A DNA stretch of 64,000 nt from IMG/VR virus record IMGVR_UViG_3300022848_000005. One strand, 5' to 3'. The notes under the pieces were generated by a model, which worked only from the letters and a program-made list of their open reading frames with translations, searched no databases and was not told the origin of the DNA. The DNA is from a virus. Taxonomy: Duplodnaviria; Caudoviricetes. Made by a program: the position numbers and the translations under genes. This document shows positions 1 through 64,000 of the stretch, one piece after another. Every line of letters begins with the position of its first letter. Positions within the stretch are counted from its first letter, which is position 1.

Positions 1-1453
1 TGATTCAGCCTCAGTTGTTGTAGATGATACAACACCTCAACTAGGTGGTTCGTTAGATGTTAATGGACAAGCAATTGTGTCCGTATCAAACGGTGATATT
101 GAACTTACTCCACATGGATCAGGTGAAGTTGTTATTGCAACTGCTACAGTCAGTGACTTGACCGATAACCGTGTTGTTATTGCAGGCACAAGTGGTGCAC
201 TTGAAGATAGCGCAAACTTCACGTATGATGGCACTAACTTAACAGTCAATAGTGCAGTTGTTAGTGATTTAACTGACAATAGAGTTGTTATTGCAGGCAC
301 TTCAGGAGCACTTGAAGATGACGCAAACTTTACATTCAATGGTACTATATTAGCACTAACAGCCGCAATGGATATTACTGGCGACCTAGATGTTGATAAC
401 ATTAACATTAATGGTAACGCAATCACCAGTACTGACACAAACGGCATAATATCAGTTGCTCCAAATGGTACAGGTACAATCGACCTTGGCGGCACATCTA
501 CAATTGTTAACGTTAACGGAACAACAGGTTCATCAGGCTCAGGACTTGGTGCTTTAGTAGTTGACGGCGGCATGGGTGTTGCTGAAAACTTACATGTTGG
601 CGGAAACGCTGTTATTACTGGTAACTTAACTGTTGAAGGTACTACTACAACAGTTGACTCCGTGACAACACAAGTTGTTGATCCAATCTTCCAGATTGGT
701 GGTGCGGCAGGTGGTGCGGCCCTATCAGCAGACGACAACAAAGATAGAGGTATGTCTGCCAAGTATCACACAGGCAGTGAAGAAAGGACTGCTTTCTGGG
801 GATTTGACGATTCCACAGGTAACTGGACATTTGTTCCAGTTGCTACAATCACAAGTGAAGTTGTGGCAGGAACCAAAGGAACACTTGATGTTGGTAGTAT
901 TTTAAATGCTAACCTAACAAACAATCGTGTTGTTATTGCAGGCGCAAGTGGTGTGTTGGAAGATGACACAAACTTCACGTATGATGGCACTAACTTAACA
1001 GTCAATAGTGCAATTGTTAGTGATTTGACTGACAATAGAGTTGTTATTGCAGGCACAAGTGGTGCATTGGAAGATGACGCAAACTTTACATTCAATGGTA
1101 CTATATTAGCATTAACCGCCGCTATGGATATTACTGGTGATCTAGATGTTGATAATGTCAATATTAACGGCAATGCTATTACATCAACTGACACAAATGG
1201 CAATATTACAATTACACCAGATGGTACAGGTGATTTAGTACTTGACGGATTAAAATTCCCACAAGCAGATGGTACAGCAGGATATGTTCTTACAACAGAC
1301 GGTAGTGCTCAACTAAGTTGGACTGATTCAGCCTCAGTTGTTGTAGATGATACAACACCTCAACTAGGTGGTTCGTTAGATGTTAATGGACAAGCAATTG
1401 TGTCCGTATCAAACGGTGATATTGAACTTACTCCACATGGATCAGGTGAAGTT
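1..1453. repeat. Long-range direct repeat inside the tail fibre: 1-~130 is identical to 1324-~1453 (1323-nt period)
   Basis: tgattcagcctcagttgttgtagatgat...ggatcaggtgaagtt occurs at both 1 and 1324. Confidence 0.95.
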
Positions 1454-3667
1454 ATTCTTTCAACAGCAGTTGTTAGTGATTTGACAGATAACAGAGTTGT
1501 TATTGCTGGTACTTCAGGTGCACTTGAAGATAGCGCAAACTTCACGTATGATGGCACTAACTTAACAGTCAATAGTGCAGTTGTTAGTGATTTAACTGAC
1601 AATAGAGTTGTTATTGCAGGCACAAGTGGTGCACTTGAAGATGACACAAACTTCACGTATGATGGCACTAACTTAACAGTCAATAGTGCAATTGTTAGTG
1701 ACTTAACAGATAACCGTGTTGTTATTGCAGGCACTTCAGGAGCACTTGAAGATAGCGCAACCTTCACGTATGATGGCACTAACTTAACAGTCAATAGTGC
1801 AATTGTTAGTGACTTAACAGATAACCGTGTTGTTATTGCAGGCACTTCAGGAGCACTTGAAGATAGCGCAAACTTCACTTATGATGGTACATCACTGGCA
1901 GTTACAGGTAACATTGCTATTGATAACCTTACATTAGATGGCAACGATATCACAGCATCATCAGGTGGTAAAGTTACTATTAACGATGCAGGTGCTGACA
2001 TTGACTTTATAGTTGAAGGCGACTCCAACACAGGATTGTTCGTGGTAGATGCAGGTGCTGACTCAGTAAGCGTTGGTACAGCAACTCAAACAGTAGGCGC
2101 AACATTTAAAGTTGGCGCAGTGGACTCAATGGTGATTCCACTTGGATCAACTGCACAACGTCCTGGTACAGGTGTTGATGGTATGTTGCGTATGAACGAC
2201 TCAACAAAGAAGATGGAATACTACATTGACAGTGAGTGGAAAACTGCTGACTCTGCATTTACAGTTATTGCCAGTCAAACATTTGATGGTGATGATTCAA
2301 CAGTAGCATTTACACTTAGTGAGGCACAAACAACCGCAGGTTGTGTTGTTAGTATCAACGGTGTTTTGCAGTTGCCAACAACAGCATACGGTGTTAGTTC
2401 AGCAACATTGACATTTACTGAAGCACCAGCAACAGGTGATAAGATTGAAGTTAGGAAACTAACAACCACAACAACAGTTACAGAACTGGATATAACTGCA
2501 AACAACTCAACAGATGAGACAGTATACTTAACATTTGTTGATGGGCCGACTGGTTCTCAGGAATTTGAGTCTGACACTGGATTAACTTATAATCCAAGTA
2601 CTAACACATTAACAACCTCAGTATTCTCTGGTAATGTAACTGGTGATGTAACTGGTGATGTAACTGGTCAACTTACAGCACAAAACATCCGAGTTGGTGT
2701 TACAGGTGCTAACGAGATTGATACAACAAGCGGTGGATTAACAATTGATTCAGCAGGCGGAACAGTTACAGTTGATGATAACTTGATTGTTAGCGGTAAC
2801 TTTACTGTAAACGGCACTACAACAACAGTAAGTACAACAAACACTGTAGTTTCAGACAACCTTATGGAATTAAACAACGGTGCGGGAAGTAACGCTAACG
2901 ACAGTGGTATTGTTATTGAGCGTGGTAGTACAGGCGATAACGCATTTATGGGTTGGGACGAGTCAGCTGATAAGTTTATTGTTGGTACAACAACAGCAAC
3001 TGGTGCAAGCACAGGTGATTTAACAATTGCTACTGGAACACTTGTTGCAAACCTAGAAGGTGATGTAACTGGTGATGTAACTGGTAATGCAGATACAGCA
3101 ACAACAGCAACAACAGCAACAACAGCAACAAATGTTACTGCGACTGCAAACGACGCAACAAATGAGACTGTATACGTCACATTTGTTGACGGTGTAAGTG
3201 GTGGTCAAGGTATTGAGACTGACACTGGATTAACTTATAATCCAAGTACTAACACATTAACAACCTCAGTATTCTCTGGTACTGCTACAACAGCACAATA
3301 CGCTGACTTGGCAGAGATGTACGCTAGTGATACAGAGATTGAAGCAGGTACAGTGGTACACTTTGCTGGTCACGGCAAAGTAGCAGTTTGTGATGTTGAT
3401 ATGTGTTCTAAAGTTGCAGGTATTGTTTCGACAGATCCTGCTCACTTGATGAACAGCGCACAGGAAGGCACACCTTTAGCATTAGCTGGTCGAGTACCAT
3501 GTAAAGTCGTTGGACCTGTTAACGCAGGTGACTTGATGGTGTCAGCAGGCGGTGGCAAAGCTAGGGCAGAAGCAAACCCAAGTTTAGGCACAGTTATTGG
3601 TAAAGCAATTGAAGATTTCTCAGGCGAAGGGGAAGGCGTGATAGAAGTTCTAGCATTAATGATGTAA
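2..3667 (+). CDS. Long repetitive tail fibre/adhesin, 5'-truncated by the window edge, with a C-terminal intramolecular-chaperone-like domain
   Basis: The frame is open from position 2 (DSASVVVDDTTPQLGG...), so the 77 start in the ORF track is internal. T/S/G/V-rich, with 37-aa repeats and a C-terminal QYADLAEMY...VAGIVST...LAGRVPCKV...GTVIGKA domain resembling peptidase G2/IMC chaperones. Confidence 0.85.
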   Translation, partial: DSASVVVDDTTPQLGGSLDVNGQAIVSVSNGDIELTPHGSGEVVIATATVSDLTDNRVVIAGTSGALEDSANFTYDGTNLTVNSAVVSDLTDNRVVIAGTSGALEDDANFTFNGTILALTAAMDITGDLDVDNININGNAITSTDTNGIISVAPNGTGTIDLGGTSTIVNVNGTTGSSGSGLGALVVDGGMGVAENLHVGGNAVITGNLTVEGTTTTVDSVTTQVVDPIFQIGGAAGGAALSADDNKDRGMSAKYHTGSEERTAFWGFDDSTGNWTFVPVATITSEVVAGTKGTLDVGSILNANLTNNRVVIAGASGVLEDDTNFTYDGTNLTVNSAIVSDLTDNRVVIAGTSGALEDDANFTFNGTILALTAAMDITGDLDVDNVNINGNAITSTDTNGNITITPDGTGDLVLDGLKFPQADGTAGYVLTTDGSAQLSWTDSASVVVDDTTPQLGGSLDVNGQAIVSVSNGDIELTPHGSGEVILSTAVVSDLTDNRVVIAGTSGALEDSANFTYDGTNLTVNSAVVSDLTDNRVVIAGTSGALEDDTNFTYDGTNLTVNSAIVSDLTDNRVVIAGTSGALEDSATFTYDGTNLTVNSAIVSDLTDNRVVIAGTSGALEDSANFTYDGTSLAVTGNIAIDNLTLDGNDITASSGGKVTINDAGADIDFIVEGDSNTGLFVVDAGADSVSVGTATQTVGATFKVGAVDSMVIPLGSTAQRPGTGVDGMLRMNDSTKKMEYYIDSEWKTADSAFTVIASQTFDGDDSTVAFTLSEAQTTAGCVVSINGVLQLPTTAYGVSSATLTFTEAPATGDKIEVRKLTTTTTVTELDITANNSTDETVYLTFVDGPTGSQEFESDTGLTYNPSTNTLTTSVFSGNVTGDVTGDVTGQLTAQNIRVGVTGANEIDTTSGGLTIDSAGGTVTVDDNLIVSGNFTVNGTTTTVSTTNTVVSDNLMELNNGAGSNANDSGIVIERGSTGDNAFMGWDESADKFIVGTTTATGASTGDLTIATGTLVANLEGDVTGDVTGNADTATTATTATTATNVTATANDATNETVYVTFVDGVSGGQGIETDTGLTYNPSTNTLTTSVFSGTATTAQYADLAEMYASDTEIEAGTVVHFAGHGKVAVCDVDMCSKVAGIVSTDPAHLMNSAQEGTPLALAGRVPCKVVGPVNAGDLMVSAGGGKARAEANPSLGTVIGKAIEDFSGEGEGVIEVLALMM
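1466..1890. repeat. Four tandem 111-nt (37-aa) units, VVSDLTDNRVVIAGTSGALEDSANFTYDGTNLTVNSA; further copies near 140-350 and 915-1095
   Basis: The ttcacgtat/ttcacttat anchor recurs at 1541, 1652, 1763 and 1874 (111-nt spacing). Confidence 0.95.
2572..3281. repeat. Exact ~60-nt duplication (2572-2631 = 3220-3279) encoding DTGLTYNPSTNTLTTSVFSG; a third, diverged copy lies at ~4150-4210 in the next gene
   Basis: Direct sequence comparison. Confidence 0.9.
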
Positions 3668-3690
3668 GACTTCTAAATGTAGTGGGTAAG

Positions 3691-3720
3691 AGGGGGGACA
3701 AATGTTCCCCCTTTTATTTT
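3691..3720 (+). terminator. Rho-independent terminator after the tail fibre
   Basis: aggggggac-aaat-gttccccct hairpin followed by tttattttt. Confidence 0.75.
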
Positions 3721-3726
3721 GGATAG

Positions 3727-3732
3727 TAAATA
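3727..3732 (+). promoter_or_regulatory. T4-type late promoter motif TAAATA
   Basis: taaatacatgtaac, the same 14-mer found upstream of the gp13 gene at 9575. Confidence 0.65.
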
Positions 3733-3758
3733 CATGTAACTTTCAAGAGACTAATAAT

Positions 3759-4613
3759 ATGGGATTAACAAGACCTAAGGCGTCGCAGATTAATTTTGAC
3801 CTAACAAATATCAGCGACCCTGTAATACGACTAAATTCAGACAAAACAGGCGCCAACGACACAGACGTTGGTTTTATATTTGAGCGTGGATCAACAGGTG
3901 ATAATGCCGTTTTTGTATGGGACGAGAGTGCAGGTAGTTTTGTTGTGGGGACTACTACAGCAACAGGCACAAGCACAGGTAATTTAACAATTACTACTGG
4001 AACACTTGTTGCAAATCTAGAAGGTAATGTGACTGGTAATGCAGATACAGCAACAACAGCAACAAATGTTACTGCAACTGCAAACAACGCAACAGATGAG
4101 ACTGTATACGTCACATTTGTTGATGCGCAAACTGGTTCTCAGGAAATAGAAACTGATGTTGGATTGTATTACAATCCAAGTACTAACACGTTAACAACCT
4201 CAGTATTCGATGGTACATCAACGTCAGCTCAGTACGCTGACTTGGCTGAGCTCTATGTATCTGATGTTCAGTATGAACCAGGAACAGTTTTAATATTTGG
4301 TGGAGAACATGAAGTTACCTTAAGCAAAAGTCCAAAAAGTAATAAGGTAGCAGGGGTTGTATCTACTGCACCGGGTATTCTTATGAACAAAGACTGCGTT
4401 GGAGACTACGTAGTCGTATTAGCATTAGCTGGTCGAGTACCATGTAAAGTAAAAGGTAAAGTTACTAAAGGTAGTATGATGGTTACCAGCAACATCGAAG
4501 GCGTTGCTGTAGCAAACAACAATCCTGCTATAGGAACAGTAATAGGAAAAGCACTGGAAGAGTACAACTCTGACGAAGTTGGTGTGATTGAGGTTGTAGT
4601 GGGTAGACTCTAA
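3759..4613 (+). CDS. Short tail fibre paralogue with the same chaperone-like C-terminal domain
   Basis: ATG at 3759 follows the late motif. Shares ERGSTGDNA, TFVD..TGSQE, YADLAE and LAGRVPCKV blocks with the upstream gene. Confidence 0.8.
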   Translation: MGLTRPKASQINFDLTNISDPVIRLNSDKTGANDTDVGFIFERGSTGDNAVFVWDESAGSFVVGTTTATGTSTGNLTITTGTLVANLEGNVTGNADTATTATNVTATANNATDETVYVTFVDAQTGSQEIETDVGLYYNPSTNTLTTSVFDGTSTSAQYADLAELYVSDVQYEPGTVLIFGGEHEVTLSKSPKSNKVAGVVSTAPGILMNKDCVGDYVVVLALAGRVPCKVKGKVTKGSMMVTSNIEGVAVANNNPAIGTVIGKALEEYNSDEVGVIEVVVGRL

Positions 4614-5335
4614 TGCAAAAACTCTATCGTACCAACTACGAAGGTGAGTTTGTAGTAGACGGATTTACTGTTCAAGGTGGCACACGCACTGAAAATCGAG
4701 TCTTTATACCAAACACTATAGTTAACAATGCACATACTACAAATGCGATTGTAATTGGCAACGGTATCTCTAGAGCTAAACTAAATCTTAAAAAAATAGA
4801 AAATCATAGTGGCGGACATCTGGGTAAGCATCGTTTACAAAGTTATGGATGCAACGCAGTCTACCGGGATATGTCACCTGACTTTTTAATTAGCACTAAT
4901 AATTTTATGGTAACTGAGCTTGTAAACAGCGGTTACACGAAGGATCATATAGTTTTAGCCAATGCTACAAATTGTAGGATGCATGCTGGGGAGTTACATC
5001 TTATCCCGTATGGCATTAACATAAGCGCAGGTGCAATGGCTACATATATGGCATGTTTTGACGGACATAAAAAAATATACCTACTTGGTTTTGATAATCA
5101 TAACGGTATAAACAACAACAACATTTATGCTGGTACAAAAAACTATCAAGATTCTTCATATCCTGCGAGAAGTCAAAAATGGGAAGGGCAAATGACTCGG
5201 TTATTCAACACTTACGACGACGTAGATTTTGTCTGGATACTAGGAGGCACAACTATTTTTCCAGAAGAATGGAAATATTGTCTTAACTTAAGACAGGCAT
5301 CTCAGCGAGATCTTGTGCTAGAAGCAGACCTATAA
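4613..5335 (+). CDS. MptE-like/Maf-like (DUF115-type) Rossmannoid protein, possibly a glycosyltransferase
   Basis: AIVIGNGISR...YGCNAVYRD..PDFL...MACFDGHKKIYLLGFD pattern; TAATG coupling to the fibre gene. Confidence 0.5.
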   Translation: MQKLYRTNYEGEFVVDGFTVQGGTRTENRVFIPNTIVNNAHTTNAIVIGNGISRAKLNLKKIENHSGGHLGKHRLQSYGCNAVYRDMSPDFLISTNNFMVTELVNSGYTKDHIVLANATNCRMHAGELHLIPYGINISAGAMATYMACFDGHKKIYLLGFDNHNGINNNNIYAGTKNYQDSSYPARSQKWEGQMTRLFNTYDDVDFVWILGGTTIFPEEWKYCLNLRQASQRDLVLEADL

Positions 5336-5758
5336 TACTTGTTTTATAGTTTCTAGTTTTTCTTTAACCACATCAAAATTAAATGTTTTCCAAACACCTG
5401 GGTGTAACGGCTTAGGATGATCTTCTATGTGTACCCAACAATACCCTTTGTGTTCGTGGTTTAGTATGGGCGTAAACTCAGTTGCAACGGACAGTAGTAC
5501 TGTGTGATATACAAATTTTTGATTTTCGCTAGTAAACGTCTCTATGGGTATAATTTTATCATATATGATCTTTTGACCCAATTCTTCTTCGCACTCACGC
5601 TCTAGTGCCTGTACTGTAGACTCACCGCTCTCAAATTTGCCACCAGGAAGACCCCACGTGTTGCCGTAACTGCACTTATCTCTTAACAAGAATAAGTATC
5701 TTCCAGTATTATTTGATCTTACTAATGCACCACAACTGTTTATATTGCGAGGCTCCAA
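5330..5758 (-). CDS. Nudix hydrolase
   Basis: Nudix box GGKFESGESTVQALERECEEELG; TTG start with an AGGAGG SD. Confidence 0.9.
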   Translation of the reverse strand: MEPRNINSCGALVRSNNTGRYLFLLRDKCSYGNTWGLPGGKFESGESTVQALERECEEELGQKIIYDKIIPIETFTSENQKFVYHTVLLSVATEFTPILNHEHKGYCWVHIEDHPKPLHPGVWKTFNFDVVKEKLETIKQVL

Positions 5759-7152
5759 AAGCCCTCCTTGTATTGACCTTCATAAGACCTAACCCACGTT
5801 GAGCCAGTCCACTTAAATTGATAATTCGTATTTAGGTTGCTTACATAATGTATGCCTGCTTCGGTGCTTGCGTCAAAACTAACAGACCAACGACTGCCAT
5901 CGTATTCAATAATATCATTTTTCCCAGCAATTGGATCGTCAGTACTGCTGTCTGGCTCTAGGCCTTTCCAGGCATCTGCACCGTCAAAATTGTTGGCATC
6001 ACCTATAGCATTAATAAGCAAATATCTAGTACCTGCGGTAGGAGCACTTAAGACACTGTTTGGTCCTACTCTTTCCGGATCTATAATTGCGTTTACGGGA
6101 TTAATGTCATTTGTTGGCACTGTATCCTCATCTATTGTGACCAGCAACAAACTTTCATCTGTGGGGTGTAATGCTACTGTGCCCACAACTTCGGACCCGT
6201 TTTCGTCAGTTTCAAGTCTAATTTGACTGATTCCGGCCCTTAACTCTCCAAAAAGGTTAATAAAACTAGGCCAATCAGTCCTAGTGCCTACTTTAGTTAC
6301 AGTAGTGTCTCCTATACTGCTAGTGGCTTCTGTAACGGTGTCTTCTAACTTCAGTAACTGCGCCTGCCCGTTGAGGTATAATACCCCATAGTTTTGAGGA
6401 GAGATTCTTTTTCGTGTTATTAAGTTGCCAACATCTTGAAATAAACTAGGATCAAATTCACCTTGCATATCCCATATACCAGTGGCAATCCGTTCAATAA
6501 CACCAAGTTTTTTAACTTTAGCAGGTGCGCTTATAAAGATAGGTATCTCAAATGTTAGTGTAGCATAATCAATATTATCGTCTACGCCTTGCGGTATCGA
6601 CCTATTAGTCCACAATGTATCTATTAGGTTTACAGTACTTAGACTAGTCCAGTCAACATAATTGTCTGTGCTTTGTATTTCTAAACTAGGGTTAAACAAT
6701 ACCAGCATTTGTTCCAGTATCTGTAATTTTTGTTCTGTGTTACTTGTCCATATATCTGCTTTTAATGTCAGTCTATACGGTACAGGCATCATTCGCTCAA
6801 TAGTAAATGCATTGCCTTGTATGTTTAAGTAACTGTCTGTATCTGGGTCGTACTTGCGTTCCCTAACTCCAATCTTACTAATAAAGTTTGGTTCTTGTAC
6901 ACGTTGTCTGTCGTACTGTAAGCCACTTATGTAGCAACTAATCATTGGCACATTCGACATTGTGTTTTCGCTGTTGCCACGCAGTATCTGCGAACCCTGT
7001 CTTGAAACGTCACCGTATCGTACAGGCACTCTCTGTAAAACTCTGGAATTGTTTTCGTCCTTGCCAAACTGTACTTCAAAATTTGATAAGACCCTTATAA
7101 ATTGCAATAAGAATCTACGTATTTGTTCATCATAAAAAAATGCTTGAGACAT
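5740..7152 (-). CDS. gp15: Tail terminator/sheath stabiliser, T4 gp15-like
   Basis: FYDEQIRRF...VPVRYG...MPVPYRL...LQILEQMLVLFNP motifs; neck/tail context. Confidence 0.7.
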   Translation of the reverse strand: MSQAFFYDEQIRRFLLQFIRVLSNFEVQFGKDENNSRVLQRVPVRYGDVSRQGSQILRGNSENTMSNVPMISCYISGLQYDRQRVQEPNFISKIGVRERKYDPDTDSYLNIQGNAFTIERMMPVPYRLTLKADIWTSNTEQKLQILEQMLVLFNPSLEIQSTDNYVDWTSLSTVNLIDTLWTNRSIPQGVDDNIDYATLTFEIPIFISAPAKVKKLGVIERIATGIWDMQGEFDPSLFQDVGNLITRKRISPQNYGVLYLNGQAQLLKLEDTVTEATSSIGDTTVTKVGTRTDWPSFINLFGELRAGISQIRLETDENGSEVVGTVALHPTDESLLLVTIDEDTVPTNDINPVNAIIDPERVGPNSVLSAPTAGTRYLLINAIGDANNFDGADAWKGLEPDSSTDDPIAGKNDIIEYDGSRWSVSFDASTEAGIHYVSNLNTNYQFKWTGSTWVRSYEGQYKEGFWSLAI

Positions 7153-8360
7153 TATTCGTTATCTGCCTTAGGTGTGAGTACATCGCTGAGTCCTTGACGC
7201 TCGTCATACGTCTTGCCGTCAATCGTTGTATATGTGTTAGCGTTATTAACAAACCCGCTACGTTGTGTTTGATTGCTTGCACCTGGTGTAAGACTTGTTC
7301 TAACATCGTCCTCAACCTTAACCCAACGTGTTCCGTCGTATCTAAACAAGCGATTTGGTTTGTAGTCTAAGCGTAGTGCAAAGTCGCCTTGCACAGGATT
7401 TGTTGGGAATGTAGTGCCTGAGCTTACTGGGAAGCCATTTGGTGCTAATCCATCGCCAGCCAAGTACCCTTGTGTATCACGTCTTGGCGTTACACGAGTT
7501 AGGTCTGAACTGTTTACAGAATCATCACTTGCCAGACTTGTATCATCAGCAGTCTTACCTTTAGGATTAAGGGCTTTACCGTTTTCGTCAGTAGGCACTA
7601 CATAGAATCTACTGGTATCATAACCGCTTTCAGGAACTTCCGCTTCTGCCTGTGCAACAATAGCGTCATTAATTTCAATATTCTTATTGTATTGACTTAG
7701 TAAGTCTGACAGAGATGTGTCCGAACCTGTTGGATTATACTCCTCGTCAGTACTACCCTTAATCTTATTAATAATATCCTTGTATTCTTGACTGTCCACT
7801 AGCGGTGTTACTTTACACCGCCATAAGTGACTCCACCAACTAGCACCAAAGCCTTGTGCGTCCCTAGTTGCGTCTTGTATAACATAATATCTTTTAAGCG
7901 TGGCAGGTACTTCGTCGTCAAGTGGATGATAGTCTACTAAGTTTTGAAACTCTAAGACGTCACCATTCATGAGCTTACGTCCTAGTATATTAATCATTTG
8001 GTTATAGTGGAATGTTATGAAGACAGTATCACCCGCATTCATTAAACCAAACTGTGTTAAATCAAAGTCTTGACTTACGGGGGAGTAAACACCACGCATA
8101 TTGTAAATGCTGGTATCATACTTGCGGTCTCTGTTCTCTAAGAACAAGAAATCCTGTATGTTTTTTTCACTTTGATTAGTGTAGTTTGGTGCTGTCGCAT
8201 CTGCTAGATCACCCGTTTCTCCACTAGCCGCATCTGGACCTAAATATTTGTGTACATTTATACCAACCCCACCCACCGTAAACATCTCGTTGATGTTCTG
8301 ATCAAAGAATTTGTAGTCTGCGGTATGCTTACCGTCTTTCCATAAGCTAAGTCTGGGCAC
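7152..8360 (-). CDS. gp14: Neck/head-closure protein, T4 gp14-like
   Basis: LFLENRDRKYD...FDLTQFGL...TVFITFH...GDVLEF motifs; context. Confidence 0.65.
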   Translation of the reverse strand: MPRLSLWKDGKHTADYKFFDQNINEMFTVGGVGINVHKYLGPDAASGETGDLADATAPNYTNQSEKNIQDFLFLENRDRKYDTSIYNMRGVYSPVSQDFDLTQFGLMNAGDTVFITFHYNQMINILGRKLMNGDVLEFQNLVDYHPLDDEVPATLKRYYVIQDATRDAQGFGASWWSHLWRCKVTPLVDSQEYKDIINKIKGSTDEEYNPTGSDTSLSDLLSQYNKNIEINDAIVAQAEAEVPESGYDTSRFYVVPTDENGKALNPKGKTADDTSLASDDSVNSSDLTRVTPRRDTQGYLAGDGLAPNGFPVSSGTTFPTNPVQGDFALRLDYKPNRLFRYDGTRWVKVEDDVRTSLTPGASNQTQRSGFVNNANTYTTIDGKTYDERQGLSDVLTPKADNE

Positions 8361-8380
8361 TATTTTAGTCCTTATTGCTA

Positions 8381-8386
8381 TATTTA
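8381..8386 (-). promoter_or_regulatory. Late promoter motif TAAATA for the gp14-gp15-Nudix operon
   Basis: tattta on the + strand, 20 nt upstream of the GTG. Confidence 0.55.
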
Positions 8387-8391
8387 GCTGA

Positions 8392-8420
8392 TTGACAACT
8401 GGTCGGAATGGTTGTATAAT
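8392..8420 (+). promoter_or_regulatory. Perfect sigma70 promoter
   Basis: TTGACA-17 nt-TATAAT. Confidence 0.9.
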
Positions 8421-8452
8421 ATATGATAACTAATAAAAACAGTGAGGATATT

Positions 8453-9577
8453 ATGGCAAAGGCAAGATTTGAGGTACCTAAATTAAGCAAACTTAAGTTT
8501 GATGCTGACCTAATTGCTACCTGGGCACCAGAAGAACGAAAACATCAAGTTGGTAAGTTCTTAAATCATTATGGATATTCATATAGTATAAAAGAGTTAA
8601 AGAAACACATAGCGAGGTGGATGCAAAGTACACTTGAGTACGATCCAAAAGATGTTGCTAATTTAGTTTCTGGACCAGATGGTTGGTTTCCTGGTACCTT
8701 AGGGCGTTTGGGCAAAGCCCGGTCTGATGGGTGGGTGTTTGATAAGCATGAACTTGCGTATATTAAGACTGAAATTAAACATTACCTAACAAAGTGTCTT
8801 GTTAACGCTGAGGTCTCTCCTGGTCCTGCAGTAGGCAAGACACTGCCTGAGCTCACTATTCAGGATAGAATTAAACTAAAAATTAACGAACATATCGGAC
8901 ACTTTGAAGAACAACAGGATTTATTAGCAACCAAGAGTAAGGTTGATCCTGAAGCATTCGCCTATTTAAAGAAAGAGAATGTGTCACAGAATATGCTTAC
9001 TAGCATAGCACAACCTTTCATTGAGCGTATGATTGAATGGCAGGAAGCCAAAGCAGGTACTTGTGAGGATCTTAAAGAAGGATACAGTCACTGGCAAGCA
9101 AAGGATTACAAAAAGTACTTTGCTTTTGTTGAAGCAATACTAGCAGACATCGAAGCCTACGCTAAAACTAAAAAGGCTGTTAAGGTTAATAGGGTTAAGA
9201 AAGCACCCAACAAGCAGAAGATTGTTAGTAAAGTCAAGTATGCTAAAGACAATACACAATATAAGATTGCTAGTGTAGATCCTTTACAAATTATAGGTGC
9301 AACTGAGTTGTATGTGTTTAATGTTAAGACACGAAAACTAGGCAAGTACGTAGCTGACGAACATATGGCTACATTAAATGTTAAAGGCACAACTATTACA
9401 GGGTTCGATACACAAACAAGTACACAAAAGACTTTACGTAAGCCTGAAAGACAGTTGCCTGACTTTATGGGATCCAGTAAAACAGCAAAGCGCAAGTTTT
9501 TACAGGGTATTAAGAGTGTAGAGATACCATGTAATGGTAGGTTAAACTCTGACACTATTCTATTACATGTACAATAA
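8453..9577 (+). CDS. Conserved phage protein of unknown function, with a basic C-terminus
   Basis: ATG 8453 with a GAGGA SD. The C-terminal FNVKTRKLGKY...KGTTI.GFD...KTLRKP...NGRLN motif recalls proteins of T4-like phages. Confidence 0.7.
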   Translation: MAKARFEVPKLSKLKFDADLIATWAPEERKHQVGKFLNHYGYSYSIKELKKHIARWMQSTLEYDPKDVANLVSGPDGWFPGTLGRLGKARSDGWVFDKHELAYIKTEIKHYLTKCLVNAEVSPGPAVGKTLPELTIQDRIKLKINEHIGHFEEQQDLLATKSKVDPEAFAYLKKENVSQNMLTSIAQPFIERMIEWQEAKAGTCEDLKEGYSHWQAKDYKKYFAFVEAILADIEAYAKTKKAVKVNRVKKAPNKQKIVSKVKYAKDNTQYKIASVDPLQIIGATELYVFNVKTRKLGKYVADEHMATLNVKGTTITGFDTQTSTQKTLRKPERQLPDFMGSSKTAKRKFLQGIKSVEIPCNGRLNSDTILLHVQ

Positions 9578-9580
9578 ATA
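9574..9580 (+). promoter_or_regulatory. Late promoter motif ATAAATA
   Basis: ataaatacatgtaac upstream of the neck gene. Confidence 0.7.
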
Positions 9581-9599
9581 CATGTAACAGGATTATATA

Positions 9600-10355
9600 A
9601 TGGCCACACTTATAGAAAAACGACAAGAAATAGAAGAGTACATTAACCTAAGACTAGGTGGTCAGATGGTTGATGTTGAGTTAGATAAGGAGCATTATGA
9701 CCTTGCTATTAATAGGTCACTAACGAGATATAGACAGCGAGCTGAAAATTCTCAGGAGGAAAGTCATGCTTTCCTAGCTCTAAACAAAGATCAAAATGAG
9801 TACATACTACCTAGTGAAATACAAGAAGTACGTCAAGTGTTCAGACGTGGTATAGGTAGTACATCAGGCACAACAGCAAGCCAGTTTGAACCGTTCTCTA
9901 GCGGGTACCTTAACACATATATGTTAGTTGCTGGTAGAGTAGGTGGTTTATTAAACTATGAATTGTTTTCACAATATCAAGAATTAGCAATGAAAATGTT
10001 TGGTGGATTTATTAACTTTACATTTGACAGAAGTACAAAAAAACTTACTATTGTGCGTAAGGTCCCACAGGGCGGCGAAGACGTGTTACTTTGGACATAT
10101 AACTTTAAACCAGATATAACTATACTCAATGACCATATGATTTTTCCCTGGGTACAAGATTATTCTTTAGCACTTGCAAAACACATGTTAGGTGAGGCAA
10201 GAGAAAAGTTTGCACAGATTGCTGGACCGCAAGGTGGCACCAGTTTAAACGGTGCAAGTTTAAAGAGCGAAGCACAAATGGAAATGCAAACACTAGAGCT
10301 TGAAATTCAGAACCAGATGACTGGCACTCAGCCAATGTGGTGGGTTACCGGCTAG
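9600..10355 (+). CDS. gp13: Neck/head-tail adaptor, T4 gp13-like
   Basis: LRLGGQMVDVEL...AINRSL.RY...GEAREKF..I.GP.GG.SLNG motifs. Confidence 0.8.
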   Translation: MATLIEKRQEIEEYINLRLGGQMVDVELDKEHYDLAINRSLTRYRQRAENSQEESHAFLALNKDQNEYILPSEIQEVRQVFRRGIGSTSGTTASQFEPFSSGYLNTYMLVAGRVGGLLNYELFSQYQELAMKMFGGFINFTFDRSTKKLTIVRKVPQGGEDVLLWTYNFKPDITILNDHMIFPWVQDYSLALAKHMLGEAREKFAQIAGPQGGTSLNGASLKSEAQMEMQTLELEIQNQMTGTQPMWWVTG

Positions 10356-10402
10356 CCTTTTGTATACTTTTGTACTATAATAACTAGATGCAAAAATAAA
10401 TT

Positions 10403-10471
10403 ATGCCTAAAATTGCCGACTTAGAAGTTACCCCAAATCCAAACGCTAGGAAATTTGTACTTATATTATGA
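10403..10471 (+). pseudogene. 22-codon stub of the Nfu/NifU gene 5' end ([22 protein letters not shown])
   Basis: Near-identical to the start of 11990..12559; its TGA overlaps the sufB ATG. Confidence 0.85.
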
Positions 10472-11904
10472 ATACAGCAATTGATAACATTGTGAATCAG
10501 CCGTACAAGGCTGGATTCCACACCGAAATCGAGACGGATTCAATGGCTCGTGGTTTGAGCGAAGATGTTATTCGAACGATATCGAGCAAGAAGAATGAGC
10601 CAGATTGGTTGTTAGAGTTTCGTCTTAATGCTTACCGTCATTGGTTGACGATGACAGAGCCAAAATGGCCAAACGTGAGATATCCAAAAATTGATTTTCA
10701 GGACATAATTTATTATTCGGCACCGAAGTCTAAGGCGACCAAGAAGTCCATGGATGAGGTCGATCCAGAGTTATTGAAAACTTTTGAGAAGCTTGGTATT
10801 CCTATGAATGAGCGTGCGGCTTTGGCAGGCGTTGCTGTGGATGTTGTTTTTGATAGTGTTTCTGTAACGACCACCTATAAAGAAAAGTTAGCGGAATACG
10901 GGATCATATTTTGCTCGTTCTCGGAGGCGGTCAGAGACCATCCAGATCTGATTAAGAAGTACCTTGGCAGCGTTGTTCCTTATACCGATAATTTTTATTC
11001 TGCATTAAATTCAGCGGTTTTTACGGACGGTTCGTTTTGTTACATCCCCAAAGGTGTGAAGTGTCCGATGGATCTGTCGACTTACTTTCGCATCAATACT
11101 CAGGACTCGGGTCAGTTTGAAAGGACTCTGATTGTCGCAGAAGAGGGCAGTCAGGTGTGTTACCTAGAGGGTTGCACCGCACCTCAATTTGACACGAATC
11201 AATTGCATGCGGCGGTGGTTGAGCTCATTGCTCTTGATGATGCGGATATTAAGTATTCCACTGTGCAAAATTGGTATGCCGGAGATGAAAATGGCGTTGG
11301 TGGTATCTTTAATTTTGTGACTAAGCGAGGATTGTGCAAAGGTAAAAACTCCAAGATATCTTGGACCCAAGTGGAGACTGGATCAGCGGTGACTTGGAAA
11401 TACCCCTCGTGTATTCTTCTTGGCGATAATTCGGTGGGTGAGTTTTACTCCGTAGCGCTTACTAATCACATGCAACAAGCGGACACTGGAACAAAGATGT
11501 TCCATATTGGCAAGAATACCCGCAGCCGCATTATCAGTAAGGGTATTTCAGCGGGAAAATCTAATAATAGTTATCGTGGTTTGGTGAAGGTGTCACCTAA
11601 AGCCGATGGCGCTCGTAACTATTCTCAATGCGACTCTATGTTGATTGGCGATCTTTGTGGTGCCAATACATTCCCTTACATCGAGGTCGCCAACAAGAGC
11701 TCGATCGTAGAGCATGAGGCAAGCACATCAAAAATTGGTGAAGAGCAGATGTTTTATTTTTCGAGTCGAGGTATCGGTTCTGAAGAAGCTGTTTCTATGA
11801 TTATTAATGGATTCGTTAGAGATGTATTTATGCACTTGCCCATGGAGTTCGCGGTCGAGGCAACAAAATTACTCGGCTTAAAACTGGAAGGAAGTGTTGG
11901 ATGA
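10468..11904 (+). CDS. sufB: Fe-S cluster assembly scaffold SufB
   Basis: Full-length 478 aa with [49 protein letters not shown] and LEGSVG motifs. Confidence 0.97.
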
Positions 11905-11978
11905 TTATAAAGAATGCAGAAACGATCCTAAGTGTACATAACCTCGTCGCTAGTATTGATGGCACTCAAAAAACTTAA
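11901..11978 (+). pseudogene. sufC: 5' stub of sufC ([25 protein letters not shown])
   Basis: ATGA overlap with the sufB stop. IL(S)V.NL.A.IDG matches SufC N-termini, and sufC follows sufB in bacterial operons. Confidence 0.65.
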
Positions 11979-11989
11979 GTAAAAAAATT

Positions 11990-12559
11990 ATGCCTAAAAT
12001 TGCCGACTTAGCAGTTACGCCGAATCCAAACGCTAGGAAATTCGTACTCAAAGAACCTATAACCTATGGTGTGGCCAAGTCATATGAGTCAGCGGAAGAA
12101 GCGGTTGGGGATGAACTTGCGTCTAGTTTGTTTCAAATAGAGAGTGTGGTATCTGTTTTTTATGTCGATAATTGGATTACGGTGACGCAAGACGGCAGTG
12201 CTGATTGGAAAGATTTGATGCGCTCTTTGGCCGAACCAATTCGTTTGGCCCCTGTTGCAACTCAGGTTTCGGAGGAAGCATCGAAAACTGCCACATGGCT
12301 TCAAACGGATGAATCCAGTCTTTCCGAAACGGAACGGGCTCAGCTTGTGCAAATCAATGAATTGCTAGATGACCGTGTGAGGCCATACCTTCAAAGTGAT
12401 GGCGGTGATCTCTATGTTGTAGGCTTAGAGGATAACGTTTTAAGTGTCCATTATCAGGGCGCATGTGGTAGTTGCCCCAGTTCCTTATCTGGAACACTCG
12501 CTGGTATTGCCAGTTTAGTAAGGGAAATCGATCCTAACATCGAAGTTGTAGCGGTATAA
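11990..12559 (+). CDS. Nfu/NifU-family Fe-S carrier (Nfu N-terminal domain plus NifU C-terminal domain)
   Basis: [10 protein letters not shown]-terminal domain; VRPYLQSDGGD...YQGACGSCPSS CxxC motif. Confidence 0.92.
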   Translation: MPKIADLAVTPNPNARKFVLKEPITYGVAKSYESAEEAVGDELASSLFQIESVVSVFYVDNWITVTQDGSADWKDLMRSLAEPIRLAPVATQVSEEASKTATWLQTDESSLSETERAQLVQINELLDDRVRPYLQSDGGDLYVVGLEDNVLSVHYQGACGSCPSSLSGTLAGIASLVREIDPNIEVVAV

Positions 12560-12619
12560 GCTAGAACTGAATGACTTGAGCAACTGGCTAATTTTTCTGT
12601 TTAATTTTATTTCTACTTG

Positions 12620-12628
12620 TGTTATAAT
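12620..12628 (+). promoter_or_regulatory. Extended -10 promoter (TGnTATAAT), probably leaderless
   Basis: tgttataat lies 6 nt before ATG 12635. Confidence 0.55.
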
Positions 12629-12634
12629 CTATCT

Positions 12635-13258
12635 ATGATTATAGGAATATGTGGGCTGATTGGAACCGGCAAAGACACCGTTGCAGATTACTTGGTAAAT
12701 TTTCATGGTTACAGACGTGATAGTTTTGCTAACCCACTTAAAGATGCTGTTAGTACAATATTTGGTTGGGATAGAGATCTTGTGGAAGGCCGTACAACAA
12801 TGGCTCGCCAATGGCGTGAGCAAGTTGACGAATGGTGGTCGCAAAGACTAGGCATACCCAACTTAACTCCTCGTTATGTCTTACAACAGTGGGGTACCGA
12901 AGTTGTGCGTAAGAGCTTTCACGATGATACCTGGATTGCAAGTTTAGAAAACAAAATACGTAAAAGTAAAGACGACTCTGTTATTACAGATTGTAGGTTT
13001 CCTAACGAGATAAAAATGATTAAAGGTCTGGGCGGCAAAGTTCTCCGTGTTAAACGTGGGGAAGATCCTGTATGGTACAATACCGCAATAGCCGCCAATA
13101 ACGGGGACAAACAAGCAGAGGATCAGATGCACACCCACTTTAAGGTACACATTAGCGAATGGGCGTGGGCAAGTGCAGACTTTAATTATACTGTATTAAA
13201 CAACGGCAGTATAGATGAGCTATATGAAGTACTTAAAAATCTGGTAGTATCTCACTAG
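12635..13258 (+). CDS. Deoxynucleoside monophosphate kinase (T4 gp1-like)
   Basis: IIGICGLIGTGKDT P-loop, SFA.PLKD, PR.VLQQWGTEV.R and TDCRFPNE motifs. Confidence 0.9.
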   Translation: MIIGICGLIGTGKDTVADYLVNFHGYRRDSFANPLKDAVSTIFGWDRDLVEGRTTMARQWREQVDEWWSQRLGIPNLTPRYVLQQWGTEVVRKSFHDDTWIASLENKIRKSKDDSVITDCRFPNEIKMIKGLGGKVLRVKRGEDPVWYNTAIAANNGDKQAEDQMHTHFKVHISEWAWASADFNYTVLNNGSIDELYEVLKNLVVSH

Positions 13259-13580
13259 GTCGCCAACCTAGGTTCATATTACTTATATCAACTCCGCAAT
13301 TTAAACACACACTGATTAGGTTACTCTTATTGTTGTTGCCTAAATCTCCATCCACGTGCCAGACCATAATTTGTGCCTTGCTTTTAGAGTTGAATCCGCA
13401 CTTCTCACATTGACTCTTTTTCTTATATCCTGCTTGGTGCCACGCAGGTATTTTTGAAGGTTCTTTTCTACGAAGCCTAATACAAGAATCGCACCTAGAT
13501 CTATAGTAAATCTTGTCGTGTTTTTTGTAGTTTACAGCTACTTGGTTCCTATTACAGGCTGGGCATATTCTGCGTTGCAT
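13233..13580 (-). CDS. Small Zn-finger/HNH-like protein
   Basis: CxxC pairs plus HVDGD..NN..SNLISVCLNC; the terminal His is absent. Confidence 0.65.
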   Translation of the reverse strand: MQRRICPACNRNQVAVNYKKHDKIYYRSRCDSCIRLRRKEPSKIPAWHQAGYKKKSQCEKCGFNSKSKAQIMVWHVDGDLGNNNKSNLISVCLNCGVDISNMNLGWRPSEILPDF

Positions 13581-13641
13581 GTAGTTATTTAATAGATACC
13601 TTTAAAAGGGCGACTAATAGGTGCCATTTTGCTTATAATCA

Positions 13642-13648
13642 ATAAATA
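13642..13648 (+). promoter_or_regulatory. Late promoter motif ATAAATA for the sheath gene
   Basis: ataaatactactaatta, identical to the site before the tube gene (16935). Confidence 0.8.
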
Positions 13649-13678
13649 CTACTAATTAACATATTGAGGATTATTACA

Positions 13679-16600
13679 ATGGCATTAATTTCACCTGGAG
13701 TAGATGTAACTGTTACTGACGAGAGTAACTATGCGCCAAATCAATTGGGGACTATCCCTTTAATTGTTTTAGCCACAGCACAGGACAAATTAAACACTTC
13801 TAGCGTAACAGCAATAGCAACTACCGCCGCAAATGCAGGCAAGTTAGTAGCCGCTACAAGTCAGAGAGAATTAACAAGCCTATTCGGTACTCCAACATTC
13901 TATAAGACAAGTTCAGGAACCCCTATTCATGGTTATGATATTAATGAATATGGATTGATGACTGCTTATAGTTTACTAGGTGTATCCAATAGAGTTTATT
14001 GCATCAGAGCAAATGTAAACACAGCCGAATTAGTTGGAACAACAGTACGTCCTACTGGAAGCCCATCTAATGGAACTTATTGGTTAGATTTAACAGACAC
14101 TCTATGGGGCATTTTTGAATGGAATAGTGCTACACAGGCATTTACTAACAAAGTGCCTACAATTTTAGCAAGCACCTCAGATTTAAGTGGTGGTGTACCT
14201 AAAACAAGTATTGGTAGCATTGGCGATTATGCCGTGGTTACAACAAATACAAACAATCCAATTTACTACAAGAAGTACAATAATACTTGGGTACTAGTAG
14301 GCAGCATAGGTTGGCAGACTTCTAGCCCAACTATTGCGGCAACAACTGCTAACCCAACACTAACTTCTTCAAACGCAGTTATCATTAACGGCTCAACAGT
14401 TACGTTAACTGGAACAACAGTTTCTAGTTTGGTAAGCGATATTAATACTGCATCGGTTACTGGTATTACAGCATACGCTAGTGCCACAACCGGCATACTG
14501 CATATTTTTGCAGACGCCACTACAACATCAGATGGCAGTACAGCAGACGGTGCAATTATTATTAGTAACAGTGTAGGAACCCCATTAGCAGATTTAGGCA
14601 TCACAGCAGGTACGTTCTACAGACCAGCACTAGCTCAGACAGCTCATACAAGTGTTCCTACTTGGAAGACTAACGATACAGCTTCTAGACCAACAGGAAG
14701 TGTTTGGATTAAAACAACCACTGCTAATGTTGGTGCAAGTTTTGACGCTAGTGTTTACTCTAGCACAACAGATGCATTCTCAGCAGTAAGTGCTCCTGTT
14801 TACGAAAACGACCAGTCAGCAAACGCAACTCTGGATGCTACTGGTGGTGGTAAAAACATTGGTGCTAGTAGTGTTTACGTACAATACGATGCACTAGAAG
14901 ATGACTCAGCTACTTACAAGCTATATAAGCGTTCAGCAACTGGTAGCACCACAATTACAGGTAGTGTTGCTAACCCAGTACTAACAGCCACTAACACATT
15001 TACTATTCAGCAGAGTGTGCCAGCCAGTAGCACACTAAGCACAGCACAAACAGTTACACTAAGTGGTACTGATGCGGCGTCTTTGGTGTCAGATCTACTA
15101 GCATTAGGACTATCACAAATTACTGCTAGTGTAAACAGTGCAGGTAAAATTGTTATTAACCACACAGGTGGTGGCGTTATAGTATTAAAGAATACTGCAG
15201 GAACACCGTTAACAACTGCTGGTATTACAACTTCATTATCAAACGTTAAAGCGGGAAATAATTCAGACTTGGTTGCAAGTAACTGGATCCCATTAACATA
15301 CACAGCAAGTTTAGCAGTACCAAGCGCAGATCCTGTAACAGGTACACTTTGGTACTATAACGCTGTTGATGATGTTGACATTATGATACATAACGGGACA
15401 GACTGGAAAGGGTACCAGACACTAGCCGCTGATGCAAGGGGCTATGATTTAACTGCTACTGATCCAGATGGTGTTATTGTCGCCGCAAGTGAACCAATTG
15501 CACAGTCAGATGCATCAGCACTAGTAAGTGGAGACCTTTGGTTAGATACAAGCGATTTAGAGAACTATCCTAACCTTTACAGATACGATGCTACTGATTC
15601 TAATTGGACATTGATTGATAATTCAGATCAAACATCAGAGAACGGTATTTTGTTTGCAGATGCACGTTGGGACACAGACGGAACAACAAATCCAATTACT
15701 GGTGACATCCCACTAATTACAAGTTTGTTGGCATCTAACTATACAGACTTAGATGTTCCAAGTGCCGCACTTTATCCACGTGGAACTTTATTGTTTAATA
15801 CACGTAGAAGTGGTTACTTAGTTAAAGAGTTTAAGAACGACTACTTTAATTCAGATGACTTTGCAGGATCTTTACCAACAATTAAAGATGCTTGGGTTAA
15901 TAAGGCAGGCAACAAGTCAGACGGCTCACCTTACATGGGTAGAAAAGCAGTCAGACAGGTTGTGGTAGCCGCAATGAAGTCTGCATTAGACAGTAACACA
16001 GAGATCAGAGAAGAGCAACAGGTATATAACTTAATTGCCGCTCCTGGCTATGAAGAGTTAACTGCTAATATGATTAGTCTAAATAACGATAGACGTAACA
16101 CCGCATTTATTGTTGCAGACACCCCAATTAGACTTGCCCCAAGTGCTACTGAAATAAGCAACTATAATAATAACACTGGCACATGGTTCGGCGAAGGCGC
16201 AACATCAACTGATGCCTATGTTGGGTTATATTATCCATCAGGACAGAGTACTGATTTATCAGGTAGCACTATTGTTGTTCCACCAAGTCATATGGCATTA
16301 CGCACAATGATCAGAAGTGACGATGTGAGCTTCCCTTGGTTTGCACCAGCAGGTACGAAACGAGGTCTAGTTGACAACGCCACACAACTTGGTTATGTTA
16401 GTTCATCCACTGGTGAGTTTGTGTTAGCAGGCTTAACAGAAGGTGTAAGAGATAGTCTATATGAAAATAAGATTAATCCAATTACATTCCTTCCAGGAAT
16501 TGGTTTAACAATTTATGGTCAAAAAACACGTGATCCAAACGCACCAAGTTCACTTGATAGAATTAATGTTGCAAGACTTGTTGTTTATATGAGAACTAAC

Positions 16601-16879
16601 TTAAACACATTAGCAAAACCGTTTGTGTTTGAGCCCAACGACAAGTTAACTAGAGACGAAATTAAACAAATCGTCGAACAGTTATGTAACGACTTGGTTG
16701 CTAAGAGAGCATTAAGCGACTATGTTGTTGTATGTGATGAAACAAACAACACACCAGTTAGGATTGATAGAAACGAACTATACGTAGACGTTGCTATTGA
16801 GCCAGTTAAGTCTGCTGAATTTATCTTTGTTCCAATTAGATTGAAGAACACAGGTGAGATTGCAGGAACTAGTGTATAA
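13679..16879 (+). CDS. gp18: Tail sheath protein (T4 gp18-like) with large internal insertions
   Basis: MALISPGVDV N-terminus; PPS...WFAPAG..RG, LYENKINPI, DRINVARL, FVFEPND..TR and EFI C-terminal motifs. Confidence 0.95.
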   Translation: MALISPGVDVTVTDESNYAPNQLGTIPLIVLATAQDKLNTSSVTAIATTAANAGKLVAATSQRELTSLFGTPTFYKTSSGTPIHGYDINEYGLMTAYSLLGVSNRVYCIRANVNTAELVGTTVRPTGSPSNGTYWLDLTDTLWGIFEWNSATQAFTNKVPTILASTSDLSGGVPKTSIGSIGDYAVVTTNTNNPIYYKKYNNTWVLVGSIGWQTSSPTIAATTANPTLTSSNAVIINGSTVTLTGTTVSSLVSDINTASVTGITAYASATTGILHIFADATTTSDGSTADGAIIISNSVGTPLADLGITAGTFYRPALAQTAHTSVPTWKTNDTASRPTGSVWIKTTTANVGASFDASVYSSTTDAFSAVSAPVYENDQSANATLDATGGGKNIGASSVYVQYDALEDDSATYKLYKRSATGSTTITGSVANPVLTATNTFTIQQSVPASSTLSTAQTVTLSGTDAASLVSDLLALGLSQITASVNSAGKIVINHTGGGVIVLKNTAGTPLTTAGITTSLSNVKAGNNSDLVASNWIPLTYTASLAVPSADPVTGTLWYYNAVDDVDIMIHNGTDWKGYQTLAADARGYDLTATDPDGVIVAASEPIAQSDASALVSGDLWLDTSDLENYPNLYRYDATDSNWTLIDNSDQTSENGILFADARWDTDGTTNPITGDIPLITSLLASNYTDLDVPSAALYPRGTLLFNTRRSGYLVKEFKNDYFNSDDFAGSLPTIKDAWVNKAGNKSDGSPYMGRKAVRQVVVAAMKSALDSNTEIREEQQVYNLIAAPGYEELTANMISLNNDRRNTAFIVADTPIRLAPSATEISNYNNNTGTWFGEGATSTDAYVGLYYPSGQSTDLSGSTIVVPPSHMALRTMIRSDDVSFPWFAPAGTKRGLVDNATQLGYVSSSTGEFVLAGLTEGVRDSLYENKINPITFLPGIGLTIYGQKTRDPNAPSSLDRINVARLVVYMRTNLNTLAKPFVFEPNDKLTRDEIKQIVEQLCNDLVAKRALSDYVVVCDETNNTPVRIDRNELYVDVAIEPVKSAEFIFVPIRLKNTGEIAGTSV

Positions 16880-16893
16880 TTAAAGTACGCATA

Positions 16894-16919
16894 TAATGAG
16901 AGCCACTAGGCTCTCATTA
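16894..16919. other. Perfect 11-bp hairpin between sheath and tube genes
   Basis: taatgagagcc-acta-ggctctcatta, with no U-tract. Confidence 0.7.
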
Positions 16920-16934
16920 ATGCAGTAGTATACG

Positions 16935-16941
16935 ATAAATA
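16935..16941 (+). promoter_or_regulatory. Late promoter motif ATAAATA for the tube gene
   Basis: ataaatactactaattaggag. Confidence 0.8.
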
Positions 16942-16963
16942 CTACTAATTAGGAGACAGAAAA

Positions 16964-17581
16964 ATGGCAGTAGCAAGTTTAAACAAATTTACGGTACCTT
17001 TAGCTAGTGACCAATCAGCAAGTACACAAGGCTTGTTGATGCCAAAATTAAAGTATCGCTTTAGAGTGAGCTTTGAAAACTTTGGCATTACAACTCCACG
17101 TAGTGAGCTAACAAAACAAGTTATAGATTTTATGCGACCAACAGTTTCACAAGAACGTATGGAAATTCCAATTTATAACTCTAGAATTTACTTAGGTGGA
17201 CGCCCGACCTGGGAGACAACCACAGTTAACCTGCGTGATGACGCCCAGGGTAATGTTTCCAAACTAGTTGGCGAGCAGATGCAAAAGCAATATGACTTTA
17301 TGGAACAGTCTAGTGCGGCATCAGGCATTGACTACAAGTTTATTACAAGATGTGAAATATTAGATGGTGGTAATGGTGCATTTACTCCAACATCATTAGA
17401 GACCTGGGAACTGTATGGCTGCTTTTTAACTAACGTAGCATACGGTGATGTATCATACGGTAGTGATGAACCAATAAGTATTCAGATGACAATTAGTTTT
17501 GACAACGCAATACAGACTCCACTTGGAACTGGTATTGGTACATTGGTTGGAAGAACAATAGGTCAGACAATTACAGGTTAA
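16964..17581 (+). CDS. gp19: Tail tube protein (T4 gp19-like)
   Basis: Follows the sheath. YRFRVSF, RP.V, W...TV.LRDD, WELYGCF..NV.YG and I.FDNA motifs. Confidence 0.88.
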   Translation: MAVASLNKFTVPLASDQSASTQGLLMPKLKYRFRVSFENFGITTPRSELTKQVIDFMRPTVSQERMEIPIYNSRIYLGGRPTWETTTVNLRDDAQGNVSKLVGEQMQKQYDFMEQSSAASGIDYKFITRCEILDGGNGAFTPTSLETWELYGCFLTNVAYGDVSYGSDEPISIQMTISFDNAIQTPLGTGIGTLVGRTIGQTITG

Positions 17582-17602
17582 TTTTAGTATTTTAGCAGAA
17601 TT

Positions 17603-17633
17603 AAAAAGCAGGGTATAAAACCCCTGTTTTTTT
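17603..17633 (+). terminator. Terminator after the tube gene
   Basis: agcaggg-tataaaac-ccctgtt followed by a T-run. Confidence 0.7.
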
Positions 17634-17649
17634 ATGGATAAATAATAGT

Positions 17650-18903
17650 ATGGCAAATTTATTATCTGGAGTATTCCAAAAAGCGTTAGGATCAGCTAGT
17701 TCTGTTATTAAAGCAGGCACTGGGTTAAATGTTACTGACAGTTTGGGAAAGCAATTTAAAAGTTTAGCAGACGCCGCAACTACTGCTGATTATATTAAGG
17801 ACTTCAAACACGGACAACGAATGTTTGGAGACAACAACTTTGCGCTGGCTCCAAAACACAGTGCTCTGTTCCATGTTAACATAGAGCTAAACCCAGCATT
17901 TAATCCATTGACCAACGAAGAATCCATAGAGTTGGGTATGTTGGCAAAAAATGTAACATTGCCTGGATTTGCTTATGATACAGAGCAGTTACATGCGTAT
18001 AACAGAAAAGTAAACATTCAGACTAAAGTTAATTACGATCCTGTTACGATAGAATTTCACGACGACACGATTAACTTAACAAAAAAGTTTCATGAGCTTT
18101 ACCTTAAACATTACTTTAGAGACGATGACCACGAGAATGCTGTATATGATCCCAGTTTAAGTGTATATGGTAATAGAACAACTGACAAATGGGGTTATAG
18201 CCAAGCTGGAGACGTACAGGGAAACTTTATTGCTAGGATAAATGTATATAGTTTAAGTCAAAAGACTTTTACACATTATGTTGTGGAAAACCCCATAATA
18301 CAATCATTTAAACATGGCAATCATAATTACTCAGGTGAGTCCTTTATGTCTAGCACAATGACGGTGATGCCTGAACAAATTAGGTACATTGGAGAAGGCA
18401 TAGTAACAAGTGACCAAGTTAGAGGGTTTGGTATTATACATTATGATACTGTTCCGAGTCCACTACAATCATTGGGTGGCAGAGATACTATTATAGGCAA
18501 AGGTGGTGTGTTTAACACCATTGGCGGTATAGGTGATAAGATTGCATCTGGTAACTTCTTAAGTGCCGCCTTAGATGCATATAGGGCTCGTGATACTTTT
18601 AAAAATGCTGATCTTAAAAAAACAGCCCTAAGGGACATCACAGGCTTAGCCACAGACGTATTGCGTGGCAACAACACACAGGGAAAATACTTCTTTCCTT
18701 CAGTCAGCAACTTAGTCGATAAATTTGGCCCAAGCGAGGGCAAGTCTACACCTTCCAGCTCGTCGAATAGTGATATAGTCGGCTCAAGTCCTGCAGGACA
18801 AAATGTAGGATCAGACAACAGTTTTGCTGAGAACAAAGATGCTCGCCGCAATGAACAAATAAACAGAGCGGCAGGACAAGCATCTAACATTAGAACTATA
18901 TAA
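17650..18903 (+). CDS. Baseplate tube-initiator/cap-like protein (gp48/gp54/gp19 fold)
   Basis: AKNVTLPGF....YNRK..IQTKVNYDPVTIEFHDD motif; ATAAATA 5 nt upstream. Confidence 0.6.
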   Translation: MANLLSGVFQKALGSASSVIKAGTGLNVTDSLGKQFKSLADAATTADYIKDFKHGQRMFGDNNFALAPKHSALFHVNIELNPAFNPLTNEESIELGMLAKNVTLPGFAYDTEQLHAYNRKVNIQTKVNYDPVTIEFHDDTINLTKKFHELYLKHYFRDDDHENAVYDPSLSVYGNRTTDKWGYSQAGDVQGNFIARINVYSLSQKTFTHYVVENPIIQSFKHGNHNYSGESFMSSTMTVMPEQIRYIGEGIVTSDQVRGFGIIHYDTVPSPLQSLGGRDTIIGKGGVFNTIGGIGDKIASGNFLSAALDAYRARDTFKNADLKKTALRDITGLATDVLRGNNTQGKYFFPSVSNLVDKFGPSEGKSTPSSSSNSDIVGSSPAGQNVGSDNSFAENKDARRNEQINRAAGQASNIRTI

Positions 18904-18912
18904 GGATTTCAA

Positions 18913-19275
18913 ATGGCAATACCATCCAATTTACCCAACCTTAAAGCAGAATCTACGCCCAATTACTTTAAAAACTTTTTTGTTAAGGAAGGCTACGTTA
19001 CTGACAACCAATACGAAGCACTAATTGGATTGCTTATGAAAAGAACAGCGAACAAAGAGTCCGCTGAGAACTTAGCAGGAGCAATTATACAAGGCTCATC
19101 CCAGCAAGACATCTCGTTTAACGAATTATTTGATTACATTAAAAAAGCAAATACCATAGAGTTAGATGCGTTTTTAGCTTTTTTCCTTAATAATACTCGT
19201 GTGGGAACTAGTTATCTTGGCATAAGTAATCCAGGAAATCAAAATCCATATGTCTTACGCACTATTTTGGTATGA
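18913..19275 (+). CDS. Hypothetical protein (structural module)
   Basis: 120-aa ORF with an SD, coupled to the next gene. Confidence 0.6.
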   Translation: MAIPSNLPNLKAESTPNYFKNFFVKEGYVTDNQYEALIGLLMKRTANKESAENLAGAIIQGSSQQDISFNELFDYIKKANTIELDAFLAFFLNNTRVGTSYLGISNPGNQNPYVLRTILV

Positions 19276-19706
19276 CCAAATATGCACAAGGCAAATTTCA
19301 TCCAAAAAACGCAAAAAAATATTTAGGCAGACAATTACCAACTTACCGCAGTAGTTGGGAACAACGTTTTATGATGTTCTGCGACACTAATCCTAGTGTT
19401 ATAAGTTGGGCCAGTGAGCCTGTTAAAATACCTTACTTTAATCCTGTTAAAAACAAGCAAACAATATACGTGCCAGACTTTTTAATAGAATATATAGATA
19501 GGAACAAACAGAACCACAAAGAGTTAATTGAAATAAAACCCAGTAATCAAACACTGTTTGAAAAAACTCGCAGTCAGCGTAATAAAGTAGCCTGGGTCAT
19601 TAATCAGGCAAAGTGGCAAGCCGCAGAAACGTGGTGCAATCACTACGGAATAGTATTCCGCATACTGGGTGAAAATGAACTGTTCCACAATGGACGCAGT
19701 AAATAA
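19272..19706 (+). CDS. gp4: Head completion protein T4 gp4-like (TnsA-type endonuclease fold)
   Basis: GKF.PKN.KKY.G...YRSSWE..FM.FCD.NP....WASE...IPY...YVPDF...IEIKP. Confidence 0.9.
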   Translation: MTKYAQGKFHPKNAKKYLGRQLPTYRSSWEQRFMMFCDTNPSVISWASEPVKIPYFNPVKNKQTIYVPDFLIEYIDRNKQNHKELIEIKPSNQTLFEKTRSQRNKVAWVINQAKWQAAETWCNHYGIVFRILGENELFHNGRSK

Positions 19707-19710
19707 AAGT

Positions 19711-20193
19711 ATGACAAAAAAGTTAGAAGAGATATTTAATATTACTACTGATGACGTTTCAGAAGAAGAATCAGAAAAGTCTATCCCGGTAAGGAAGGCG
19801 TTTATTGATGATATTAATAGTGCAATTGACAAGATAGACATAGCACTACCTAGGGTTAGAGACCTAGATGATACCAGCGATAGAGAGTTAGATGCCCTAG
19901 CAGACTTAGCGACAGACAAATTCAACGATCTAATGGATCTTGGTATGAATGTTGATAGTCGCTTCAGCGGTAACATATTTCAAACCGCCAGTCAGTTGCT
20001 AGGACATGCTATTACTGCCAAACAGGTTAAACTGGATCGCAAATTAAGAACTGTGGACTTGCAGATTAAAAAAATGCGTCTAGACCAGCAAAATCAGAAA
20101 GGTGGCACTAACGAAGACGCTGAAATAGAAGGCAAAGGTGTAGTGTTAGATAGAAATGCATTGCTCCAAGAAATACTCAAGAACAACAAATAA
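19711..20193 (+). CDS. Probable terminase small subunit
   Basis: ATG 19711 lies 5 nt after TAAATA. Helical/coiled-coil with ASQLL..AI.AK..KLD; lies near terL. Confidence 0.45.
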   Translation: MTKKLEEIFNITTDDVSEEESEKSIPVRKAFIDDINSAIDKIDIALPRVRDLDDTSDRELDALADLATDKFNDLMDLGMNVDSRFSGNIFQTASQLLGHAITAKQVKLDRKLRTVDLQIKKMRLDQQNQKGGTNEDAEIEGKGVVLDRNALLQEILKNNK

Positions 20194-20232
20194 AACTTAC
20201 AAACCGTGCTAAATACGACATAAGGACCCATC

Positions 20233-20823
20233 ATGAAAACATTTATAGATTACTTAACAGAGGCCGCAGATAAGACATACGATTTTAAAATTAAATTGTG
20301 TTGCGAGCCTGACAAAGACAACCTAGATGCTATGGAGAATGTACTAAAAGCATACGACATGGTATCTATGGGTAAGCCAAAAAGGCTACCAGTTAAAGAA
20401 CATCCAGGCGAATTTCCTAATAGAGGACCTATTGAAGTATACATTATTGACGCAAGTGTACGTATGCCTGTAACACCACCACAACTTAAAGAAATGCTGA
20501 AACAACGAGCTGGTATTAACGAAGCAGATTTGCTTGTGTATACCAAAGGTCAAGACGAGTCCTATGTCGCTGATCAAGGGCAAGAATCAGATGGTGCTCT
20601 ATTAGGAAAAGATTATGACAAGTCAGACAACAGTGAATATGGTACAGAAAAGTTTAAGAACAGCATGTTGAAAGACCTAGAGCCTAGTATTAAACATGAG
20701 TATGCAGATCCTAATACTGAGCGGGGTAAAACCACAAACGACCTTCCGATGGGTGTCCAGAGTCCTATGGGATCTACTGCAAATGCAAATAAGAAGCCAG
20801 AGCATAAAAGTTCTGCTAGGTAA
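20233..20823 (+). CDS. Late protein with capsid-targeting-like leader (MKTFIDYLTE)
   Basis: TAAATA at 20210; the leader resembles T4 internal-protein leaders. Confidence 0.6.
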   Translation: MKTFIDYLTEAADKTYDFKIKLCCEPDKDNLDAMENVLKAYDMVSMGKPKRLPVKEHPGEFPNRGPIEVYIIDASVRMPVTPPQLKEMLKQRAGINEADLLVYTKGQDESYVADQGQESDGALLGKDYDKSDNSEYGTEKFKNSMLKDLEPSIKHEYADPNTERGKTTNDLPMGVQSPMGSTANANKKPEHKSSAR

Positions 20824-20828
20824 GTGTC

Positions 20829-21797
20829 ATGAATAAACGAGAACTTACAAAAGACGAAACGCATGCAATAGCAACAAAAATGGCCAAGGAAGGCTTAAAC
20901 GAAATCGAGGAGAATAGCGTGAGTAACAACGAAGAAGACGTCCAAGCCGAGGAAAGACAGAAAGACCTTACTTGGTTAGAAGACATTAAAAGATTATCAG
21001 GTTTAGCTAACACATACGAAAACAGTGCAGGCGCAATGACTGAGTATAAGGTTGACGAATCTACTGACTCAGATGAAGAAGTAGTTACTGAAGAACAAAG
21101 CCCAGCACAGAAAGCGGCATTTCAAAAGATGCTAGATGCTAAAAAAGGCAAAAAGTCAGACGAAGATGTAGAAGAACAAGTAGAGAAAGCAAGTGGTGTA
21201 AGAGCAGACACGAAGGGCAAAGTAGACAAGTCCGAAAAGAAACACTACCATTGCAAACTTACTAAGGACAAAACGACAAGAGGCGTTCGCATGGTAGCAG
21301 ACGAGGGCGAATCAGAAGCTGACGTTAAAGCAAGATGTAAGCGTGAGAACATGGGTTGGGAACTAAAAAGCATTAGAAAACTCGTCGAGTCTGTTGAAAT
21401 GGAAGGCGAGAAAAAAGATCATGATGGAGATGGAGACATCGACAGCAATGATTACTTAGCCGCTAGAGGTAACGCCATTAAAGCCGCTATTGCTAAAAAG
21501 AAGGGCGATGTTGAAGAAGGACTAGCAGAGCTTGCTGACTTACTTTCACTTGCTGGGTTAAAAGGCAAAGTAGAGTTAGATGAACTTGCTAACAAGCCAG
21601 GGCAGGGAACAAAAGAGACTACAACATACAGTGTTTCAGATGTTATAGACCAAGGCAATGACTTACATGCCAAGTCTAAGCAATACGCAGATAAAGCAAA
21701 GTTGGGTGACAACCCAATGGCTACTGAAGAAGTAGACGTAGTTGAAAACAAACTTTGGAAAGCATATCAAGCAGAATTAGCAGGCGTTAAAAAATGA
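20829..21797 (+). CDS. Acidic, low-complexity head/internal or scaffold-like protein
   Basis: Very E/D/K-rich; IKRLSGL and DHDGDGDID motifs. Confidence 0.6.
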   Translation: MNKRELTKDETHAIATKMAKEGLNEIEENSVSNNEEDVQAEERQKDLTWLEDIKRLSGLANTYENSAGAMTEYKVDESTDSDEEVVTEEQSPAQKAAFQKMLDAKKGKKSDEDVEEQVEKASGVRADTKGKVDKSEKKHYHCKLTKDKTTRGVRMVADEGESEADVKARCKRENMGWELKSIRKLVESVEMEGEKKDHDGDGDIDSNDYLAARGNAIKAAIAKKKGDVEEGLAELADLLSLAGLKGKVELDELANKPGQGTKETTTYSVSDVIDQGNDLHAKSKQYADKAKLGDNPMATEEVDVVENKLWKAYQAELAGVKK

Positions 21798-22810
21798 AAA
21801 AACTAGCAGAATATTTTACAGAGTCAGAGCAAGGACATATTAGACCGCAAGTGGGTGATATATTTGATATCGTAATTAACGAAGAACTTGCTATTGAAGC
21901 AGATGTGTTAGAATCTACTGAGGATAAACTTGTTCTTGAATATGATGAACGTGGAATATCACTGCTAGAAGGTTTAGATTTAATTGAAGAAGAGGACACA
22001 GTCACCGAAGGCAAGGTAAAAGACCTACTTCTTGACATAGAAGAGCTTACTGACAAAGAGTTTCAGGACAAGTACAATATGTCTAAATTAGATGCTAAGG
22101 AAAAGTTTGATTTAGATGAAATGAGAAAACCTAATGTAATAACTCTAGCCGGTCGGGCCCATGACGCATTTAAAGAACTTAAAGATTATGAAGCAGAAGA
22201 AGTTGATTTTCACAAAGCAATAGATGACCTTGTACATAGAACATTTGGTCACCGCTCTAAAGAAAAGAAGATGGAAGCAGATCTTAGTGAAGCGTCTAAC
22301 AACATTACTAAGATAAAAGACATTGTGTCCAAACAACAAGCAATGAAGATTGATGGCATTATGGTTGATATGTTTACAGCATCAGCAATCAGTCAGATTT
22401 ACAATAAAGTAAATGATACAAATAAGAAAAAGATGGAAGATCTAGACATAACTAAACTTGCAGAACTTGCAATGAAGATGATGGAATCAAAACAATCGTA
22501 TGACAATGTGGTAGAAGACGGTGATGAGTTAGACGAAGCAGAATATCAAGGTCGTGAAGTTAACCTCGGTAAGCCAATGCGTGGCGATGTGGCCAAGTAT
22601 AAGGTCTATGTAAAAGATAAGAAGACAGGTAACGTTAAGAAAGTTAATTTTGGTGATAAGAACATGGAAATTAAACGTGACGATCCTAAGCGTAGAAAGT
22701 CGTTTAGAGCAAGACATGGTTGTGGTACACCAAAAGCCAGCGACAGAACTAAAGCACGTTATTGGTCCTGCCGTATGTGGTCCACAACGCCAGTAAGTAA
22801 AATTATATAA
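21794..22810 (+). CDS. Acidic multi-module protein with a basic C-terminal RRKSFRARHGC...YWSC domain
   Basis: Leader MKKLAEYFTE; modules are separated by E-rich linkers. Confidence 0.65.
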   Translation: MKKLAEYFTESEQGHIRPQVGDIFDIVINEELAIEADVLESTEDKLVLEYDERGISLLEGLDLIEEEDTVTEGKVKDLLLDIEELTDKEFQDKYNMSKLDAKEKFDLDEMRKPNVITLAGRAHDAFKELKDYEAEEVDFHKAIDDLVHRTFGHRSKEKKMEADLSEASNNITKIKDIVSKQQAMKIDGIMVDMFTASAISQIYNKVNDTNKKKMEDLDITKLAELAMKMMESKQSYDNVVEDGDELDEAEYQGREVNLGKPMRGDVAKYKVYVKDKKTGNVKKVNFGDKNMEIKRDDPKRRKSFRARHGCGTPKASDRTKARYWSCRMWSTTPVSKII

Positions 22811-22812
22811 TT

Positions 22813-23169
22813 ATGAGAGTAAAAGACTTTATAACAGAGATTAAACAAGGAAAAGTCTTAGACTACCAGGAGAGGGCTATACCTGGTGCTAAGACATTCC
22901 CACGTATTGATCAAGGGTATGGACTGTATAGATTTGGACTAGCAATGGCTAGTAGCCCAGACGATATTGGTAACGGGATGCATGAACTTAACAATAGACC
23001 AGTAACACTATGTTATACTAAACAAGAAGAAGAAATTATTAATAAAGCTCTTAAAAAATTAGGGCTTTCATCAGAACAAACTACCAGCAACGGCAGTTAT
23101 GAACCTACCGACACACAAAGTGTTAGCCCGATGCAACCACGTGATGCAGTAAAAAGGAAAAACAAGTGA
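22813..23169 (+). CDS. Hypothetical late protein (leader MRVKDFITE)
   Basis: ORF within a coupled operon. Confidence 0.65.
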   Translation: MRVKDFITEIKQGKVLDYQERAIPGAKTFPRIDQGYGLYRFGLAMASSPDDIGNGMHELNNRPVTLCYTKQEEEIINKALKKLGLSSEQTTSNGSYEPTDTQSVSPMQPRDAVKRKNK

Positions 23170-23474
23170 GAGCAAATGAATTTTTAACTGAGGCAGAGGG
23201 TACTAAGTTAACACCAGAAGAACTTAAAGCTGAGATCGAAGCAAATAAAGCACCATTGGTAACTCCTTCAGGTTGGTCACGTGATAGTAATTCGTTTGGT
23301 GATCTTATTAGACTGGGTTTTATGACCAAAGAGTCAAGACCGTTAAGCGGTTCAGACTATCTAGTAACCCAAACTTATATAGGACCTGGACCAATAACAG
23401 TAGTACATAGTAGTGGCAGAGAAGAAGTTATCAACAAAGGTTGGAAGTTAGAATCTGAGGTAGATTACTCGTGA
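23166..23474 (+). CDS. Hypothetical late protein (leader MRANEFLTE)
   Basis: GTGA overlap with the upstream gene. Confidence 0.6.
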   Translation: MRANEFLTEAEGTKLTPEELKAEIEANKAPLVTPSGWSRDSNSFGDLIRLGFMTKESRPLSGSDYLVTQTYIGPGPITVVHSSGREEVINKGWKLESEVDYS

Positions 23475-23629
23475 ACGCAACCGACTTAATTAGAAGCGTA
23501 TTAGATTTAATTGATAGTGTGGTAACAATTACCGCAGGACAAACAATAGACATTAGAGCATCTTCTGCTTTCGGAGAACACTCAATTGGTCCAAGAATGT
23601 CATTAGTCGCATTACCAATAGCAGTATAA
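23471..23629 (+). CDS. 52-aa ORF missing from the track (MNATDLIRSVLDLIDSVVTITAGQTIDIRASSAFGEHSIGPRMSLVALPIAV), possibly chimeric
   Basis: GTGA overlap; fills the gap between two operon genes. Confidence 0.45.
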   Translation: MNATDLIRSVLDLIDSVVTITAGQTIDIRASSAFGEHSIGPRMSLVALPIAV

Positions 23630-23645
23630 TAGCTAATGGCCGATA

Positions 23646-23837
23646 ATGAAGATATCTGAACTACAAAAATTAGCAGGTATCAGAGAAAAAACATCTTGTA
23701 TGGATATGGAAAACATAAGCCATACCGGTACTGAAAAGGCTAAGATAATGCGTAAGAAAAATATCCAGCCAGGCACACCTGAATGGTTTAAACTTTGGTT
23801 CAGCAGACCATATCTCACAAAAGAAAAGCCTTATTAA
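23646..23837 (+). CDS. Small conserved phage protein (ELQKLAGI...PGTPEWFKLWF)
   Basis: 63-aa ORF at the end of the operon. Confidence 0.65.
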   Translation: MKISELQKLAGIREKTSCMDMENISHTGTEKAKIMRKKNIQPGTPEWFKLWFSRPYLTKEKPY

Positions 23838-24361
23838 GCAACTCGCCTACCAGCACCTAAATACTTTTCCCACTTAGGATCTTTAATTTTAATAGGACTA
23901 TTGCGCCACTTTGATGCCAGTCTCCAGTAGTCTGGTTCGTATGGTTTGTGTATGGGTTTTATTAGTTTGTCTGCTTTAGCATAATTGCATTTTTTACAAC
24001 TAGTAACTACGTTAGTCCATGAAGATTTGCCACCTTTGCTTCTGGGTATAACATGATCGATAGTTAAGTCCTCAAAGTCAAATGTATCCTGGCAGTATTG
24101 GCATTGGAATAAATCACGCAAGTATACGTTAGCTCTACTAAATCTTACATAATGTCTTGGGTTAAAGTATTCTTTGGTAACTGCAACACTAGGTACATTT
24201 AATGTAAGGTTTTCACTGTGTACATGCCAGTCATTATATGTTTCTAACACTTGGATGCGTCCTAAAAACATTAACTTAATAGAGTGTTGCCAGTGTATAA
24301 CTGAGAGAGGAAGTACTGATATTGGATTGTAATCTTTGTTGAGAAGCAAGGTGTGTGACAT
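23834..24361 (-). CDS. HNH endonuclease (McrA-like)
   Basis: LLLN..Y.P...SR.NVYLRD.FQCQYC...LTIDHVIPRSKGGKSSWTNVVTSCKKCN. Confidence 0.92.
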   Translation of the reverse strand: MSHTLLLNKDYNPISVLPLSVIHWQHSIKLMFLGRIQVLETYNDWHVHSENLTLNVPSVAVTKEYFNPRHYVRFSRANVYLRDLFQCQYCQDTFDFEDLTIDHVIPRSKGGKSSWTNVVTSCKKCNYAKADKLIKPIHKPYEPDYWRLASKWRNSPIKIKDPKWEKYLGAGRRVA

Positions 24362-24380
24362 AAAAACCCTTTCTAAAAAG

Positions 24381-24411
24381 TATTTAACACTCCATGGAAC
24401 ACTGGTAAATA
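24381..24411. promoter_or_regulatory. Divergent late promoters for HNH (24381-24386, minus) and terL (24406-24411, plus)
   Basis: tattta and taaata in a 55-nt intergenic gap. Confidence 0.65.
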
Positions 24412-24416
24412 TTAGT

Positions 24417-25979
24417 ATGTCTAAGTCGCTCGACGGCGTTTTAATTAAAGCCGCACATAAACAAGAAACCTTTACTAAGCCTCAGATAAAAGAACTCATG
24501 ACTTGTATGAATGGCAAAACTGGTTGCGAATATTTTATGAGCAACTACTTTTATATACAGCATCCTACAAGAGGTAAGTTGTTGTACAAACCTTTTGAGT
24601 TTCAAAAGCGCTTAATATCTACCTACAACGATTATAGATTTAGTGTTTCTCTGATGCCAAGACAAACTGGTAAAACAACCACTGCCGCTGGGTACCTGTT
24701 GTGGTATGCAATGTTTGTGCCAGACAGCACAATACTAGTGGCCGCCCACAAGTATGCAGGTGCTCAAGAGATTATGCAACGTATCAGGTATGCGTATGAG
24801 TCTGTACCCAATCATATACGTGCAGGTGTTACCAGTTATAACAAAGGAAGTATTGACTTTGACAACGGGTCACGTATCGTGGCAATGTCTACAACTGAGA
24901 ACACTGGTCGAGGTATGTCTATATCATTATTATACTCAGACGAGTTTGCATTTGTGAGGCCTACTATTGCCCGTGAGTTTTGGACGTCCATATCACCCAC
25001 ACTTAGTACTGGTGGTAAGGCTATTATTACATCAACACCTAACTCAGATGAAGATCAGTTTGCATTTATATGGAAACAAGCAAACAAGAACATTGATGAG
25101 TTTGGTAATGAACAGGAAGTAGGCGTAAACGGTTTTAGAGCATTTAGGTCTGAATGGTGGGAACATCCTGACAGGGATGAGCAGTGGAAACAAGAGGAAA
25201 TAGGGCGTATTGGTGAAGATAGGTTTAGACGAGAACATGGGCTAGAGTTCTTAATCTATGACGAAACTCTTATAGCACCAACTACTCTAATAGAGTTGGA
25301 GTTTAAAGAGCCTGTGTTCAAGCAAGGACAAGTACGCTGGTTTAAACATCCTGAAAAAGACAAAACTTATGTTCTCAGTTTAGATCCTAGTTTGGGAACA
25401 GGTGGCGATTACTCCGCTATACAAATATATGAGTTGCCCACATTAGAACAGGTGGGTGAGTGGCAAAATAACAGAACACCGATCCAACAGCAAGTTAAAC
25501 TACTACAACAGATTACAAGTTTTCTAGCAGAAACAGTTAACAAGAATAACATATACTACAGCATAGAAAACAACTCTATTGGCGAAGCCGCATTAGTAAG
25601 CATTGCCGAAATAGGAGAGGAAAATATTGCAGGAACATTCCTTACTGAGTCCAGATCTCATGGGAACTCTAGTCGATTTAGAAAAGGGTTTAATACTACT
25701 GCACGTAATAAACTAGCCGCATGCGCTAAGTTAAAGAGCCTAATAGAGAGCAAAAAACTAAAAGTACATAGCAAAAATTTAATTAGTGAATTAAAAACAT
25801 TTGTGGCACATGGTGGCAGTTATGCTGCCAAGACTGGTGAAACAGATGACTTAGTAATGAGTTTGGTATTGATAACCCGCATGATGCAGGGATTGCAAAC
25901 ATACGATGCTAGTCTAGACACAGCGTTGAGAGACCATAATGACAGTCTAGAGTTTCCTATGCCCTTTGTGATCTTTTAA
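24417..25979 (+). CDS. terL: Terminase large subunit (T4 gp17-like)
   Basis: Walker A PRQTGKTT, Walker B LLYSDEFAF, ITSTP coupling motif, nuclease LSLDP...DYS and DDLVM. ATG at 24417. Confidence 0.96.
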   Translation: MSKSLDGVLIKAAHKQETFTKPQIKELMTCMNGKTGCEYFMSNYFYIQHPTRGKLLYKPFEFQKRLISTYNDYRFSVSLMPRQTGKTTTAAGYLLWYAMFVPDSTILVAAHKYAGAQEIMQRIRYAYESVPNHIRAGVTSYNKGSIDFDNGSRIVAMSTTENTGRGMSISLLYSDEFAFVRPTIAREFWTSISPTLSTGGKAIITSTPNSDEDQFAFIWKQANKNIDEFGNEQEVGVNGFRAFRSEWWEHPDRDEQWKQEEIGRIGEDRFRREHGLEFLIYDETLIAPTTLIELEFKEPVFKQGQVRWFKHPEKDKTYVLSLDPSLGTGGDYSAIQIYELPTLEQVGEWQNNRTPIQQQVKLLQQITSFLAETVNKNNIYYSIENNSIGEAALVSIAEIGEENIAGTFLTESRSHGNSSRFRKGFNTTARNKLAACAKLKSLIESKKLKVHSKNLISELKTFVAHGGSYAAKTGETDDLVMSLVLITRMMQGLQTYDASLDTALRDHNDSLEFPMPFVIF

Positions 25980-26000
25980 ATTTTTTAGATAAATAGATTT

Positions 26001-28433
26001 ATGAGCGAAATTGAACCAATAGCGCAAGGATTATACGACAAATTAAAGAACAGATTTGGCGAAATTGCTATATCTGATGAATCAGCAAAGCCTACTAGTA
26101 TCTTAGAAGATGGGCGCTTCTTTAATTTTGATTTTAAACTAGGAAGTAAAAATTACGGTAATGTTACCATTAGTATTAATGATGGTGACAGTCTAAAAGT
26201 ATTCTTTAATAGACGTATCAGTAAGAAGATGGACGAAGAAGATCGTCCATCATGGTACAAGTTTTTAAAGGCACTACGCAGTTTTTCACGTAGAAACATG
26301 CTGAGGTTCGATACTAGAGATATAACAAGATCCGCATTAACAAAAAAAGAGATTAAAGATATGGCCACCAACGTCGACGTTTACGATAAATCAGAGCTTA
26401 ATCAAATTGCCACAGAAAGCAAGTTATATGGTAGCAAGAAAAGTAGTTACCAAAAAATGGTAGCACGAGAAGGCCAGAATCCTGTTAAAATTATTGTTAG
26501 ACATGCTAAAAATATTGATGAAGAAAAGCATGGCGCAAGAGCAAGGAATATATCAGCAGTTTTCTTAGAAACTCAATCAGGTGAAAGATTTAAACTACCA
26601 TTTATTAAATTGGTAGGTGCAAGAGCCATGGCTAGACACTTAATGAATGGTGGCGGTGTCGGCGATGAGTTGGGAACACATATTGTAGAGCTAGTTGAAG
26701 AGATGGCAGATTTGGGCCAATTTGTTAGACTAATGAAAAACAAACCCTGGGAGAATAGAGAAACTAAGGAAATGATGGAAGCCTCGGTTGACAGATACCA
26801 AGGTGTGAGGGCAACTCTCAATAGTTTAACAGGCCCTAAAGGCTATAGTAAATTTGCAGAAGCATTTAACCCACAAGTTAAAGAACTAGATGAGTTTAAT
26901 GCAGACACTGTTAAAGAAAAGTTTATACAACAGAGCTTCCCAGAAAAATTAGAATCAGCATTGCCGCATGTATACAGTGCGCACAAAGTATGGAGTAAGA
27001 ATATGTCAGAGCAGTTACAACAAGTGCATGAATTTGTGCGTTCAGATGAGTCTGTTCAATTAGGTAAAACACACGGCAACAAGGCTTACTTTGAATCATT
27101 AAGGTTTGTCGACACAAAAGCATTATTAAGAACAGTACTAGAGCAAGTGTCAGATCAAGCAGACGGAGCAATTAAAGAGTTTGCAACCAAATGGGCATCT
27201 CGCCTTAACACTATTGAAGAACAAGTTGACGAATCTTTAAAAGAAGAATATGGTATGGCTGTGCAACTTGCCAAGCAATATATTAAAGGTGTTAAGTCGA
27301 TTAAGGGAGGTCAAGTTGCTGAAGGATCTAATAACGATATTAAAGAGTTGTTCAATGATTGGATGAATAGCGAATATGCCCCGTTCGATGACGACTCAGG
27401 TGATGATAACGCAGTATTCACCAAAGCATTAAACTTTGTTGCAGATCGCATGGATAATCGTTCAGACTCGGAGAGTTATGCTTATAAATTAGCAGATATG
27501 TTTCAGGGTGTTAAGGGTAAAGGTTCAGAGCTAGATGAATATGCAGACTGGGCAGACAGTGTAATTGAAGAAGACGATGAAGTTGACGAAGATCCAATAC
27601 GTGAACTTGTGCTATACATCGAAAACGATGGCCAATTATATCAAATGCAAGGCGAGCCTATTATGCGTAACCTCACTAAGAAGTGGGACAAAGGCGTATA
27701 TGATCATGACAAAGCCAAAACACTTTGGAAGTACTATGCAGACACCGGTGCTAGAAAATATGGCAAAGATTACGGTGCAAATGATGGCTTTAAGATGTTC
27801 TCGCCAGCAGTACGTAGAGCTGTGGCAAGTGAACTAGCAGATAACTGGCATGAAGAACTTAAGGCTGGTAACAAAATGGAAGGTGCTGGTGATGCACCAG
27901 CAGGTTATGACCCACACAGAGATCCTGTATTAACACAAACACCTGCTTATAAAATGAGCATGGGGATTCAGAAAGGTTTGCAGTCAGGCAAGAAAATGTT
28001 TAACAAGTTTAGACAAGGCATAGCAGACAAGATAGCACCTGCTAATAAACAAAATGAAGAGCAAAATGTGGCGGAAGCGGAAGATCATGTTGAACTACAA
28101 AAGCTGATAGGACAACACCTTCCTGTAGGTCAAGATGGCAGTAATGCTATTACAGCACTTACGGGCATTATCGACAATGAAGAGTTAAACGCAGGATTAC
28201 AAGACATTGCCGATAAGCAAGGATCAGACAGTTGTGGTAGACCAGCAGTTTACAAGTATCTACAGGATGCAAATCCAGAGTTATTAAAGTTATTAGACTT
28301 TGGTGACATGACAATGGAAAACTTGGGCGGTGATGCCAGTGAGGAATTTATTAATTCAGTAACTGACCAGAAGAAAAAGAAACACGGCGAAACAACAGCA
28401 GAAGATTTAAAACGGTTAAGCGGATTAATTTAA
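26001..28433 (+). CDS. Large conserved late protein of unknown function, with an acidic modular C-terminus
   Basis: 810-aa ORF; ATAAATA at 25989, 5 nt upstream; ends EDLKRLSGLI. Confidence 0.75.
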   Translation: MSEIEPIAQGLYDKLKNRFGEIAISDESAKPTSILEDGRFFNFDFKLGSKNYGNVTISINDGDSLKVFFNRRISKKMDEEDRPSWYKFLKALRSFSRRNMLRFDTRDITRSALTKKEIKDMATNVDVYDKSELNQIATESKLYGSKKSSYQKMVAREGQNPVKIIVRHAKNIDEEKHGARARNISAVFLETQSGERFKLPFIKLVGARAMARHLMNGGGVGDELGTHIVELVEEMADLGQFVRLMKNKPWENRETKEMMEASVDRYQGVRATLNSLTGPKGYSKFAEAFNPQVKELDEFNADTVKEKFIQQSFPEKLESALPHVYSAHKVWSKNMSEQLQQVHEFVRSDESVQLGKTHGNKAYFESLRFVDTKALLRTVLEQVSDQADGAIKEFATKWASRLNTIEEQVDESLKEEYGMAVQLAKQYIKGVKSIKGGQVAEGSNNDIKELFNDWMNSEYAPFDDDSGDDNAVFTKALNFVADRMDNRSDSESYAYKLADMFQGVKGKGSELDEYADWADSVIEEDDEVDEDPIRELVLYIENDGQLYQMQGEPIMRNLTKKWDKGVYDHDKAKTLWKYYADTGARKYGKDYGANDGFKMFSPAVRRAVASELADNWHEELKAGNKMEGAGDAPAGYDPHRDPVLTQTPAYKMSMGIQKGLQSGKKMFNKFRQGIADKIAPANKQNEEQNVAEAEDHVELQKLIGQHLPVGQDGSNAITALTGIIDNEELNAGLQDIADKQGSDSCGRPAVYKYLQDANPELLKLLDFGDMTMENLGGDASEEFINSVTDQKKKKHGETTAEDLKRLSGLI

Positions 28434-28443
28434 CCGTTTAGAC

Positions 28444-28472
28444 TTGACTAGATAAATAAAAGTGCGTACACT
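28444..28472 (+). promoter_or_regulatory. Sigma70 promoter with a late motif embedded in its spacer
   Basis: TTGACT-17 nt-TACACT, with ATAAATA at 28452-28458. Confidence 0.7.
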
Positions 28473-28534
28473 ACTAAACAAGTGTGCGTATTTTAGGCAT
28501 ACATTATGGCAAACTTATTAAGGAGTAATACATT

Positions 28535-29476
28535 ATGGCAACATCATTGGCCGATATCAGAGCAAGACTGCAACAACAAGACACACGATCCGGAAGTAGT
28601 TCAAGTGGGGGTGGCGACAATGCTATCTTTGCACACTGGAACATAAAAGAAGGCGACACTGCAACTATCAGGTTCCTCCCTGATGGCGATCCTAAAAACG
28701 ATTTTTTCTGGGTAGAACGTGCTATGATCCGTTTACCTTTCCAGGGTATTAAAGGACAAGCAGACAGTAAACCCATACAGGTACAAGTACCCTGCGTTGA
28801 AATGTGGGGAGAATCCTGTCCTATCCTAGCAGAAGTTAGAACATGGTTTCAAGACAAGGGTCTAGAAGACATGGGTCGTAAGTATTGGAAGAAGCGTAGT
28901 TATTTGTTTCAAGGTTTTGTAAAAGAGAATCAAATGCAGGAAGACAAAACACCTGAAAACCCGATTCGCAGATTTGTAATTAGTCCACAAATCTTTAATT
29001 TAATTAAGGCAGCACTTCTTGATCCAGATATGGAAGAGTTGCCAACTGATCCTACTAAGGGATTAGACTTTAGGGTAGTTAAGACCACAAAAGGTGGGTA
29101 CAGTGACTACTCTACAAGCAATTGGGCAAGGCGAGAGTCTGCACTAACTTCAACAGAAACTGCGGCAATAGAACAATATGGTTTATTCAACTTAGTTGAT
29201 TTTCTACCTAACCGCCCAGACGAAACTGCACTAAAAGTAATGAAAGAAATGTTTGAAGCATCTGTAGATGGGCAACCATATGATGCAGAGAAATGGGGTA
29301 ATTACTTTAAACCAGCAGGTATGATGCGGACAGCAACAGAAACCAGTACTGCACCAGCGGCAGTGTCAGCACCAGCGGCAGTGTCAGCACCAGCGGCACC
29401 AGTAACAGTAACTACTCCACCAAGTAGCCAAAGAGCAGAAGACATTTTGGCTATGATTAGAAATAGACAAAAGTAA
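28535..29476 (+). CDS. gp32: Single-stranded DNA-binding protein (T4 gp32-like)
   Basis: ATIRFLPD, F.W, PC.EM.GE.CP, KKRSY, RRF.I..QIF and DP..G.DF...K...Y.DY motifs; AGGAG SD. Confidence 0.9.
   Translation: MATSLADIRARLQQQDTRSGSSSSGGGDNAIFAHWNIKEGDTATIRFLPDGDPKNDFFWVERAMIRLPFQGIKGQADSKPIQVQVPCVEMWGESCPILAEVRTWFQDKGLEDMGRKYWKKRSYLFQGFVKENQMQEDKTPENPIRRFVISPQIFNLIKAALLDPDMEELPTDPTKGLDFRVVKTTKGGYSDYSTSNWARRESALTSTETAAIEQYGLFNLVDFLPNRPDETALKVMKEMFEASVDGQPYDAEKWGNYFKPAGMMRTATETSTAPAAVSAPAAVSAPAAPVTVTTPPSSQRAEDILAMIRNRQK
29351..29398. repeat. 18-nt tandem repeat (APAAVS x2.7) in the gp32 C-terminal linker
   Basis: gcaccagcggcagtgtca repeated. Confidence 0.9.
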
Positions 29477-29506
29477 CACAACCTCCTCCTAGTAGTAAGT
29501 AGTTAA

Positions 29507-29535
29507 AAGTGGGTACCCAGGTGGGTACCTGCTTT
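29507..29535 (+). terminator. Hairpin after gp32 (possible terminator)
   Basis: aagtgggtacc-caggtg-ggtacctgctt with G-U pairs; short U-tract. Confidence 0.4.
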
Positions 29536-29550
29536 AGTACTACGATAAAC

Positions 29551-30135
29551 ATGCTAACACAACTTGATTATGAACTGTTTCCTAACAACCCTGAGGTATA
29601 CAGACTACCGTCAGGAGAACTAGTGGCTAGAATATTTAAAAATGCAACTAGTAGTTTGGATAGACAAGGTTACGAGTTAGCTACACTAGACGAAATAGAA
29701 CAAGCAAATACAATTACAGCATATTGGCGAGAACCTGTAGCAAGGTTCTGTAGCGGAGTAAGTACGTTTGTTCAACAAACAGGCATCAGAGTAGAAGATG
29801 CTGTTCAATATCTATTTTTAAATAGGCACTATGCCCCACAGTTTTACAGTTTAATAAATCTTAGACGTTTTATGAACAGACATGCTTGTTTTAGTTTTAA
29901 GGAGTTAGGCGACATTGGTTCTATAACAGAGTTTCATGAAGTGCCTTACAGTAAAACAGAAGTGCCAATTACAGACAAAGTACATTTTTACCTAACGTGC
30001 GATAAGGTTGTCTGGGAAAAGTTTTTAGATACAACAGTGCATATTAACGAAGTATTACGTGTACTTAAATTATTTCATATAGGATACTATAAAGAAGTCT
30101 TTGAACATAGTAAAACAATAAATGCAAGCATTTAA
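29551..30135 (+). CDS. Sulfotransferase-family-like protein
   Basis: RIFKNATSSL (5'-PSB-like), REPVARFCSG (3'-PB-like) and RHYAPQ motifs. Confidence 0.55.
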   Translation: MLTQLDYELFPNNPEVYRLPSGELVARIFKNATSSLDRQGYELATLDEIEQANTITAYWREPVARFCSGVSTFVQQTGIRVEDAVQYLFLNRHYAPQFYSLINLRRFMNRHACFSFKELGDIGSITEFHEVPYSKTEVPITDKVHFYLTCDKVVWEKFLDTTVHINEVLRVLKLFHIGYYKEVFEHSKTINASI

Positions 30136-30637
30136 AGAACTAACGTGCCACAGTATTATGTACATACAGTACGAAGTTATGGAGCATCTTGCCAATTACG
30201 AGCTAGAAGAAGGCTGGAACGATATTGACGAAGCAACTTGTCTACGTAGTTGTCCTAGACTCATGCTATACCTGAAAGAACTTAAACTGGCTCCTAGAGA
30301 TATCGCATGTACATACCTTACTGAACACTTAGACTTGCACGTAGATGCCAAGCCGGTAGTGGCTAAACTTAATATACCAATACAACATTGTGTGGGCAAT
30401 ATAAACTACTGGTATGACGAGGACGTAAGTCACAGAAGAACTAAAAAAGATAAATTCAACAGAAACGTTCCTGACTTAGCAGGATGGGTACCAAAGTCTA
30501 ATATTATAACACATCAATTCTTTACAAAACCAATAGTGTTTAACAGCCAAATACCGCATGGTGTTAAAGTTACATACGGTCCACGTATAGTTTTAAGTAT
30601 AACATTTTTTAATGAGCCGTTAAATGAACTGCATTAG
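30122..30637 (+). CDS. Cupin/2OG-Fe(II) oxygenase-like protein
   Basis: LHVD (HxD), LNIPI, distal PHGV and PRIVLSI. Confidence 0.55.
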   Translation: MQAFKELTCHSIMYIQYEVMEHLANYELEEGWNDIDEATCLRSCPRLMLYLKELKLAPRDIACTYLTEHLDLHVDAKPVVAKLNIPIQHCVGNINYWYDEDVSHRRTKKDKFNRNVPDLAGWVPKSNIITHQFFTKPIVFNSQIPHGVKVTYGPRIVLSITFFNEPLNELH

Positions 30638-31571
30638 ATTCAAGCACTTTGCAAGACTTAACCCTGACGGCACAGTAAGCCGATGTGGTCACATGGTAAA
30701 ACCTCCTCGTTTTAATTCATTTAATGACATGAATAACAGTGACTGGAACAATAACTTAAAAGATTGGCCTGTCGAATGTGTTAGATGCAAAGTTAGCGAA
30801 AATCAGGGCAAAGAAAGTGTTAGGCAATTCAGTAACAAACAACATGAAGAACTATCTCAAGCTCATAAAGATTATCTAATCATTGGTGGAGTGTTGGATA
30901 ATATATGTAACTCTGCATGTCAACATTGTAATCCACACTTAAGCACAAAGTTTGGCGCCATTGCTAATAATAAGATAATAGTAGACAACACAGATAAATT
31001 TTACAACTTTCCGCAGGAACGTATTGTTAAGTTAGATATTAATGGTGGAGAGCCCACAGCAAGCCCCAACTACAAAAAATTACTGGAGTATTTGCCTGCT
31101 AACGTGCGTTATGTGAGAATAAACACAAACGGCAGTCTACGTATAGATCCAACGCCTTTGCTTAACCGTGGCATTGATGTTACAATAACTATGAGTTTAG
31201 ATGGCATAGACAAAGTACATGATTACTTACGTTGGCCCGTTGTTTGGAAGACATGGTTAAAACAATTTAACTATTACAACGAATTTAAAAACAAGAACTT
31301 CCATTTAGATGTATGGTCAACTATAAGTGCATTAAACCTTAAAGACTATCCTAACATCAAAAAGTTTACAGAAGATAAGGGTGTTAATTGGGCATGGGCA
31401 TTTTTAGAATCACCAGATGTATTAAGCATTAGACACACAAACTTTTTAACTGAACCTGCTAACGAGTTATTTGATGTGGTGGGGACAGAGCAAGACAACA
31501 GTCAGAAACTAACAGCGTGGTTAAAGTACCAGGATACTATTAGAAAAATCAATTACAAGGACTACTTATGA
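30624..31571 (+). CDS. Radical SAM protein with an N-terminal twitch/SPASM-like Cys region
   Basis: CNSACQHC (CX3CX2C), GGEP and INTNG motifs. Confidence 0.9.
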   Translation: MNCIRFKHFARLNPDGTVSRCGHMVKPPRFNSFNDMNNSDWNNNLKDWPVECVRCKVSENQGKESVRQFSNKQHEELSQAHKDYLIIGGVLDNICNSACQHCNPHLSTKFGAIANNKIIVDNTDKFYNFPQERIVKLDINGGEPTASPNYKKLLEYLPANVRYVRINTNGSLRIDPTPLLNRGIDVTITMSLDGIDKVHDYLRWPVVWKTWLKQFNYYNEFKNKNFHLDVWSTISALNLKDYPNIKKFTEDKGVNWAWAFLESPDVLSIRHTNFLTEPANELFDVVGTEQDNSQKLTAWLKYQDTIRKINYKDYL

Positions 31572-32089
31572 AAATAGCAATTACGGGTGGAACTAACGGT
31601 ATAGGTAAGGCATTACTAGAACATTACATTAAAAAAGGACACACTGTGATGGATTACAGTAAACGAAATGGTTGGGATATTATACACCATGAACGTATTG
31701 CTGAACGAGTAGCACAATGTGATTGGTTTTTTAATAATGCACAACAAGGTTATGCACAGACTGAGCTACTGTTTGGTGTATATGAGTACTGGAAGGATAA
31801 ACCAGGCAAAAAGATAATAAACATTAGCAGTATGATGGCTGGAATGACAGTTAGTTGCTTACCGGGTTACGACATGTTAAAGTATCATCATCAAAAGCGA
31901 ACGCTGGAAAGCGCAGTAGAAGTGTTACGAAATAAGATGACTTGGCCACAGCTAGTTACCGTACGACCTGGTAAAGTAGACACACAGGGAGAAGGCGGTG
32001 CTGATGTAACGGCCTGGGTAAGCAAATTGGTGCGTATACTTGAAGAAGACCAAGTTGGCATGGAAATATACGACATTAGTCTAGCATAA
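31568..32089 (+). CDS. Short-chain dehydrogenase/reductase
   Basis: IAITGGTNGIG, NNA, INISS and YHHQK (YxxxK). Confidence 0.88.
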   Translation: MKIAITGGTNGIGKALLEHYIKKGHTVMDYSKRNGWDIIHHERIAERVAQCDWFFNNAQQGYAQTELLFGVYEYWKDKPGKKIINISSMMAGMTVSCLPGYDMLKYHHQKRTLESAVEVLRNKMTWPQLVTVRPGKVDTQGEGGADVTAWVSKLVRILEEDQVGMEIYDISLA

Positions 32090-33243
32090 TGGACCCTAAA
32101 GAATACGTAACAAACAAAGTTAGGTGCCCGATCCCCTGGACCGGCATAATGATCAACCATGACGGACAAGTTAAGAATTGTATTAGAGCATACGAGGATA
32201 TAGGTGATTTAAAGACAACTCCCATTCGTGATATTGTATTAGGTAGTAAAAATATAGAGATACAACAGGCACATCAAAACAATAACAAGCACAATAGTTG
32301 CCAGGGGTGTCATAAGCTAGAAGAACAAAAAACAGACTTTAATATCATTAGCGACCGCAAGTATTACATTAAAGAAATGCGTAATGTAGACAAAGGCATA
32401 TACGATCATAATACACATGAACTACATCAGATAGATGTACGCTGGCAAAATACCTGTAACTTTGCTTGTATATATTGTGGTCCTGAATTTAGTAGTAAGT
32501 GGGCACAAGAGGTTAATATACACTTACCAACACCCAGCAAAGAAAACTATGACGACTTGCGTAACTATGTTTTTGACAATGTTAAAAACTTAAAGAACGT
32601 ATATCTAGCTGGTGGTGAGCCCATGCTAATGACAGAGAACGAAGAACTGTTAGAGCTACTGCTTAAACACAATCCCGACGTAAATCTACGCATTAACACT
32701 AACCTAAGTCATACTAACACACGAGTGTTTGATTTGGTATGTAAGTTTAAAAACGTACACTGGATTGTGAGTGCAGAGACCATGGGAGATGACTATGAGT
32801 ACATACGTTATGGTGGTCAATGGGCAACATTCTGTCATAACCTACGTTGGATCAAGGACTTAGACCATAAGATAACATTTAACATGTTGTACTTTGCTCT
32901 TAATGCATTTACCGTCTTTTATTTTATTGAAAAGTTTAAAAATGACTGGAACTTTCATCCAAATGCATTTGTAATTGGGCCCGTTTTACAACCTGAAGCA
33001 CTTAACGTTCGGCATCTTCCTAAATTGACATTAGATAGGATTGGTGTTATACTACAAGAGAAGATTAACGAACACCCTGGATATCTATTAGAAGATAGTT
33101 ATAGGAATTTATTGAGGTATATACAAGAGCCGTTTAAAAAAGATCCAAACAGCACTGTAGATTTTTTAAAGGAAATAGACGCTCGTAGAGGCACAGACAG
33201 CGAGCAGGCATTCCCTTACATATATAAACTAATGAGGCAATAA
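32089..33243 (+). CDS. Radical SAM protein with an N-terminal twitch domain
   Basis: CPIPW...NC...CQGC; CNFACIYC, SS.W, GGEP and NTN. Confidence 0.92.
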   Translation: MDPKEYVTNKVRCPIPWTGIMINHDGQVKNCIRAYEDIGDLKTTPIRDIVLGSKNIEIQQAHQNNNKHNSCQGCHKLEEQKTDFNIISDRKYYIKEMRNVDKGIYDHNTHELHQIDVRWQNTCNFACIYCGPEFSSKWAQEVNIHLPTPSKENYDDLRNYVFDNVKNLKNVYLAGGEPMLMTENEELLELLLKHNPDVNLRINTNLSHTNTRVFDLVCKFKNVHWIVSAETMGDDYEYIRYGGQWATFCHNLRWIKDLDHKITFNMLYFALNAFTVFYFIEKFKNDWNFHPNAFVIGPVLQPEALNVRHLPKLTLDRIGVILQEKINEHPGYLLEDSYRNLLRYIQEPFKKDPNSTVDFLKEIDARRGTDSEQAFPYIYKLMRQ

Positions 33244-33244
33244 C

Positions 33245-34342
33245 ATGGCACAAAAACCCTTTGATGTATCAAAATTTAGAAAAGGCTTAACCAAAAGTAT
33301 TGAAGGTATCAGTTTTGGATTTAATGATCCAACAGATTGGATCAGCACAGGCAACTATGCACTAAACTATCTTATCAGTGGCGACTTTAACAAAGGTGTG
33401 CCACTAGGTAAAGTTACAGTGTTTGCCGGGGAGTCTGGCGCAGGTAAAAGTTATATTTGCGCAGGTAATATTGTAAAAGAAGCACAAGCACAGGGTATCT
33501 TTGTTATCTTAATCGACACTGAAAACGCACTTGATGAGAATTGGTTAAAAGCACTTGACGTTGACACCAGCGCCGACAAACTGCTAAAACTTAACATGGC
33601 CATGGTTGATGATGTTGCTAAAACAGTAAGTGACTTTATGATAGAGTATAAAACACTACCGTCAGATGACAGGCCTAAAGTATTGTTTGTTATTGACAGT
33701 TTGGGTATGTTGTTAACACCTACAGATGTTGACCAGTTTAACAAAGGTGATATGAAGGGTGACATGGGTCGTAAGCCCAAGGCACTAACATCACTAGTAC
33801 GTAACTGTGTAAACATGTTTGGTAACGCTAACGTAGGGCTTGTAGCAACCAACCATACATATGCAAGTCAGGACATGTTTGACCCTGATGACAAAATATC
33901 AGGTGGACAAGGCTTTATCTATGCAAGCAGTATTGTTGTTGCAATGAAGAAGATGAAACTTAAAGAAGACGAAGACGGTAACAAGATATCAGAAGTAAAA
34001 GGTATTAGAGCAGGCTGTAAGATAATGAAGACTCGTTACGCAAAACCATTTGAAGGCATACAAGTTAAAATACCGTATGAAACCGGTATGAATCCATATA
34101 GTGGACTGGTGGACCTGTGTGAGAAAAAGAGTTTATTGGTGAGAGAAGGCAACAGCCTTAAATACACAACTTCAGCAGGTGATGAAATCAAACAGTTCCG
34201 CAAGGCTTGGGAACGCAATGAAGGCGGATGTTTAGATACAATCATGAATGATTGGGACACTAAGGCCCTGGCCCTCACGCACAAAACAACTGATAACGAT
34301 CCGGAAGTAGCAGATGCAAATTCTATTGCAGAAGAAGTATAG
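33245..34342 (+). CDS. uvsX: RecA/UvsX recombinase
   Basis: FAGESGAGKS Walker A, LIDTENA, VIDSLG, NHTY and SGG motifs. Confidence 0.95.
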   Translation: MAQKPFDVSKFRKGLTKSIEGISFGFNDPTDWISTGNYALNYLISGDFNKGVPLGKVTVFAGESGAGKSYICAGNIVKEAQAQGIFVILIDTENALDENWLKALDVDTSADKLLKLNMAMVDDVAKTVSDFMIEYKTLPSDDRPKVLFVIDSLGMLLTPTDVDQFNKGDMKGDMGRKPKALTSLVRNCVNMFGNANVGLVATNHTYASQDMFDPDDKISGGQGFIYASSIVVAMKKMKLKEDEDGNKISEVKGIRAGCKIMKTRYAKPFEGIQVKIPYETGMNPYSGLVDLCEKKSLLVREGNSLKYTTSAGDEIKQFRKAWERNEGGCLDTIMNDWDTKALALTHKTTDNDPEVADANSIAEEV

Positions 34343-35690
34343 TGAGCTACTAACCCAACCTGTTAATCAAATATACAGAGAACTTAAATCTGTTTACAAG
34401 CATGCGTTTGCAGACAACGAACGCATTCTTTTTATTGATGATGTAGAGGGTACAGATGCTAAGTCTAATTTAGAGTTTTATTTAGATAAACTTCTAGATC
34501 ACCTAGACATTGACAGGTTCTTTATACAAACGGTTAACAGAGGTAGCCAAACTATAGCTAACCCTACTAACTATCACATACCGGACTCAGTGTGCATAAC
34601 ACCCTGGTTAAGTCTGGAAGTGGATGTTGATAGTAAACTGCACCGTTGTTGCTTGTGGGACAGAGAAAAAGGCACTACTTCAGACAGTCTTGTGGAATAT
34701 TTTAAAAGCACAGAACAGGTCCAGTTGAAGCAGGACTTCTTACAGGGTAAACGCCCTGACGCATGCAATAAGTGTTGGCAACTAGAATCAGCAGGTGGTA
34801 CAAGTAAACGGTTAGCAGACAACTATGTGTTTAGGGATCACAAATTTGATATAGACTACAACGACACAACATCTAGTCGGATAGTTAACTTAGACATTAA
34901 GTTAGGTAACAAGTGTAATCTGGCATGCAGGATATGTGGCCCAAGATGCAGTAGTACTTGGTCACGGTTTGCTGATGCCGTTACTGTGGAGTTTAATTGG
35001 TTAGAAAACGAGTCCAGTGCGTTTTGGTCAGACATAATAGATATCAGTGAAGACGTTAAGTACATTACCTTTGCAGGTGGTGAACCGCTACTAGACAAGA
35101 CACATAGAAAACTGTTACAATACTTTATTGACACAGGGTTAAGCGAAGACATTGCACTTCATTACAACACTAACGGTACAGTATTTGCAGATTTTCTCTT
35201 TGATTATTGGGACCAGTTTAAGTCTGTTGAGTTAAGTTTTAGTATAGACGCAGTCGGTAAAAGATTTGAGTATGAACGTTTTGGTATGATCTGGGATAAG
35301 GTACATGCTAATTTACAGCGTTACAGTAAAACGGATTATACATGTAACCTTTACGCTACACTAACAGCTCTTAATGTTATGTACAGTGATGAGATATACG
35401 AATACTCTGAACAGTTAGGTTGTGGTATTACCTATAATTTATTAACAGATCCAGAGGATCTTGCAGTAACAAACTTGCCCGTTAAGACAAAGTTACATAT
35501 TAAAAATAAATTACTAGCGTTAGACATAAATGGATTTAAAGAAAAAATAATACCTGTAATTAGTATGATGGAAACAAAAAGTAGTATAAGTAGTTTACAA
35601 GAATTTTTGTTGCCTCAAGACTTTAAACGAGCTCAGCGTTTTGAGGACTATTACCCTGAGCTACACTCGGAGATAACTAAATGTCAATAG
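34314..35690 (+). CDS. Radical SAM protein with a twitch domain and an extra N-terminal domain
   Basis: CITPW...RCC...CNKCW; CNLACRIC, SSTW, GGEP and YNTNG. Confidence 0.92.
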   Translation: MQILLQKKYSELLTQPVNQIYRELKSVYKHAFADNERILFIDDVEGTDAKSNLEFYLDKLLDHLDIDRFFIQTVNRGSQTIANPTNYHIPDSVCITPWLSLEVDVDSKLHRCCLWDREKGTTSDSLVEYFKSTEQVQLKQDFLQGKRPDACNKCWQLESAGGTSKRLADNYVFRDHKFDIDYNDTTSSRIVNLDIKLGNKCNLACRICGPRCSSTWSRFADAVTVEFNWLENESSAFWSDIIDISEDVKYITFAGGEPLLDKTHRKLLQYFIDTGLSEDIALHYNTNGTVFADFLFDYWDQFKSVELSFSIDAVGKRFEYERFGMIWDKVHANLQRYSKTDYTCNLYATLTALNVMYSDEIYEYSEQLGCGITYNLLTDPEDLAVTNLPVKTKLHIKNKLLALDINGFKEKIIPVISMMETKSSISSLQEFLLPQDFKRAQRFEDYYPELHSEITKCQ

Positions 35691-35929
35691 AATTAGACGT
35701 ATTAACAGAAACATATTTGATCCTTAAAGAATATGTGCCTGCTAAGGATAGACAAGCGGCGGCAGATCAATTGTTAGGTAACTTAGTGGATATGGAAATG
35801 GCAGACGAAGAATTTGAAAAATTTTGTGGTACTGATTCTTATTTAAAAAATGCATCGGAGGATTATCTTAATGATGATACAGACGACGACGACGACAACA
35901 ATTTTGACGAATCTGACTCTGACACATAA
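35681..35929 (+). CDS. Small acidic conserved protein
   Basis: 82-aa ORF with a poly-D tail, coupled on both sides. Confidence 0.7.
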   Translation: MSIELDVLTETYLILKEYVPAKDRQAAADQLLGNLVDMEMADEEFEKFCGTDSYLKNASEDYLNDDTDDDDDNNFDESDSDT

Positions 35930-36381
35930 TGTGGTATAATAAAGTAGTACAGGATCTTTCCTTTATTCCAGACTGTATCAACCACTACTACACTGAGCTG
36001 GAGGATGCCAAGAAAGAAGTTAGAATATGGGGCAATATTGAAAAGTCCTTGACCAACTTACCTGGTATTACTGAGCATAGATTTAATCAACTGCAGGAAA
36101 TAGAAGCAGTATTAAACTATCTAAACATACAACTTCGTAAGATTCGACGTAAATGGTTTAAGAAATATCTAGAAGGATATCAGCGAGCACTTAGTGCTAG
36201 AGATGCAGAAAAGTATGTTGATGGCGAAGACGAAGTCATTGACTTTGAAACCTTAATTAACGAAGTAGCATTGTTGCGCAACAAGTGGTTGGGTATTATG
36301 AAAGGTTTAGAAACCAAGCAATGGCAACTAGGTCATATAACTAGACTGAGAACAGCAGGAATGGAGGACGTATCATTATGA
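35929..36381 (+). CDS. uvsY: Recombination mediator UvsY-like
   Basis: KY...Y..ALS.RDAEKYVDGE...KGLE.KQWQL..I..LR.AG motif; near UvsX. Confidence 0.7.
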   Translation: MWYNKVVQDLSFIPDCINHYYTELEDAKKEVRIWGNIEKSLTNLPGITEHRFNQLQEIEAVLNYLNIQLRKIRRKWFKKYLEGYQRALSARDAEKYVDGEDEVIDFETLINEVALLRNKWLGIMKGLETKQWQLGHITRLRTAGMEDVSL

Positions 36382-37133
36382 ACCAGTTCACTCCAGAAGA
36401 GAGTCACCAACAAAGTTTATTCACGCTACACGAACTACAACAACACGACGATTTATTGGACAGTATTAAGAGTATTGCAGACGTTGGATGTGGCACTGGG
36501 TTAGATATCAAGTGGTGGGCAGAGAATCATAACCGTGAAGAGGACCAAACGCCACGAAATATCAAGTGTTATGCTGTAGATCTAGCACCCAAACTTAACT
36601 ACGATATTCCCAAGAACTTACATGTTATAGAAAACGATTTTACTAAGGAACCATTCTTGCCTGTAAAGGTGGATATGATATGGAGTCATAACAGTTTAGG
36701 ACATGCCATTAATCCATACGAAACACTAGCAGTCTGGAATAGACAAATGAATGCAGGCGGTATAATCTGTGTTATCCTACCGCAAATGCACAACGTCGAA
36801 TATAACAGAGTACACTGCCACCACTTTCCAGGATATTTTTACAATTTTAATATAATTAATTTAGTTTATATGCTGGCATGTGCTGGATTCGACTGTAAGG
36901 ATGGATTGTTCTATAAAGCAAAAAATGACCCCTGGTTACACGCTATTGCATACAAGTCTAAATACACGCCTATGGATCCACTTACTACCTCTTGGCATGA
37001 TTTAAGCGAACGGGAGTTACTGCCAGACAGTTTTAACGAGAGTTTACAGCGTACCAATACCATTACAAATCAGCCGCATCTAATACTACGATGGGCTAAT
37101 GGTTCAAAATTTGATTTAGCAAATACTGCCTAA
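36378..37133 (+). CDS. Class I SAM-dependent methyltransferase
   Basis: IADVGCGTG motif I; VDL; D.IWSH..L.H. Confidence 0.85.
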   Translation: MNQFTPEESHQQSLFTLHELQQHDDLLDSIKSIADVGCGTGLDIKWWAENHNREEDQTPRNIKCYAVDLAPKLNYDIPKNLHVIENDFTKEPFLPVKVDMIWSHNSLGHAINPYETLAVWNRQMNAGGIICVILPQMHNVEYNRVHCHHFPGYFYNFNIINLVYMLACAGFDCKDGLFYKAKNDPWLHAIAYKSKYTPMDPLTTSWHDLSERELLPDSFNESLQRTNTITNQPHLILRWANGSKFDLANTA

Positions 37134-37962
37134 TCCTACACCAAGGTTCTCCCTCGTGTATTTCATCAATAAACCATTCTGTGTTTAGTATTCTATTAAA
37201 CCAGTCTTGTCTGACAGAATCCAACGGCGTAACTAGACTATAGTCTGTACTGGCAACTGTACTGGCAAGGCTCTCAGGTTCTACCATAGCAGGAACCCCA
37301 TTGATAATTGCTTCCACTGCTGACCCACCGGTTGGACTAATAACACAGTAAGCATCATCTAATATATCTAAAAAATCAGTATCGTCCGATGTGCCTTTTT
37401 TATTTGCGACACCTACTTCATACTTGCTGTGTATGCTTCTGTGAATAGTATACCTTGGGTGTGGTCTGACAACAATTTGCTTGCCAGGACACGACAACTT
37501 TATTTTATCGACAATCTGTTCTAACCAGACCTCAGTAACAGGCATGTTTCTCCACAACTGGCTATATTGATTTTGACAGCACACAACAACTTTGTTTCCT
37601 TGACCTTGGAAATCTTTTAGAACTAGATTAAATCGTTCTGATCTGCCTGGAATAATGTCATGATCCAAGTGACCATAGTAGCCTGTATTATCGATGTGGT
37701 TAACACTGATTCGCCAGGATTGATTACGTCGAAGTACACCTACTTCTATGATAACAACTGGTTTGTTCTGTTTCCTATAATGGTCATATACTTTTTGATT
37801 TGCTCGCATACGTCCGTCCCAGAGCACACTCCATATTACGGCGGCATCAGCGTCCATGTCATCATGTGTTACTTGGTCCGTTTTTAATACGGTGTGCTCG
37901 AATGCCTTATAAATATCTTGACCAGCAAGCGCAACATTGTTGTGCCAAAAACTAATTTTCAT
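37096..37962 (-). CDS. KpsS/KpsC-like (capsule-biosynthesis GT-B) protein
   Basis: VVRPHPR...DDAYCVI...SAVEAIINGVP; TAAATA 6 nt upstream. Confidence 0.6.
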   Translation of the reverse strand: MKISFWHNNVALAGQDIYKAFEHTVLKTDQVTHDDMDADAAVIWSVLWDGRMRANQKVYDHYRKQNKPVVIIEVGVLRRNQSWRISVNHIDNTGYYGHLDHDIIPGRSERFNLVLKDFQGQGNKVVVCCQNQYSQLWRNMPVTEVWLEQIVDKIKLSCPGKQIVVRPHPRYTIHRSIHSKYEVGVANKKGTSDDTDFLDILDDAYCVISPTGGSAVEAIINGVPAMVEPESLASTVASTDYSLVTPLDSVRQDWFNRILNTEWFIDEIHEGEPWCRIRQYLLNQILNH

Positions 37963-37976
37963 AACACATATTTAAT

Positions 37977-39452
37977 ATGATACTAGGCGTAAGTTACGGT
38001 TTCCACGATGCAGGAGTAACACTAATCGACGGAAACGAAATTCTATTTGCAGGACATGCAGAGCGTTACAGCAAGAATAAGCACGACGCCAAGCTCAACA
38101 AAGCAATATTTCAGGAAGCCTTTCGGTATGGTGAACCTAATAGAATTATCTATTACGAAAACCCCTGGAATAAAAAACTACGACAAGCATTTGCAGGACA
38201 ATGGCAGGATGCTTTACAGTGGCCCAGTGTAAAGAAAGAACTACAACACCTAACAGGACTTAACAACTGCCCTATATACTATGCTGATCATCATGAAGCA
38301 CACGCCGCCGCAGGCTTCGCTACAAGCCCATTTGAGAGTGCCGCAGTTGTGGTAGTAGATGCTATTGGTGAGTGGGACACAATGAGTATATGGCAGGCTT
38401 ATATGGAAGGAGACTCAGTTCAATATGAAAAACTTTGGTCAAACACATATCCGCACAGTATTGGGCTTATGTACTCTGCATTTACACAACGTCTGGGCCT
38501 TAGACCTCTAGATGAGGAATATATCCTAATGGGTATGAGTGCGTATGGTGACGGATCGTTATTAAGTAGTACTATCAAGAGTGACCTAATAAGTGACCTT
38601 AGGCAGTTAAAATTTAGCAAAAACTTGCACTTGGGTATAGAAAAAGACTACTTAAAAGACTCTAAAGACGTCGATATTGCCGCAGGTGTACAAATAGTAA
38701 CGGAACAACTGTTAGATACTATATTTCATAAAGCATGGGATATAACTGGTGAACGCAATGTTGTGTTTATGGGCGGAGTGGCACTTAATTGTGTAGCCAA
38801 CCGAAACATTGGCAAATATTTTGAAAACATTTGGGTTATGCCTAATCCTGGAGATGCTGGTAGTAGTTTAGGAGCCGCCGCAGTATTAGATGGTGGTAAA
38901 TTAAACTGGAAGCATTCTTATTTAGGCACTGATATACCTGGTGAGTACCCTGTACGGCGTCTAGTAAACTATCTTAAAAAGAATAAGATTGCAGGCGTAG
39001 CAAGTGGTAGAGCAGAGTTTGGTCCTAGAGCATTAGGTCACCGCAGTTTATTAGCAGACCCACGTGGTGCAGAAATTAAAGATGCTGTAAACAAGATTAA
39101 AAAGCGACAACTATTCAGACCATTCGCTCCTGCCATACTTGCTGAACACGTTAACGACTATTTTAAAATGCCCATGTCATGGCATGATAGTCCCTACATG
39201 CAAGTAGTTGCTCGGTGTAAAAAGCCCACAGAGTTTCCTGCTATTGTGCATGTAGACGGAACTAGTCGTGTGCAAACAGTTAGCAAAGATGATAGTCCAG
39301 GATTTAGACAACTACTTGAGACATGGTATAAAGAAACAGGTTGCCCTATGTTGTTAAACACCAGTTTAAACATTAGGGGAGAGCCTATGGTAGATGATCG
39401 TAAAGATGCAGATAGGTTTGAGGAGAAGTACGGAGTTAAAGTCTTCTCATGA
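37977..39452 (+). CDS. Carbamoyltransferase (NodU/CmcH family)
   Basis: HDAG, ERYS..KHD, HH.AHAA, DAIGE, GGVALNC, GDAG, EFGPRALG.RS, RPFAP, H.DGTSR.QT and LLNTSLN..GEP. Confidence 0.95.
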   Translation: MILGVSYGFHDAGVTLIDGNEILFAGHAERYSKNKHDAKLNKAIFQEAFRYGEPNRIIYYENPWNKKLRQAFAGQWQDALQWPSVKKELQHLTGLNNCPIYYADHHEAHAAAGFATSPFESAAVVVVDAIGEWDTMSIWQAYMEGDSVQYEKLWSNTYPHSIGLMYSAFTQRLGLRPLDEEYILMGMSAYGDGSLLSSTIKSDLISDLRQLKFSKNLHLGIEKDYLKDSKDVDIAAGVQIVTEQLLDTIFHKAWDITGERNVVFMGGVALNCVANRNIGKYFENIWVMPNPGDAGSSLGAAAVLDGGKLNWKHSYLGTDIPGEYPVRRLVNYLKKNKIAGVASGRAEFGPRALGHRSLLADPRGAEIKDAVNKIKKRQLFRPFAPAILAEHVNDYFKMPMSWHDSPYMQVVARCKKPTEFPAIVHVDGTSRVQTVSKDDSPGFRQLLETWYKETGCPMLLNTSLNIRGEPMVDDRKDADRFEEKYGVKVFS

Positions 39453-40261
39453 ACTTGTATTGCCCAGGGCATAAGGTAGACAGCAAAGCCTACAGTGTAA
39501 TGAATCCACTACATGAATGTTACGGCTTTAGAAAAATTTTAGACCACACATGGGATCAAACAGGTCCCAGTTTCTTTTGGGGGTTTGTGGGCAAGAACTT
39601 TCAATTGGTTAAAGACCATCAGCAACTTGGTATAGACTGGTACTTTACAGACATGCCCTATTGGGGTAGATGGAACGGATTAAAAGAAGCACTTGACCCC
39701 TCACAGGATTTTTACTGGCGTGTTGTGCCCAACGCAACACATTGTAATTGGATAGGTGACTATCCCAATGATAGGTTTAAACGATTAGGAGTAACAGTAT
39801 ATGATTGGCAAACTAGTGGTGATCACATTTTGGTGTGTCCTAGCAGTTCTACTATGGAACGTTTTGTAGACCAAACAGGTTGGTTAGAACGCACAATACA
39901 AACTCTTCGTAAGTTTACAGATAGACCAATAAAAGTAAGACACAAGCCCAGAGGTAAAGGCACAAGCGGACCAGCCGCCGCTTTAATACCGTTTGCAGAA
40001 GAAGCACGTAATGCTCACGCTGTTGTAACAACTTTAAGTATGGCTGCCGTAGAAGCCGCCTGTTTAGGTATACCTGTATTCTGTCACGAACAAGGTCCTG
40101 CAAAACCAATAGCATTAACAGACTTAAGTAAAATAGAATCTCCCGTCAGACCTGATCGCACACCCTGGTTAAATACACTAAGCTATTTTCAATTTACAGA
40201 ACAAGAGTTACGTCAAGGCATAGACAAGATCAATGATAATATCGTTTTTACCAAAAAATAA
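39449..40261 (+). CDS. KpsS-like protein, paralogue 2
   Basis: ILVCPSS...VRHKPR...AHAVVT..SMAAVEAACLGIPVF. Confidence 0.55.
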   Translation: MNLYCPGHKVDSKAYSVMNPLHECYGFRKILDHTWDQTGPSFFWGFVGKNFQLVKDHQQLGIDWYFTDMPYWGRWNGLKEALDPSQDFYWRVVPNATHCNWIGDYPNDRFKRLGVTVYDWQTSGDHILVCPSSSTMERFVDQTGWLERTIQTLRKFTDRPIKVRHKPRGKGTSGPAAALIPFAEEARNAHAVVTTLSMAAVEAACLGIPVFCHEQGPAKPIALTDLSKIESPVRPDRTPWLNTLSYFQFTEQELRQGIDKINDNIVFTKK

Positions 40262-41090
40262 ACCTAGCAGCCTGGAGCTCATAGTACATGATTTTACCAA
40301 AGGGACACAGGGTAAAGTATTGCCTATATCTTGGTGGATTACAAACAAACGATTTCCTAGTGATACAACTAGAGTAGTCACAGCAGGTATACTAAGAGGT
40401 GGCGGAGACCTACTTAAAAAATTAAACACAACAAATATGCCGTACTATTATATAGATCATGCATATTTTAAGGCAGAGAGAGGTAGACCACCTGGGTGGA
40501 TGAAATGGATGCGAGTAACTGCAAATGGTTTTAACTGTACTAAGATAACAGATACAGATAGTACAAAATTTAATAAACTTTTTGATAGCACGTTTCAACT
40601 TAGTCCCTGGCGTAAAGATGGACAAACAATATTAATATTACCTCCGACTGATCCTGTAAAGTATGTGTTTGGATGCCATGGCTGGTTAGACAGTGTATTG
40701 ACAGCATTGCAAGGTAAAACATCTAGACAAATTGTAATAAGAACAAAGCCTGGCGAAGTATTGGTTGACGACACCGGAAAAGAAACAGGACGCACACCTT
40801 TCGATCCTGCACAACTTCCTTTAGATGCAGAACTAAGCAGAGCTCATTGTGTCATAGCCTATAATAGCTCAGTAACAATACAAGCCGCTATAAAGGGTAT
40901 ACCAGTAATATGTAGCGAACAGTGTTCAGCATACCCTATCAGTAATAACATGTCAGACATAGAGGATCTATTAGAATTTGATCGTTTGCCTTGGCTATAT
41001 AATCTATGCAACCACCAATTTGAAACACAAGAACTGCTAAGTGGTGACGCATATAGATACTTAGAAGCAGAAGAGGAACACAATGTATAA
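40233..41090 (+). CDS. KpsS-like protein, paralogue 3
   Basis: YIDHAYF...ILILPP...IRTKP...AHCVIAYNSS..IQAAIKGIPV. Confidence 0.55.
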   Translation: MIISFLPKNKPSSLELIVHDFTKGTQGKVLPISWWITNKRFPSDTTRVVTAGILRGGGDLLKKLNTTNMPYYYIDHAYFKAERGRPPGWMKWMRVTANGFNCTKITDTDSTKFNKLFDSTFQLSPWRKDGQTILILPPTDPVKYVFGCHGWLDSVLTALQGKTSRQIVIRTKPGEVLVDDTGKETGRTPFDPAQLPLDAELSRAHCVIAYNSSVTIQAAIKGIPVICSEQCSAYPISNNMSDIEDLLEFDRLPWLYNLCNHQFETQELLSGDAYRYLEAEEEHNV

Positions 41091-41128
41091 TTATAAAGAT
41101 AACGGATTAGTACTTAAACGGAGATAAT

Positions 41129-42286
41129 ATGAGATATCCATTAGCTTGTAGTACTTGGGATAATAAAGAACTAGAAGCAATTCAAGAAGTAATTAATACG
41201 GGTCGTTATACTATGGGTGCTCGTGTTAAACAATTTGAAAAAGAGTTTTGCGACTACTTTAAATGTGCCGACGCCGTGATGGTAAACAGCGGATCAACAG
41301 CAAATCTATTAATGTTGGCGTTATTGGCATTAAAGTACAATTTAAAAGGTGATATAATTGTGCCTGTGGTTAGTTGGTCAACAACATATTATCCATTACA
41401 ACAATATGGTTTCAAATTAAATTTTGTAGATATTGATAAAGATACGTTAAACATTGATCCTAGTAAAATAGAAAAAGCGATAACTAAAGATACTTGTGCT
41501 ATTTTTGCTGTTAATCTGTTAGGCAATTCTTGTGAGTATAAAAAACTTAATGAACTTGCAGAAAAACATAATTTATTATTGATAGAAGATAACTGTGAAA
41601 GTTTAGGTGCAATATCAGATACAGACGCTTACACCGGTACGATTGGTCTTATGGGCAGTTTTTCATTTTTCTTTAGTCATCATTTGCAAACTATGGAAGG
41701 TGGTATGATTGCTTGTCAAAGTAAAGATGACGCAGATTTCATTAGATCATTGAGAGCGCACGGCTGGTGTAGAGATTTACCAGACGATAGTAATATTTAC
41801 AAAAAAACAGGTGACAACTTTAAAGATAGTTTTACTTTTATTACACCAGGGTATAGTGTTAGACCATTAGAGATGAGTGGGGCAATAGGTAGTGTACAAC
41901 TTAAAAAATGGCCTGATATGAGAGAACAACGAGTTAAGAATGCAGATTACTTTAAAGAGAAGTTTAACGATTTTAAAGACGTTCAAATACAAAAAGAAGT
42001 AGGTAATTCTAGTTGGTTTGGATTCTCTATGGTGTTCAATGGAAATTTAACAGGTAAAAGAGATATCATTGTACAAAAATTCAAAGAAAACGAAATAGAG
42101 AGTAGACCAATTGTTGCAGGTAACTTTATGAAAAATCCTGTAATAGAATACCTTAACTATATAGATAATAAAGATTACACCGTTGCTGATTATATACACG
42201 ATAATGGATTGTTTATAGGTAATGATGTGAGAGATTTAACAGAAAATATTGATTTAGTTTACAATATAATAAAGGATATAAAATGA
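41129..42286 (+). CDS. colD: GDP-4-keto-6-deoxy-D-mannose 3-dehydratase (ColD-type, DegT fold)
   Basis: YPLA.STW N-terminus; FSHHLQTMEGG has His in place of the Schiff-base Lys, which is diagnostic of ColD; RAHGW.R.LP. Confidence 0.85.
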   Translation: MRYPLACSTWDNKELEAIQEVINTGRYTMGARVKQFEKEFCDYFKCADAVMVNSGSTANLLMLALLALKYNLKGDIIVPVVSWSTTYYPLQQYGFKLNFVDIDKDTLNIDPSKIEKAITKDTCAIFAVNLLGNSCEYKKLNELAEKHNLLLIEDNCESLGAISDTDAYTGTIGLMGSFSFFFSHHLQTMEGGMIACQSKDDADFIRSLRAHGWCRDLPDDSNIYKKTGDNFKDSFTFITPGYSVRPLEMSGAIGSVQLKKWPDMREQRVKNADYFKEKFNDFKDVQIQKEVGNSSWFGFSMVFNGNLTGKRDIIVQKFKENEIESRPIVAGNFMKNPVIEYLNYIDNKDYTVADYIHDNGLFIGNDVRDLTENIDLVYNIIKDIK

Positions 42287-43287
42287 AGACAGCATTGATA
42301 ACAGGTATAACAGGTCAAGACGGAAGTTATCTAGCAAAATCTTTATTGAATAAAGGTTATAAAGTATATGGTGGGCAGAGAAGAAGTACCACAAACAAAT
42401 ACTGGCGCTTAGATGAAATGGGTATTACAGATAATATTGAATTTGTAGAATTAGATTTAATAGATCAAGCAAACATTAGAAGAGCAATAGATGATACGAA
42501 ACCAGATGTAATTTACAATTTGGCGGCTCAATCATTTGTTGGATTATCTTTTGAACAACCTGAACTAGCTACCTTAGTTGATGGAGTGGGTGTACTGAGA
42601 ATGATAGAAAGTGTAAGACAAGTTAATCCTGATATTAAATTTTATCAAGCTTCTACTAGTGAGTTATATGGTAAAGTATTTGAAACGCCTCAAAAAGAAA
42701 CAACAAAGTTTTGGCCTAGATCACCTTATGGTGTAGCAAAGTTATTTGGTCACCACATAACAATTAACTATAGAGAAGCATATAACATATTTGCGTCAAC
42801 AGGTATTTTGTTTAACCACGAAAGTCCCATGAGGGGTGAAGATTTTGTTACAAGAAAAATATCTAAAGGTATTGCTCTATGGAAGAAAGAACAACGACCA
42901 ATTGTTTTAGGGAACATTTATGCTAAAAGAGATTGGGGCCACGCTGAAGATTTTGTTGAAGGTATGCAACTTATTATGAATCACACTAAAGCAGATGACT
43001 TTATTTTAGCAACAGGTGTGGTTAATACTGTAAAAGACTTTTTAGAAATGACACTAACGTATTTAAATATACAATATTACTGGAAAAATGATGAATGTTA
43101 TGAGAAAGATACAAATATACAAATATCTAAAACTGATAAAAAATATTTCAGACCTGCCGAAGTAGATATATTACAAGGTGATGCAACTAAAGCAAGAACT
43201 GAATTGGGTTGGACACATAAACACACAGCTCATAGTTTAATGATAGATATGGTTGATGCCGATATGAGAAGATATTGTGGAAAATAA
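42283..43287 (+). CDS. gmd: GDP-mannose 4,6-dehydratase
   Basis: TGITGQDGSYLA, YNLAAQSFV, YQASTSE, PRSPYGVAK, FNHESP.RG..FVTRKI, RDWGHA and RPAEVD. Confidence 0.97.
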   Translation: MKTALITGITGQDGSYLAKSLLNKGYKVYGGQRRSTTNKYWRLDEMGITDNIEFVELDLIDQANIRRAIDDTKPDVIYNLAAQSFVGLSFEQPELATLVDGVGVLRMIESVRQVNPDIKFYQASTSELYGKVFETPQKETTKFWPRSPYGVAKLFGHHITINYREAYNIFASTGILFNHESPMRGEDFVTRKISKGIALWKKEQRPIVLGNIYAKRDWGHAEDFVEGMQLIMNHTKADDFILATGVVNTVKDFLEMTLTYLNIQYYWKNDECYEKDTNIQISKTDKKYFRPAEVDILQGDATKARTELGWTHKHTAHSLMIDMVDADMRRYCGK

Positions 43288-44002
43288 AATATTTGTAACA
43301 ACTTTTAATAGAAGACTTTTTGATCAATATGCTCATCAACTGATTAGTAGCTATGTAGCAACTGAACAAAAGATACCTCTTTATGTTTTTGTTGAAGATG
43401 ATATTACCTATTATACTAATTTAGACAATGTACGTTATATTAAATTATTGGAAGAAGAACCTGATTTAAAAGATTTTACAGAAAGAAATAAAAGTAAAGA
43501 AGCTAATTCATTTACTTTTGATGCAGTAAGATTTTCATACAAAGTATATGCTCAAAACGCAGGAAGAAAATATGGAAATAAGATTTATTATGTGGATAGT
43601 GATTGTGTGTTCACAAAACAAATACCAGATGAATGGTTTGATGAGTGTTTGCCAGATGATAAATTTATTTCTTTTTACGATAGACCACATCAATATACTG
43701 AAACAGGATTTGTGGCATTCAATGAACGTAAAAAAGAAATCTCTAACGACTTCTTCAATCAATATACTAACTATTACAAAACAGATGAAGTGTATAAGTT
43801 AACAGCTTATACAGATTGTCATACACTAGACGCAACAAGAAATCATTTTAAAGATAATTTAAACTACTCAGAAAATATATTAGGCGATGGTAAAAACGGA
43901 CATATTATGGCTAGAGATAAGTTTCTTAATCCTTACATAGATCATAGAAAAGGTCCTAGAAAACAACAAGAGCATAGTCTAGAATGGATTCAGAATCAAT
44001 GA
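43277..44002 (+). CDS. Glycosyltransferase-like protein (DxD)
   Basis: DAVRFSYKV, YVDSD, ETGF, TDC and DHRKG.RK motifs. Confidence 0.65.
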   Translation: MENKIFVTTFNRRLFDQYAHQLISSYVATEQKIPLYVFVEDDITYYTNLDNVRYIKLLEEEPDLKDFTERNKSKEANSFTFDAVRFSYKVYAQNAGRKYGNKIYYVDSDCVFTKQIPDEWFDECLPDDKFISFYDRPHQYTETGFVAFNERKKEISNDFFNQYTNYYKTDEVYKLTAYTDCHTLDATRNHFKDNLNYSENILGDGKNGHIMARDKFLNPYIDHRKGPRKQQEHSLEWIQNQ

Positions 44003-44019
44003 AAGCAGGAAAAAGGTAA
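43999..44019 (+). pseudogene. Possible 5' stub (MKAGKR*) of a cupin gene at the right edge of the AT-rich cassette
   Basis: ATGA overlap; KAGK matches the start of the intact cupin at 45511 (MTTKAGKVWG). Confidence 0.35.
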
Positions 44020-44025
44020 AAAAGT

Positions 44026-44688
44026 ATGATTAATGTTTTTATAGGATACGACTCAAAGGAAAAGGCAGCGTTCAATGTCCTCAACTACAGTATACTTAAG
44101 AACAGTACCAAGCCTGTAAGTCTTACCCCGGTGTATCTGGAAAACATTAAAGATGACTTTGTAAGAGAACGCAATAACTTAAGCTCAACAGAATTCAGCG
44201 TAAGTAGATTTATTGTGCCACACTTAATGAACTACCAGGGCTGGGCACTGTTTATGGATTGCGACATGCTGATGACAGCAGACATTAATGAACTGTGGCG
44301 TCTGCGTGATGACCGTTATGCTGTACAAGTATGCAAACACGATTACGAGCCTAAACATAATAAAAAGTTTCTAGGACAAGTACAGACAACGTATGCAAAG
44401 AAAAACTGGTCAAGTTTTATGCTGTTAAACTGTAAGAAATGTCAAACTCTCACACCTGATTATGTTAATAAAGCAAGCGGGCTGGAACTTCACCAGTTTA
44501 AGTGGCTAGAGTCAGACGACTTAATAGGTGAGTTGCCTTTAGAATGGAACTGGTTATCGGACGAGTACGAACATAAAGATGCTGTTAAGTGTGTACACTA
44601 CACAGACGGCGGTCCCTGGTTTGAAGAATACAGACATTGTGATTATGGCGATGTTTGGTTTGACTACTACAGGGAAATTAGTCTATGA
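44026..44688 (+). CDS. GT8-like glycosyltransferase
   Basis: FIGYD..E, TEFS.SRF.VP, FMDCDML, KHDY, KNWSS, LPLEWN and HYT.GGPW. Confidence 0.8.
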   Translation: MINVFIGYDSKEKAAFNVLNYSILKNSTKPVSLTPVYLENIKDDFVRERNNLSSTEFSVSRFIVPHLMNYQGWALFMDCDMLMTADINELWRLRDDRYAVQVCKHDYEPKHNKKFLGQVQTTYAKKNWSSFMLLNCKKCQTLTPDYVNKASGLELHQFKWLESDDLIGELPLEWNWLSDEYEHKDAVKCVHYTDGGPWFEEYRHCDYGDVWFDYYREISL

Positions 44689-45530
44689 TTAGCACAGTTA
44701 CAGTAGTCTACGAACCTGAACTAGAATTACTGAAAACACAAGCACGGAGTTTTGACAACTATCTAGAAGACGTAGAAGATATTTTAGTAATAGAAAATGA
44801 CGATTGTCATTTAGGCATAGATCCGCAGTGGTGGGGTAGACACAGCGACCGAGTTAGAATTTTACGTAGAGAAGACATAGGCTACAAAGCACATGTTTCT
44901 ATTAACGGCAGAGAATCACAGCAGTTGTGTAAACTATTAGCACCAATGCAATCAACAGCAGAATGGTCAATATGGTTTGATGCTAAAACATTTTTAGTAA
45001 AACCCCTCAAGCCTAGCAGTTTATTCCGGGACAACAAATTTAGATCAAATCAAATGCCAGTGTTCGAACAGTTTAGTGAAGGTTTCGAAGTGTGTCAAAA
45101 ATTGTTAGGCTTTGCTCAAAAAGATCTGATATGGGTAGCACCAGGCGGCATGCCTTACCCAGTGAATAAAAAAGTTTTGCAAACACTAATAAGGTATGTT
45201 AAAATAACATCTAAAATGTCGTTTGTTGATTGGTTCGAAAAGTACAGTCAGTATCCGCACTTTGTGACAGAGATGATACTTTATAGTCAGTTTGTTAGAC
45301 CCGTGTTTACCTTGTATTACACTGACACTGAACCTACTTACAGGTGTGCAAATTTATCAGACTGGCAAATACCAGACATAGAGGACTTTTGGCAGAAACT
45401 TAACGATCCAAAAGTACTAACAGCAAGTATTAAAGCAGATGCTTATGATATTTTAGATATCGATCAACGTAAACAATGGCATACATATTTAGACTCAAAA
45501 GGATTACACTATGACCACAAAAGCTGGTAA
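44685..45530 (+). CDS. Putative glycosyltransferase-associated protein (GT-A-like)
   Basis: QQLCKL...WFDAKTFLVKP...TEMILYS; island context. Confidence 0.5.
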   Translation: MISTVTVVYEPELELLKTQARSFDNYLEDVEDILVIENDDCHLGIDPQWWGRHSDRVRILRREDIGYKAHVSINGRESQQLCKLLAPMQSTAEWSIWFDAKTFLVKPLKPSSLFRDNKFRSNQMPVFEQFSEGFEVCQKLLGFAQKDLIWVAPGGMPYPVNKKVLQTLIRYVKITSKMSFVDWFEKYSQYPHFVTEMILYSQFVRPVFTLYYTDTEPTYRCANLSDWQIPDIEDFWQKLNDPKVLTASIKADAYDILDIDQRKQWHTYLDSKGLHYDHKSW

Positions 45531-45864
45531 GGTTTGGGGAGTGTCAGAACTTATCCATGCAAATGGAGTTTTAGAATTCCATAGAATAGAAGCAAATGCA
45601 GGCAAGTTCTGTAGCAAACATCTACATAAAACAAAATGGAACGGCTTCTTTGTGGAAAGTGGCCGGTTATTAATTAGAGTATGGAAAAATAACTACGATT
45701 TAATAGACGAAACTGTGTTAGAAGTAGGAGACTTTACAGCAGTTAGTCCTGGAGAGTACCATCAATTTGAGGCATTAGAGGATACAGTAGCGTTTGAGTT
45801 ATATTGGGCTGAGTTCTCACATGGCGATATCGAAAGGGAAACTGTTGGCGGCTCAAAAGTTTAA
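45511..45864 (+). CDS. Cupin, mannose-6-phosphate/sugar isomerase-like
   Basis: KVWG.SE, CSKHLHKTKWNGF.VESG and PGEYHQF.A. Confidence 0.8.
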   Translation: MTTKAGKVWGVSELIHANGVLEFHRIEANAGKFCSKHLHKTKWNGFFVESGRLLIRVWKNNYDLIDETVLEVGDFTAVSPGEYHQFEALEDTVAFELYWAEFSHGDIERETVGGSKV

Positions 45865-46501
45865 CATAGTATGTGTTAGAGTAGGCGAAGCATATTCCTC
45901 AGAGTATGTGGATAGACTCTACGACATGATTAAGGCAAACTGCACCAAAGACTTTGACTTTTGGTGTATTACTGATTCGCCACACGATAACCCTAATATC
46001 AAGTTTTCAAAAATACAACCGTTAACCCCAAAGCCACGTTATATGTGGTGGTATAAGATGTATATGTTTAAATCGGATATCGGTTACACAGGTCCCACTT
46101 TTTACATAGACTTGGATGTTGTTATTGACAACTCTATAGACAAATTTTTAGAATCCTGGGACGACAGTTTTTGGATCTGTCAAGACTACAACAGGAGAGT
46201 AAAACCAGATTACCATGTTAGCAACAGTTCTGTAATGATGTTCGATCATGCCAAGTATACAAAGTACTGGGCTGAGTTTTATCAGAATCAAAAAGAAATA
46301 ATGCAGAAGTTTAGGGGAGATCAAGACTATCTCTCAGTTAAACTGAGAGAAGAAAATAAAAAGTGGTGGCCCTGGCACTGGACAATAAGCTATCGTTGGG
46401 AATACCTAGAAGGCAAAGCGCATCCTGACAATGCTATTGTGGTATTCCATGGCAATCCTAAGCCACACGAAGTTAACTGGGAGTTGGCAGATGTTAGCTA
46501 A
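45845..46501 (+). CDS. GT-A glycosyltransferase-like protein
   Basis: IVCV..G..Y..EYV..L, WW.K..MF, YIDLDVVI, NSSVM, GDQDY and FHG.PKP; probable TTG start after GAAAGGGA. Confidence 0.7.
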   Translation: MAAQKFNIVCVRVGEAYSSEYVDRLYDMIKANCTKDFDFWCITDSPHDNPNIKFSKIQPLTPKPRYMWWYKMYMFKSDIGYTGPTFYIDLDVVIDNSIDKFLESWDDSFWICQDYNRRVKPDYHVSNSSVMMFDHAKYTKYWAEFYQNQKEIMQKFRGDQDYLSVKLREENKKWWPWHWTISYRWEYLEGKAHPDNAIVVFHGNPKPHEVNWELADVS

Positions 46502-47339
46502 AGCAGACACCAAGTATGGTGAAATGCACTATTATAAAAATGATAAATTTATTGGTGCTAGTTTAGAGTTGTATGGTGAATACACAGGTTTAGAAATAGA
46601 TTACATTAAGCCTTACATACATGAAGACGATATTATCTTAGACGTCGGTGCAAACATAGGCACACATACAGTTGCGTATAGTAGTCTAGTGCCTGATGGT
46701 CAGGTAATAGCATTTGAACCTAATCAGAAAAATTACAACCTTTTAGTGCGCAACATTACGCACAACAACCTCACAAATGTACATGCTTTTCTAGGAGGTC
46801 TTTCTAATAGAGTAGGTCTAAGCACAGTTACCGACTTTGATCCCAACGAACCTGGAAATTACGGAACAATGACTGTGGGAAGTGGCACACAAGTTTGTTT
46901 TCTTAATAAATTAGATAATGTGTGCAACTTTAACAGACCCGTAAGGTTTATAAAAATAGATGTTGAAGGGGTAGAACCTAAGATTCTATTAGGAGGCAGG
47001 GATTTTATTGCACAGCACAAACCGGTAATACAATACGAGTGCATGACTAAAGAGGTTGCCCAGCCAATCGAACGTATATTTAAGAACTATTACCCTGGTT
47101 ACAACCTATACTGGATGCCAATCTTTAATTACAATGACACCAACCACAACAAAAATTCCAAGAACATATTTCTTAATAGTGGAGTTATGAATGTGTTAGC
47201 GGTACACACCCGTGACAAACAGCCTGACAACCTACAGCGTTACGACAGCTGGGAGGATAACATAGAAGTACGTAGTGAAGGCCTGCGCTTAAGTCAAAAC
47301 AAACTTATAATGAAAAAAACATATAACAAGTTTAAGTAG
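46491..47339 (+). CDS. FkbM-family methyltransferase
   Basis: LDVGANIGTH, AFEP..KN..LL and IKIDVEG.E..IL.G. Confidence 0.9.
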   Translation: MLAKADTKYGEMHYYKNDKFIGASLELYGEYTGLEIDYIKPYIHEDDIILDVGANIGTHTVAYSSLVPDGQVIAFEPNQKNYNLLVRNITHNNLTNVHAFLGGLSNRVGLSTVTDFDPNEPGNYGTMTVGSGTQVCFLNKLDNVCNFNRPVRFIKIDVEGVEPKILLGGRDFIAQHKPVIQYECMTKEVAQPIERIFKNYYPGYNLYWMPIFNYNDTNHNKNSKNIFLNSGVMNVLAVHTRDKQPDNLQRYDSWEDNIEVRSEGLRLSQNKLIMKKTYNKFK

Positions 47340-47342
47340 TAA

Positions 47343-48320
47343 CTAGCGTAAGTTACTGAGTTGTTGTTTAAACATTGTAATCAAGTAGTCTGAATACCCA
47401 TGTAAGAACCAATGGTAATTCCAAACACAAACCTCATGAGAGGTATAATACAATCCTTCAGCCTGACGTAAAGTCACAGGCAGATATGTCATAGCGGCTT
47501 GTCGCCGTCGAGAGTCAGGTAGCTCATCAAATAATAGTCCACCAAAACTGGTATAGGTTTTAAACCCTTGCGCTTCTAGATAACTCAATAGTTTCTGACT
47601 GCCTATCATAATAAAAGGTGTCATTGTAACAATAGCGTTATACGTTTTTTCAGTAATTATTCCTCGGTGTTCGTAATACTGGCTCTCACAGACAACGGCT
47701 ATCCAGGCATCCTGGTAGTTCTTGGCAATGCTTAACAAGTTTTCTGCATTATTGTAGTCGTAGTCTTGAAATGTTTTTCCAGGATACTTTAGTTCGATAC
47801 CACGTTGTTGTAGGCTAACATTCATCAGAGGGTTATTTTTAAGTTCATTAAATGTGTCTACCCTATGACGTTTAGCGATACGATTAGGAACCACAGCAAC
47901 AAAGTTGGGATTGTCTTTGGTAGCAACTTTTTGCATACGAGCCCAACAGTTTTTATAGTCCATAACAGTGTTATACTGCCAAGGACTAAACTCCACAACC
48001 TGTATACTGTCAGGGTGTGTGTCGTGCCATATACCAGCAACACCGTGATTCCACACCATAGCAACTACCTGTTTCATGTCGATTCCACGACCCTTGTAGT
48101 AATTGTGTATGGTGATTAATTCGTTAGGTATTACTGATCTGGACTTGAATGTTAGCATGTCCTGTAGTACAATAAACAGTCTAAAGTCAGGGTCAGCGAA
48201 GTCTATCTCTGGACGCTCTGGGAAGTCAACTGCCCAGCCGTCATCAGTAATGGGACCATATAGGGCACCACCGTGTACCCAGGTATGATCGACATAGGGT
48301 TTTATAATTTGATGTAACAC
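47343..48320 (-). CDS. Hypothetical glycosyltransferase-like protein
   Basis: ESQY...ITEKTY..I....PFI.IG....L.YL...GFKTY pattern; TAAATA 6 nt upstream. Confidence 0.5.
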   Translation of the reverse strand: MLHQIIKPYVDHTWVHGGALYGPITDDGWAVDFPERPEIDFADPDFRLFIVLQDMLTFKSRSVIPNELITIHNYYKGRGIDMKQVVAMVWNHGVAGIWHDTHPDSIQVVEFSPWQYNTVMDYKNCWARMQKVATKDNPNFVAVVPNRIAKRHRVDTFNELKNNPLMNVSLQQRGIELKYPGKTFQDYDYNNAENLLSIAKNYQDAWIAVVCESQYYEHRGIITEKTYNAIVTMTPFIMIGSQKLLSYLEAQGFKTYTSFGGLLFDELPDSRRRQAAMTYLPVTLRQAEGLYYTSHEVCVWNYHWFLHGYSDYLITMFKQQLSNLR

Positions 48321-48326
48321 AACTAT

Positions 48327-48341
48327 TATTTAATATAAATA
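48327..48341. promoter_or_regulatory. Back-to-back late promoters: TAAATA (minus, 48327-48332) and a perfect TATAAATA (plus, 48334-48341)
   Basis: Both lie in a 26-nt divergent gap; TATAAATA is the T4 late consensus. Confidence 0.8.
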
Positions 48342-48346
48342 CTATA

Positions 48347-49093
48347 ATGAGAGCATATCAATTTTTAACAGAAGGTCAAGGTGGATTAGCATACGAGGCG
48401 ACCGTATATGCCGCAATGCGAGCCGCTAAGATTAACGGTTTAGATTTAGGTGACAAGCCCACAGCAGGCTTTAGTAATCAAGGTTATGGTGATATCGAAG
48501 CAACATATAACGGTAAGCCTTTTAACATTGAAATCAAAGCCAGTGCATTCGATCAGATGGGAGGAACAAGTTTCCATTACAACATGGCTGGACAACAGTT
48601 AATTCCTGTAGGTCAGATAGAGCCTGATGAATTAGATATGTTGTTACAAGCCGCACAGACAAAAGCAGGCGATATAGATAACTTTCTTAAAGCCGCACAA
48701 GAATATGAAAATAATCCTAATATAACGGGGTTTCCTATTAGGGTCACTAAAGATACTAGAGAGAAACTAATAGCAGATGGCTTGCAAAAAGCAATAGCCA
48801 GTAATATTAGTGCTAAGTCTAGTTTTATTATAAAGCACTACAATAAAAAACAAGTGTATTATATACAAGTTGGTGGTTCTGGGCTATTTTACATGGGCAA
48901 GAATCCCCTTAAGTTGCCAGTACCAGAGCTACAAGGCGACATTAATATCGAATTAAGAGTAGGCTACGGTGGGTCAGGTGGTAAGCCCACAGTAACTGCT
49001 GGTATTAGACTGCAGGGTAGACTAAGAACTGAAAACGTTTCTAGTTTTACATTAGACGATCCAGGCAGTATCCAAGCATTATTCATGCAATAA
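48347..49093 (+). CDS. PD-(D/E)XK restriction-endonuclease-like late protein with a capsid-targeting-like leader
   Basis: MRAYQFLTE leader; G.AYE..V...GDIE.......IEIK catalytic pattern. Confidence 0.55.
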   Translation: MRAYQFLTEGQGGLAYEATVYAAMRAAKINGLDLGDKPTAGFSNQGYGDIEATYNGKPFNIEIKASAFDQMGGTSFHYNMAGQQLIPVGQIEPDELDMLLQAAQTKAGDIDNFLKAAQEYENNPNITGFPIRVTKDTREKLIADGLQKAIASNISAKSSFIIKHYNKKQVYYIQVGGSGLFYMGKNPLKLPVPELQGDINIELRVGYGGSGGKPTVTAGIRLQGRLRTENVSSFTLDDPGSIQALFMQ

Positions 49094-49144
49094 AATCAAC
49101 AACTTACAAACTGTGTTGACAACTTAACCGAGTGGCCTTATACT
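49094..49144 (+). promoter_or_regulatory. Sigma70 promoter (TTGACA-17-TATACT) with an upstream IHF-consensus site
   Basis: -35 at 49116, -10 at 49139; AATCAACAACTTA at 49094 fits WATCAANNNNTTR. Confidence 0.8.
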
Positions 49145-49174
49145 TATAACTGTGTCCAATAACAGGAGCAAGTT

Positions 49175-49558
49175 ATGAAAATTAGATTTATAGTAGGATT
49201 AACTCTGTTAACATTGCTGTTAACAGCAATGTATGCACATATGGCTCAAAGTGAAGAACCTTGGTGGATGTCATTTAGTCAGGAGTATAAACCTAACATT
49301 TTGTATCCGAAAATAGACCTAGAGGTTAAGGTTGTTGAAAATGCTGATGCAGAATGTAGTAAGTATGCTAAGGACATTAATTACGAGATAGAACATTGTG
49401 CCCTACAGTGGGAACCTCAAAACGGTGTACGTAAATGTACGTTAATAATGCAACGAGACAAAATTACTATGGGTGACTTCGGTCACGAATTAAGGCATTG
49501 TTTAGAAGGTGATTGGCACGATGCTAGACCCACAGAACGAATAAAACTAAAACGGTAA
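49175..49558 (+). CDS. Small exported protein with an HExxH motif
   Basis: Hydrophobic N-terminal signal; FGHELRHC; AGGAG SD. Confidence 0.6.
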   Translation: MKIRFIVGLTLLTLLLTAMYAHMAQSEEPWWMSFSQEYKPNILYPKIDLEVKVVENADAECSKYAKDINYEIEHCALQWEPQNGVRKCTLIMQRDKITMGDFGHELRHCLEGDWHDARPTERIKLKR

Positions 49559-49567
49559 AATAAAATT

Positions 49568-49596
49568 TTGACATTACTAGCAAGTGATGTTAATGT
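49568..49596 (+). promoter_or_regulatory. Sigma70-like promoter TTGACA-17-TAATGT
   Basis: The spacer carries CAAGTG in the same register as the CGAGTG motif. Confidence 0.5.
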
Positions 49597-49654
49597 AGCA
49601 GTGTAGTACACACTTTTAATTATGGCACCTTTATTATGGTATGGCAAATTTATT

Positions 49655-49831
49655 ATGGAAAACTTAAATTTTAATTTTGAAAGCATTGAAATAAGGCGAG
49701 TAGCTAATGGCTACGTTATTCAGGTGAACGGAGAAGACAATGCACAGGAGTTTGTTTACGACACAAGTCGTAAAACTCTAAAGTTTGTTCGAACTTTCTT
49801 AGAACATTCCAAGGCACAGGTGGCTGAGTAA
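49655..49831 (+). CDS. Small hypothetical protein
   Basis: IEIRRVANGYVI; downstream of a promoter. Confidence 0.55.
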   Translation: MENLNFNFESIEIRRVANGYVIQVNGEDNAQEFVYDTSRKTLKFVRTFLEHSKAQVAE

Positions 49832-51190
49832 TTGCCAGCGAAACCCGCTGAACTATTAACTCCCAGCCCTGTCCCTACACAGAATGTAAGTAATGGAGAA
49901 TATCCTCCATTAGCTCAGACGCCACAACAGCGCCTAGTACAGAGTAAGATAAACGCAGACAGTACGTTTGACGAATCTTTTAACGCTATGAACACAGTTT
50001 ATGGCCCGGGCTTCGTATACTCTAATTATGGTGACTTAAGTAAACAGTTTGTCTTTGATGTGCAGACACACTTACTTAAGGATGGGTATAAAAACCCACA
50101 GCAACTTGCACACAGGCAGTATGCACACAACTATCTAAATTCAGACGTGGAGCGTTACCCCACGTTTGATGCACAGAAGTTTGATAATTACATTAAAGAA
50201 ATATACCTAGACAGTGATACCAAACTGGCACTAATAAGTGGAACACCTGGCGATTCTGCTGATGAGGACCTGATAGATAATGATAGTATTAAGTGGGCAA
50301 GTACAGTTATTAACAATGTCTGTGGTAGTAAGCGAAGTTTTAGTCACAGCATAATACAACCTAAAGTACCTGGTTACCTAGATGAAGTGGACTACGCTAT
50401 AGAAGTCCTACAGCCAGATAGCTGGAAGTGTTATACAATAGGAACCTTTGCATACCCGACTCGACGGAATAAACAGTTTAGATTAGATGATGAAAAACTG
50501 GTCTATCCCTGGTTCGAACGAGCAGAGCGAGCAGGTATTAAAAACATCTGTGTACACAAAGGACTATTACCACCAGATTATCGAGAGTCCTGGCGAGACT
50601 TGTGGGAATACAGTACTGTTCAAGACCTCGCAAAAGCCGCTCGAGACTGGCCGAACTTAAACTTTATAATCTATCACAGTGCATTGCGTATAAGTCACGA
50701 AAACCCAGAGGATATCCTCAAGAACTTCGTTAAAACTGGTCGGATTGAATGGACAACCGACTTGTGTGATATAGTACACAAGTATGGACTTAAAAATGTT
50801 TATGCAGAACTAGGTACAAGTTTTGGTAGCATGGTTGTGCTTAATCCCCTGGTAGCAAGTGCATGGTTAGGGCAGATGCTAAACATGATGGGTGAGGATA
50901 GAATATTATGGGGTACTGACTCTGTGTGGTATGGATCACCACAGTGGCAGATAGAAGCACTACGTAGACTGGAAGTACCTGATCACATTATGCATCGTAT
51001 GGGCTGGGACAAAAACTTAGGAGAACCCGACGGCACTGTAAAGCAAAAAATATTTGGACTTAACGCCGCTAGACTGTATAATGTAGATGTTGCAAGTGCA
51101 ATAAATGATATAGATTCTAGTAAAATAGAAAAAATGCGTTTGGGGCATAGCGAACCTAGAAATAATAGATACTATGGTTATATAGCATAA
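49832..51190 (+). CDS. Amidohydrolase-superfamily (amidohydro_2-like) metal-dependent hydrolase, an auxiliary metabolic gene
   Basis: FDVQTH (DxxTH), WKCY, VHKG, IYH, YAELG and WGTDS.WYGSPQWQIEA motifs. Confidence 0.85.
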   Translation: MPAKPAELLTPSPVPTQNVSNGEYPPLAQTPQQRLVQSKINADSTFDESFNAMNTVYGPGFVYSNYGDLSKQFVFDVQTHLLKDGYKNPQQLAHRQYAHNYLNSDVERYPTFDAQKFDNYIKEIYLDSDTKLALISGTPGDSADEDLIDNDSIKWASTVINNVCGSKRSFSHSIIQPKVPGYLDEVDYAIEVLQPDSWKCYTIGTFAYPTRRNKQFRLDDEKLVYPWFERAERAGIKNICVHKGLLPPDYRESWRDLWEYSTVQDLAKAARDWPNLNFIIYHSALRISHENPEDILKNFVKTGRIEWTTDLCDIVHKYGLKNVYAELGTSFGSMVVLNPLVASAWLGQMLNMMGEDRILWGTDSVWYGSPQWQIEALRRLEVPDHIMHRMGWDKNLGEPDGTVKQKIFGLNAARLYNVDVASAINDIDSSKIEKMRLGHSEPRNNRYYGYIA

Positions 51191-51303
51191 GTGATATGCT
51201 CTAAGAGCATAGAAAATGTTGTATCGCAAAACTAAATACAGGTGCACAGCAATCCTGTGCATTTATAACATTTTCAAACACACTTATAAGGAAAGACACA
51301 CAA

Positions 51304-51420
51304 ATGATACAGATAGTTATAGAAAAACTCAAAAGGTTTTATAATATATTAATAACAGCGCAAATAAAATCAGCAGAACGTCGAATTAAGGGGTATAAGT
51401 CTTTAGGTTATGTTGCATGA
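51304..51420 (+). CDS. Small basic ORF (~38 aa) not in the track
   Basis: ATG after AAGGA and TAAATA (51233); ATGA-coupled to the next ORF. Confidence 0.45.
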   Translation: MIQIVIEKLKRFYNILITAQIKSAERRIKGYKSLGYVA

Positions 51421-51560
51421 TGAAACTTATAATTAAACTACTCGACAATCTGTCAGAGTGGGCAAGTCGGCAAGAACGTATGGATTTAGACCAATATCTA
51501 AGTCAGTCACAGACGATCGGTGAGTTAGAAGATCGTATGCGTAAATGGCAAGTTAAGTAG
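51417..51560 (+). CDS. 47-aa DUF3563-like small protein
   Basis: QYLSQSQTIGELEDRMRKW resembles the YLxxSxDIxDLExRMR motif; followed by a terminator. Confidence 0.5.
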   Translation: MMKLIIKLLDNLSEWASRQERMDLDQYLSQSQTIGELEDRMRKWQVK

Positions 51561-51573
51561 TAACAGCTAACCC

Positions 51574-51600
51574 AGGCGGATAATTTATCCGCCTTTTTTA
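51574..51600 (+). terminator. Rho-independent terminator
   Basis: aggcggataa-t-ttatccgcct inverted repeat followed by a T-run. Confidence 0.85.
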
Positions 51601-51629
51601 TTGACATCTTGTTAATAAACATATAAACT
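51601..51629 (+). promoter_or_regulatory. Sigma70 promoter TTGACA-17-TAAACT, probably leaderless
   Basis: ATG lies 5 nt after the -10. Confidence 0.65.
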
Positions 51630-51634
51630 TAAGC

Positions 51635-51934
51635 ATGGCAAAAATTATCAAAGATTCAAAAAAGCGTCGAAACATTCGACGTTCAATACGCACATTAACG
51701 GAGGCAGCCTTGGAAACTATATCATATATACGAGATACAATTTTAGGTTATATCTGCGAAGGTATTGGATTTTTGCAGTGCATTGCAGATAAAATTGCGG
51801 GTAAAGAACTTAGTAGCCAATTTTGGACAGGGATTTTTATTATTGTCGCCTTTAGTCTAATGTACTTTGATATGATACTGGCATTTTTTATACTGGGGTG
51901 CAGGATACTTTGGTTACTGGAGAGATCATTGTGA
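51635..51934 (+). CDS. Small membrane protein
   Basis: Basic N-terminus and a hydrophobic C-terminal segment. Confidence 0.6.
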   Translation: MAKIIKDSKKRRNIRRSIRTLTEAALETISYIRDTILGYICEGIGFLQCIADKIAGKELSSQFWTGIFIIVAFSLMYFDMILAFFILGCRILWLLERSL

Positions 51935-52185
51935 CCGATGAAGCGGAACTTAGAACTAGACCCAAATACCTTAAACACGATGTTGTGTGGAGTATAGACA
52001 AACTCTACAGAATGGCAACAGATCCATATGCAACAGGATACGAAACTTGGTCATATAAACAAGACTTACTGTTATTAAAGTGGTGGTTAGATGACCTGGT
52101 AGATCAATGTGGGACCTATGCAGACGAAGAAGAATTTAAAAAAGCACATGAAAAACGTAAAATGTGGGATACACTTAAAAAATGA
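51931..52185 (+). CDS. Hypothetical protein
   Basis: A GTGA-coupled start is preferred over 51898. Confidence 0.55.
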   Translation: MTDEAELRTRPKYLKHDVVWSIDKLYRMATDPYATGYETWSYKQDLLLLKWWLDDLVDQCGTYADEEEFKKAHEKRKMWDTLKK

Positions 52186-52514
52186 AGTATCTATGCATCG
52201 GTAATCCCACAAGTGCTACTGATGACATAACCACACGTCTGGCTGTTACTAAAAAAACCATTAACCACGGGCTTGCGATTAACATAGAGCAGGCGGGGTT
52301 TTATCACATAAGTTTAGCAGACATCAGTATATTGGAAGCAGAAACATTCGTCGAACAGTTTGATGAGTTATACTTCTTAGAACAAGCACGAGAAACATAC
52401 AGCAGTGAATCAGTATACAATAACACAAGAGCATTGCTGTTATATATAAAAAACTGGAATGTAAAACCTTTTAAGATTGTTAAAGAGTCCTGGATAAAAT
52501 GTCTGACGTATTAA
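52182..52514 (+). CDS. Hypothetical protein
   Basis: MKYLCIGN...GFYH.SL.D; coupled ORF. Confidence 0.55.
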   Translation: MKYLCIGNPTSATDDITTRLAVTKKTINHGLAINIEQAGFYHISLADISILEAETFVEQFDELYFLEQARETYSSESVYNNTRALLLYIKNWNVKPFKIVKESWIKCLTY

Positions 52515-53803
52515 AATACAAAGCACGGGTACTGGACACAAAGTCCCAGTCTTTCTGTGGTGCAAAGTGGTACGAGGCTGTGATATTTTTAGGGTCTGGC
52601 AAGACAATGAGTTGCCATCATAATCCTTATCACGAAGTAAGTGACACAGCAGTACTTGAAAACTACAAGGCAATACACAATACTTCTGAGAAGAAACAAC
52701 AACGAGCAGAGATGTTACGTGGCGAACGTCCAGAAGGCTGTAATTACTGCTGGCGTCTTGAGGATAATAACTCCGTTAGTGATCGGGTATATAAAAGTCA
52801 GAAGTTTACTGATGCTGACAATCAGTTAGCATTTGACTCAGACCCCAATGCTGACGTTGACTTACAGTCACTGGAGTTGCACTTTGACAAAGTATGTCAG
52901 ATGGCATGTAGTTACTGCCATGCAGGTTACAGTACTACCTGGGCACAGGATATAAAGCAAAATGGTGCATACGAAAATGTAGAGTCTGACAAACAGCAAC
53001 ACTACAAGTATCAGAGAAAAATAGATCAACTGTTTAAGCCTACCCAGGAAAACTTATATGTAGAAGCATTTTATAAATGGTGGGACGCAGACTTACATCG
53101 GACACTTAAAGAGTTACGCATACTAGGTGGGGAACCCTTATTGAGTCCACACATATGGCGTTTTATTGAATGGTTTAAAAGCAAAGACACTAAATGTAGT
53201 CTGGAGTTTGTAACTAACCTAGGACCCAAAGTTGATGTGCCCAGGTTCCTTAATGCTGTAGACGGCAAACAGGTTGTGGTAATGACCAGTATGGAAACTG
53301 TGGGAGAACATGCTGAGTACACCAGAGACGGGGTAGATTACGAGCTTTGGTGTAAAAATGTCGAACTCTGTCTGCAGAGCAAAACGGTGTCACGTATGTC
53401 AGTGCTGTTTACCGTAAATGCCTTAAGTGTGTTTAATATGTGCGATCTTATGGCAAAGATTATACACTGGAGGTCAGTGTACGGCAAAGACAGGATAAAC
53501 ATGAGTATTAATATCTTACGTTATCCAGTATTTCAAAACATAACAGTTTTATCTGACACTGCAAGACAACAAGTAGCCACTACTCTGGAACAATGGTTAG
53601 AACTACACGACAACTATATTACTGACTACGAGTATCAACAACTTGAGAGACTCGTAAATTATGTTAGAGTTGTTGACGCACCCGACAATTTACAAGATGT
53701 ACGCAAAGACTTTAAATCGTTCTTTACACAATATGATAAACGCAGAGGAAAAAGTTTTAAGGAAACCTTTCCTGAATTAACAGACTGGTACGGAGAGATA
53801 TAA
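52499..53803 (+). CDS. Radical SAM protein with an N-terminal twitch domain
   Basis: FCGAKW...SCHH...CNYCW; CQMACSYC, S.TW and GGEPL. Confidence 0.92.
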   Translation: MSDVLKYKARVLDTKSQSFCGAKWYEAVIFLGSGKTMSCHHNPYHEVSDTAVLENYKAIHNTSEKKQQRAEMLRGERPEGCNYCWRLEDNNSVSDRVYKSQKFTDADNQLAFDSDPNADVDLQSLELHFDKVCQMACSYCHAGYSTTWAQDIKQNGAYENVESDKQQHYKYQRKIDQLFKPTQENLYVEAFYKWWDADLHRTLKELRILGGEPLLSPHIWRFIEWFKSKDTKCSLEFVTNLGPKVDVPRFLNAVDGKQVVVMTSMETVGEHAEYTRDGVDYELWCKNVELCLQSKTVSRMSVLFTVNALSVFNMCDLMAKIIHWRSVYGKDRINMSINILRYPVFQNITVLSDTARQQVATTLEQWLELHDNYITDYEYQQLERLVNYVRVVDAPDNLQDVRKDFKSFFTQYDKRRGKSFKETFPELTDWYGEI

Positions 53804-54081
53804 TGGAAGAGAAAATACGAGAAGACTTGTTCACAGACATTAGTAGATATACATTGCAGGGCATAGAACCTACAGGTTTAGTCAGAGCAATAATTTGCAA
53901 CGACTTATATCAACTAGTACTGCAAGCACAAGGTACAGATGCCTGGGCAGAAACAAAAAAAATAGTTAAGTGGTTGCAAAAAAACGGGGTAGTTGATGGT
54001 CTACGTTGTTGGGGCAGTCATTCAATAATGATTAGGTACTTGGACTTAACAAATGCACCGCTTACAGGTAACACGAAATAA
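53803..54081 (+). CDS. Small hypothetical protein
   Basis: 92-aa ORF ending at a terminator. Confidence 0.55.
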   Translation: MEEKIREDLFTDISRYTLQGIEPTGLVRAIICNDLYQLVLQAQGTDAWAETKKIVKWLQKNGVVDGLRCWGSHSIMIRYLDLTNAPLTGNTK

Positions 54082-54103
54082 TAATACTAAGTGATATAGA
54101 GAA

Positions 54104-54823
54104 CTAGCCTTCTTCGGAGGGCTTTTTCACGGTTGCAAGTCCTACAGTTTCCAACGCCTCTATCCAGGCCCAACCTATATCAAACTCCATAGCGGTACGT
54201 TCAAACTTAGCACTTGCTGGAAACTTATGGTGGTTATTGTGCAATTCTTCACCACCTATCAGTATCCCCCAAGGTATAATGTTATGACTGTTTTCTTTGG
54301 TGTTGTAGTTTCTATAACCTACGTAGTGAGCAACTCCATTAATTACTCCCGCCGCCCAGAAAGGTATCCATAACATCTGAATACCCCATATTAATATGCC
54401 CCACCAACTGAAGATGGCAACATTTGTCAGTAACAGTAATAGTATCCCTGAGTTCTTAAACCTGGTATATACGTTACGTTCTACCCAGTCATCTGGCGTA
54501 CCCACACCAAACTGTTCAACCATCCGTTGGTCGTTGGCGGCATCTGTATATAACAGAGCTCCTCCAAACAACACTCTTTTAATACCATAGACCACAGGGC
54601 TGTGTGGATCGCCCTCTTTATCACTAAATGCGTGATGTTTACGGTGTACCGCTACCCATTCTTTGGTGACCATACTGGTAGTTAGCCAGAGCCAAAATCG
54701 CATAAAGTGGGTTATGTATCTATGAAATTCAACGGCTTTATGGGCTTGGCAACGATGCAAGAACAGAGTTACGCATAGGATTGTTATATGAGTTGCTACT
54801 AATGTATAGATTATCTCAGTCAT
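54104..54823 (-). CDS. Delta-9 fatty acid (acyl-CoA/lipid) desaturase, an auxiliary metabolic gene
   Basis: Three His boxes: HRCQAH, HRKHH and HNNHH; DPHSP and GEELHNNHH; ATG at 54823. Confidence 0.93.
   Translation of the reverse strand: MTEIIYTLVATHITILCVTLFLHRCQAHKAVEFHRYITHFMRFWLWLTTSMVTKEWVAVHRKHHAFSDKEGDPHSPVVYGIKRVLFGGALLYTDAANDQRMVEQFGVGTPDDWVERNVYTRFKNSGILLLLLTNVAIFSWWGILIWGIQMLWIPFWAAGVINGVAHYVGYRNYNTKENSHNIIPWGILIGGEELHNNHHKFPASAKFERTAMEFDIGWAWIEALETVGLATVKKPSEEG
54106..54127 (+). terminator. Terminator with a cUUCGg tetraloop, overlapping the desaturase 3' end
   Basis: agccttc-ttcg-gagggct-tttt. Confidence 0.85.
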
Positions 54824-54841
54824 GTTGTACTTATCGTTGTA

Positions 54842-54899
54842 AATCAATAACTTACGTGGTTATATTTTGGTTGACGTTTGGTCCGAGTGAACCTATAAT
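54842..54899 (+). promoter_or_regulatory. Sigma70 promoter (TTGACG-17-TATAAT) with an upstream IHF-consensus site
   Basis: -35 at 54871, -10 at 54894; AATCAATAACTTA at 54842. Confidence 0.85.
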
Positions 54900-54935
54900 A
54901 TAGTTATACTGTTAATAAAGAAGAGGGGAAACAAG

Positions 54936-55166
54936 ATGTCACAGACACTAACACAATTTGTAAATTACTGCAACGACTTTTACGGTATGGGTGGCTTATA
55001 CGACATGGCCTTTACTAAAAAAGAAATAGCCCATGCAGTAGACATTTACTTTAGTCGCATGTCAGACCAAGTAAATTGGGGCGGTGGTGATACTGTAGAC
55101 CGTGAACGTGTTTACGAGATTATGCGTGAAATTTATACTTTTGAATACAAAGTGGAGGTAGCGTAA
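54936..55166 (+). CDS. Small early protein
   Basis: Follows a strong promoter and a GAGGGG SD. Confidence 0.65.
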   Translation: MSQTLTQFVNYCNDFYGMGGLYDMAFTKKEIAHAVDIYFSRMSDQVNWGGGDTVDRERVYEIMREIYTFEYKVEVA

Positions 55167-55345
55167 TGAAAAAATCAATTACTATGGAAGAACTTACGAT
55201 GGCACAGGCCACGTACAAAAAACTACAATTTCTTCAAGAAGAGAATGCTGAACGTATTGAAAAACTAGAGCAACTCTTTGAGGATTTAGACTTAGGTGTG
55301 GTTGCAATTAGAATACCAGAATCAGATAGACTATCTAACGGTTGA
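55166..55345 (+). CDS. 59-aa coiled-coil ORF not in the track
   Basis: TAATG coupling with a GGAGG SD; MKKSITMEELTMAQ...SNG*. Confidence 0.55.
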   Translation: MKKSITMEELTMAQATYKKLQFLQEENAERIEKLEQLFEDLDLGVVAIRIPESDRLSNG

Positions 55346-55370
55346 CATCTAAATCGAGTGACGCTATACT
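55342..55370 (+). promoter_or_regulatory. Sigma70 promoter TTGACA-17-TATACT
   Basis: The spacer contains CGAGTG. Confidence 0.85.
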
Positions 55371-55406
55371 ATTAAAACTAGGGAAACAGACAGGGGGAAG
55401 TAATAC

Positions 55407-56222
55407 ATGACGACATTGCTTAAAGTTGACAGGGTAGAAAAAGATTTATCAAAAGAAACGGACGCTCAGATCATGGAGCGCATTGGAGAGCGTTTTAACA
55501 TCCTAACTGAAATGACCAAAGCGGTTATTACCAATGACGTTAGGGCAATGATTGTTTCCGGACCTCCAGGAGTAGGCAAGAGTTATGGCGTAGAGTCACT
55601 GCTCGAAAAAGAAAATCTGTTTGATCAGATACAAAATCGTAAACCCAAATATGAACTTGTAAAAGGCACAGCATCAGCACTAGGCTTGTATTGCACATTG
55701 TTCGAACATTCGGATCGAGGACACGTTATTGTATTTGACGATTGTGACTCAATCTTAATGGACGAGCTCAGTCTAAACATCCTTAAAGGTGCATTAGACT
55801 CTGGCAAATCTAGACGTATTAGTTGGAAAGCAGATTCACACAAACTTCGTAACGAAGGTGTGCCTAACTCGTTTACATTTAACGGTAGTGTTATCTTTAT
55901 CACTAACCTTAAGTTTGATCGAGTGCGTGGTAAGATCAGACAACACTTAGAGGCGATACAATCACGTTGCCACTACTTGGATCTTACACTTGATACTGAC
56001 CGTGAGAAGATGCTACGTATTAAACAGATTGCCAAAACTGGTGAATTATTCGAGCGTTATCACTTTACAAAGGAGCTCGAATCAACTATACTAAGTTTTA
56101 TGGATGATAACAAAGATAGTTTACGTGAACTTAGTTTAAGGATGGCAATTAAGATTGCGGATCTTGTTAAAATTAATCCAAATACCTGGCAGAAACTTGC
56201 AAGGTGTACAGTAATGAGGTAA
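55407..56222 (+). CDS. AAA+/P-loop ATPase
   Basis: VSGPPGVGKS Walker A, VFDDCD Walker B, FITN sensor and SRC arginine finger. Confidence 0.88.
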   Translation: MTTLLKVDRVEKDLSKETDAQIMERIGERFNILTEMTKAVITNDVRAMIVSGPPGVGKSYGVESLLEKENLFDQIQNRKPKYELVKGTASALGLYCTLFEHSDRGHVIVFDDCDSILMDELSLNILKGALDSGKSRRISWKADSHKLRNEGVPNSFTFNGSVIFITNLKFDRVRGKIRQHLEAIQSRCHYLDLTLDTDREKMLRIKQIAKTGELFERYHFTKELESTILSFMDDNKDSLRELSLRMAIKIADLVKINPNTWQKLARCTVMR

Positions 56223-56235
56223 TAGCAGTTTTCCC

Positions 56236-56320
56236 ATGTTCGCCCATCTCCCTCAAATATGCTCCCTTGGGCGAACATTTTCGAATCCCCCGGCCCCCTC
56301 GCTGGGGGGTTCACCCTTTT
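56236..56320 (+). ncRNA. Candidate structured RNA: two 11-bp hairpins with C-rich loops and a terminal U-tract
   Basis: atgttcgccca/tgggcgaacat is perfect; gaatcccccgg/ctggggggttc has 2 G-U pairs; loops contain CUCCCU twice and CCCCCU. Confidence 0.45.
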
Positions 56321-56335
56321 AAAGTATCGGTCGGC

Positions 56336-57520
56336 ATGAAAACATTTAACTATGTAGAAGACTATATTATTGAATTGTATGAAGGCAGTTATAGGTTTAA
56401 TGCTAATAGTCAAGACATCGACTATCGTCTAGCCAGTTACGACATTAGAATAGTTCAAAGCATTCACAACCAGGTAACTTTCCAGAGCGTAGCACTGACA
56501 GATAAACAAGCAGAGCTCTGCGTTAAATTAGTAGAAAAATACACACGCCAATTTAAACGGGCAGGCATTGACAACTTTGCAATGCTAGAGTCAAGTACTC
56601 GGAAGTTTAAACTTGGCATACGCAAGGTTAATAGGGATTATAAGATCCATATCAAAGACGACCTGATACATGCTACGTTTCCCTATAACCTAAGGCTTAT
56701 TTCAGAAATAAGAAAGCGTTCAGAAAAGTCTGGGGGTGTTAGAGCCATTTGGAGTCGAACTGACAAAGTCTGGAAGTTTGGGTTTACAGAACCTAATGTA
56801 AAGTTTACTATTAGTTTTGGTCAAGATTATGATTTTGATATAGATCCTAAATTGTTAGAGATAGCCGGTAAGCTAGCCAAGCAGGACTGGGAACACTATA
56901 ATATCAAACTTGTGGAACATGATGGCAAGTACACTATACAAAACTGTCCAGTCAGTCTAAGCGAGTACGTTGACAAACACGCAGGCACTGATCTATTGAG
57001 TTTGGTAGACTACAGTGGTATCTGTGCCTACCAGGTTGACAATAACATTGCCAATCAGATTAAACAGGCTCATACTGAAACAGTAAGTGCATGTCTATTA
57101 GGCAAGCATATCTGGTTAGATCCAAAGAAACATTCGTTTAACGATATTATAAAGTATGCAGAGTTAACCGATAGATTTCCAGTAACTGTATACGACACAC
57201 TAGGAAATTTTGGACCTTTCCTAAATCAAAATATAGAAAAAACAGACAGTAACTTTAAATATCTATATAGTCGCTTTTTAAATTTGTCTGAACGTGTTGG
57301 TCCTATATACCATCATGACACGGTACTACCTGATAACTGGCCGTACAAAAACGCAGATCCTAAAACTGCTAGAATAAAAATTTATTCATCAGCATCAAAG
57401 GATATGTTTATTGACGACATACCTTTATTAGTATGTAGCCAAAATTTTAATTATGGAAGTTTGCGCATACAGATGCTTGCAAAATCTGAAAAAATAGTGT
57501 ATCATTGTGTTAAATTATGA
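56336..57520 (+). CDS. Conserved protein of unknown function upstream of the helicase
   Basis: ATG 56336 (the 56204 extension runs through the hairpins); FPY...LI..IR...A.W....K.W motif. Confidence 0.65.
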   Translation: MKTFNYVEDYIIELYEGSYRFNANSQDIDYRLASYDIRIVQSIHNQVTFQSVALTDKQAELCVKLVEKYTRQFKRAGIDNFAMLESSTRKFKLGIRKVNRDYKIHIKDDLIHATFPYNLRLISEIRKRSEKSGGVRAIWSRTDKVWKFGFTEPNVKFTISFGQDYDFDIDPKLLEIAGKLAKQDWEHYNIKLVEHDGKYTIQNCPVSLSEYVDKHAGTDLLSLVDYSGICAYQVDNNIANQIKQAHTETVSACLLGKHIWLDPKKHSFNDIIKYAELTDRFPVTVYDTLGNFGPFLNQNIEKTDSNFKYLYSRFLNLSERVGPIYHHDTVLPDNWPYKNADPKTARIKIYSSASKDMFIDDIPLLVCSQNFNYGSLRIQMLAKSEKIVYHCVKL

Positions 57521-58974
57521 CAACAGCCATACTACATATCAAGGACGAAGTTAATTGCAAGATCGAAGGATTAGATTTAACAACTAGAAAAAACCTAGTA
57601 AACAAATTTAAATTTGAGATCCCCTATGCACGTTACTTACCAGCAGTCAGACTAGGTCGCTGGGATGGTAAGATCAGTTTCTTTCAGCTGAGTGGTAGCA
57701 CCTTTGTAAACTTATTGCCAGAGATTATTCCTGAACTGGAATCTGCAGGTTACGATCTAGAACTAAATGACCTGCGTGAATACAATACTAATTTTGATTT
57801 TGAGGAAGTTACTGAGGACAGTTATGCAAATATATCCTGGCCCAAGAGACATCCTGCAGAAGGTCAACCAATTAAATTACGTGACTATCAGGTTGACACT
57901 ATCAATAACTTTTTGCGCAACCCGCAATGCTTACAAGAGATAGCAACTGGTGCAGGTAAGACACTAATGACTGCTGTGCTCAGTAGTAAGTGCGAACAGT
58001 ACGGCAGAACAGTAGTTATTGTGCCTAATAAGAGTCTAGTAACACAAACAGAAGAAGACTATGTTAACATGGGCATGGATGTTGGCGTGTTTTACGGTGA
58101 TCGCAAGGAGTATACCAAGACGCATACTATATGCACCTGGCAGAGTCTAAACAGTCTGCTAAAGCGAACTAAAAACCAAGAAGCAGATATCGGTATAGGC
58201 GAGTTCTTGGAAGGTGTCGTTGGTGTTATTGTTGATGAAGTACACGGTGCTAAAGCAGACGCACTTAGAACATTACTAACAGGTGTAATGAGTCATGTAC
58301 CAATACGTTGGGGGCTAACAGGCACTATACCCAAAGAAGATTTTGAGTTTATGAGTATACGATGTAGTTTAGGTGATGTTATTAATCGTATCAGCGCAAG
58401 CGAGTTACAGGACAAAGGAGTACTGGCTAATTGTAATGTAAATATATTACAGTTAGTTGAACATACAGAATATTCAAATTATCAAAGCGAACAGAAGTAC
58501 TTGTTAGATAATACAGAAAGACTGGACTATATTGCAAGTGTAATCGAAAATATAAGACTAAGCGGTAACACACTTATACTAGTAGATAGAATTTCAGCTG
58601 GCACACGACTGTCAGAAAAGATTAAAGACGCAGTGTTTGTGCAAGGGGCAACTAAGTCGGCAGACCGCAAAGAGCAGTATGATGAAGTTGCCACCACCAC
58701 TGATAAAGTTATTGTGGCAACGTATGGCGTTGCTGGTGTTGGCATTAACATTCCCCGTATTTTTAATCTGGTTCTCATTGAGCCTGGTAAAAGTTTTGTA
58801 CGGGTTATCCAGTCTATTGGTAGGGGTATTCGTAAAGCCCAAGACAAAGACTTTGTACAGATATGGGACGTAACTTCAACATGTAAATTTAGTAAAAGAC
58901 ATTTAACAAAACGGAAGCAGTTCTATAAAGATGCTAATTATCCGTTTCAGATAGAGAAGATTACATGGCAATGA
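57517..58974 (+). CDS. uvsW: Superfamily 2 helicase, UvsW-like
   Basis: LRDYQ, ATGAGKT, VDEVH, GLTGT, ATYGVAGVGINIP and QSIGRG.R. Confidence 0.93.
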   Translation: MTTAILHIKDEVNCKIEGLDLTTRKNLVNKFKFEIPYARYLPAVRLGRWDGKISFFQLSGSTFVNLLPEIIPELESAGYDLELNDLREYNTNFDFEEVTEDSYANISWPKRHPAEGQPIKLRDYQVDTINNFLRNPQCLQEIATGAGKTLMTAVLSSKCEQYGRTVVIVPNKSLVTQTEEDYVNMGMDVGVFYGDRKEYTKTHTICTWQSLNSLLKRTKNQEADIGIGEFLEGVVGVIVDEVHGAKADALRTLLTGVMSHVPIRWGLTGTIPKEDFEFMSIRCSLGDVINRISASELQDKGVLANCNVNILQLVEHTEYSNYQSEQKYLLDNTERLDYIASVIENIRLSGNTLILVDRISAGTRLSEKIKDAVFVQGATKSADRKEQYDEVATTTDKVIVATYGVAGVGINIPRIFNLVLIEPGKSFVRVIQSIGRGIRKAQDKDFVQIWDVTSTCKFSKRHLTKRKQFYKDANYPFQIEKITWQ

Positions 58975-59765
58975 AAAAATTAGCAGTATGTGGGTGTAGT
59001 TTTTCAGCACCCAGTAACGACCCTAAACTCAAAGGAACAAGTTGGGGAGAGCAACTGGCAGATATGTTAGGCTGGGATCTATTGCATTATGCACGTCAGG
59101 GTGTTAGTAATGGCGGCATACGTGTAATGATAGACCAGTGTATTAAAGACAAAGTAGACTTTGCAGTAATAGCGCCAACGTTTCATGACAGAATGGAGAT
59201 ACCTGCCACAGCGGCTCCTTTTGATTGGAACAAGTCAACAGATGGTTGGAACCCACTAATACAACAGCACTTGCAAGACGTCGATATTAAAAACGGTTAC
59301 CAAGAAGACTTGGGTGTACAGAATATTAATTACGGCAGTAACAACTACACACTGATTAGTGAAACAATCTACACACTGGCAGAAAACTTTGATCATCCTT
59401 ATCGTAGTCAGAAACTAGATAAAATGACAGCCAGTGCAGTTAAACAGTATATTAACTTCATGTACGACAGCAATTGGAAACTTCAACAAGATCGCTGGAT
59501 CATACGTGATGGCATCATGCAGTTACACTATCACAAGATACCTTTCTTACTGGTAGCCTGTAACATATGGACAAGCGACATGGTGAGAGATCACTTTCCA
59601 GATGCAATACCTGATCATTGTTTAACATTAGATTACAAAGATACTCCTGCATACTCAACCAATGAGTGGCCTTTTGAGGGGGAGGACCCAGGCTATCACG
59701 GTGCAGTAGAAAGCCAAACTTACCTAGCAAAAAGATACAAGGAAATTATTGAATGTCATTCATAA
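58971..59765 (+). CDS. SGNH/GDSL-like protein
   Basis: AVCGCSFS block I, AR.G.SN block II, and a distal D...H. Confidence 0.45.
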   Translation: MKKLAVCGCSFSAPSNDPKLKGTSWGEQLADMLGWDLLHYARQGVSNGGIRVMIDQCIKDKVDFAVIAPTFHDRMEIPATAAPFDWNKSTDGWNPLIQQHLQDVDIKNGYQEDLGVQNINYGSNNYTLISETIYTLAENFDHPYRSQKLDKMTASAVKQYINFMYDSNWKLQQDRWIIRDGIMQLHYHKIPFLLVACNIWTSDMVRDHFPDAIPDHCLTLDYKDTPAYSTNEWPFEGEDPGYHGAVESQTYLAKRYKEIIECHS

Positions 59766-60694
59766 ATCACAAAGAAGAATCATCAGACATTAGTTGGTTT
59801 GAGGATGATGGCACAAATATCGGCATGCTTAATGACAATGGTCGTAATAGATTCTACGACCAGGCATTAAAAAGCATTTGCCAGAATAAAACGGTTGTTG
59901 ACATTGGTGCAGGCACGGGATACTTAACAGCATTAGCAATCAAGCACGGCGCAAAACATGTCACAGCAGTAGAAGCCAGTAGTAAACGTTGTGCATTCCT
60001 TAAAAACATGATAGAGAAACTGGGGTACCAAGACCGAGTTACCATTGTAAACAAAAATTATTTTGACACAGACTTACACAGCGACATAGTCGTAAGTGAA
60101 ACAATAGGTGCGCATATCTATAATGAAAACTGGTTGCGACTTGCTGACCATGCAAGAATTCGTTGTCAATATATGATACCAGAGAAGTTTTCAATTAACA
60201 TTGACTTGTACGAAAATCATCCTATCTGGACTACATGTATGCAGGAAAGCATGGCATTTAACTACAATGAGAACAATCATCCTGAGTTTGCAGATGTTCT
60301 GAATAAAGAGATGCAATTAGAAGACCGTGGAGAACAGGCAAATACCATACCTAATCTATTTTCACACCTACACAACTTTGAGGACATAAGATTAAACAAG
60401 ATCTGGCAGAGTGCCCCAATAGTTATAGACCACATGGAGTCAATGGTTGTTCCTGAAATAATTATACCTAGACATGTATTTTCTGCGTTAGGTCAAAAAC
60501 TACAAAGGCTAGGTCCCAATGATTGGGTATTTTTAAATATAAACTGGCATGCAACATTCCAAACAACAAGTATGTGGGTGTCAGATACTATTTGGCAAAA
60601 TGTGTGTAAGTGTATAGCAATACCTAAATCTGATTTACGTATTTATTTTAGCGAACAAAAAAACAAATGGATGTTTCAAAAATTACAGGATTAG
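59753..60694 (+). CDS. PRMT-like SAM-dependent methyltransferase
   Basis: MLND.GRN..Y, VVDIGAGTG, AVE, the double-E loop SETIGAHIYNE and a TIW motif. Confidence 0.75.
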   Translation: MSFINHKEESSDISWFEDDGTNIGMLNDNGRNRFYDQALKSICQNKTVVDIGAGTGYLTALAIKHGAKHVTAVEASSKRCAFLKNMIEKLGYQDRVTIVNKNYFDTDLHSDIVVSETIGAHIYNENWLRLADHARIRCQYMIPEKFSINIDLYENHPIWTTCMQESMAFNYNENNHPEFADVLNKEMQLEDRGEQANTIPNLFSHLHNFEDIRLNKIWQSAPIVIDHMESMVVPEIIIPRHVFSALGQKLQRLGPNDWVFLNINWHATFQTTSMWVSDTIWQNVCKCIAIPKSDLRIYFSEQKNKWMFQKLQD

Positions 60695-61272
60695 TTATAG
60701 TAGCACACCCAGATGACTGTGCTATACTTGCTGGAGGATTTATACAACGATATAAATCCAAGATCAACTTTGATATATGCTATCTAACATATCGACACCA
60801 GGACAGCAGAGCTCGGGAACTTGCCAAATTTTGGTTAGCAAGAAATATCGATACACAGTTTTTAGGCTATGTAGATGACTACCGTGACATGGAACACGGT
60901 ATAAGTTTTGATACTGCACAGGCAGAATTAGATATAATAAGAGTAGTTAAGAAGACACAGGCAGAATTAGATATAATAAGAAAGAAGAACTATGACCTAG
61001 TAGTTACGCATGCCAAGGACGGAGACTATGGACACATACACCACAAGTTTGTACATGAGTGTGTAACAAAGATTGATGTACCCAAGGTTTACTTTGCTAA
61101 CACAGAAGTGTATAATAATAAAATAGTGGAAAAGTCATGGTATACTCTTGATGAGTTACCTCTACATAGTGCTGTTATAAAAGACGAGTGGAGTTATCTA
61201 ACAGGCGAATACTACTATAACATAACAGAGGACGCACACCAAATAATATATGAGAATACTAACACTCAATGA
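60667..61272 (+). CDS. PIG-L/LmbE-family deacetylase
   Basis: VAHPDD, R..E and VVTH...GDYGHIHH. Confidence 0.88.
   Translation: MDVSKITGLVIVAHPDDCAILAGGFIQRYKSKINFDICYLTYRHQDSRARELAKFWLARNIDTQFLGYVDDYRDMEHGISFDTAQAELDIIRVVKKTQAELDIIRKKNYDLVVTHAKDGDYGHIHHKFVHECVTKIDVPKVYFANTEVYNNKIVEKSWYTLDELPLHSAVIKDEWSYLTGEYYYNITEDAHQIIYENTNTQ
60917..60981. repeat. 26-nt direct repeat (39-nt period) inside the deacetylase
   Basis: cacaggcagaattagatataataaga at 60917 and 60956. Confidence 0.9.
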
Positions 61273-61815
61273 CTGACAACACAAAAACAAGCAGTGAAGA
61301 AGACTTTGACTGGTTCAGTAACAATGGTATTTTTATGCCAATGATCAACGACACTGGTAGGAACATTGCATATAAAAAAGCAATTGAGAAAATAGCGCCT
61401 GGCAGTATCATGTGTGACATAGGCACAGGTACAGGATTGTTAAGTATATTAGCCGCCAAAGCTGGAGCCAAAAAAGTCTACAGTATCGAAATGGACAAGG
61501 GCAGGGCTGAGTTTGCAATAAAAATAATTCAAAAACTTGGTCTTGACGATACTATACAAGTCATTAACAAAAATTTTTACAATTGCGACAGAAATGATAT
61601 CCCAGACGATGTGGATTATTTTGTTTCTGAAACAATTGGATCACAAATATTCGACGAAGAAATAATACAAATAGCCAACAAGTCAAAAGAGTAATGTAGA
61701 ACATACCATATGGGGTAGTCCTGCAAAAACAATTTTAGCCAGAGTAAGAAACACAAACGCCGATATAAAAATATGGTACGATCATAAAATAGAAAACTGG
61801 AGACTGAATTACTAA
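61269..61815 (+). pseudogene. Second PRMT-like methyltransferase, internally deleted and frameshifted
   Basis: The N-half (61269-61694) has all SAM motifs and then stops. The +1 frame 61681-61815 encodes HTIWGSP...DIKIWYDHKIENW, matching the paralogue C-terminus DTIWQNV...DLRIYFSEQKNKW. Confidence 0.7.
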
Positions 61816-62315
61816 TGCGAATTTTAACACTTGAGAATAAATCTTTTGAAATGAACGCAATACCTGATGACGTAGGTGATTTGCGTTTCTGCGTACTAGA
61901 CAACTCAGATGCCAAGGATCCAGATTATTTCTTTATCCCATTAATCTTTATGGAATCATTTAATAGTCCTGCACTTGTGTTAAACATTGGCAATAATATT
62001 ATCAAGATGCCGGTAGACTGGCAAATTCTAATTGGTGAGCCTGATTTAGGTGACCTAGAAGTACTTCCTCTCACAAGTGTTAATGACAGAGGGTTTAGTG
62101 CGTTTGCGTTTAATCCTCGTAGCAGTTATCGACCTGAGTTTTACCCAATAGAAATAGTTGACATATACCAAGATGTAAAGTGGTACTTTCCTAAACTTAA
62201 ACCTGGACAGCTATTGGCAGTGCCACTGACTAAGGGCGATAAACCACTGTGTGCATATTTCGTTAAAGATATAAGCAGACAAAGTGAAGTTGTAGATTAC
62301 AGCAAAGTATGGTAG
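61815..62315 (+). CDS. Conserved phage protein of unknown function
   Basis: MRILTLEN...LRF.VLDNSD...PDYFFIPLIF.ESFNSPA; core-like context. Confidence 0.7.
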   Translation: MRILTLENKSFEMNAIPDDVGDLRFCVLDNSDAKDPDYFFIPLIFMESFNSPALVLNIGNNIIKMPVDWQILIGEPDLGDLEVLPLTSVNDRGFSAFAFNPRSSYRPEFYPIEIVDIYQDVKWYFPKLKPGQLLAVPLTKGDKPLCAYFVKDISRQSEVVDYSKVW

Positions 62316-62776
62316 ATAAGTTATCAATTAAAAACGAAATGGCCATGGTTGATGGCAAGGTGCGTGATTTCTACGACGACCTTACTGAAGATGAACGTAA
62401 GAAGTTTAGTCCTTATGTACTAATGAAGTTTTCAGCAAACGTGTCTGGCAACCTGGACCTTGCTGAGTATTACTTGCGTAGGTGCAATGACACAACAAAT
62501 AAAGACTTCTTTAACATTAACAAACACCCCAAACTTCAGTGGTTATGCACAACAACCATAAGTCCTAAGATGGGAAACACATACCATTATTGGTTAACAA
62601 CTCCTAAGAACGGCAGTACCAGTAACAAGGAGCGCAAGTTCTTGCAACAGATATACCCCAATGCCAAGGAAGATGAGTTGGAGTTATTGGTGAAAATTAA
62701 CACCAAAGCCGACCTTAAGGAACACGCTCGACAACTAGGTTGGTCTGACAAAGAGATTAAAGATGCCTTTAAATAA
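62309..62776 (+). CDS. gp62: Clamp-loader small subunit (T4 gp62-like)
   Basis: KKFSPY.LM...N......HP.LQW...W...K...L...YP..K..E pattern. Confidence 0.6.
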   Translation: MVDKLSIKNEMAMVDGKVRDFYDDLTEDERKKFSPYVLMKFSANVSGNLDLAEYYLRRCNDTTNKDFFNINKHPKLQWLCTTTISPKMGNTYHYWLTTPKNGSTSNKERKFLQQIYPNAKEDELELLVKINTKADLKEHARQLGWSDKEIKDAFK

Positions 62777-63341
62777 ATTTCTTGGCTACAACACAAGTCA
62801 CACTGTGATTAATGGTGAACATTTTTATCAGATAAAAGACTTCCTTGATGACAGTACTCAACTGCAAATGGTTGCAGATATTGATCGCTTTAAAAGAGAA
62901 CATCAGGGAATTCATCCACATGTAGCTGGAAACTCAGTAACTGATATGCATACTCGTGAACAGTTTCAAACTACATTGTGGCGGACATTTTACGATACTA
63001 TTGTTAAGATTGTGTCAGAAATTGAGGGGCAGGAGTTGCACATAATTAACGCATGGTCAGCAACAGCACATGCAAACAATGTCGATGACTCCTACTGGCA
63101 TCAACACTTAACTGCTTATTCATTGGTGTACTATCTACGTAATTTTGATCCTGCTCATGGCACACACTGGAAACCAGCTGACGATGAGGAGTTTATGATA
63201 TTTGGTTATGAGAACAGCATATCATTTTTTACTGCCAACTGGTCACATGATGGCGTAATGCCTCGCTGGAGACGAGAGCAGTATCTAACTGAACATCCAA
63301 GGCATGTACTAGCGGCAGAGATAGCCTGGGGGCCTGGATGA
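62763..63341 (+). CDS. 2OG-Fe(II) oxygenase-like protein
   Basis: AW......WHQH...SLVYYL...GT.W...H...R.VLA. Confidence 0.6.
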   Translation: MPLNKFLGYNTSHTVINGEHFYQIKDFLDDSTQLQMVADIDRFKREHQGIHPHVAGNSVTDMHTREQFQTTLWRTFYDTIVKIVSEIEGQELHIINAWSATAHANNVDDSYWHQHLTAYSLVYYLRNFDPAHGTHWKPADDEEFMIFGYENSISFFTANWSHDGVMPRWRREQYLTEHPRHVLAAEIAWGPG

Positions 63342-64000
63342 TATCACATGTTGTAGCCAACGGGTGCAGTTACATGGACACGTATACTAGAGGCCGAGGT
63401 CATGACGACCTAGCATTAAATCTGCAAATGCAAAGTGAAGACATCAGTATTACAGGCAGTGCGAACAGTAGAATTATAAGAACAACACTCAAACATAGTT
63501 ACGAGTCAGAATACAAGTCACTGTATGTTATTGGACTTACCTTTATCAGCAGAGAAGAATTACCTATTTGCCGTTACGATGAGTACTCTTTTCCTAAGGA
63601 ACAAGACATATGGGAAGGGGCGTGGTCTAATCCACAAAATCAACAATTTGGTAAGAATAGATGGATACCCCAATGGACTGATGCTGATACAAAACAATGG
63701 AAACTGTTTAGAGAAAAGTACGAAGTAGGCACCATGGTGGATAGACTAGAAAACCTTATGTACCAAATGTTGTCATTGATTGATAGTTTGACACAACGTG
63801 GACATAGCTGTATAATATATCAACAAGCAGACCATTGGTGGGACGGTATGTTGCCTGAAGAGTTCAACAGGATACGGCTATTAGCAGGACATAAAAATAT
63901 CATAGGTGATTTTAAGTGGTGTGCAATACGAGAACAACACCGAGCAGGAGTGGCATGTGTGCCTGGCGAAGAACACATTGAGGCTGAAATTCGACACAGA
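63338..64000 (+). CDS. SGNH-like protein, 3'-truncated by the window edge (not in the track)
   Basis: ATGA-coupled; VANGCSY and G.AN.RI.RTT; the frame is open to the window end. Confidence 0.6.
   Translation, partial: MISHVVANGCSYMDTYTRGRGHDDLALNLQMQSEDISITGSANSRIIRTTLKHSYESEYKSLYVIGLTFISREELPICRYDEYSFPKEQDIWEGAWSNPQNQQFGKNRWIPQWTDADTKQWKLFREKYEVGTMVDRLENLMYQMLSLIDSLTQRGHSCIIYQQADHWWDGMLPEEFNRIRLLAGHKNIIGDFKWCAIREQHRAGVACVPGEEHIEAEIRHR

Follow-up and report, generated by a model that had tools for sequence, protein, structure and literature searches.

A host-derived sufB-nfu module between the gp13 and dNMP kinase genes of a T4-like phage from a salt lake

The window (the whole stretch of DNA analysed, 64,000 nucleotides) belongs to a T4-like myophage of salt-lake source, with matches to gp13, gp15, sheath, tube and terminase. 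Between gp13 on the left and the dNMP kinase gene on the right it carries a module assembled from three pieces of a bacterial suf operon: the start of nfu from -9 to +59 (piece A), sufB with the first 70 nt of sufC (piece B) and the last 29 nt of sufU followed by a whole nfu (piece C; Table 1). These are host-type genes flanked on either side by phage genes and most closely related to cellular DNA (95-97% nucleotide identity), as expected of auxiliary metabolic genes. The explanation that we consider probable, taken as a whole, is that of a module derived from a host operon, with an origin in two steps and an auxiliary role in Fe-S metabolism.

Table 1 Features of the module and of its flanks, with positions in the window
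Feature	Position	Strand	Basis
gp13-like head-tail adaptor, W-type, left flank	9600..10355	+	PHROG 211; 84-92% aa to IMG/VR L002-L014
Ancestral phage intergenic region with -10-like TATAAT (10376-10381)	10356..10387	+	aligns with gp13-dNMK spacer of L002-L012
Relic of the phage's own dNMP-kinase start, ATG CAA AAA TAA	10388..10399	+	comparison with L002-L014
Repeat copy A, host nfu -9 to +59	10394..10461	+	63/68 vs copy C; host nfu 95.6-97.1%
J0, 7-nt microhomology AAATTAT, phage dNMK 5' end to host nfu leader	10398..10404	+	in both parents
J1, illegitimate joint, nfu +59 to sufB leader	10462..10467	+	three-way comparison with host nfu and sufA-sufB spacer
sufB, intact, 478 aa	10468..11904	+	NCBIfam SufB equivalogs, Pfam SUFBD_core
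25-codon fusion ORF, SufC residues 1-22, last three sufU codons and stop	11901..11978	+	translation vs host
J2, deletion joint, imperfect 10-nt microhomology GGCACTCAAA (sufC) / GGAACCCAAA (sufU)	11961..11970	+	overlap of blastn pieces
Repeat copy C, leader and first 59 nt of intact nfu	11981..12048	+	G30/G33 as in L203-L208 nfu
nfu, intact, 189 aa, Nfu_N and NifU C-terminal domain with CGSC	11990..12559	+	PF08712, PF01106
Remains of host DNA downstream of nfu, ~13 nt, strongly diverged in phage	12560..12572	+	comparison with L203-L207
Relic of X-type gp13 end, last ~6 codons and stop	12573..12591	+	alignment to L190, L192, L200, L203-L207
X-type intergenic region with TGTTATAAT (12620-12628), then first ~30 nt of X-type kinase	12592..12665	+	38-mer, sliding identity
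dNMP kinase hybrid, X-type start and W-type body, right flank	12635..13258	+	PHROG 139, Pfam DNMK, sliding identity

Reality of the locus

Logan contigs from two runs cover positions 9600-12646 and 9600-12387 with 0 mismatches. Contigs of several samples from JGI and SRA contain the identical 2.4 kb, and the same layout is present on at least 24 contigs from several samples, the largest of 187-289 kb. On 187-kb contigs, too, the cassette has phage genes on both sides (gp13 on one, dNMP kinase and sheath on the other). Misjoining of host suf reads to a phage contig might be envisaged from the identical stretches of up to 343 nt shared by host and phage copies, and two short ENA contigs do resemble host-phage mixtures. 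Such a chimeric assembly, raised in the initial annotation as a possible objection, is nevertheless effectively refuted by the contigs of two runs that cross every junction without a mismatch, by the recurrence of the identical layout and by the absence of J0, J1 and J2 from host contigs.

A megablast search with the region against 50,697 phage records gave zero matches. tblastn with SufB against phages returned distant or doubtful matches only, the best one lying at the end of the record of Microcystis phage MaAM05, with a whole suf operon. Searches of IMG/VR found no match for Nfu and, for SufB, nothing closer than 58-59% relatives.

Gene content of the module

The product of sufB is recognized far above threshold by the models NF008773 (894.7 bits, cutoff 717) and TIGR01980 (647.8 bits, cutoff 346.4), and scores 257 bits with SUFBD_core. 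Aligned to chain A of 5AWF, it keeps the equivalents of C405, H433 and E434 within QCDSMLIG and VEHEA; these are E. coli SufB residues with ascribed functional roles. The gene differs from that of host contig L100 at 45 of 1437 nucleotides and 7 of 478 amino acids (dN/dS 0.05).

The following 25-codon ORF overlaps the sufB stop by ATGA. Compared with host SufC (MIIKNAATILSVHNLVASIDGTQILKG) and host SufU (...GTQKT*), it matches the former at 21 of its first 22 residues, passes in frame through the junction and terminates at the native sufU stop, leaving the 11 nt to nfu found in the host. The SufC identity proposed for this peptide and the presence in a phage of a host-derived sufB followed by a sufC stub are supported. 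The 25-aa ORF gave no Pfam match, to an ATPase domain or otherwise; it is a relic and not a SufC. About 3.77 kb of the operon is gone at J2, comprising the rest of sufC, sufD, sufS and sufU.

The Nfu translation includes CGSC (CxxC) in ...HYQGACGSCPSS... and its two domains score 70.3 bits (PF08712) and 66.3 bits (PF01106), for a Pfam gathering cutoff of 27 each. Differences from the host amount to 24-28 of 570 nucleotides and 5 of 189 amino acids (dN/dS 0.06-0.07). DNA identity to the host operon is 95-95.8% for nfu and 96-97% for sufB, with dS of 0.16-0.20 and 0.13-0.20 respectively, and the dN/dS of 0.03-0.07 in both genes indicates purifying selection. The foreign composition already suspected for the cassette is borne out: GC content (43.8% for sufB, 45.8% for nfu, against 38.7 +/- 2.6%) and the share of CpG-containing codons (9.4% and 8.4%, z 4.8 and 4.0, against 3.5 +/- 1.2%) are the highest of the 59 ORFs in the window. 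The composition of nfu is as foreign as that of sufB. Since nfu is as host-like as sufB in identity and dS, and the nearest phage relatives are devoid of both, it is not an old phage gene into which sufB was later placed, as the initial annotation had it.

Donor operon and host

The three pieces all come from one operon of an uncultured marine or saline Burkholderiales bacterium. Identity to contigs L100-L103 reaches 95.5-96.8% over window positions 10467-11970, 95.0-95.7% over 11961-12561 and 95.6-97.1% over 10394-10461. The host operon is ordered Rrf2 regulator, class-I desulfurase, sufA, sufB, sufC, sufD, sufS, sufU, nfu and Rieske protein. From this operon type (L085-L103, with an Rrf2/IscR regulator and a NifS-like desulfurase) the phage has kept the order of the genes, the 4 nt over which sufB and sufC overlap and the 11 nt that separate sufU from nfu, but only sufB and nfu are intact, the sufC-sufU segment being deleted and sufA and the desulfurase gene absent. 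Immediately after nfu, contigs L203-L207 retain the host-like GCCGGATCTCAAT, which the window matches at 7 of 11 positions.

The salt-lake runs that contain the phage also contain host-type contigs. These vary at the same sites as L100, and at their loose ends they continue into host sufA, sufC and sequence downstream of host nfu. The uncultured Burkholderiales bacterium is the likely host of the phage.

Repeat and joints

sufB is bracketed by a direct repeat of 68 nt (10394-10461 and 11981-12048, 63 identical positions, spacing 1587), which encloses the 64-bp repeat with 60 identities noticed at the outset. Its interpretation as a duplicated nfu start holds, given the match of copy A to the host gene (Table 1). 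Copy A lies within a 22-codon stub ORF (10403-10471) whose TGA (10469-10471) does overlap the sufB ATG (10468-10470), as initially described. The ribosome-binding site attributed to the repeat was not recovered, the repeat containing no Shine-Dalgarno-like tract.

Relative to the host, copy A carries 2 changes and copy C 3. At nfu nucleotides 30 and 33 copy A shows the host states (C30/A33) while copy C has G30/G33, a combination seen only in other phage nfu copies (L203-L208). This suggests that the downstream gene is not the nfu copy from which the stub derives, and it would fit an insertion beside a resident phage nfu. To that extent the resident nfu of the initial annotation stands, though not as an old phage gene. 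Compared with copy A, copy C continues upstream for another 20 nt, into the tail of sufU, indicating that sufB-sufC' arrived joined to sufU'-nfu. It was thus not simply dropped in, as first thought, but was joined before its arrival to nfu and the terminal 29 nt of sufU, and the duplication becomes the footprint of one illegitimate and one homologous join.

The AAATTAT of J0 is present both in phage relatives and in the host (L100/L103). A pattern scan for J0 gave 0 hits in the collections metagenome_contigs and viral_contigs, which evidently do not include the source contigs. The six nucleotides of J1 exactly match neither parent and show only a loose GT(A)CT similarity; the joint is identical in ENA contig L202. 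No inverted repeats were detected at the cassette ends and no recombinase adjoins the cassette. A transposon or integron-type cassette was considered and rejected on these grounds, the 68-nt repeat being a gene start.

Flanks from two phage lineages

The left arm is W-type, and Pfam Phage_T4_gp13 is recorded for its adaptor gene on identical contigs. Cassette-free relatives (L002-L012, L014) show gp13, 47 nt and the kinase gene, with neither sufB nor nfu. Positions 10356-10387 correspond in these relatives to the region upstream of the dNMP kinase. The promoter-like region, initially assigned to nfu, is therefore putatively the former dNMP-kinase promoter, followed by the kinase start codon. 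A consensus scan for a -35/-10 pair at 10356-10387 found none, and nothing convincing at the cassette. The kinase of relatives starts with ATG CAA AAA CAA ATT ATA GG..., and the stop of the relic in the window results from C>T at 10397. Contig L207 carries the same relic and the same T.

The right arm has another origin. An exact 38-mer within 12592-12665 is common to 15 X-lineage IMG/VR contigs, and identity over this segment is 97-98% to L192, L203 and L207, giving way from ~12670 to 92-97% identity to the W-type L002. The right flank is thus the relic of a second phage lineage, which implies that the module moved between phages. Cargo at the gp13/kinase boundary differs among relatives. The W- and X-type lineages are otherwise ~35% different here, and the shared cassette is the only near-identical stretch.

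Alternative layouts and history of the module

Other arrangements of the module were recovered. Contigs L203 and L204 have the X backbone with a sufA' tail, sufB, sufC' and nfu, without stub. The capture is therefore no recent event private to this phage: the presence of sufB-sufC'-nfu in another backbone shows that the module is shared and mobile among phages. The coupling layout is not conserved, since the sufC relic of these L203-type phages is in another frame than sufU and runs into nfu; an in-frame relic and a stop-start overlap are each expected by chance in one case out of three. Two sufC' states common to the window and the L203-type phages were considered as phage-specific markers and discarded, since more distant hosts carry both; they are probably ancestral and no proof of phage kinship.

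The predicted nfu-only layout was found in one related contig, L207 (JGI 3300078448), which combines a W left arm, J0 and an intact nfu, without sufB, with an X-type right arm. Its nfu departs from the L205-type gene only at sites 30 and 33, where it has the stub states, and this places a crossover inside the repeat. L207 might be partly mis-assembled, having a W left arm and an X right arm. Finally, ENA contigs L201 and L202 (ERZ27315894 and ERZ27315616) join phage-only junctions to host-only flanks, L202 combining J1 with a complete sufC. If these are real, J1 could predate the sufC-sufU deletion.

We favour an origin in two steps, with a resident phage nfu later joined, through a homology-anchored event, by a sufB-sufC'-nfu cassette. 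The history that we find rather likely from the sequence comparisons comprises four events. A contiguous fragment from sufA' to nfu would have been captured once, directly after the X-type gp13, and the sufC-to-sufU genes would then have been lost by deletion at the 10-nt microhomology. The nfu end of the module would next have entered a W-type lineage, on the left by an illegitimate joint, over 7 nt of microhomology, to the 5' end of that lineage's own dNMP-kinase gene and on the right by a homologous crossover in the kinase P-loop region. The sufB-sufC'-nfu cassette would have been added later through the illegitimate joint J1 at nfu +59 and one homologous crossover, in nfu or in the shared X-type flank, a case of homology-facilitated illegitimate recombination equivalent to the Campbell-type insertion of a circle. 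A homologous join combined with an illegitimate one necessarily leaves sufB with an nfu start at either end. Phage copies do not come out as a resolved clade in the nfu tree, so that the single capture is deduced from the right-hand junction that they share. For the order of events the basis is two nucleotide sites of the 59-nt stub together with single short contigs.

Competing explanations

The same structure might have arisen in one step, by a single replicative, MMBIR-like copying of the host operon with template switches at microhomologies, running from the kinase 5' end to nfu -7 to +59, then from sufB -5 through sufC +70, from the sufU tail through nfu and back to the phage. Both nfu copies would then have the same age and no nfu-only ancestor would exist. 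Indeed, a 6-kb stretch of one operon accounts for all pieces, their divergence from the donor is roughly equal, short homologies occur at J0 and J2, and the two nfu copies differ little in their number of changes relative to the host (2 and 3). One-step capture is nevertheless quite unlikely: the distinct states of the two copies at sites 30 and 33, those of copy C occurring only in other phage nfu genes, together with the right flank left by another lineage and the stubless sufA'-sufB-sufC'-nfu of L203-type phages, point to several events and to phage-to-phage transfer. Still less can be said for the earlier version, in which bare host sufB-sufC' entered a long-resident phage nfu, duplicating 64 bp of the target. 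The exact bracketing of sufB by the repeat and the nfu-only layout of L207 speak for it, but it is contradicted by the sufU tail (11971-11989), into which copy C extends beyond copy A, nfu matches sufB in host identity, dS, GC and CpG codons, and the nearest phage relatives have no nfu, making this version very unlikely.

The duplication may also have been kept because it is useful, the stub start feeding ribosomes into sufB and the repeat serving as a switch for loss and regain of sufB and as a patch of homology between phages that are otherwise diverged. We find this doubtful. The stop-start overlap at 10468-10471, the recurrence of stub and J1 in contig L202, which is slightly different, and the crossover placed inside the repeat by L207 are consistent with it. 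Against these stand the L203-type phages, which carry the same genes without a stub, and the lack of any excision or tandem joint in the contigs of four runs, although contigs may hide rare forms; all window-type copies are identical, which puts selection on the stub beyond measuring. More generally, the cassette is the only near-identical DNA between the W and X lineages and may thus be a portable recombination handle, with the repeat toggling sufB, crossovers in nfu making W/X hybrids such as L207 and the phage copy still exchanging segments with host sufB and nfu in the course of infection. We regard this broader proposal as unlikely. It takes L201 and L202 as real recombinants and not as assembly mixtures. 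If true, an auxiliary gene would drive genome mosaicism and a two-way flow of alleles between phage and host.

Proposed function

Returning to the favoured two-step module, its gene content suggests an Fe-S auxiliary module, plausibly serving the four radical SAM enzymes of the phage, encoded in the window by ORFs that contain CxxxCxxC. Transcription from the former kinase promoter region would cover a series of adjoining ORFs, namely the 3-codon kinase relic, the 22-codon nfu stub, sufB, the 25-codon sufC/sufU relic and nfu. During infection the phage would supply the scaffold SufB and the 4Fe-4S carrier Nfu, raising the supply of Fe-S clusters. As to the partners of SufB, only 22 codons of sufC are left and no sufD occurs within the window; phage SufB would depend wholly on host SufC and SufD. 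Being identical to the host protein at 471 of 478 positions, it should fit them. RNA runs share 0.23-0.32 of words, a result compatible with host transcripts and probably due to the host genes. For this model of expression and Fe-S supply as a whole, read from the arrangement of the genes, we see the chances as evenly balanced.

Comparison with known systems

When a homologous anchor is combined with an illegitimate joint, as also in Campbell-type insertion, the anchor is duplicated as a direct repeat flanking the insert. Homology-facilitated illegitimate recombination was reportedly described by de Vries and Wackernagel in 2002. The same duplicated anchor is seen here, except that the event is deduced from sequence and that the partner may be another phage. 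Arbiol et al. are said to have described in 2010 the mobile regulatory cassettes called PeSL and the hyperplastic regions of T4-type phages. The module resembles these in the variable cargo of the gp13/kinase boundary and in the two promoter-like regions that flank the cassette. However, these flanks are W-type on one side and X-type on the other, align poorly and are not copies of one element, so the promoter part of the promoter-plus-stem-loop element that flanks T4-type PeSL cargo at either end is not the same at the two ends here, and the repeat is a gene start and not a promoter.

Fe-S genes in phages are already known. Marine T4-like phages carry Fe-S auxiliary genes encoding an A-type carrier (sufA) or IscU, adjoining radical SAM genes (PMC5332604), and matches to sufE and nifU occur in viromes (PMC8940887). 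As in the T4-like phages (PMC5332604), the genes described here are host-derived, absent from close relatives and co-occur with phage radical SAM genes. In contrast to both sets of systems (PMC5332604, PMC8940887), they encode a SufB scaffold and an Nfu-type carrier instead of an A-type carrier, IscU or SufE, and here the donor operon could be recovered together with every junction and several intermediate layouts. Group C amoC-phages, which belong to freshwater ammonia oxidisers, likewise have SufB listed among their host-like auxiliary genes; there it groups with the predicted betaproteobacterial host and reads are hard to assign (bioRxiv 10.64898/2026.06.18.733297). Both SufB proteins are strongly host-like; phage group and host differ, and the amoC-phage text mentions no nfu partner ('nfu' occurs 0 times), stubs or junction anatomy (bioRxiv 10.64898/2026.06.18.733297). 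The pair formed by SufB and Nfu, a scaffold and a 4Fe-4S carrier, is the addition.

Capture of host metabolic genes by lytic phages is known, but the events are rarely legible. Here a donor operon of 95-97% identity, joints with microhomology, an internal deletion, the relic of the kinase start, the relic of a second lineage and alternative layouts survive together. They provide a concrete and testable case of host genes being acquired, trimmed to their useful parts and passed between phages. The SufB and Nfu pair sits in a genome rich in radical SAM enzymes, and the module links the phage to one particular uncultured host among the Burkholderiales.

Anatomy and origin of the cassette

The carrier of the cassette is a T4-like phage, as indicated by the flanking genes (gp13-type adaptor, gp15, sheath, tube and large terminase). 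The initial annotation described, between gp13 and the dNMP kinase gene, a repeat bracketing sufB, a stub whose stop overlaps the sufB ATG, a sufC-type ORF and a rise in GC and in TCG/GCG/CGN codons. All of these were recovered (see table): sufB and nfu rank highest among the 59 ORFs of the window both in GC and in the share of CpG-containing codons. SufB passes the curated SufB equivalog cutoffs and retains the residues aligning with E. coli C405, H433 and E434. The assembly is sound across the cassette. Several JGI and SRA samples of salt-lake metagenomes have the identical 2.4 kb on their contigs, of which at least 24 were read (one is 187 kb long), and Logan contigs of two runs span 9600-12646 and 9600-12387 with 0 mismatches.

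Features of the cassette and radical SAM-family ORFs of the window
Feature	Position	Description
Direct repeat	10394-10461 and 11981-12048	68 nt, 63/68 identical, spacing 1587 nt
22-codon ORF (nfu stub)	10403-10471	opened by upstream repeat copy; TGA overlaps sufB ATG
J1 (nfu +59/sufB leader joint)	10462-10467	parents only loosely similar
sufB	10468-11904	478 codons, intact
25-codon ORF (sufC/sufU relic)	11901-11978	start on sufB stop
nfu	11990-12559	opened by downstream repeat copy; intact; Nfu_N and NifU domains, CGSC motif
Piece A	10394-10461	host nfu -9 to +59; 95.6-97.1% identity
Piece B	10467-11970	host sufB -1 to sufC +70; 95.5-96.8% identity
Piece C	11961-12561	last 29 nt of host sufU, nfu and 2 further nt; 95.0-95.7% identity
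Radical SAM-family ORF	30624-31571	CxxxCxxC
Radical SAM-family ORF	32089-33243	CxxxCxxC
Radical SAM-family ORF	34314-35690	CxxxCxxC
Radical SAM-family ORF	52499-53803	CxxxCxxC

Searches at the protein level identified the donor in an uncultured Burkholderiales bacterium (contigs L100-L103). Its operon has the order Rrf2 regulator, class-I desulfurase, sufA, sufB (478 aa), sufC, sufD, sufS, sufU, nfu (189 aa) and Rieske protein. The phage cassette consists of three pieces of this one operon (pieces A to C). Most differences between the phage and host copies are synonymous, both in sufB (dS 0.13-0.20, dN/dS 0.03-0.05) and in nfu (dS 0.16-0.20, dN/dS 0.06-0.07), and the GC content of the two genes (43.8 and 45.8%) is close to that of their host counterparts (43.9 and 46.0%) in a window averaging 39.0%. 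The runs that contain the phage also yield host-type contigs, which match L100 at their variant sites and continue at their loose ends into the host's sufA, sufC and the DNA downstream of nfu. Given the operon match, the equal GC and these contigs, this Burkholderiales bacterium is likely the host of the phage. The proposal of a host-derived sufB and sufC stub thus stands, while nfu, taken for an older phage gene, is as recent and host-like as sufB.

Joints of the cassette

The sufC/sufU joint (J2) joins host sufC (...GAT GGC ACT CAA ATA CTC) to the end of sufU (...GGA ACC CAA AAA ACT TAA) as ...GAT GGC ACT CAA AAA ACT TAA, so that some 3.77 kb of the operon has been lost by deletion, with an imperfect microhomology of 10 nt at the joint. 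The reading frame is kept across the fusion: SufC residues 1-22, of which 21 are identical to host SufC (the initial annotation had taken this ORF for a sufC start), are followed by the last three SufU codons, and the relic ends at sufU's own stop, 11 nt ahead of the nfu ATG as in the host. At the dNMP kinase start, cassette-free relatives read ATG CAA AAA CAA ATT ATA GG... and the window ATG CAA AAA TAA ATT ATG CCT.... This joint (J0) connects the leader of host nfu with the start of the phage kinase gene through the heptamer AAATTAT common to both parents, with a C>T change ending the kinase relic after three codons.

To the right of nfu come about 13 diverged host nt, then a relic of the last gp13 codons and stop, then an intergenic spacer containing TGTTATAAT, and finally the opening ~30 nt of the dNMP kinase gene. 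From the gp13 relic onward this stretch belongs to a second phage lineage (X-type), and the window returns to its own backbone (W-type) at ~12670. Positions 12562-12598, which hold the host downstream relic and the X-type gp13 tail, differ from their counterpart in L203-L207 (contigs with other layouts) by ~33%, against 2-3% in the preceding nfu and ~2% in the promoter-like region that follows. An exact 38-mer at 12617-12654, comprising the TGTTATAAT promoter-like box and the first kinase codons, also occurs in 15 IMG/VR contigs of the X lineage (L186-L200). The genes next to it share only ~60-75% identity in these phages, and the 38-mer may represent a conserved element for regulation or recombination.

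Relatives and history of the module

Twelve IMG/VR contigs with a gp13 84-92% identical carry gp13, 47 nt and the kinase gene, with neither sufB nor nfu. In more distant relatives (L013, L015, L022, L027, L074, L079, L193) the boundary holds unrelated cargo of 0.2-1.4 kb, among it a DUF6071 protein (L013) and a NUMOD3-bearing homing-endonuclease-like ORF (L027), and it is therefore an insertion hotspot.

Exact-protein look-ups revealed other layouts. L203 and L204 have X-type gp13, sufA tail, sufB, truncated sufC (sufC'), a J2 variant, nfu, 13 host nt, gp13 relic and X-type kinase, with no nfu stub; in the J2 variant, which is 15 nt shorter, the crossover lies on the other side of the same microhomology. 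Their sufB (L203:4494-5930) is a patchwork: L100-like sequence makes up the truncated sufA leader and parts of the final ~400 nt, but over the first ~1000 nt all sampled host lineages stand at only 60-77% identity. L207, apparently a W/X hybrid, is 99.2% identical to the window over 1300 nt up to nfu +59, J0 included, and 99.4% identical to L203 in its right arm. It carries an intact nfu after J0, a layout that the initial annotation had proposed seeking. This nfu matches the L205-type gene everywhere but at nt 30 and 33 (and at one other site), where it shows the states of the window stub: C30/A33 are found in the stub, L207 and all hosts, and G30/G33 in all other full-length phage nfu copies.

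The primary capture would have placed a contiguous sufA'-to-nfu segment in an X backbone, duplicating the gp13 tail to its right, and the sufC-sufU deletion would have followed. The X-type relic inside the W-type window shows that the module then crossed between lineages. Since the stub has C30/A33 versus G30/G33 in the downstream copy, the two nfu starts seem to derive from different nfu copies. We therefore favour a history in which a resident nfu of the W lineage (J0) was later joined by a sufB-sufC'-nfu cassette through one illegitimate joint (J1) and one homologous crossover, a join that would necessarily duplicate the nfu start. This order of events is based on the two nfu sites and on single short contigs; in the nfu tree the phage copies are not resolved as monophyletic. 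The initial interpretation, insertion into a resident nfu, largely holds, with two corrections: the donor would have been a pre-trimmed cassette, and nfu is a recent host-like acquisition.

Two short contigs combine phage-only joints with host-only flanks: L201 (ENA ERZ27315894) has the host desulfurase-sufA-sufB order with J2, and L202 (ENA ERZ27315616) has stub-J1-sufB with a complete sufC start. In the sufB of both, phage-like positions alternate with host-like ones; either mixed assembly or true phage-host recombination may explain these contigs. At its end, the 'Microcystis phage MaAM05' record (GenBank MW495066.1, 262792-273876) carries panB, panC, a complete sufB-C-D-S and iscU; this block looks bacterial rather than a trimmed phage module.

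Elsewhere in the window, a low-GC island at 41129-44002 (29-33% GC versus a 39% mean), with a DegT-type aminotransferase, a GDP-mannose 4,6-dehydratase-like gene and one ORF without assignment, resembles a second foreign block, with a role in sugar modification. Further metabolic-looking genes lie at 37977-39452 (carbamoyltransferase), 49832-51190 (amidohydrolase) and 54104-54847 (fatty-acid desaturase).

Predicted function

Both sufB and nfu are intact and under strong purifying selection. As only 7 of 478 residues differ from the host protein, phage SufB should be compatible with the host's SufC and SufD. Delivery of 4Fe-4S clusters is the role of Nfu-type proteins, and the four radical SAM proteins of the window (one with a SPASM domain; the fourth scoring 28.4 against a Pfam cutoff of 29.5 bits) are likely Fe-S clients of the module. 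The abutting ORF chain would permit coupled translation. Because L203-type phages have no stub and an out-of-frame sufC relic, the relics are more likely scars than designed parts.

Fe-S assembly genes are paired with many radical SAM genes in T4-like marine phages (PMC5332604), and SufB figures among the host-like auxiliary genes listed for another phage group (bioRxiv 10.64898/2026.06.18.733297). An Fe-S auxiliary module of a T4-like phage is a feature of a known kind; what is unusual is how fully its history of capture and transfer can be read from the sequence.

Follow-up and report, generated by a model that had tools for sequence, protein, structure and literature searches.

An insert of 2.26 kb in the DNA of a T4-like phage (positions 10356-12616 of the window, as we call the whole analysed stretch of 64 kb) appears to be a host-derived cargo module for Fe-S biogenesis that adds SufB and Nfu, probably for the radical SAM (rSAM) enzymes of the phage itself. 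The phage copied the stretch from sufB through nfu of the suf operon of its Burkholderiales host. According to the mechanism proposed here, it would make an extra host-type SufB. This subunit would pair with host SufC and with either host SufD or a second SufB; a SufB2C2 complex can act as scaffold without SufD (PMC12584684). Sulfur would be provided by host SufS/SufU, and the extra Nfu would pass finished [4Fe-4S] clusters to apo-proteins. Whether the main clients would be the phage's own twitch-type rSAM enzymes is evenly balanced in our judgement; the idea is put forward because rSAM-rich relatives repeatedly acquired SUF genes. The auxiliary cluster of lipoyl synthase is known to be replenished by NFU1 (PMC9585516), and added biogenesis capacity is often required by foreign Fe-S enzymes (PMC8896826). 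Judged by their sequences, host-type components add capacity and no specificity for phage clients, which counts against a supply of the rSAM enzymes.

Layout of the insert and its donor operon

Comparison with a host contig and with related phages places the SufB and Nfu genes in this single insert, all features of which lie on the + strand. Its left end (10356-10393) is neither host-like nor present in related phages and contains a perfect TATAAT at 10376-10381 with a poor -35 element. It is followed by the first copy of a 68-nt direct repeat (10394-10461), which spans the RBS plus nfu codons 1-20 and is 95.6% identical to the 5' end of host nfu and 93% identical to the second copy (11981-12048), which lies at the beginning of the complete nfu. 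A leader ORF of 22 codons (nfu', 10403-10471), read from the sequence, reproduces host Nfu residues 1-20 identically in its first 20 residues, and its stop codon TGA shares bases with the ATG of sufB (ATGA), suggesting translational coupling. The intact sufB (10468-11904) is in turn ATGA-coupled to a sufC remnant of 25 codons (11901-11978), which ends ahead of the Walker A motif and is identical to the SufC of contig L005 at 17 of 23 residues; nfu follows at 11990-12559. This layout shows leader ORF, sufB, sufC remnant and nfu as one putatively coupled unit. SufC, SufD, SufS, SufU and A-type carriers are missing from the 64-kb window (the genome measures roughly 289 kb), except for the 23-24 residues of the sufC remnant, and the absence of SufC and SufD reported in a preliminary description of this DNA therefore holds within the window.

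As donor reference we used L346, a bacterial metagenome contig with a complete suf operon in the order iscR-nifS-sufA-sufBCDSU-nfu. Phage positions 10467-11970 are 96.9% and positions 11961-12561 are 95.0% identical to L346 at the nucleotide level, and the insert derives from part of the suf operon of a member of the Burkholderiales. Here, the insert tracks host sufC to 11970 and is then joined to the end of sufU, with CAAA at the joint being common to both sides. The alignment shows that about 3.8 kb was deleted at a microhomology of 4 nt, with the loss of sufC beyond codon 24, sufD, sufS and sufU; it likewise shows that the nfu translation start was duplicated ahead of sufB. Host RNA contigs continue into sufC, sufU and sufA exactly at the insert breakpoints, and host nfu is the final gene of the operon, followed by a Rieske-type gene. 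All RNA contigs matching the insert are such host transcripts, with no phage-specific transcript seen among them.

The insert has a GC content of 44-46% compared to 39% for the phage. It is adjoined by structural genes, and the nearest rSAM gene is about 18 kb away. None of the 80 syntenic loci and none of the 26 fragments of related phages contains it; in relatives the same slot is filled by other, unrelated cargo genes, and the 18 closest ones carry a dNMP kinase gene about 17 nt after the gene upstream of the insert. By this comparison the insert is evidently lineage-specific cargo in a variable slot.

Predicted roles of SufB and Nfu

SufB scores 894.7 bits against NF008773 (cut-off 717) and 647.8 bits against TIGR01980 (cut-off 346.4), and comprises the SUFBD_core and SufBD_N domains. 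Compared to L346 SufB it is 98% identical in protein and 96.9% in nucleotide sequence with a dN/dS of 0.06, part of the sufB and nfu divergence possibly belonging to the bacterial branch. The E. coli residues that we take to be key for sulfur relay and cluster binding are C254, Q285, W287, K303, C405 and E434, a list that reportedly goes back to Yuda et al. 2017. In an alignment to 5awf_A, the positions equivalent to E. coli R226, N228, C254, Q285, W287, K303, C405 and E432-H433-E434 are conserved in the phage protein. Since the protein is 98% identical to L346 SufB and keeps the checked key residues, it should assemble with host SufC/SufD; its close match to the host protein favors a drop-in use with these partners. 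Hence, phage SufB may well form a scaffold complex and assemble clusters.

In the first 347 nt of sufB, phage and host show no synonymous difference, so the two continue to exchange this DNA. Of six amino-acid changes confined to the phage branch, five (A412S, T413I, L428M, L432S, D437G) lie inside 26 residues (permutation p=1.6e-4), around the E-H-E motif of cluster ligands and the point where the C-terminal helical domain begins. Synonymous changes are not elevated around them, so the cluster does not appear to be a foreign recombination tract. The clustered changes also adjoin the presumed SufC-contact helix. The preliminary description had proposed that phage SufB joins or reprogrammes the host SufBCD complex: joining is favored by the 98% protein identity and the key residues, while for reprogramming the five clustered substitutions are a hint only.

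Nfu is of the NFU1 type, its Nfu_N and NifU domains scoring 70.3 and 66.3 bits (Pfam cut-off 27). The CxxC motif (CGSC) in the C-terminal domain is intact, and the gene is 95.0% identical to L346 nfu at the nucleotide level with a dN/dS of 0.06. Its predicted function is that of a [4Fe-4S] carrier.

Radical SAM genes in the phage and its relatives

Membership in the rSAM family was judged with NF033640 (N_Twi_rSAM, cut-off 170 bits), and the four genes all lie on the + strand. The N-terminal-twitch proteins rSAM 2 (32089-33243; 234.7 bits; residues 13-75 SPASM-like) and rSAM 3 (34314-35690; 300.7 bits) are encoded directly upstream and directly downstream of uvsX, respectively, and rSAM 4 (52499-53803; 286.5 bits), likewise N-terminal-twitch, in an operon preceded by a sigma-70-type promoter near 51.6 kb. 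rSAM 1 (30624-31571) is a short N-terminal-twitch paralogue which, with only 118 bits, stays under the cut-off. By their family and domain matches, the six genes previously named for this DNA (sufB, nfu with CxxC intact, and four rSAM genes) are thus all real. In line with the same description, every rSAM gene (4/4) encodes CX3CX2C and N-terminal Cys, namely four of the latter, together with GGEP; the seven Cys are invariant across 30 homologues. Seven conserved Cys per protein are enough for two clusters, and each phage rSAM may therefore bind two. For rSAM 4 there are more than 3300 homologues, many of them on contigs of 200-360 kb; its AF2 model has a pLDDT of 90, and a fold search with it returned no close solved relative, only generic rSAM matches with TM <=0.36.

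The rSAM genes sit in islands for glycan or small-molecule tailoring. Between rSAM 3 and rSAM 4, one such island (36378-51190, + strand) carries genes for methyltransferases, a carbamoyltransferase, a DegT aminotransferase, a GDP-mannose 4,6-dehydratase, a cupin and an amidohydrolase as well as glycosyltransferase-like genes.

Six SufB-bearing relatives (G041, G052, G053, G055, G058 and G062) contain 7-14 N_Twi rSAM genes each. Their SufB proteins are pairwise only 60-84% identical and so represent five or more SufB lineages, and the GC content of sufB in other jumbo phages equals that of its flanks; judged by these features, their SufB is apparently independently acquired and long retained. 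In G041 (IMGVR_UViG_3300020477_000990; complete, 328 kb), one island combines the genes for SufB, SufC and mini-SufD with that for a B12-rSAM and with four N_Twi rSAM genes in tandem. We also observed that this SUF set, placed among rSAM genes, stands beside a BtuB-like receptor and the B12-dependent rSAM. In a comparison of 28 contigs, each 80 kb or longer, those with and without SufB showed no difference in rSAM density (Mann-Whitney p=0.58), and nine SufB-bearing contigs have 0-1 N_Twi rSAM. The nearest relatives, whose flanking genes are 80-92% identical in protein, lack both SufB and Nfu, as do related fragments in which up to 7 N_Twi rSAM genes occur, and KVP40-like vibriophages with 2-5 copies of the same rSAM family gave no SufB or Nfu match. 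A-type carriers occur in 9 of 19 fragments of the phage's relatives.

Of the Fe-S supply line for rSAM enzymes claimed at the outset, the recurrence in rSAM-rich relatives stands, including the interleaving in G041, and the correlation is not statistically robust. Likewise, the expected co-occurrence of sufB/nfu with rSAM number is seen in the SufB lineages with 7-14 rSAM genes; the rank test does not show it, and the closest relatives are without these genes. To call the supply "matched to" the rSAM set was an overstatement, as the insert is lacking in all examined loci and fragments despite up to 7 rSAM genes.

Alternative explanations and known systems

Extra SufB and Nfu could also supply host Fe-S enzymes of respiration and central metabolism during host expression shut-off or oxidative stress, thereby sustaining energy for phage production with no special tie to rSAM enzymes. 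We consider such general host maintenance possible, if somewhat unlikely. In its favor, both are essentially host proteins (95-97% nucleotide identity), the preprint discussed below puts SufB of group C amoC-phages among host-like metabolic genes (amoC, oprP, HpnH, cytochrome c), virome studies attribute Fe-S genes to a response to stress (PMC8940887), and relatives with many rSAM genes manage without SufB and Nfu. It leaves unexplained, however, why jumbo phages with many rSAM genes repeatedly carry SUF genes, why these are interleaved with rSAM genes in G041, and why the insert was trimmed to exactly a scaffold subunit and the carrier type that serves two-cluster rSAM enzymes (PMC9585516). 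A diverging phage SufB that changes the host SUF complex, for example its SufC coupling or partner choice, is quite unlikely: five of the six phage-branch changes cluster around the E-H-E motif without the raised synonymous changes of a recombination tract, but they are only five, conservative to moderate, within an otherwise 98% host-like protein. Altered function is a candidate effect, and a local relaxation of constraint would look identical.

It is very unlikely that the insert is a neutral passenger, in other words host DNA that recently landed by accident in a cargo slot prone to recombination, has no selective value and is decaying. The capture is recent, with a GC content not yet adjusted to that of the phage, sufC is already broken, the slot carries unrelated cargo in relatives, and exchange with the host is ongoing. 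Yet both kept genes are intact at a dN/dS of 0.06 (part of it possibly on the bacterial branch), the deletion precisely spared both reading frames, a coupled leader was added, the arrangement occurs in 14 runs over two years, and other jumbo phages acquired SufB independently and kept it long. An assembly chimera, in which phage and host reads were joined at similar sequence, could be suspected from the 95-97% identity of the two copies, and the preprint authors advise manual curation of such regions; here it is extremely unlikely. The leader-sufB-sufC'-nfu arrangement does not exist in the host operon, the phage and host copies differ at 44 sufB sites, and the per-run assemblies of ten salt-lake runs (2017-18) contain 98-100% of the sampled words across 9600-13300 including the junctions, seven of them all (100%), with four more runs at 74-92%. 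Our preferred explanation is therefore a host-derived module that probably supplies the phage's rSAM enzymes. A wider scenario, which we rate as unlikely, is that rSAM-rich jumbo T4-like phages repeatedly build cofactor supply lines; this phage would then be at an early stage, in which the clustered SufB changes may bias host SUF to phage clients, and G041-like relatives would possess a phage-adapted SufB-SufC-mini-SufD set.

Phage-borne genes for Fe-S assembly rank with the most frequent "metabolic" genes of aquatic viromes, and their purpose is still debated. As nearly every base of the donor operon is known, the locus is a natural experiment on the parts that were kept (SufB, Nfu) and discarded (the ATPase SufC, SufD, the desulfurase SufS, SufU), and it hence points to the steps at which Fe-S supply is limited in an infected cell. 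Combined with the SUF-plus-rSAM islands of the relatives, the locus offers constructs for asking if the maturation of foreign two-cluster rSAM enzymes needs extra biogenesis, a question of Fe-S capacity that is also relevant to their expression in biotechnology.

Both the supply concept (Nishimura 2017) and a phage SufB (2026 preprint) are already published, so that the locus is a well-documented new example, not a new principle. Nishimura et al. 2017 (PMC5332604) described an A-type carrier and IscU with many rSAM genes in marine T4-like environmental viral genomes and proposed that the phage Fe-S genes supply viral Fe-S enzymes. Like those viruses, the present one is a T4-like aquatic phage with Fe-S biogenesis genes alongside many rSAM genes, combining a T4-like core (gp15, tail sheath, T4-type terminase, gp32, UvsX) with SufB, Nfu and four rSAM genes. 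It differs in that it carries a SUF scaffold subunit and Nfu instead of the A-type carrier and IscU, and in that these genes were recently cut from a host suf operon. Host-like SufB was listed by Qin et al. in a 2026 preprint (10.64898/2026.06.18.733297) for group C amoC-phages, jumbo phages (269-285 kb, 36-39% GC) in which SufB is near-identical to that of a betaproteobacterial host; the preprint makes no mention of Nfu, a sufC remnant or twitch rSAM genes. The host of those phages is the freshwater BJGV01, whereas the present phage comes from salt-lake samples; amoC is absent from the 64-kb window, and the closest MAGs gave zero amoA/amoC matches, with the search controls equally silent.

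In sequence, domains and key residues, phage SufB matches the subunit of the E. coli SufBC2D scaffold (PDB 5AWF) and of the minimal SufB2C2 complex (PMC12584684). Unlike these systems, the phage window has no sufC, sufD or sufS in cis, and phage SufB must thus presumably use host partners. Phage Nfu has the same Nfu_N and NifU architecture with CxxC as the late-acting [4Fe-4S] carriers NFU1/NfuA (PMC9585516), whose clients are two-cluster rSAM enzymes of the lipoyl synthase type; the likely phage clients are rSAM proteins with a predicted auxiliary cluster. The phage G041 belongs to the same clade (TerL 55%, UvsX 70%, structural block syntenic) and likewise combines SufB with N_Twi rSAM genes, 14 in number. 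In contrast to the insert described here, the SUF set of G041 is more complete (SufS, A-type carrier, SufB, SufC, mini-SufD), lacks Nfu and is long resident, with a GC content equal to that of the genome and its genes interleaved with those of the rSAM enzymes.

Origin and condition of the captured unit

The SufB-Nfu unit of the phage originates from a bacterial suf operon and was trimmed down, with both genes intact and without partner genes in cis within the window. The preliminary description had named SufB, Nfu and four radical SAM (rSAM) proteins, and profile and motif checks found all six genes to exist as described. Of the two assembly genes, sufB (10468-11904, + strand) encodes a product matching the SufB equivalog NF008773 with 894.7 bits (cut-off 717), and nfu (11990-12559, + strand) encodes Nfu_N and NifU domains with a CGSC motif. 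SufC and SufD, described as absent, are indeed not encoded in the window, nor are SufS, SufU or an A-type carrier. The sole trace is a short sufC remnant, a 25-codon ORF 3' of sufB that corresponds to the start of sufC and overlaps sufB in the sequence ATGA. A 68-nt direct repeat (10394-10461 and 11981-12048, 93% identical), consisting of the nfu ribosome-binding site and the first 20 codons of nfu, brackets sufB. Its upstream copy forms a 22-codon leader ORF, the stop of which overlaps the sufB start, again as ATGA. Upstream of the module, neither a T4 late-promoter consensus nor a good sigma-70 -35 element was found.

By scanning metagenome contigs we found L346, a 61-kb bacterial contig (GC 44.7%) which carries iscR-like and nifS-like genes, sufA, sufB, sufC, sufD, sufS, sufU, nfu and a Rieske gene. 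At the DNA level, phage positions 10467-11970 are 96.9% identical to sufB and the start of sufC of L346, and positions 11961-12561 are 95.0% identical to the end of sufU and nfu. The two blocks meet at a common CAAA: a single microhomology deletion of about 3.8 kb therefore took out sufD, sufS, what followed the start of sufC and almost the whole of sufU. Contigs from four marine or aquatic metatranscriptomes match both blocks at 95-99.7%, and precisely where the phage sequence breaks off they carry on into sufC, sufU and the region of sufA. They are host transcripts and provide independent confirmation of the breakpoints. In the same RNA runs the phage flanks (9600-10466 and 12562-13300) have no cover, every matching contig continuing into bacterial flanks. 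Among species-representative genomes, protein identity is 94-95% to two metagenome-assembled genomes (MAGs), compared to 83% for the next best, which places the donor in the Burkholderiales (GTDB sense). An old capture of sufB, considered on comparison with MAG contigs (L004/L005; 80% nucleotide identity, saturated synonymous sites), was superseded by the closer L346 and the host RNA contigs. In a three-way comparison of the 68-nt repeat, one change is common to both phage copies and two or three are private to each; this pattern fits a duplication within the phage after capture.

Compared to L346, both genes show a dN/dS ratio of 0.06 (sufB: dN 0.0076, dS 0.124; nfu: dN 0.0115, dS 0.20), and the bacterial branch may account for some of the divergence. 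In an alignment with chain A of PDB 5AWF, the counterparts of R226, N228, C254, Q285, W287, K303, C405 and E432-H433-E434, which we take to be important residues of E. coli SufB, are kept. Phage and host sufB differ at 44 sites. Relative to L346, synonymous differences are absent from the first 347 nt of the gene (10468-10814) and number about one per 30 nt beyond, suggesting that the two copies recently underwent homologous exchange. With two MAGs as outgroups, six amino-acid changes in SufB are phage-specific. Five of them (A412S, T413I, L428M, L432S and D437G; 11701-11779) fall within 26 residues (412-437) around the E-H-E motif, a clustering with a permutation p of 1.6e-4; synonymous changes are not raised there. 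Those five substitutions are the only hint that the phage SufB may exceed a plain duplicate.

The phage and its insertion slot

The window phage is a T4-like myovirus (GC about 39%) encoding a gp15-like tail protein, a tail sheath, a T4-type large terminase, gp32 and the RecA-like UvsX. Close upstream of the large terminase gene, an HNH endonuclease gene (23834-24361, - strand) runs in the opposite direction. Upstream of structural genes (13600-13663, 16900-16963, 17630-17649) a common motif is present, ATAAATA followed by CTACTAATTA, which is likely a late promoter. The exact T4 consensus TATAAATA occurs at two sites in 64 kb, rarer than chance, and early-type TTGACA-N17-TATAAT-like sites precede 8423, 49175, 51635 and 55407. 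The phage DNA is present in 14 salt-lake metagenome runs from 2017-18. Ten of these contain 98-100% of the sampled words over 9600-13300 (seven contain all), the remaining four 74-92%.

Eighty loci of related phages were fetched via the neighbouring dNMP kinase. In all 80, a homologue of the structural gene 9600-10355 is followed by the dNMP kinase. The 18 closest relatives (80-92% protein identity) show a gap of about 17 nt between the two genes, and sufB and nfu are absent from all 80 loci. None of 26 larger related fragments contains SufB, and no NifU domain was found in the 19 of them searched for it; nine of these 19 carry an A-type carrier. The SufB-Nfu insert (10356-12616) is lineage-specific cargo. 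More distant relatives have other small cargo genes at this site, among them those for an SGNH-like hydrolase, an exonuclease-like protein and an HNH endonuclease. The slot (10356/12616 in the window; L166, L185, L212, L215, L227, L232 and L241 in relatives) is a cargo hotspot, and relatives may also have a conserved 122-residue ORF there, or nothing.

Radical SAM enzymes and SufB across related phages

The four rSAM genes (30624-31571, 32089-33243, 34314-35690 and 52499-53803, all + strand) belong to NCBIfam NF033640, "twitch domain-containing radical SAM protein" (N_Twi). Three products exceed the cut-off (235, 301 and 287 bits); that of the first gene, with 315 residues, falls short of it (118 bits). 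All four proteins possess CX3CX2C, GGEP and four N-terminal cysteines, and the seven cysteines are invariant in an alignment of 30 homologues. Judged from these sequences, a twitch-like N-terminal region with probably two clusters per enzyme, as described before, is a fair reading. The model of the fourth protein (52499-53803) is confident (pLDDT 90); a fold search in the PDB returned generic rSAM matches only (SkfB, anSME, DesII, BlsE, MoaA, viperin; TM <=0.36) and no functional assignment. Three of the genes lie around uvsX, in a stretch of overlapping genes that follows gp32, and the fourth, at 52499-53803, lies within an operon behind a sigma-70-type promoter. Between the rSAM genes a tailoring island encodes methyltransferases, a carbamoyltransferase, a DegT aminotransferase, a GDP-mannose 4,6-dehydratase and glycosyltransferase-like proteins. 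At 31568-32089, between the first two rSAM genes, a truncated-looking but conserved small protein of 173 residues is SDR-like.

The rSAM genes are an older, widespread component. Homologues of the fourth protein number above 3300, and many of them come from 200-360-kb contigs; related fragments carry 0-7 N_Twi copies each. KVP40-like vibriophages have 2-5 copies and gave no SufB or Nfu match.

Single-protein scans of IMG/VR with SufB or Nfu returned bacterial-looking SufB contigs only, or nothing, and a profile scan yielded 93 viral contigs with SufB. Among the best 80 of these, 37 lack SufC and SufD in the flank examined, 33 carry SufB and SufC, often also SufS and SufA, and 10 carry SufB, SufC and SufD. 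Several are relatives of the window phage rich in N_Twi genes. Counting genes above the cut-off, G041 (IMGVR_UViG_3300020477_000990; 328 kb, complete) has 14, G058 (138 kb) 11, G052 (236 kb) and G053 (340 kb, UvsX 71% identical to that of the window) nine each, G062 (95 kb) eight, G055 (139 kb) seven, G048 (25 kb) six and G032 (108 kb) three. The SufB proteins of these rSAM-rich relatives are 60-84% identical among themselves and to the window SufB, which in so conserved a protein indicates at least five separate SufB lineages. Most of the relatives' sufB genes match the GC content of their phage flanks and are thus long-resident. SUF components have entered rSAM-rich jumbo phages several times.

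In G041, a co-directional island (L332:2399-19127; genome position about 62.4-79.1 kb) encodes, in this order, a BtuB-like TonB-dependent receptor, a desaturase, SufB (903 bits), two SDR-like proteins, a B12-dependent rSAM methyltransferase, SufC (241 bits, above cut-off), a 192-residue mini-SufD and four tandem twitch rSAM proteins. SufS and an A-type carrier are encoded elsewhere in the genome. The two SDR-like proteins (200 and 201 residues), directly 3' of SufB, are homologues of the 173-residue protein of the window. The island pairs cofactor-dependent enzymes with cofactor-supply genes, and it is noteworthy that a phage-encoded outer-membrane receptor of B12/iron type adjoins a B12 enzyme. 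Microcystis phage MaAM05 (MW495066.1), considered as a comparable SufB phage, carries a full sufBCDS-iscU operon beside panB/panC and was therefore dismissed. The end of its record (261.8-273.9 kb), which holds these genes, is bacterial-looking, and the record may be chimeric or misassigned.

The correlation of SufB with rSAM number, proposed as a check of the supply-line idea, is suggested by independent exemplars but not demonstrated. Across 28 large contigs, nearly all of them fragments and with kinship uncontrolled, rSAM density is no different between contigs with and without SufB (Mann-Whitney p=0.58). A post-hoc threshold of at least eight copies gives p=0.049 and is the only one to reach it. 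Nine other SufB-bearing contigs (>=80 kb) have 0-1 N_Twi genes, and a fragment without SufB carries seven. Among SufB-negative relatives, A-type carrier and rSAM presence give a Fisher p of 0.14, confounded by fragment size.

Proposed function and relation to known systems

That the module is host-derived and feeds into the SUF machinery of the host is very probable. Being nearly identical to the host protein, phage SufB would form a complex with host SufC and either SufD or a further copy of SufB, with host SufS/SufU as the sulfur source. A SufD-free scaffold, SufB2C2, has precedent (PMC12584684). Nfu, as expected for its family, would hand [4Fe-4S] clusters to apo-proteins; human NFU1, which has the same architecture, restores the auxiliary cluster in lipoyl synthase, an rSAM enzyme with two clusters (PMC9585516). 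Foreign Fe-S enzymes often require extra biogenesis capacity (D'Angelo et al. 2022, PMC8896826), and on this basis and the comparative evidence the chief beneficiaries could be the phage's divergent two-cluster rSAM enzymes. That the module mainly serves these enzymes is a near-even call, the main rival being general host maintenance instead of rSAM supply. The preliminary description had regarded phage SufB and Nfu as a supply line matched to the four rSAM enzymes, joining or reprogramming host SufBCD. This interpretation is partly backed by the comparative evidence and is a reasonable instance of a published idea, but "matched" and "reprogramme" are overstated.

The Fe-S assembly genes sufA, iscU, nifU and sufE have long been known in viromes (PMC5332604, PMC8940887). 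In T4-like environmental genomes, Nishimura et al. 2017 (PMC5332604) found an A-type carrier or IscU alongside as many as 12 rSAM genes, and they already suggested this functional connection. In a preprint of June 2026, host-like SufB is listed as a metabolic gene of amoC-phages of "group C" (269-285 kb); it is not analysed there, and neither Nfu nor twitch rSAM proteins are mentioned. Neither amoA nor amoC gave a match in the two closest MAGs, control searches being equally silent. What the present analysis adds to these known systems is a donor operon resolved almost to the base, precise breakpoints together with the deletion, a leader coupled to sufB, a cluster of phage-specific substitutions in SufB, and the finding that rSAM-rich jumbo phages have acquired SUF components several times.

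Follow-up and report, generated by a model that had tools for sequence, protein, structure and literature searches.

What does a giant phage build with a sugar-handling locus of its own, and to what is the product attached? The question is raised by a block of about 14 soluble enzymes, 12 kb long, in an uncultured salt-lake giant phage; the predicted activities are the making, joining and decorating of unusual sugars. We analysed the block within a 64-kb stretch (the window) of the 289-kb genome. The best explanation is that the island is a phage-encoded cytoplasmic assembly line for a complex decorated oligosaccharide. A preliminary description had already read the locus as a glycan-building and decorating island, and this was well supported; we refine it to a conserved core with an exchangeable sugar cassette. 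The features are as follows.

36378–37133, plus strand: MT1, class I SAM-dependent methyltransferase (Pfam Methyltransf_11/31/25)
37096–37962, minus strand: K1, KpsC/WbbB-fold paralogue (blastp to K2, E 2e-8)
37977–39452, plus strand: O-carbamoyltransferase, NodU/CmcH/TobZ family (Pfam Carbam_trans_N and Carbam_trans_C)
39449–40261, plus strand: K2, KpsC/WbbB-fold paralogue (AlphaFold pLDDT 88.8)
40233–41090, plus strand: K3, third KpsC/WbbB-fold paralogue (blastp to K2, 29% identity, E 3e-25)
41100–43900, no strand: AT-rich swapped-in cassette of ColD, Gmd and a diverged GT-A gene copy (GC contrast; slot after K3)
41129–42286, plus strand: ColD, GDP-4-keto-6-deoxy-D-mannose 3-dehydratase (PDB 2gms/3gr9, E ~1e-112, residues 2–382)
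42283–43287, plus strand: Gmd, GDP-mannose 4,6-dehydratase (PF16363, 396.6 bits; TIGR01472, 397.7 bits, under the cut-off of 415 bits)
43277–44002, plus strand: GT-A nucleotide-diphospho-sugar transferase, DSD motif, core gene (Atlas feature matches 0.99)
44026–44688, plus strand: GT8-like GT-A glycosyltransferase, DCD motif, core gene (PF01501, 23.6 bits, just under the cut-off of 24.3; phrog_28018, 2e-40)
44685–45530, plus strand: possible Stealth-CR2/DUF6492-like transferase, weak assignment (PF11380, E 6e-5, below cut-off; DUF6492, E 7e-4)
45511–45864, plus strand: small cupin, 117 aa (Cupin_2, 27.5 bits; WbuC-like, E 1.4e-4, below cut-off)
45794–46501, plus strand: GT-A-like glycosyltransferase, DLD motif (phrog_1962 'glycosyltransferase', 3e-19)
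46431–47339, plus strand: FkbM-family methyltransferase (TIGR01444, 94.4 bits; PF05050)
47343–48320, minus strand: GT-B glycosyltransferase, GT10-type motif 'CESQYY..GIITEKTFNA' (alignment; model pLDDT 88.7)

Most of the gene content given in the preliminary description held. The carbamoyltransferase matched both Pfam domains, both methyltransferases were recovered, and at least four glycosyltransferase-like genes were present (43277–44002, 44026–44688, 45794–46501 and, on the minus strand, 47343–48320), with 44685–45530 as a weak fifth. The three Kps-like paralogues were also found, KpsC/WbbB being the closest fold. As for GDP-sugar synthesis, Gmd and ColD were borne out and the cupin is a real gene, 91% identical in close relatives, but its label as an isomerase was not upheld, the WbuC-like match lying below cut-off.

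K1, K2 and K3 are related to one another (blastp E 3e-25, 2e-8 and 4e-4). The K2 model gave VIA Z scores of 11.3 to KpsC 6mgb, 10.9 to 6mgd and 10.0 to WbbB 5fa0, above the best other GT-B at Z 7.9, and its best Foldseek matches were KpsC, KrkA and WbbB. In K1, residues E73, Q130, S134 and H168-P169 were invariant in 56/56 orthologues, so that His-Pro and Gln are kept and an invariant Ser occupies the site of the Asp nucleophile of beta-Kdo transferases (QxxxS in place of QxxxD). Lys-Pro replaces His-Pro in K2, which reads 'CPSS' at the QxxxD site of KpsC; K3 likewise has Lys-Pro, within its own conserved motifs 'xKPx' and 'LPPT', and neither protein has the Asp. Absence of this defining residue from K1–K3 was counted against the best explanation. 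The K enzymes would add an acidic CMP-activated sugar, for example from host CMP-Kdo, by a chemistry that would differ from the Asp-adduct mechanism of KpsC. The K2 family comprises 4861 representatives at 50% identity (E<=1e-3), and the Kps-fold family of K1–K3 appears to be virus-specific. Proteins of other phages join a K-fold domain to a GT8 or GT4 domain, and Tetraselmis virus 1, a giant virus of algae, has several K-fold paralogues. The K fold thus takes part in building glycans in several steps and is found in large viruses, a point counted for virion proteins as the target.

The island holds eight transferase-like genes, among them three or four GT-A-like transferases and one GT-B. The 0.99 Atlas matches of 43277–44002 were clusters named 'nucleotide-diphospho-sugar transferase', with GT8/Nucleotid_trans as a lead; the gene occurs in 43/82 related loci, and its product is 34% identical to Mosig_189. 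The GT8-like product is 75% identical to a 'putative glycosyltransferase' of Pelagibacter phage Mosig, and that of 45794–46501, whose real start probably lies downstream of the listed TTG, is 30% identical to Mosig_183. The Stealth-CR2/DUF6492-like gene was found in 3/82 loci. The minus-strand GT-B model gave a tie among TarM, T4 BGT and H. pylori FucT (Z 10–11), and a 705-aa viral cluster combines this shape with a GDP_Man_Dehyd domain in one fusion protein. Judging by its fucosyltransferase-type motif, this protein is a candidate for the enzyme that would add a dideoxyhexose.

Such a sugar is suggested by ColD and Gmd, which together convert host GDP-mannose to GDP-4-keto-3,6-dideoxy-D-mannose, a colitose-type sugar precursor. 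ColD matches E. coli WbdK/ColD (2gms) at E 7.7e-113 and retains the active-site His, its 'SHH' aligning with the His188 site where the mutant entry 3b8x reads 'SNH'. No ColC-type epimerase/reductase was found in the 64-kb window, where the colitose pathway is incomplete. The cassette has a GC content of 0.28–0.34, against 0.37–0.41 in the flanks, and its junctions are spanned by independent salt-lake contigs. ColD was present in only 10/82 related loci, and the closest relatives, whose flanking genes are 66–90% identical, carry different genes in the slot after K3 (sulfotransferase, amidotransferase or nucleotidyltransferase genes). We describe here, as a new feature, a swappable slot in the island, filled in this phage by the ColD/Gmd cassette.

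Decoration would fall to the carbamoyl and methyl groups, which would cap hydroxyls of the sugars. MT1, whose 3' end overlaps that of K1 by 38 nt, had homologues in 24/82 related loci. The carbamoyltransferase, present in 14/82, has NovN (6e-51), GdmN and TobZ as its nearest solved structures and is 46% identical to gp199 of Ralstonia phage RsoM2USA. Relatives carry a sulfotransferase, a pyruvyl transferase and an asparagine-synthase-type amidotransferase, which are typical surface-glycan decorators.

The part that does not vary is a vertically conserved core, also new here, of K1, K2, K3 and two GT-A genes. K2 was found in all 82 related loci examined, K3 in 79, K1 in 71 and the GT8-like gene in 60, and the core block invariably lay next to or after gp32-uvsX-uvsY. 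A relative is encoded in no fewer than 413 IMG/VR stretches. Among 185,579 species genomes there were only five matches, all of them MAG contigs that contain this phage island in whole or in part; phage uvsX is also present on two of these contigs.

The preliminary description had placed late promoter motifs on both minus-strand genes and took them as a sign that virion proteins, or the host surface during assembly, are modified. Both TATAAATA sites (37908 and 48334) lie on the plus strand, and with 2 occurrences in 64 kb, where chance predicts 6.5, the motif is rarer than expected; this argument therefore fails. The motif upstream of the tail sheath gene, ATAAATACTA, has three exact copies, all on the plus strand, before 13664, 16964 and 48347. 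The island sits in a replication block running from gp32-uvsX-uvsY to a helicase gene, without the late-type motif of the phage.

Where, then, would the oligosaccharide be attached? We tentatively favour the virion proteins of the phage itself, for example its tail fibres or further structural proteins that are exposed; if this is true, virion glycosylation would give every phage strain its own surface glycan. Counted for this target were the enzyme identities, the lack of export or lipid-carrier machinery, the core as a stable phage trait and the decorators of surface-glycan type. A link to structural genes comes from the unrelated Caulobacter giant siphophage CcrSC, in which two K-like genes, a GT8-like gene and an FkbM gene lie directly after tail-fibre/tail genes and before a lysozyme gene, and from a 240-aa family: its copy in the window (4613–5335) ends a tail-fibre-like operon, a position kept in three distant relatives, and a homologue stands among the island genes, beside K1, in 22 related loci. 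Counted against were the composition of the fibre-like proteins (moderately Thr-rich at 13–15%, not mucin-like), the setting among early/middle replication and recombination genes without the tail-sheath-type late motif, the incomplete colitose pathway in the window and the published view that similar clusters modify the O-antigen or capsule of the host, an opinion offered without experiments (PMC7824862; PMC7029224). The corresponding rival explanation is remodelling of the host envelope, the published reading for GT8/LPS-type genes in pelagimyophages and jumbo cyanophages. Here the enzymes would modify lipid-linked LPS or capsule intermediates of the host at the cytoplasmic side of the membrane and host exporters would display the altered glycan, blocking superinfection by competing phages or preventing re-adsorption of progeny to the infected cell. 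KpsS/KpsC act on phosphatidylglycerol and WbbB on Und-PP-linked O-antigen; the closest folds, KpsC and WbbB, use lipid-linked acceptors, ColD and Gmd are well-known members of O-antigen loci, the early/middle placement fits a change of the cell surface during infection, and the strain-level swapping of cassettes resembles O-antigen diversity. We nevertheless consider envelope remodelling doubtful. A hydrophobicity scan found no membrane segments in any island protein (the two marginal Kyte-Doolittle windows fall within globular enzymes), and the island therefore encodes no phosphoglycosyl transferase, flippase, polymerase or ABC transporter, nor a membrane anchor. Moreover, the core family seems to be confined to viruses and to have descended vertically, not to be a recent acquisition from hosts, one core occurs in phages of SAR11, Caulobacter and the salt-lake host, whose envelopes differ, and a strictly lytic jumbo phage has little time to re-coat a cell.

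DNA had been named as an alternative target: the transferases would glycosylate a hydroxylated or hydroxymethylated pyrimidine, with carbamoyl and methyl transferases capping the sugar or base, and so shield the genome from nucleases of the host and of the phage itself. The island is embedded among gp32, uvsX, uvsY and a helicase gene, an unclassified ORF with the late-type motif adjoins it, and the GT-B model ties with the T4 alpha- and beta-glucosyltransferases (Z 10.1–10.4). Phage DNA with mono- to tri-saccharides from phage-made NDP-sugars is established, Kdo-like adducts on 5hmC have been reported, and a carbamoyltransferase of the same family carbamoylates 5hmC. Yet no ThyA-type hydroxymethylase or hydroxylase was found by tblastx in the window, as the preliminary description had noted for hydroxymethylases, or in the 82 related loci, and the cultured core carriers Mosig and CcrSC, whose genomes are complete, likewise have no ThyA-type or TET/JBP gene that was found, which weakens the case for DNA. 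Carbamoyltransferases that act on DNA are reported to have ThyA homologues, MazG and dCMP deaminase no more than 3 kb away, and those with other targets to have glycosyltransferase neighbours, like the one in this island. Eight transferase-like genes, with the sulfo-, pyruvyl- and amido-transferases of relatives, exceed any known DNA glycan, and a GDP-dideoxyhexose is without precedent as a DNA sugar; we regard this target as improbable. We give as little credence to a small secondary metabolite bearing sugar, carbamoyl and methyl groups, akin to an aminoglycoside or novobiocin-type sugar, made with neighbouring twitch radical-SAM enzymes against host or competitors. NovN, GdmN and TobZ are natural-product enzymes, twitch-domain radical-SAM genes flank the island and lie inside it in relatives, RsoM2USA has a 43%-identical radical-SAM gene near its carbamoyltransferase gene without K or GT8 genes, and a jumbo-phage survey proposed such a metabolite for cyanophage carbamoyltransferase clusters. 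However, eight transferases suggest a macromolecule-bound oligosaccharide, no cyclitol synthase, PKS or NRPS that could form a scaffold was seen, and the carbamoyltransferase and radical-SAM genes are variable parts outside the conserved core.

Several known systems resemble the island in part. The retaining beta-Kdo glycosyltransferases KpsC/KpsS (GT107), WbbB (GT99) and KrkA share the two-domain fold of K2 (232/270 residues aligned); K1 keeps their Glu, Gln and His-Pro elements in identical order, and three single-module K paralogues equal KpsS plus the two KpsC modules. The K proteins differ in matching no Pfam Capsule_synth model, in being shorter than the KpsC/WbbB group and in having no hydrophobic segment. 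GDP-colitose O-antigen clusters (Gmd, ColD, ColC; E. coli O55/O111, Yersinia) show the same adjacency and overlap of Gmd and ColD, whereas the phage window lacks ColC, Wzx/Wzy and ABC-transporter genes, and its genes lie in a compositionally foreign cassette beside a GT-B with a GT10 motif. Jumbo cyanophages and pelagimyophages have clusters of NDP-sugar and glycosyltransferase genes, with GT8 as the most frequent family (Iyer et al. 2021, PMC7824862; Zaragoza-Solas et al. 2020, PMC7029224). These clusters are likewise polymorphic between related phages and combine NDP-sugar enzymes with paralogous glycosyltransferases; those papers do not mention a Kps-fold triple, a fixed position after uvsX/uvsY or a single swap slot. 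Sugar hypermodification of phage DNA (T4 glucosyl-hmC, RB69/DLP3 arabinosyl-5hoC, TET-linked glycosyltransferases, the 5hmC carbamoyltransferase) shares phage-made nucleotide sugars, a GT-B, the carbamoyltransferase family and a DNA-metabolism neighbourhood, and differs in its base-activating enzyme (a ThyA homologue or TET, found neither near the island nor in complete relatives), its far smaller enzyme set and the predicted use here of a GDP-dideoxyhexose. Virus-encoded glycosylation of virions is known for the capsid and tail of mycobacteriophages and for the capsid or fibril glycans of chloroviruses and mimivirus, and chloroviruses encode a GMD. Although the salt-lake phage does not carry its island genes next to structural genes, it has in common with these systems soluble virus-encoded transferases, virus-made nucleotide sugars, predicted methylated sugars and, with Tetraselmis virus 1, the K-fold paralogues.

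The genes between 36378 and 48320 can be read with high confidence as an island for glycan assembly, and we tentatively place the target of its product on the virion. The source of the window is an uncultured T4-related jumbo myophage whose tail sheath is 40-49% identical to the sheaths of PA5oct, Atu_ph07 and Phosso; a large terminase, gp32, UvsX, a UvsY-like mediator and a replicative helicase are also encoded. DNA near-identical to the window was present in 20 salt-lake metagenome runs (2017-2018), and none of the public runs listed as carrying it was an RNA run. By megablast the island matched none of 50,697 phage records, and relatives were encoded in at least 413 IMG/VR stretches. The island lies within the replication/recombination block and is gapless except for one 38-bp gap. 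Its genes, and the radical-SAM genes nearby, are as follows.

36378-37133, class I methyltransferase
37096-37962, minus strand, Kps-fold paralogue K1
37977-39452, carbamoyltransferase
39449-40261, plus strand, Kps-fold paralogue K2
40233-41090, plus strand, Kps-fold paralogue K3
41129-42286, ColD
42283-43287, Gmd
43277-44002, GT-A glycosyltransferase with DSD motif, on the basis of an Atlas lead
44026-44688, GT8-like (phrog_28018), 75% identical to a glycosyltransferase of Pelagibacter phage Mosig
44685-45530, Stealth/DUF6492-like ORF, a weak assignment
45511-45864, cupin
45794-46501, glycosyltransferase-like (phrog_1962)
46431-47339, FkbM methyltransferase
47343-48320, minus strand, glycosyltransferase-like (GT-B)
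30624-31571, 32089-33243, 34314-35690 and 52499-53803, four radical-SAM genes flanking uvsX and the island

Family and structure matches supported almost all of the enzymes named in a preliminary description of the window. Gmd gave 396.6 bits with PF16363 over positions 1-332 of 332 and 397.7 bits with TIGR01472, slightly below the equivalog cut-off of 415. ColD aligned over its whole length with E. coli WbdK/ColD (E 7.7e-113) and matched PF01041 (242 bits) and PDB entries 2gms, 3gr9 and 2r0t (E 1e-111 to 1e-113, residues 2-382), as against only 1e-29 for perosamine synthase. The active-site His of ColD is kept in place of the Schiff-base Lys ('FSHHLQTMEGG' aligned to 'YSHHIATMEGG' of ColD); the entry for the His188 mutant (3b8x) reads 'SNH' at the column where this ORF and wild-type ColD have 'SHH'. 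The carbamoyltransferase matched Carbam_trans_N with 141 bits and Carbam_trans_C with 182 bits, and its closest solved relatives in the PDB are the O-carbamoyltransferases NovN, GdmN and TobZ. The two methyltransferases that had been described proved to be one class I and one FkbM enzyme.

Established pathway knowledge and the identities of the two enzymes give GDP-4-keto-3,6-dideoxy-D-mannose as the product of Gmd and ColD together. ColC, the GDP-4-keto-3,6-dideoxymannose 5-epimerase/4-reductase, was not found in the window, where the GDP-colitose pathway is thus incomplete, and apart from Gmd the island and its surroundings have no full-length SDR. Since the window has no ColC-type enzyme, the candidate end sugars are colitose or another 3,6-dideoxyhexose. 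An SDR-like ORF of 173 aa at 31568-32089 (plus strand), 83-87% identical in close relatives, has only the N-terminal Rossmann part and was rejected as a ColC-type reductase for its length. Neither kdsA nor kdsB was seen in the window.

The claim of at least four glycosyltransferase-like genes stood, on 43277-44002, 44026-44688, 45794-46501 and the minus-strand 47343-48320, with 44685-45530 as a weak addition. The predicted model of the minus-strand product (pLDDT 88.7) has a GT-B fold. Its Z scores with TarM (10.9), T4 BGT (10.4), H. pylori FucT (10.3), FUT11 (10.2) and FUT9 (9.8) were tied, and Foldseek returned generic GT-B matches only. An 'E-S-Q-Y...G-I-I-T-E-K-T-F-N-A' block, invariant in the family (alignment A2), resembles the GT10 nucleotide-sugar motif (FxxxFENS...Y.TEK...NA type); PF00852 was not matched, and the Atlas lead to GT10 reached only 0.80-0.81. 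In one viral protein cluster the same GT-B shape is fused to a GDP-mannose-dehydratase/epimerase domain, which ties this enzyme to GDP-deoxyhexose donors. It is the likely partner of the ColD/Gmd cassette.

All window proteins were searched against 82 loci (80 related viral loci and two long metagenome contigs). A conserved core was found, made up of K2 (82/82), K3 (79/82), K1 (71/82), the GT8-like gene (60/82) and the GT-A gene at 43277-44002 (43/82), and it always adjoins uvsX (65), a uvsY-like gene (71) and gp32. The remaining genes vary: the class I methyltransferase was present in 24 of the 82 loci, Gmd in 21, FkbM in 20, the phrog_1962 glycosyltransferase in 19, the carbamoyltransferase in 14, ColD in 10, the cupin in seven, the GT-B gene in five and the Stealth-like ORF in three. 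The genes on either side are 66-90% identical in the closest relatives, but what lies between K3 and the GT-A gene is quite different there. In one close relative the slot is filled by genes for a sulfotransferase, a nucleotidyltransferase, a HAD phosphatase, a phosphorylase-family enzyme, a GT-B and an asparagine-synthase-type amidotransferase, and in a second one by those for a 2OG oxygenase, a methyltransferase and a sulfotransferase. Genes for pyruvyl transferase, GT61 and ManC-like products come in addition in relatives at a greater distance. The slot of the window spans 41100-43900, is AT-rich (GC 0.28-0.34 compared to about 0.39) and carries ColD, Gmd and a diverged GT-A. It is not an assembly chimera, because independent contigs from other salt-lake samples span its junctions. 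Four salt-lake runs had near-identical copies and, at 90% likeness or more, no alternative cassette.

The three ORFs first described as KpsS-like are genuine paralogues of one another, and the K2 model is nearest to beta-Kdo transferases. That model (pLDDT 88.8) gave Z scores of 11.3 and 10.9 with KpsC (6mgb and 6mgd) and 10.0 with WbbB (5fa0), compared to 7.9 or less for other GT-B structures, and its best Foldseek matches were KpsC, KrkA and WbbB. None of 26 K-family members matched Pfam PF05159 (Capsule_synth) at E<=1, with weak DUF6716 matches only; as a lead only, PF05159 was found on 17-18% of members in two neighbouring Atlas clusters. The family, which is without a Pfam family of its own, has at least 4861 representatives at 50% identity (E<=1e-3). 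PDB sequence and profile searches were at chance level or empty for the K family (A1), the GT10-motif family (A2), ORF 43277-44002, ORF 4613-5335 with its family (A3) and ORF 48347-49093.

Catalysis by beta-Kdo transferases depends on a Glu as base, a His as general acid and, within an invariant QxxxD, the Asp that forms a covalent Kdo adduct (PMC10148158). The K sequences were compared with this scheme by motif order and secondary-structure position, not by residue-level superposition. In K1, residues E73, Q130, S134 and H168-P169 are each invariant in 56/56 orthologues, giving QxxxS. K2 has 'CPSS' and K3 'LPPT' at the position of QxxxD, with neither Gln nor Asp, and the His-Pro kept in K1 is Lys-Pro in most K2 and K3 sequences. 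As each paralogue class has its own kept motif set, the three have distinct functions and each of them is maintained. Other phages have K-fold domains fused to GT8 or GT4 domains, which supports a role for the K proteins as one step of a multi-step glycan assembly.

Searches of sequence databases suggest that the K family is viral. A narrow search pattern gave only five K-family matches in 185,579 species genomes, all on MAG contigs with the same island genes (K paralogues, the GT8-like gene and others). These contigs (L096-L100) are labelled Legionellales, Pacearchaeota, Flavobacterium, Verrucomicrobia and Rickettsiales; two of the five also have phage uvsX and the uvsY-like gene, and one of those two has gp32 as well. 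They are almost certainly phage contigs misbinned into cellular MAGs. K-fold paralogues were also found in the giant alga virus Tetraselmis virus 1.

The late promoter motifs that had been reported for the minus-strand genes did not hold up. The T4 consensus TATAAATA occurs twice in 64 kb compared to 6.5 expected, both times on the plus strand, and a T4-type late-promoter reading was rejected on its under-representation and strand. A different element, ATAAATACTA (core ATAAATA), stands 3-20 nt ahead of the starts of late structural genes. Exact copies number three, always on the plus strand (13642, 16935 and 48335, ahead of 13664, 16964 and 48347), and the element precedes the tail sheath gene; near-matches are at 17638 and 28550. 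It looks like the late promoter element of this phage. Because all exact sites are on the plus strand, the minus-strand island genes have no late motif. The right-hand neighbour of the island, ORF 48347-49093 (plus strand), is probably a late gene, since an exact ATAAATACTA stands 3 nt before its ATG; it had no Pfam or PDB match and belongs only to phrog_26930 (function unknown). A scan for sigma-70-like sites was uninformative (80 compared to 65 expected). At the left end, the class I methyltransferase and K1 genes are convergent and their 3' ends share 38 nt (37096-37133). A spacer of 14 bp separates the divergent K1 and carbamoyltransferase genes, and the promoters of both must therefore sit within coding sequence. 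Near the island, the sole clearly membrane-embedded protein is of the membrane-bound fatty-acid-desaturase family (54104-54847, minus strand), which hints at remodelling of host lipids.

None of the proteins encoded between 32089 and 53803, those of the island included, has a segment resembling a membrane span, and Pfam families for an initiating phosphoglycosyl transferase, a flippase, an ABC transporter or a polymerase were not matched. Without membrane parts or an exporter, the glycan would be assembled on an acceptor in the cytoplasm or on intermediates of the host. Several observations favour the virion. The core is kept stably and appears to be specific to viruses, and the decorating enzymes of the relatives are those typical of surface glycans. 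The giant siphophage CcrSC of Caulobacter, which is unrelated, has two K-like genes, the GT8-like gene and an FkbM gene directly behind its tail-fibre and tail genes and ahead of a lysozyme gene. Further, a 240-aa family (phrog_30607) connects fibre genes with the island. Its window member (4613-5335, plus strand) closes a tail-fibre-like operon (77-3667, 3702-4613) and is coupled in translation to the gene ahead of it; the family holds the same place behind Mtd_N/PTL_trimer fibre genes in three distant relatives, and a homologue (30-38%) is among the island genes beside K1 in 22 related loci. Its product had no Pfam or PDB match. The invariant 'IGNGxSR' and 'GFD' motifs recall Maf/DUF115/GT42 enzymes; the assignment as such a transferase had no computational support and was dropped. 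Against the virion stand the early/middle genomic setting of the island and a search for mucin-like acceptors, in which the fibre-like proteins were only moderately Thr-rich.

In publications on related clusters the glycan is assigned to the host envelope, and the lipid-linked acceptors of KpsC and WbbB fit such a role; this opinion leaves unexplained the absence of membrane parts, the apparent virus restriction of the core and the fact that one and the same core is carried by phages whose hosts differ greatly. Hypermodification of DNA with sugars from phage-made NDP-sugars does exist, and the preliminary description had weighed it while seeing no hydroxymethylase. That alternative is now weakened, since no ThyA homologue was found in the 64-kb window or the 82 related loci, and the complete genomes of Mosig and CcrSC had no match to PF00303 and only 14.5 bits (below threshold) for TET PF12851. 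Carbamoyltransferases of the 5hmC subgroup are recognized by a ThyA homologue, a MazG-like protein or a dCMP deaminase within about 3 kb (PMC8670742); the carbamoyltransferase at 37977-39452 has Kps-fold and sugar genes as neighbours without that co-occurrence, as has been reported for enzymes of the family that do not act on DNA. Another possible product is a soluble glycoside, given that relatives of the carbamoyltransferase are natural-product enzymes and that twitch radical-SAM genes neighbour the island. Three of the four belong to the N-terminal twitch-domain family NF033640, that at 52499-53803 shares 43% identity with a gene located close to the homologous carbamoyltransferase in Ralstonia phage RsoM2USA, and in relatives radical-SAM genes lie within the island between K1 and K2.

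Decoration of the virion has a fuller form, which we consider rather unlikely as a whole. The virus-restricted KpsC-fold triple would use a chemistry without an Asp adduct (Ser for the nucleophile) and lay an acidic-sugar primer on the fibre or capsid proteins of the phage itself; swappable cassettes would extend and cap the primer, here with a carbamoylated, methylated 3,6-dideoxyhexose, giving aquatic jumbo and T4-like phages a strain-variable 'viral O-antigen'.

Glycan clusters of jumbo phages, cyanophages and pelagiphages have already been described (PMC7824862, PMC7029224). What is new is a set of three Kps-fold paralogues, conserved as a triple and with a non-canonical QxxxS/HP active site, and its constant position behind uvsX/uvsY; to these come a single slot for swaps and a ColD/Gmd cassette whose likely partner is the GT-B. 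Phage particles are usually regarded as bare protein. If the virions of a widespread clade of aquatic giant phages bear a coat of glycan that the phages make themselves and that varies by strain, views of host recognition and phage-phage competition would change, as would those of grazing and of how stable particles are in seas and salt lakes, and the Kdo-transferase fold would gain a mechanistically new branch. Should the target be the host surface or DNA, the core and single swap slot would still be a compact natural system for the exchange of sugar cassettes. Because two cultured phages, Mosig and CcrSC, carry the core, the question of the target is directly testable.

Compared to known systems, the island is without the membrane proteins of Und-P/ABC-transporter O-antigen and capsule clusters. 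It also differs from T4-type DNA glycosylation, whose base-activating enzyme (dCMP/dUMP hydroxymethylase, 5hoC synthase or TET) was not found in the window or the related loci. With the retaining beta-Kdo glycosyltransferases (GT107/GT99) K2 has its two-domain fold in common, whereas K1, K2 and K3 lack the Asp nucleophile of the invariant QxxxD; as the fold is common and the defining catalytic feature is absent, we place the K enzymes beside GT107/GT99 and not within them.
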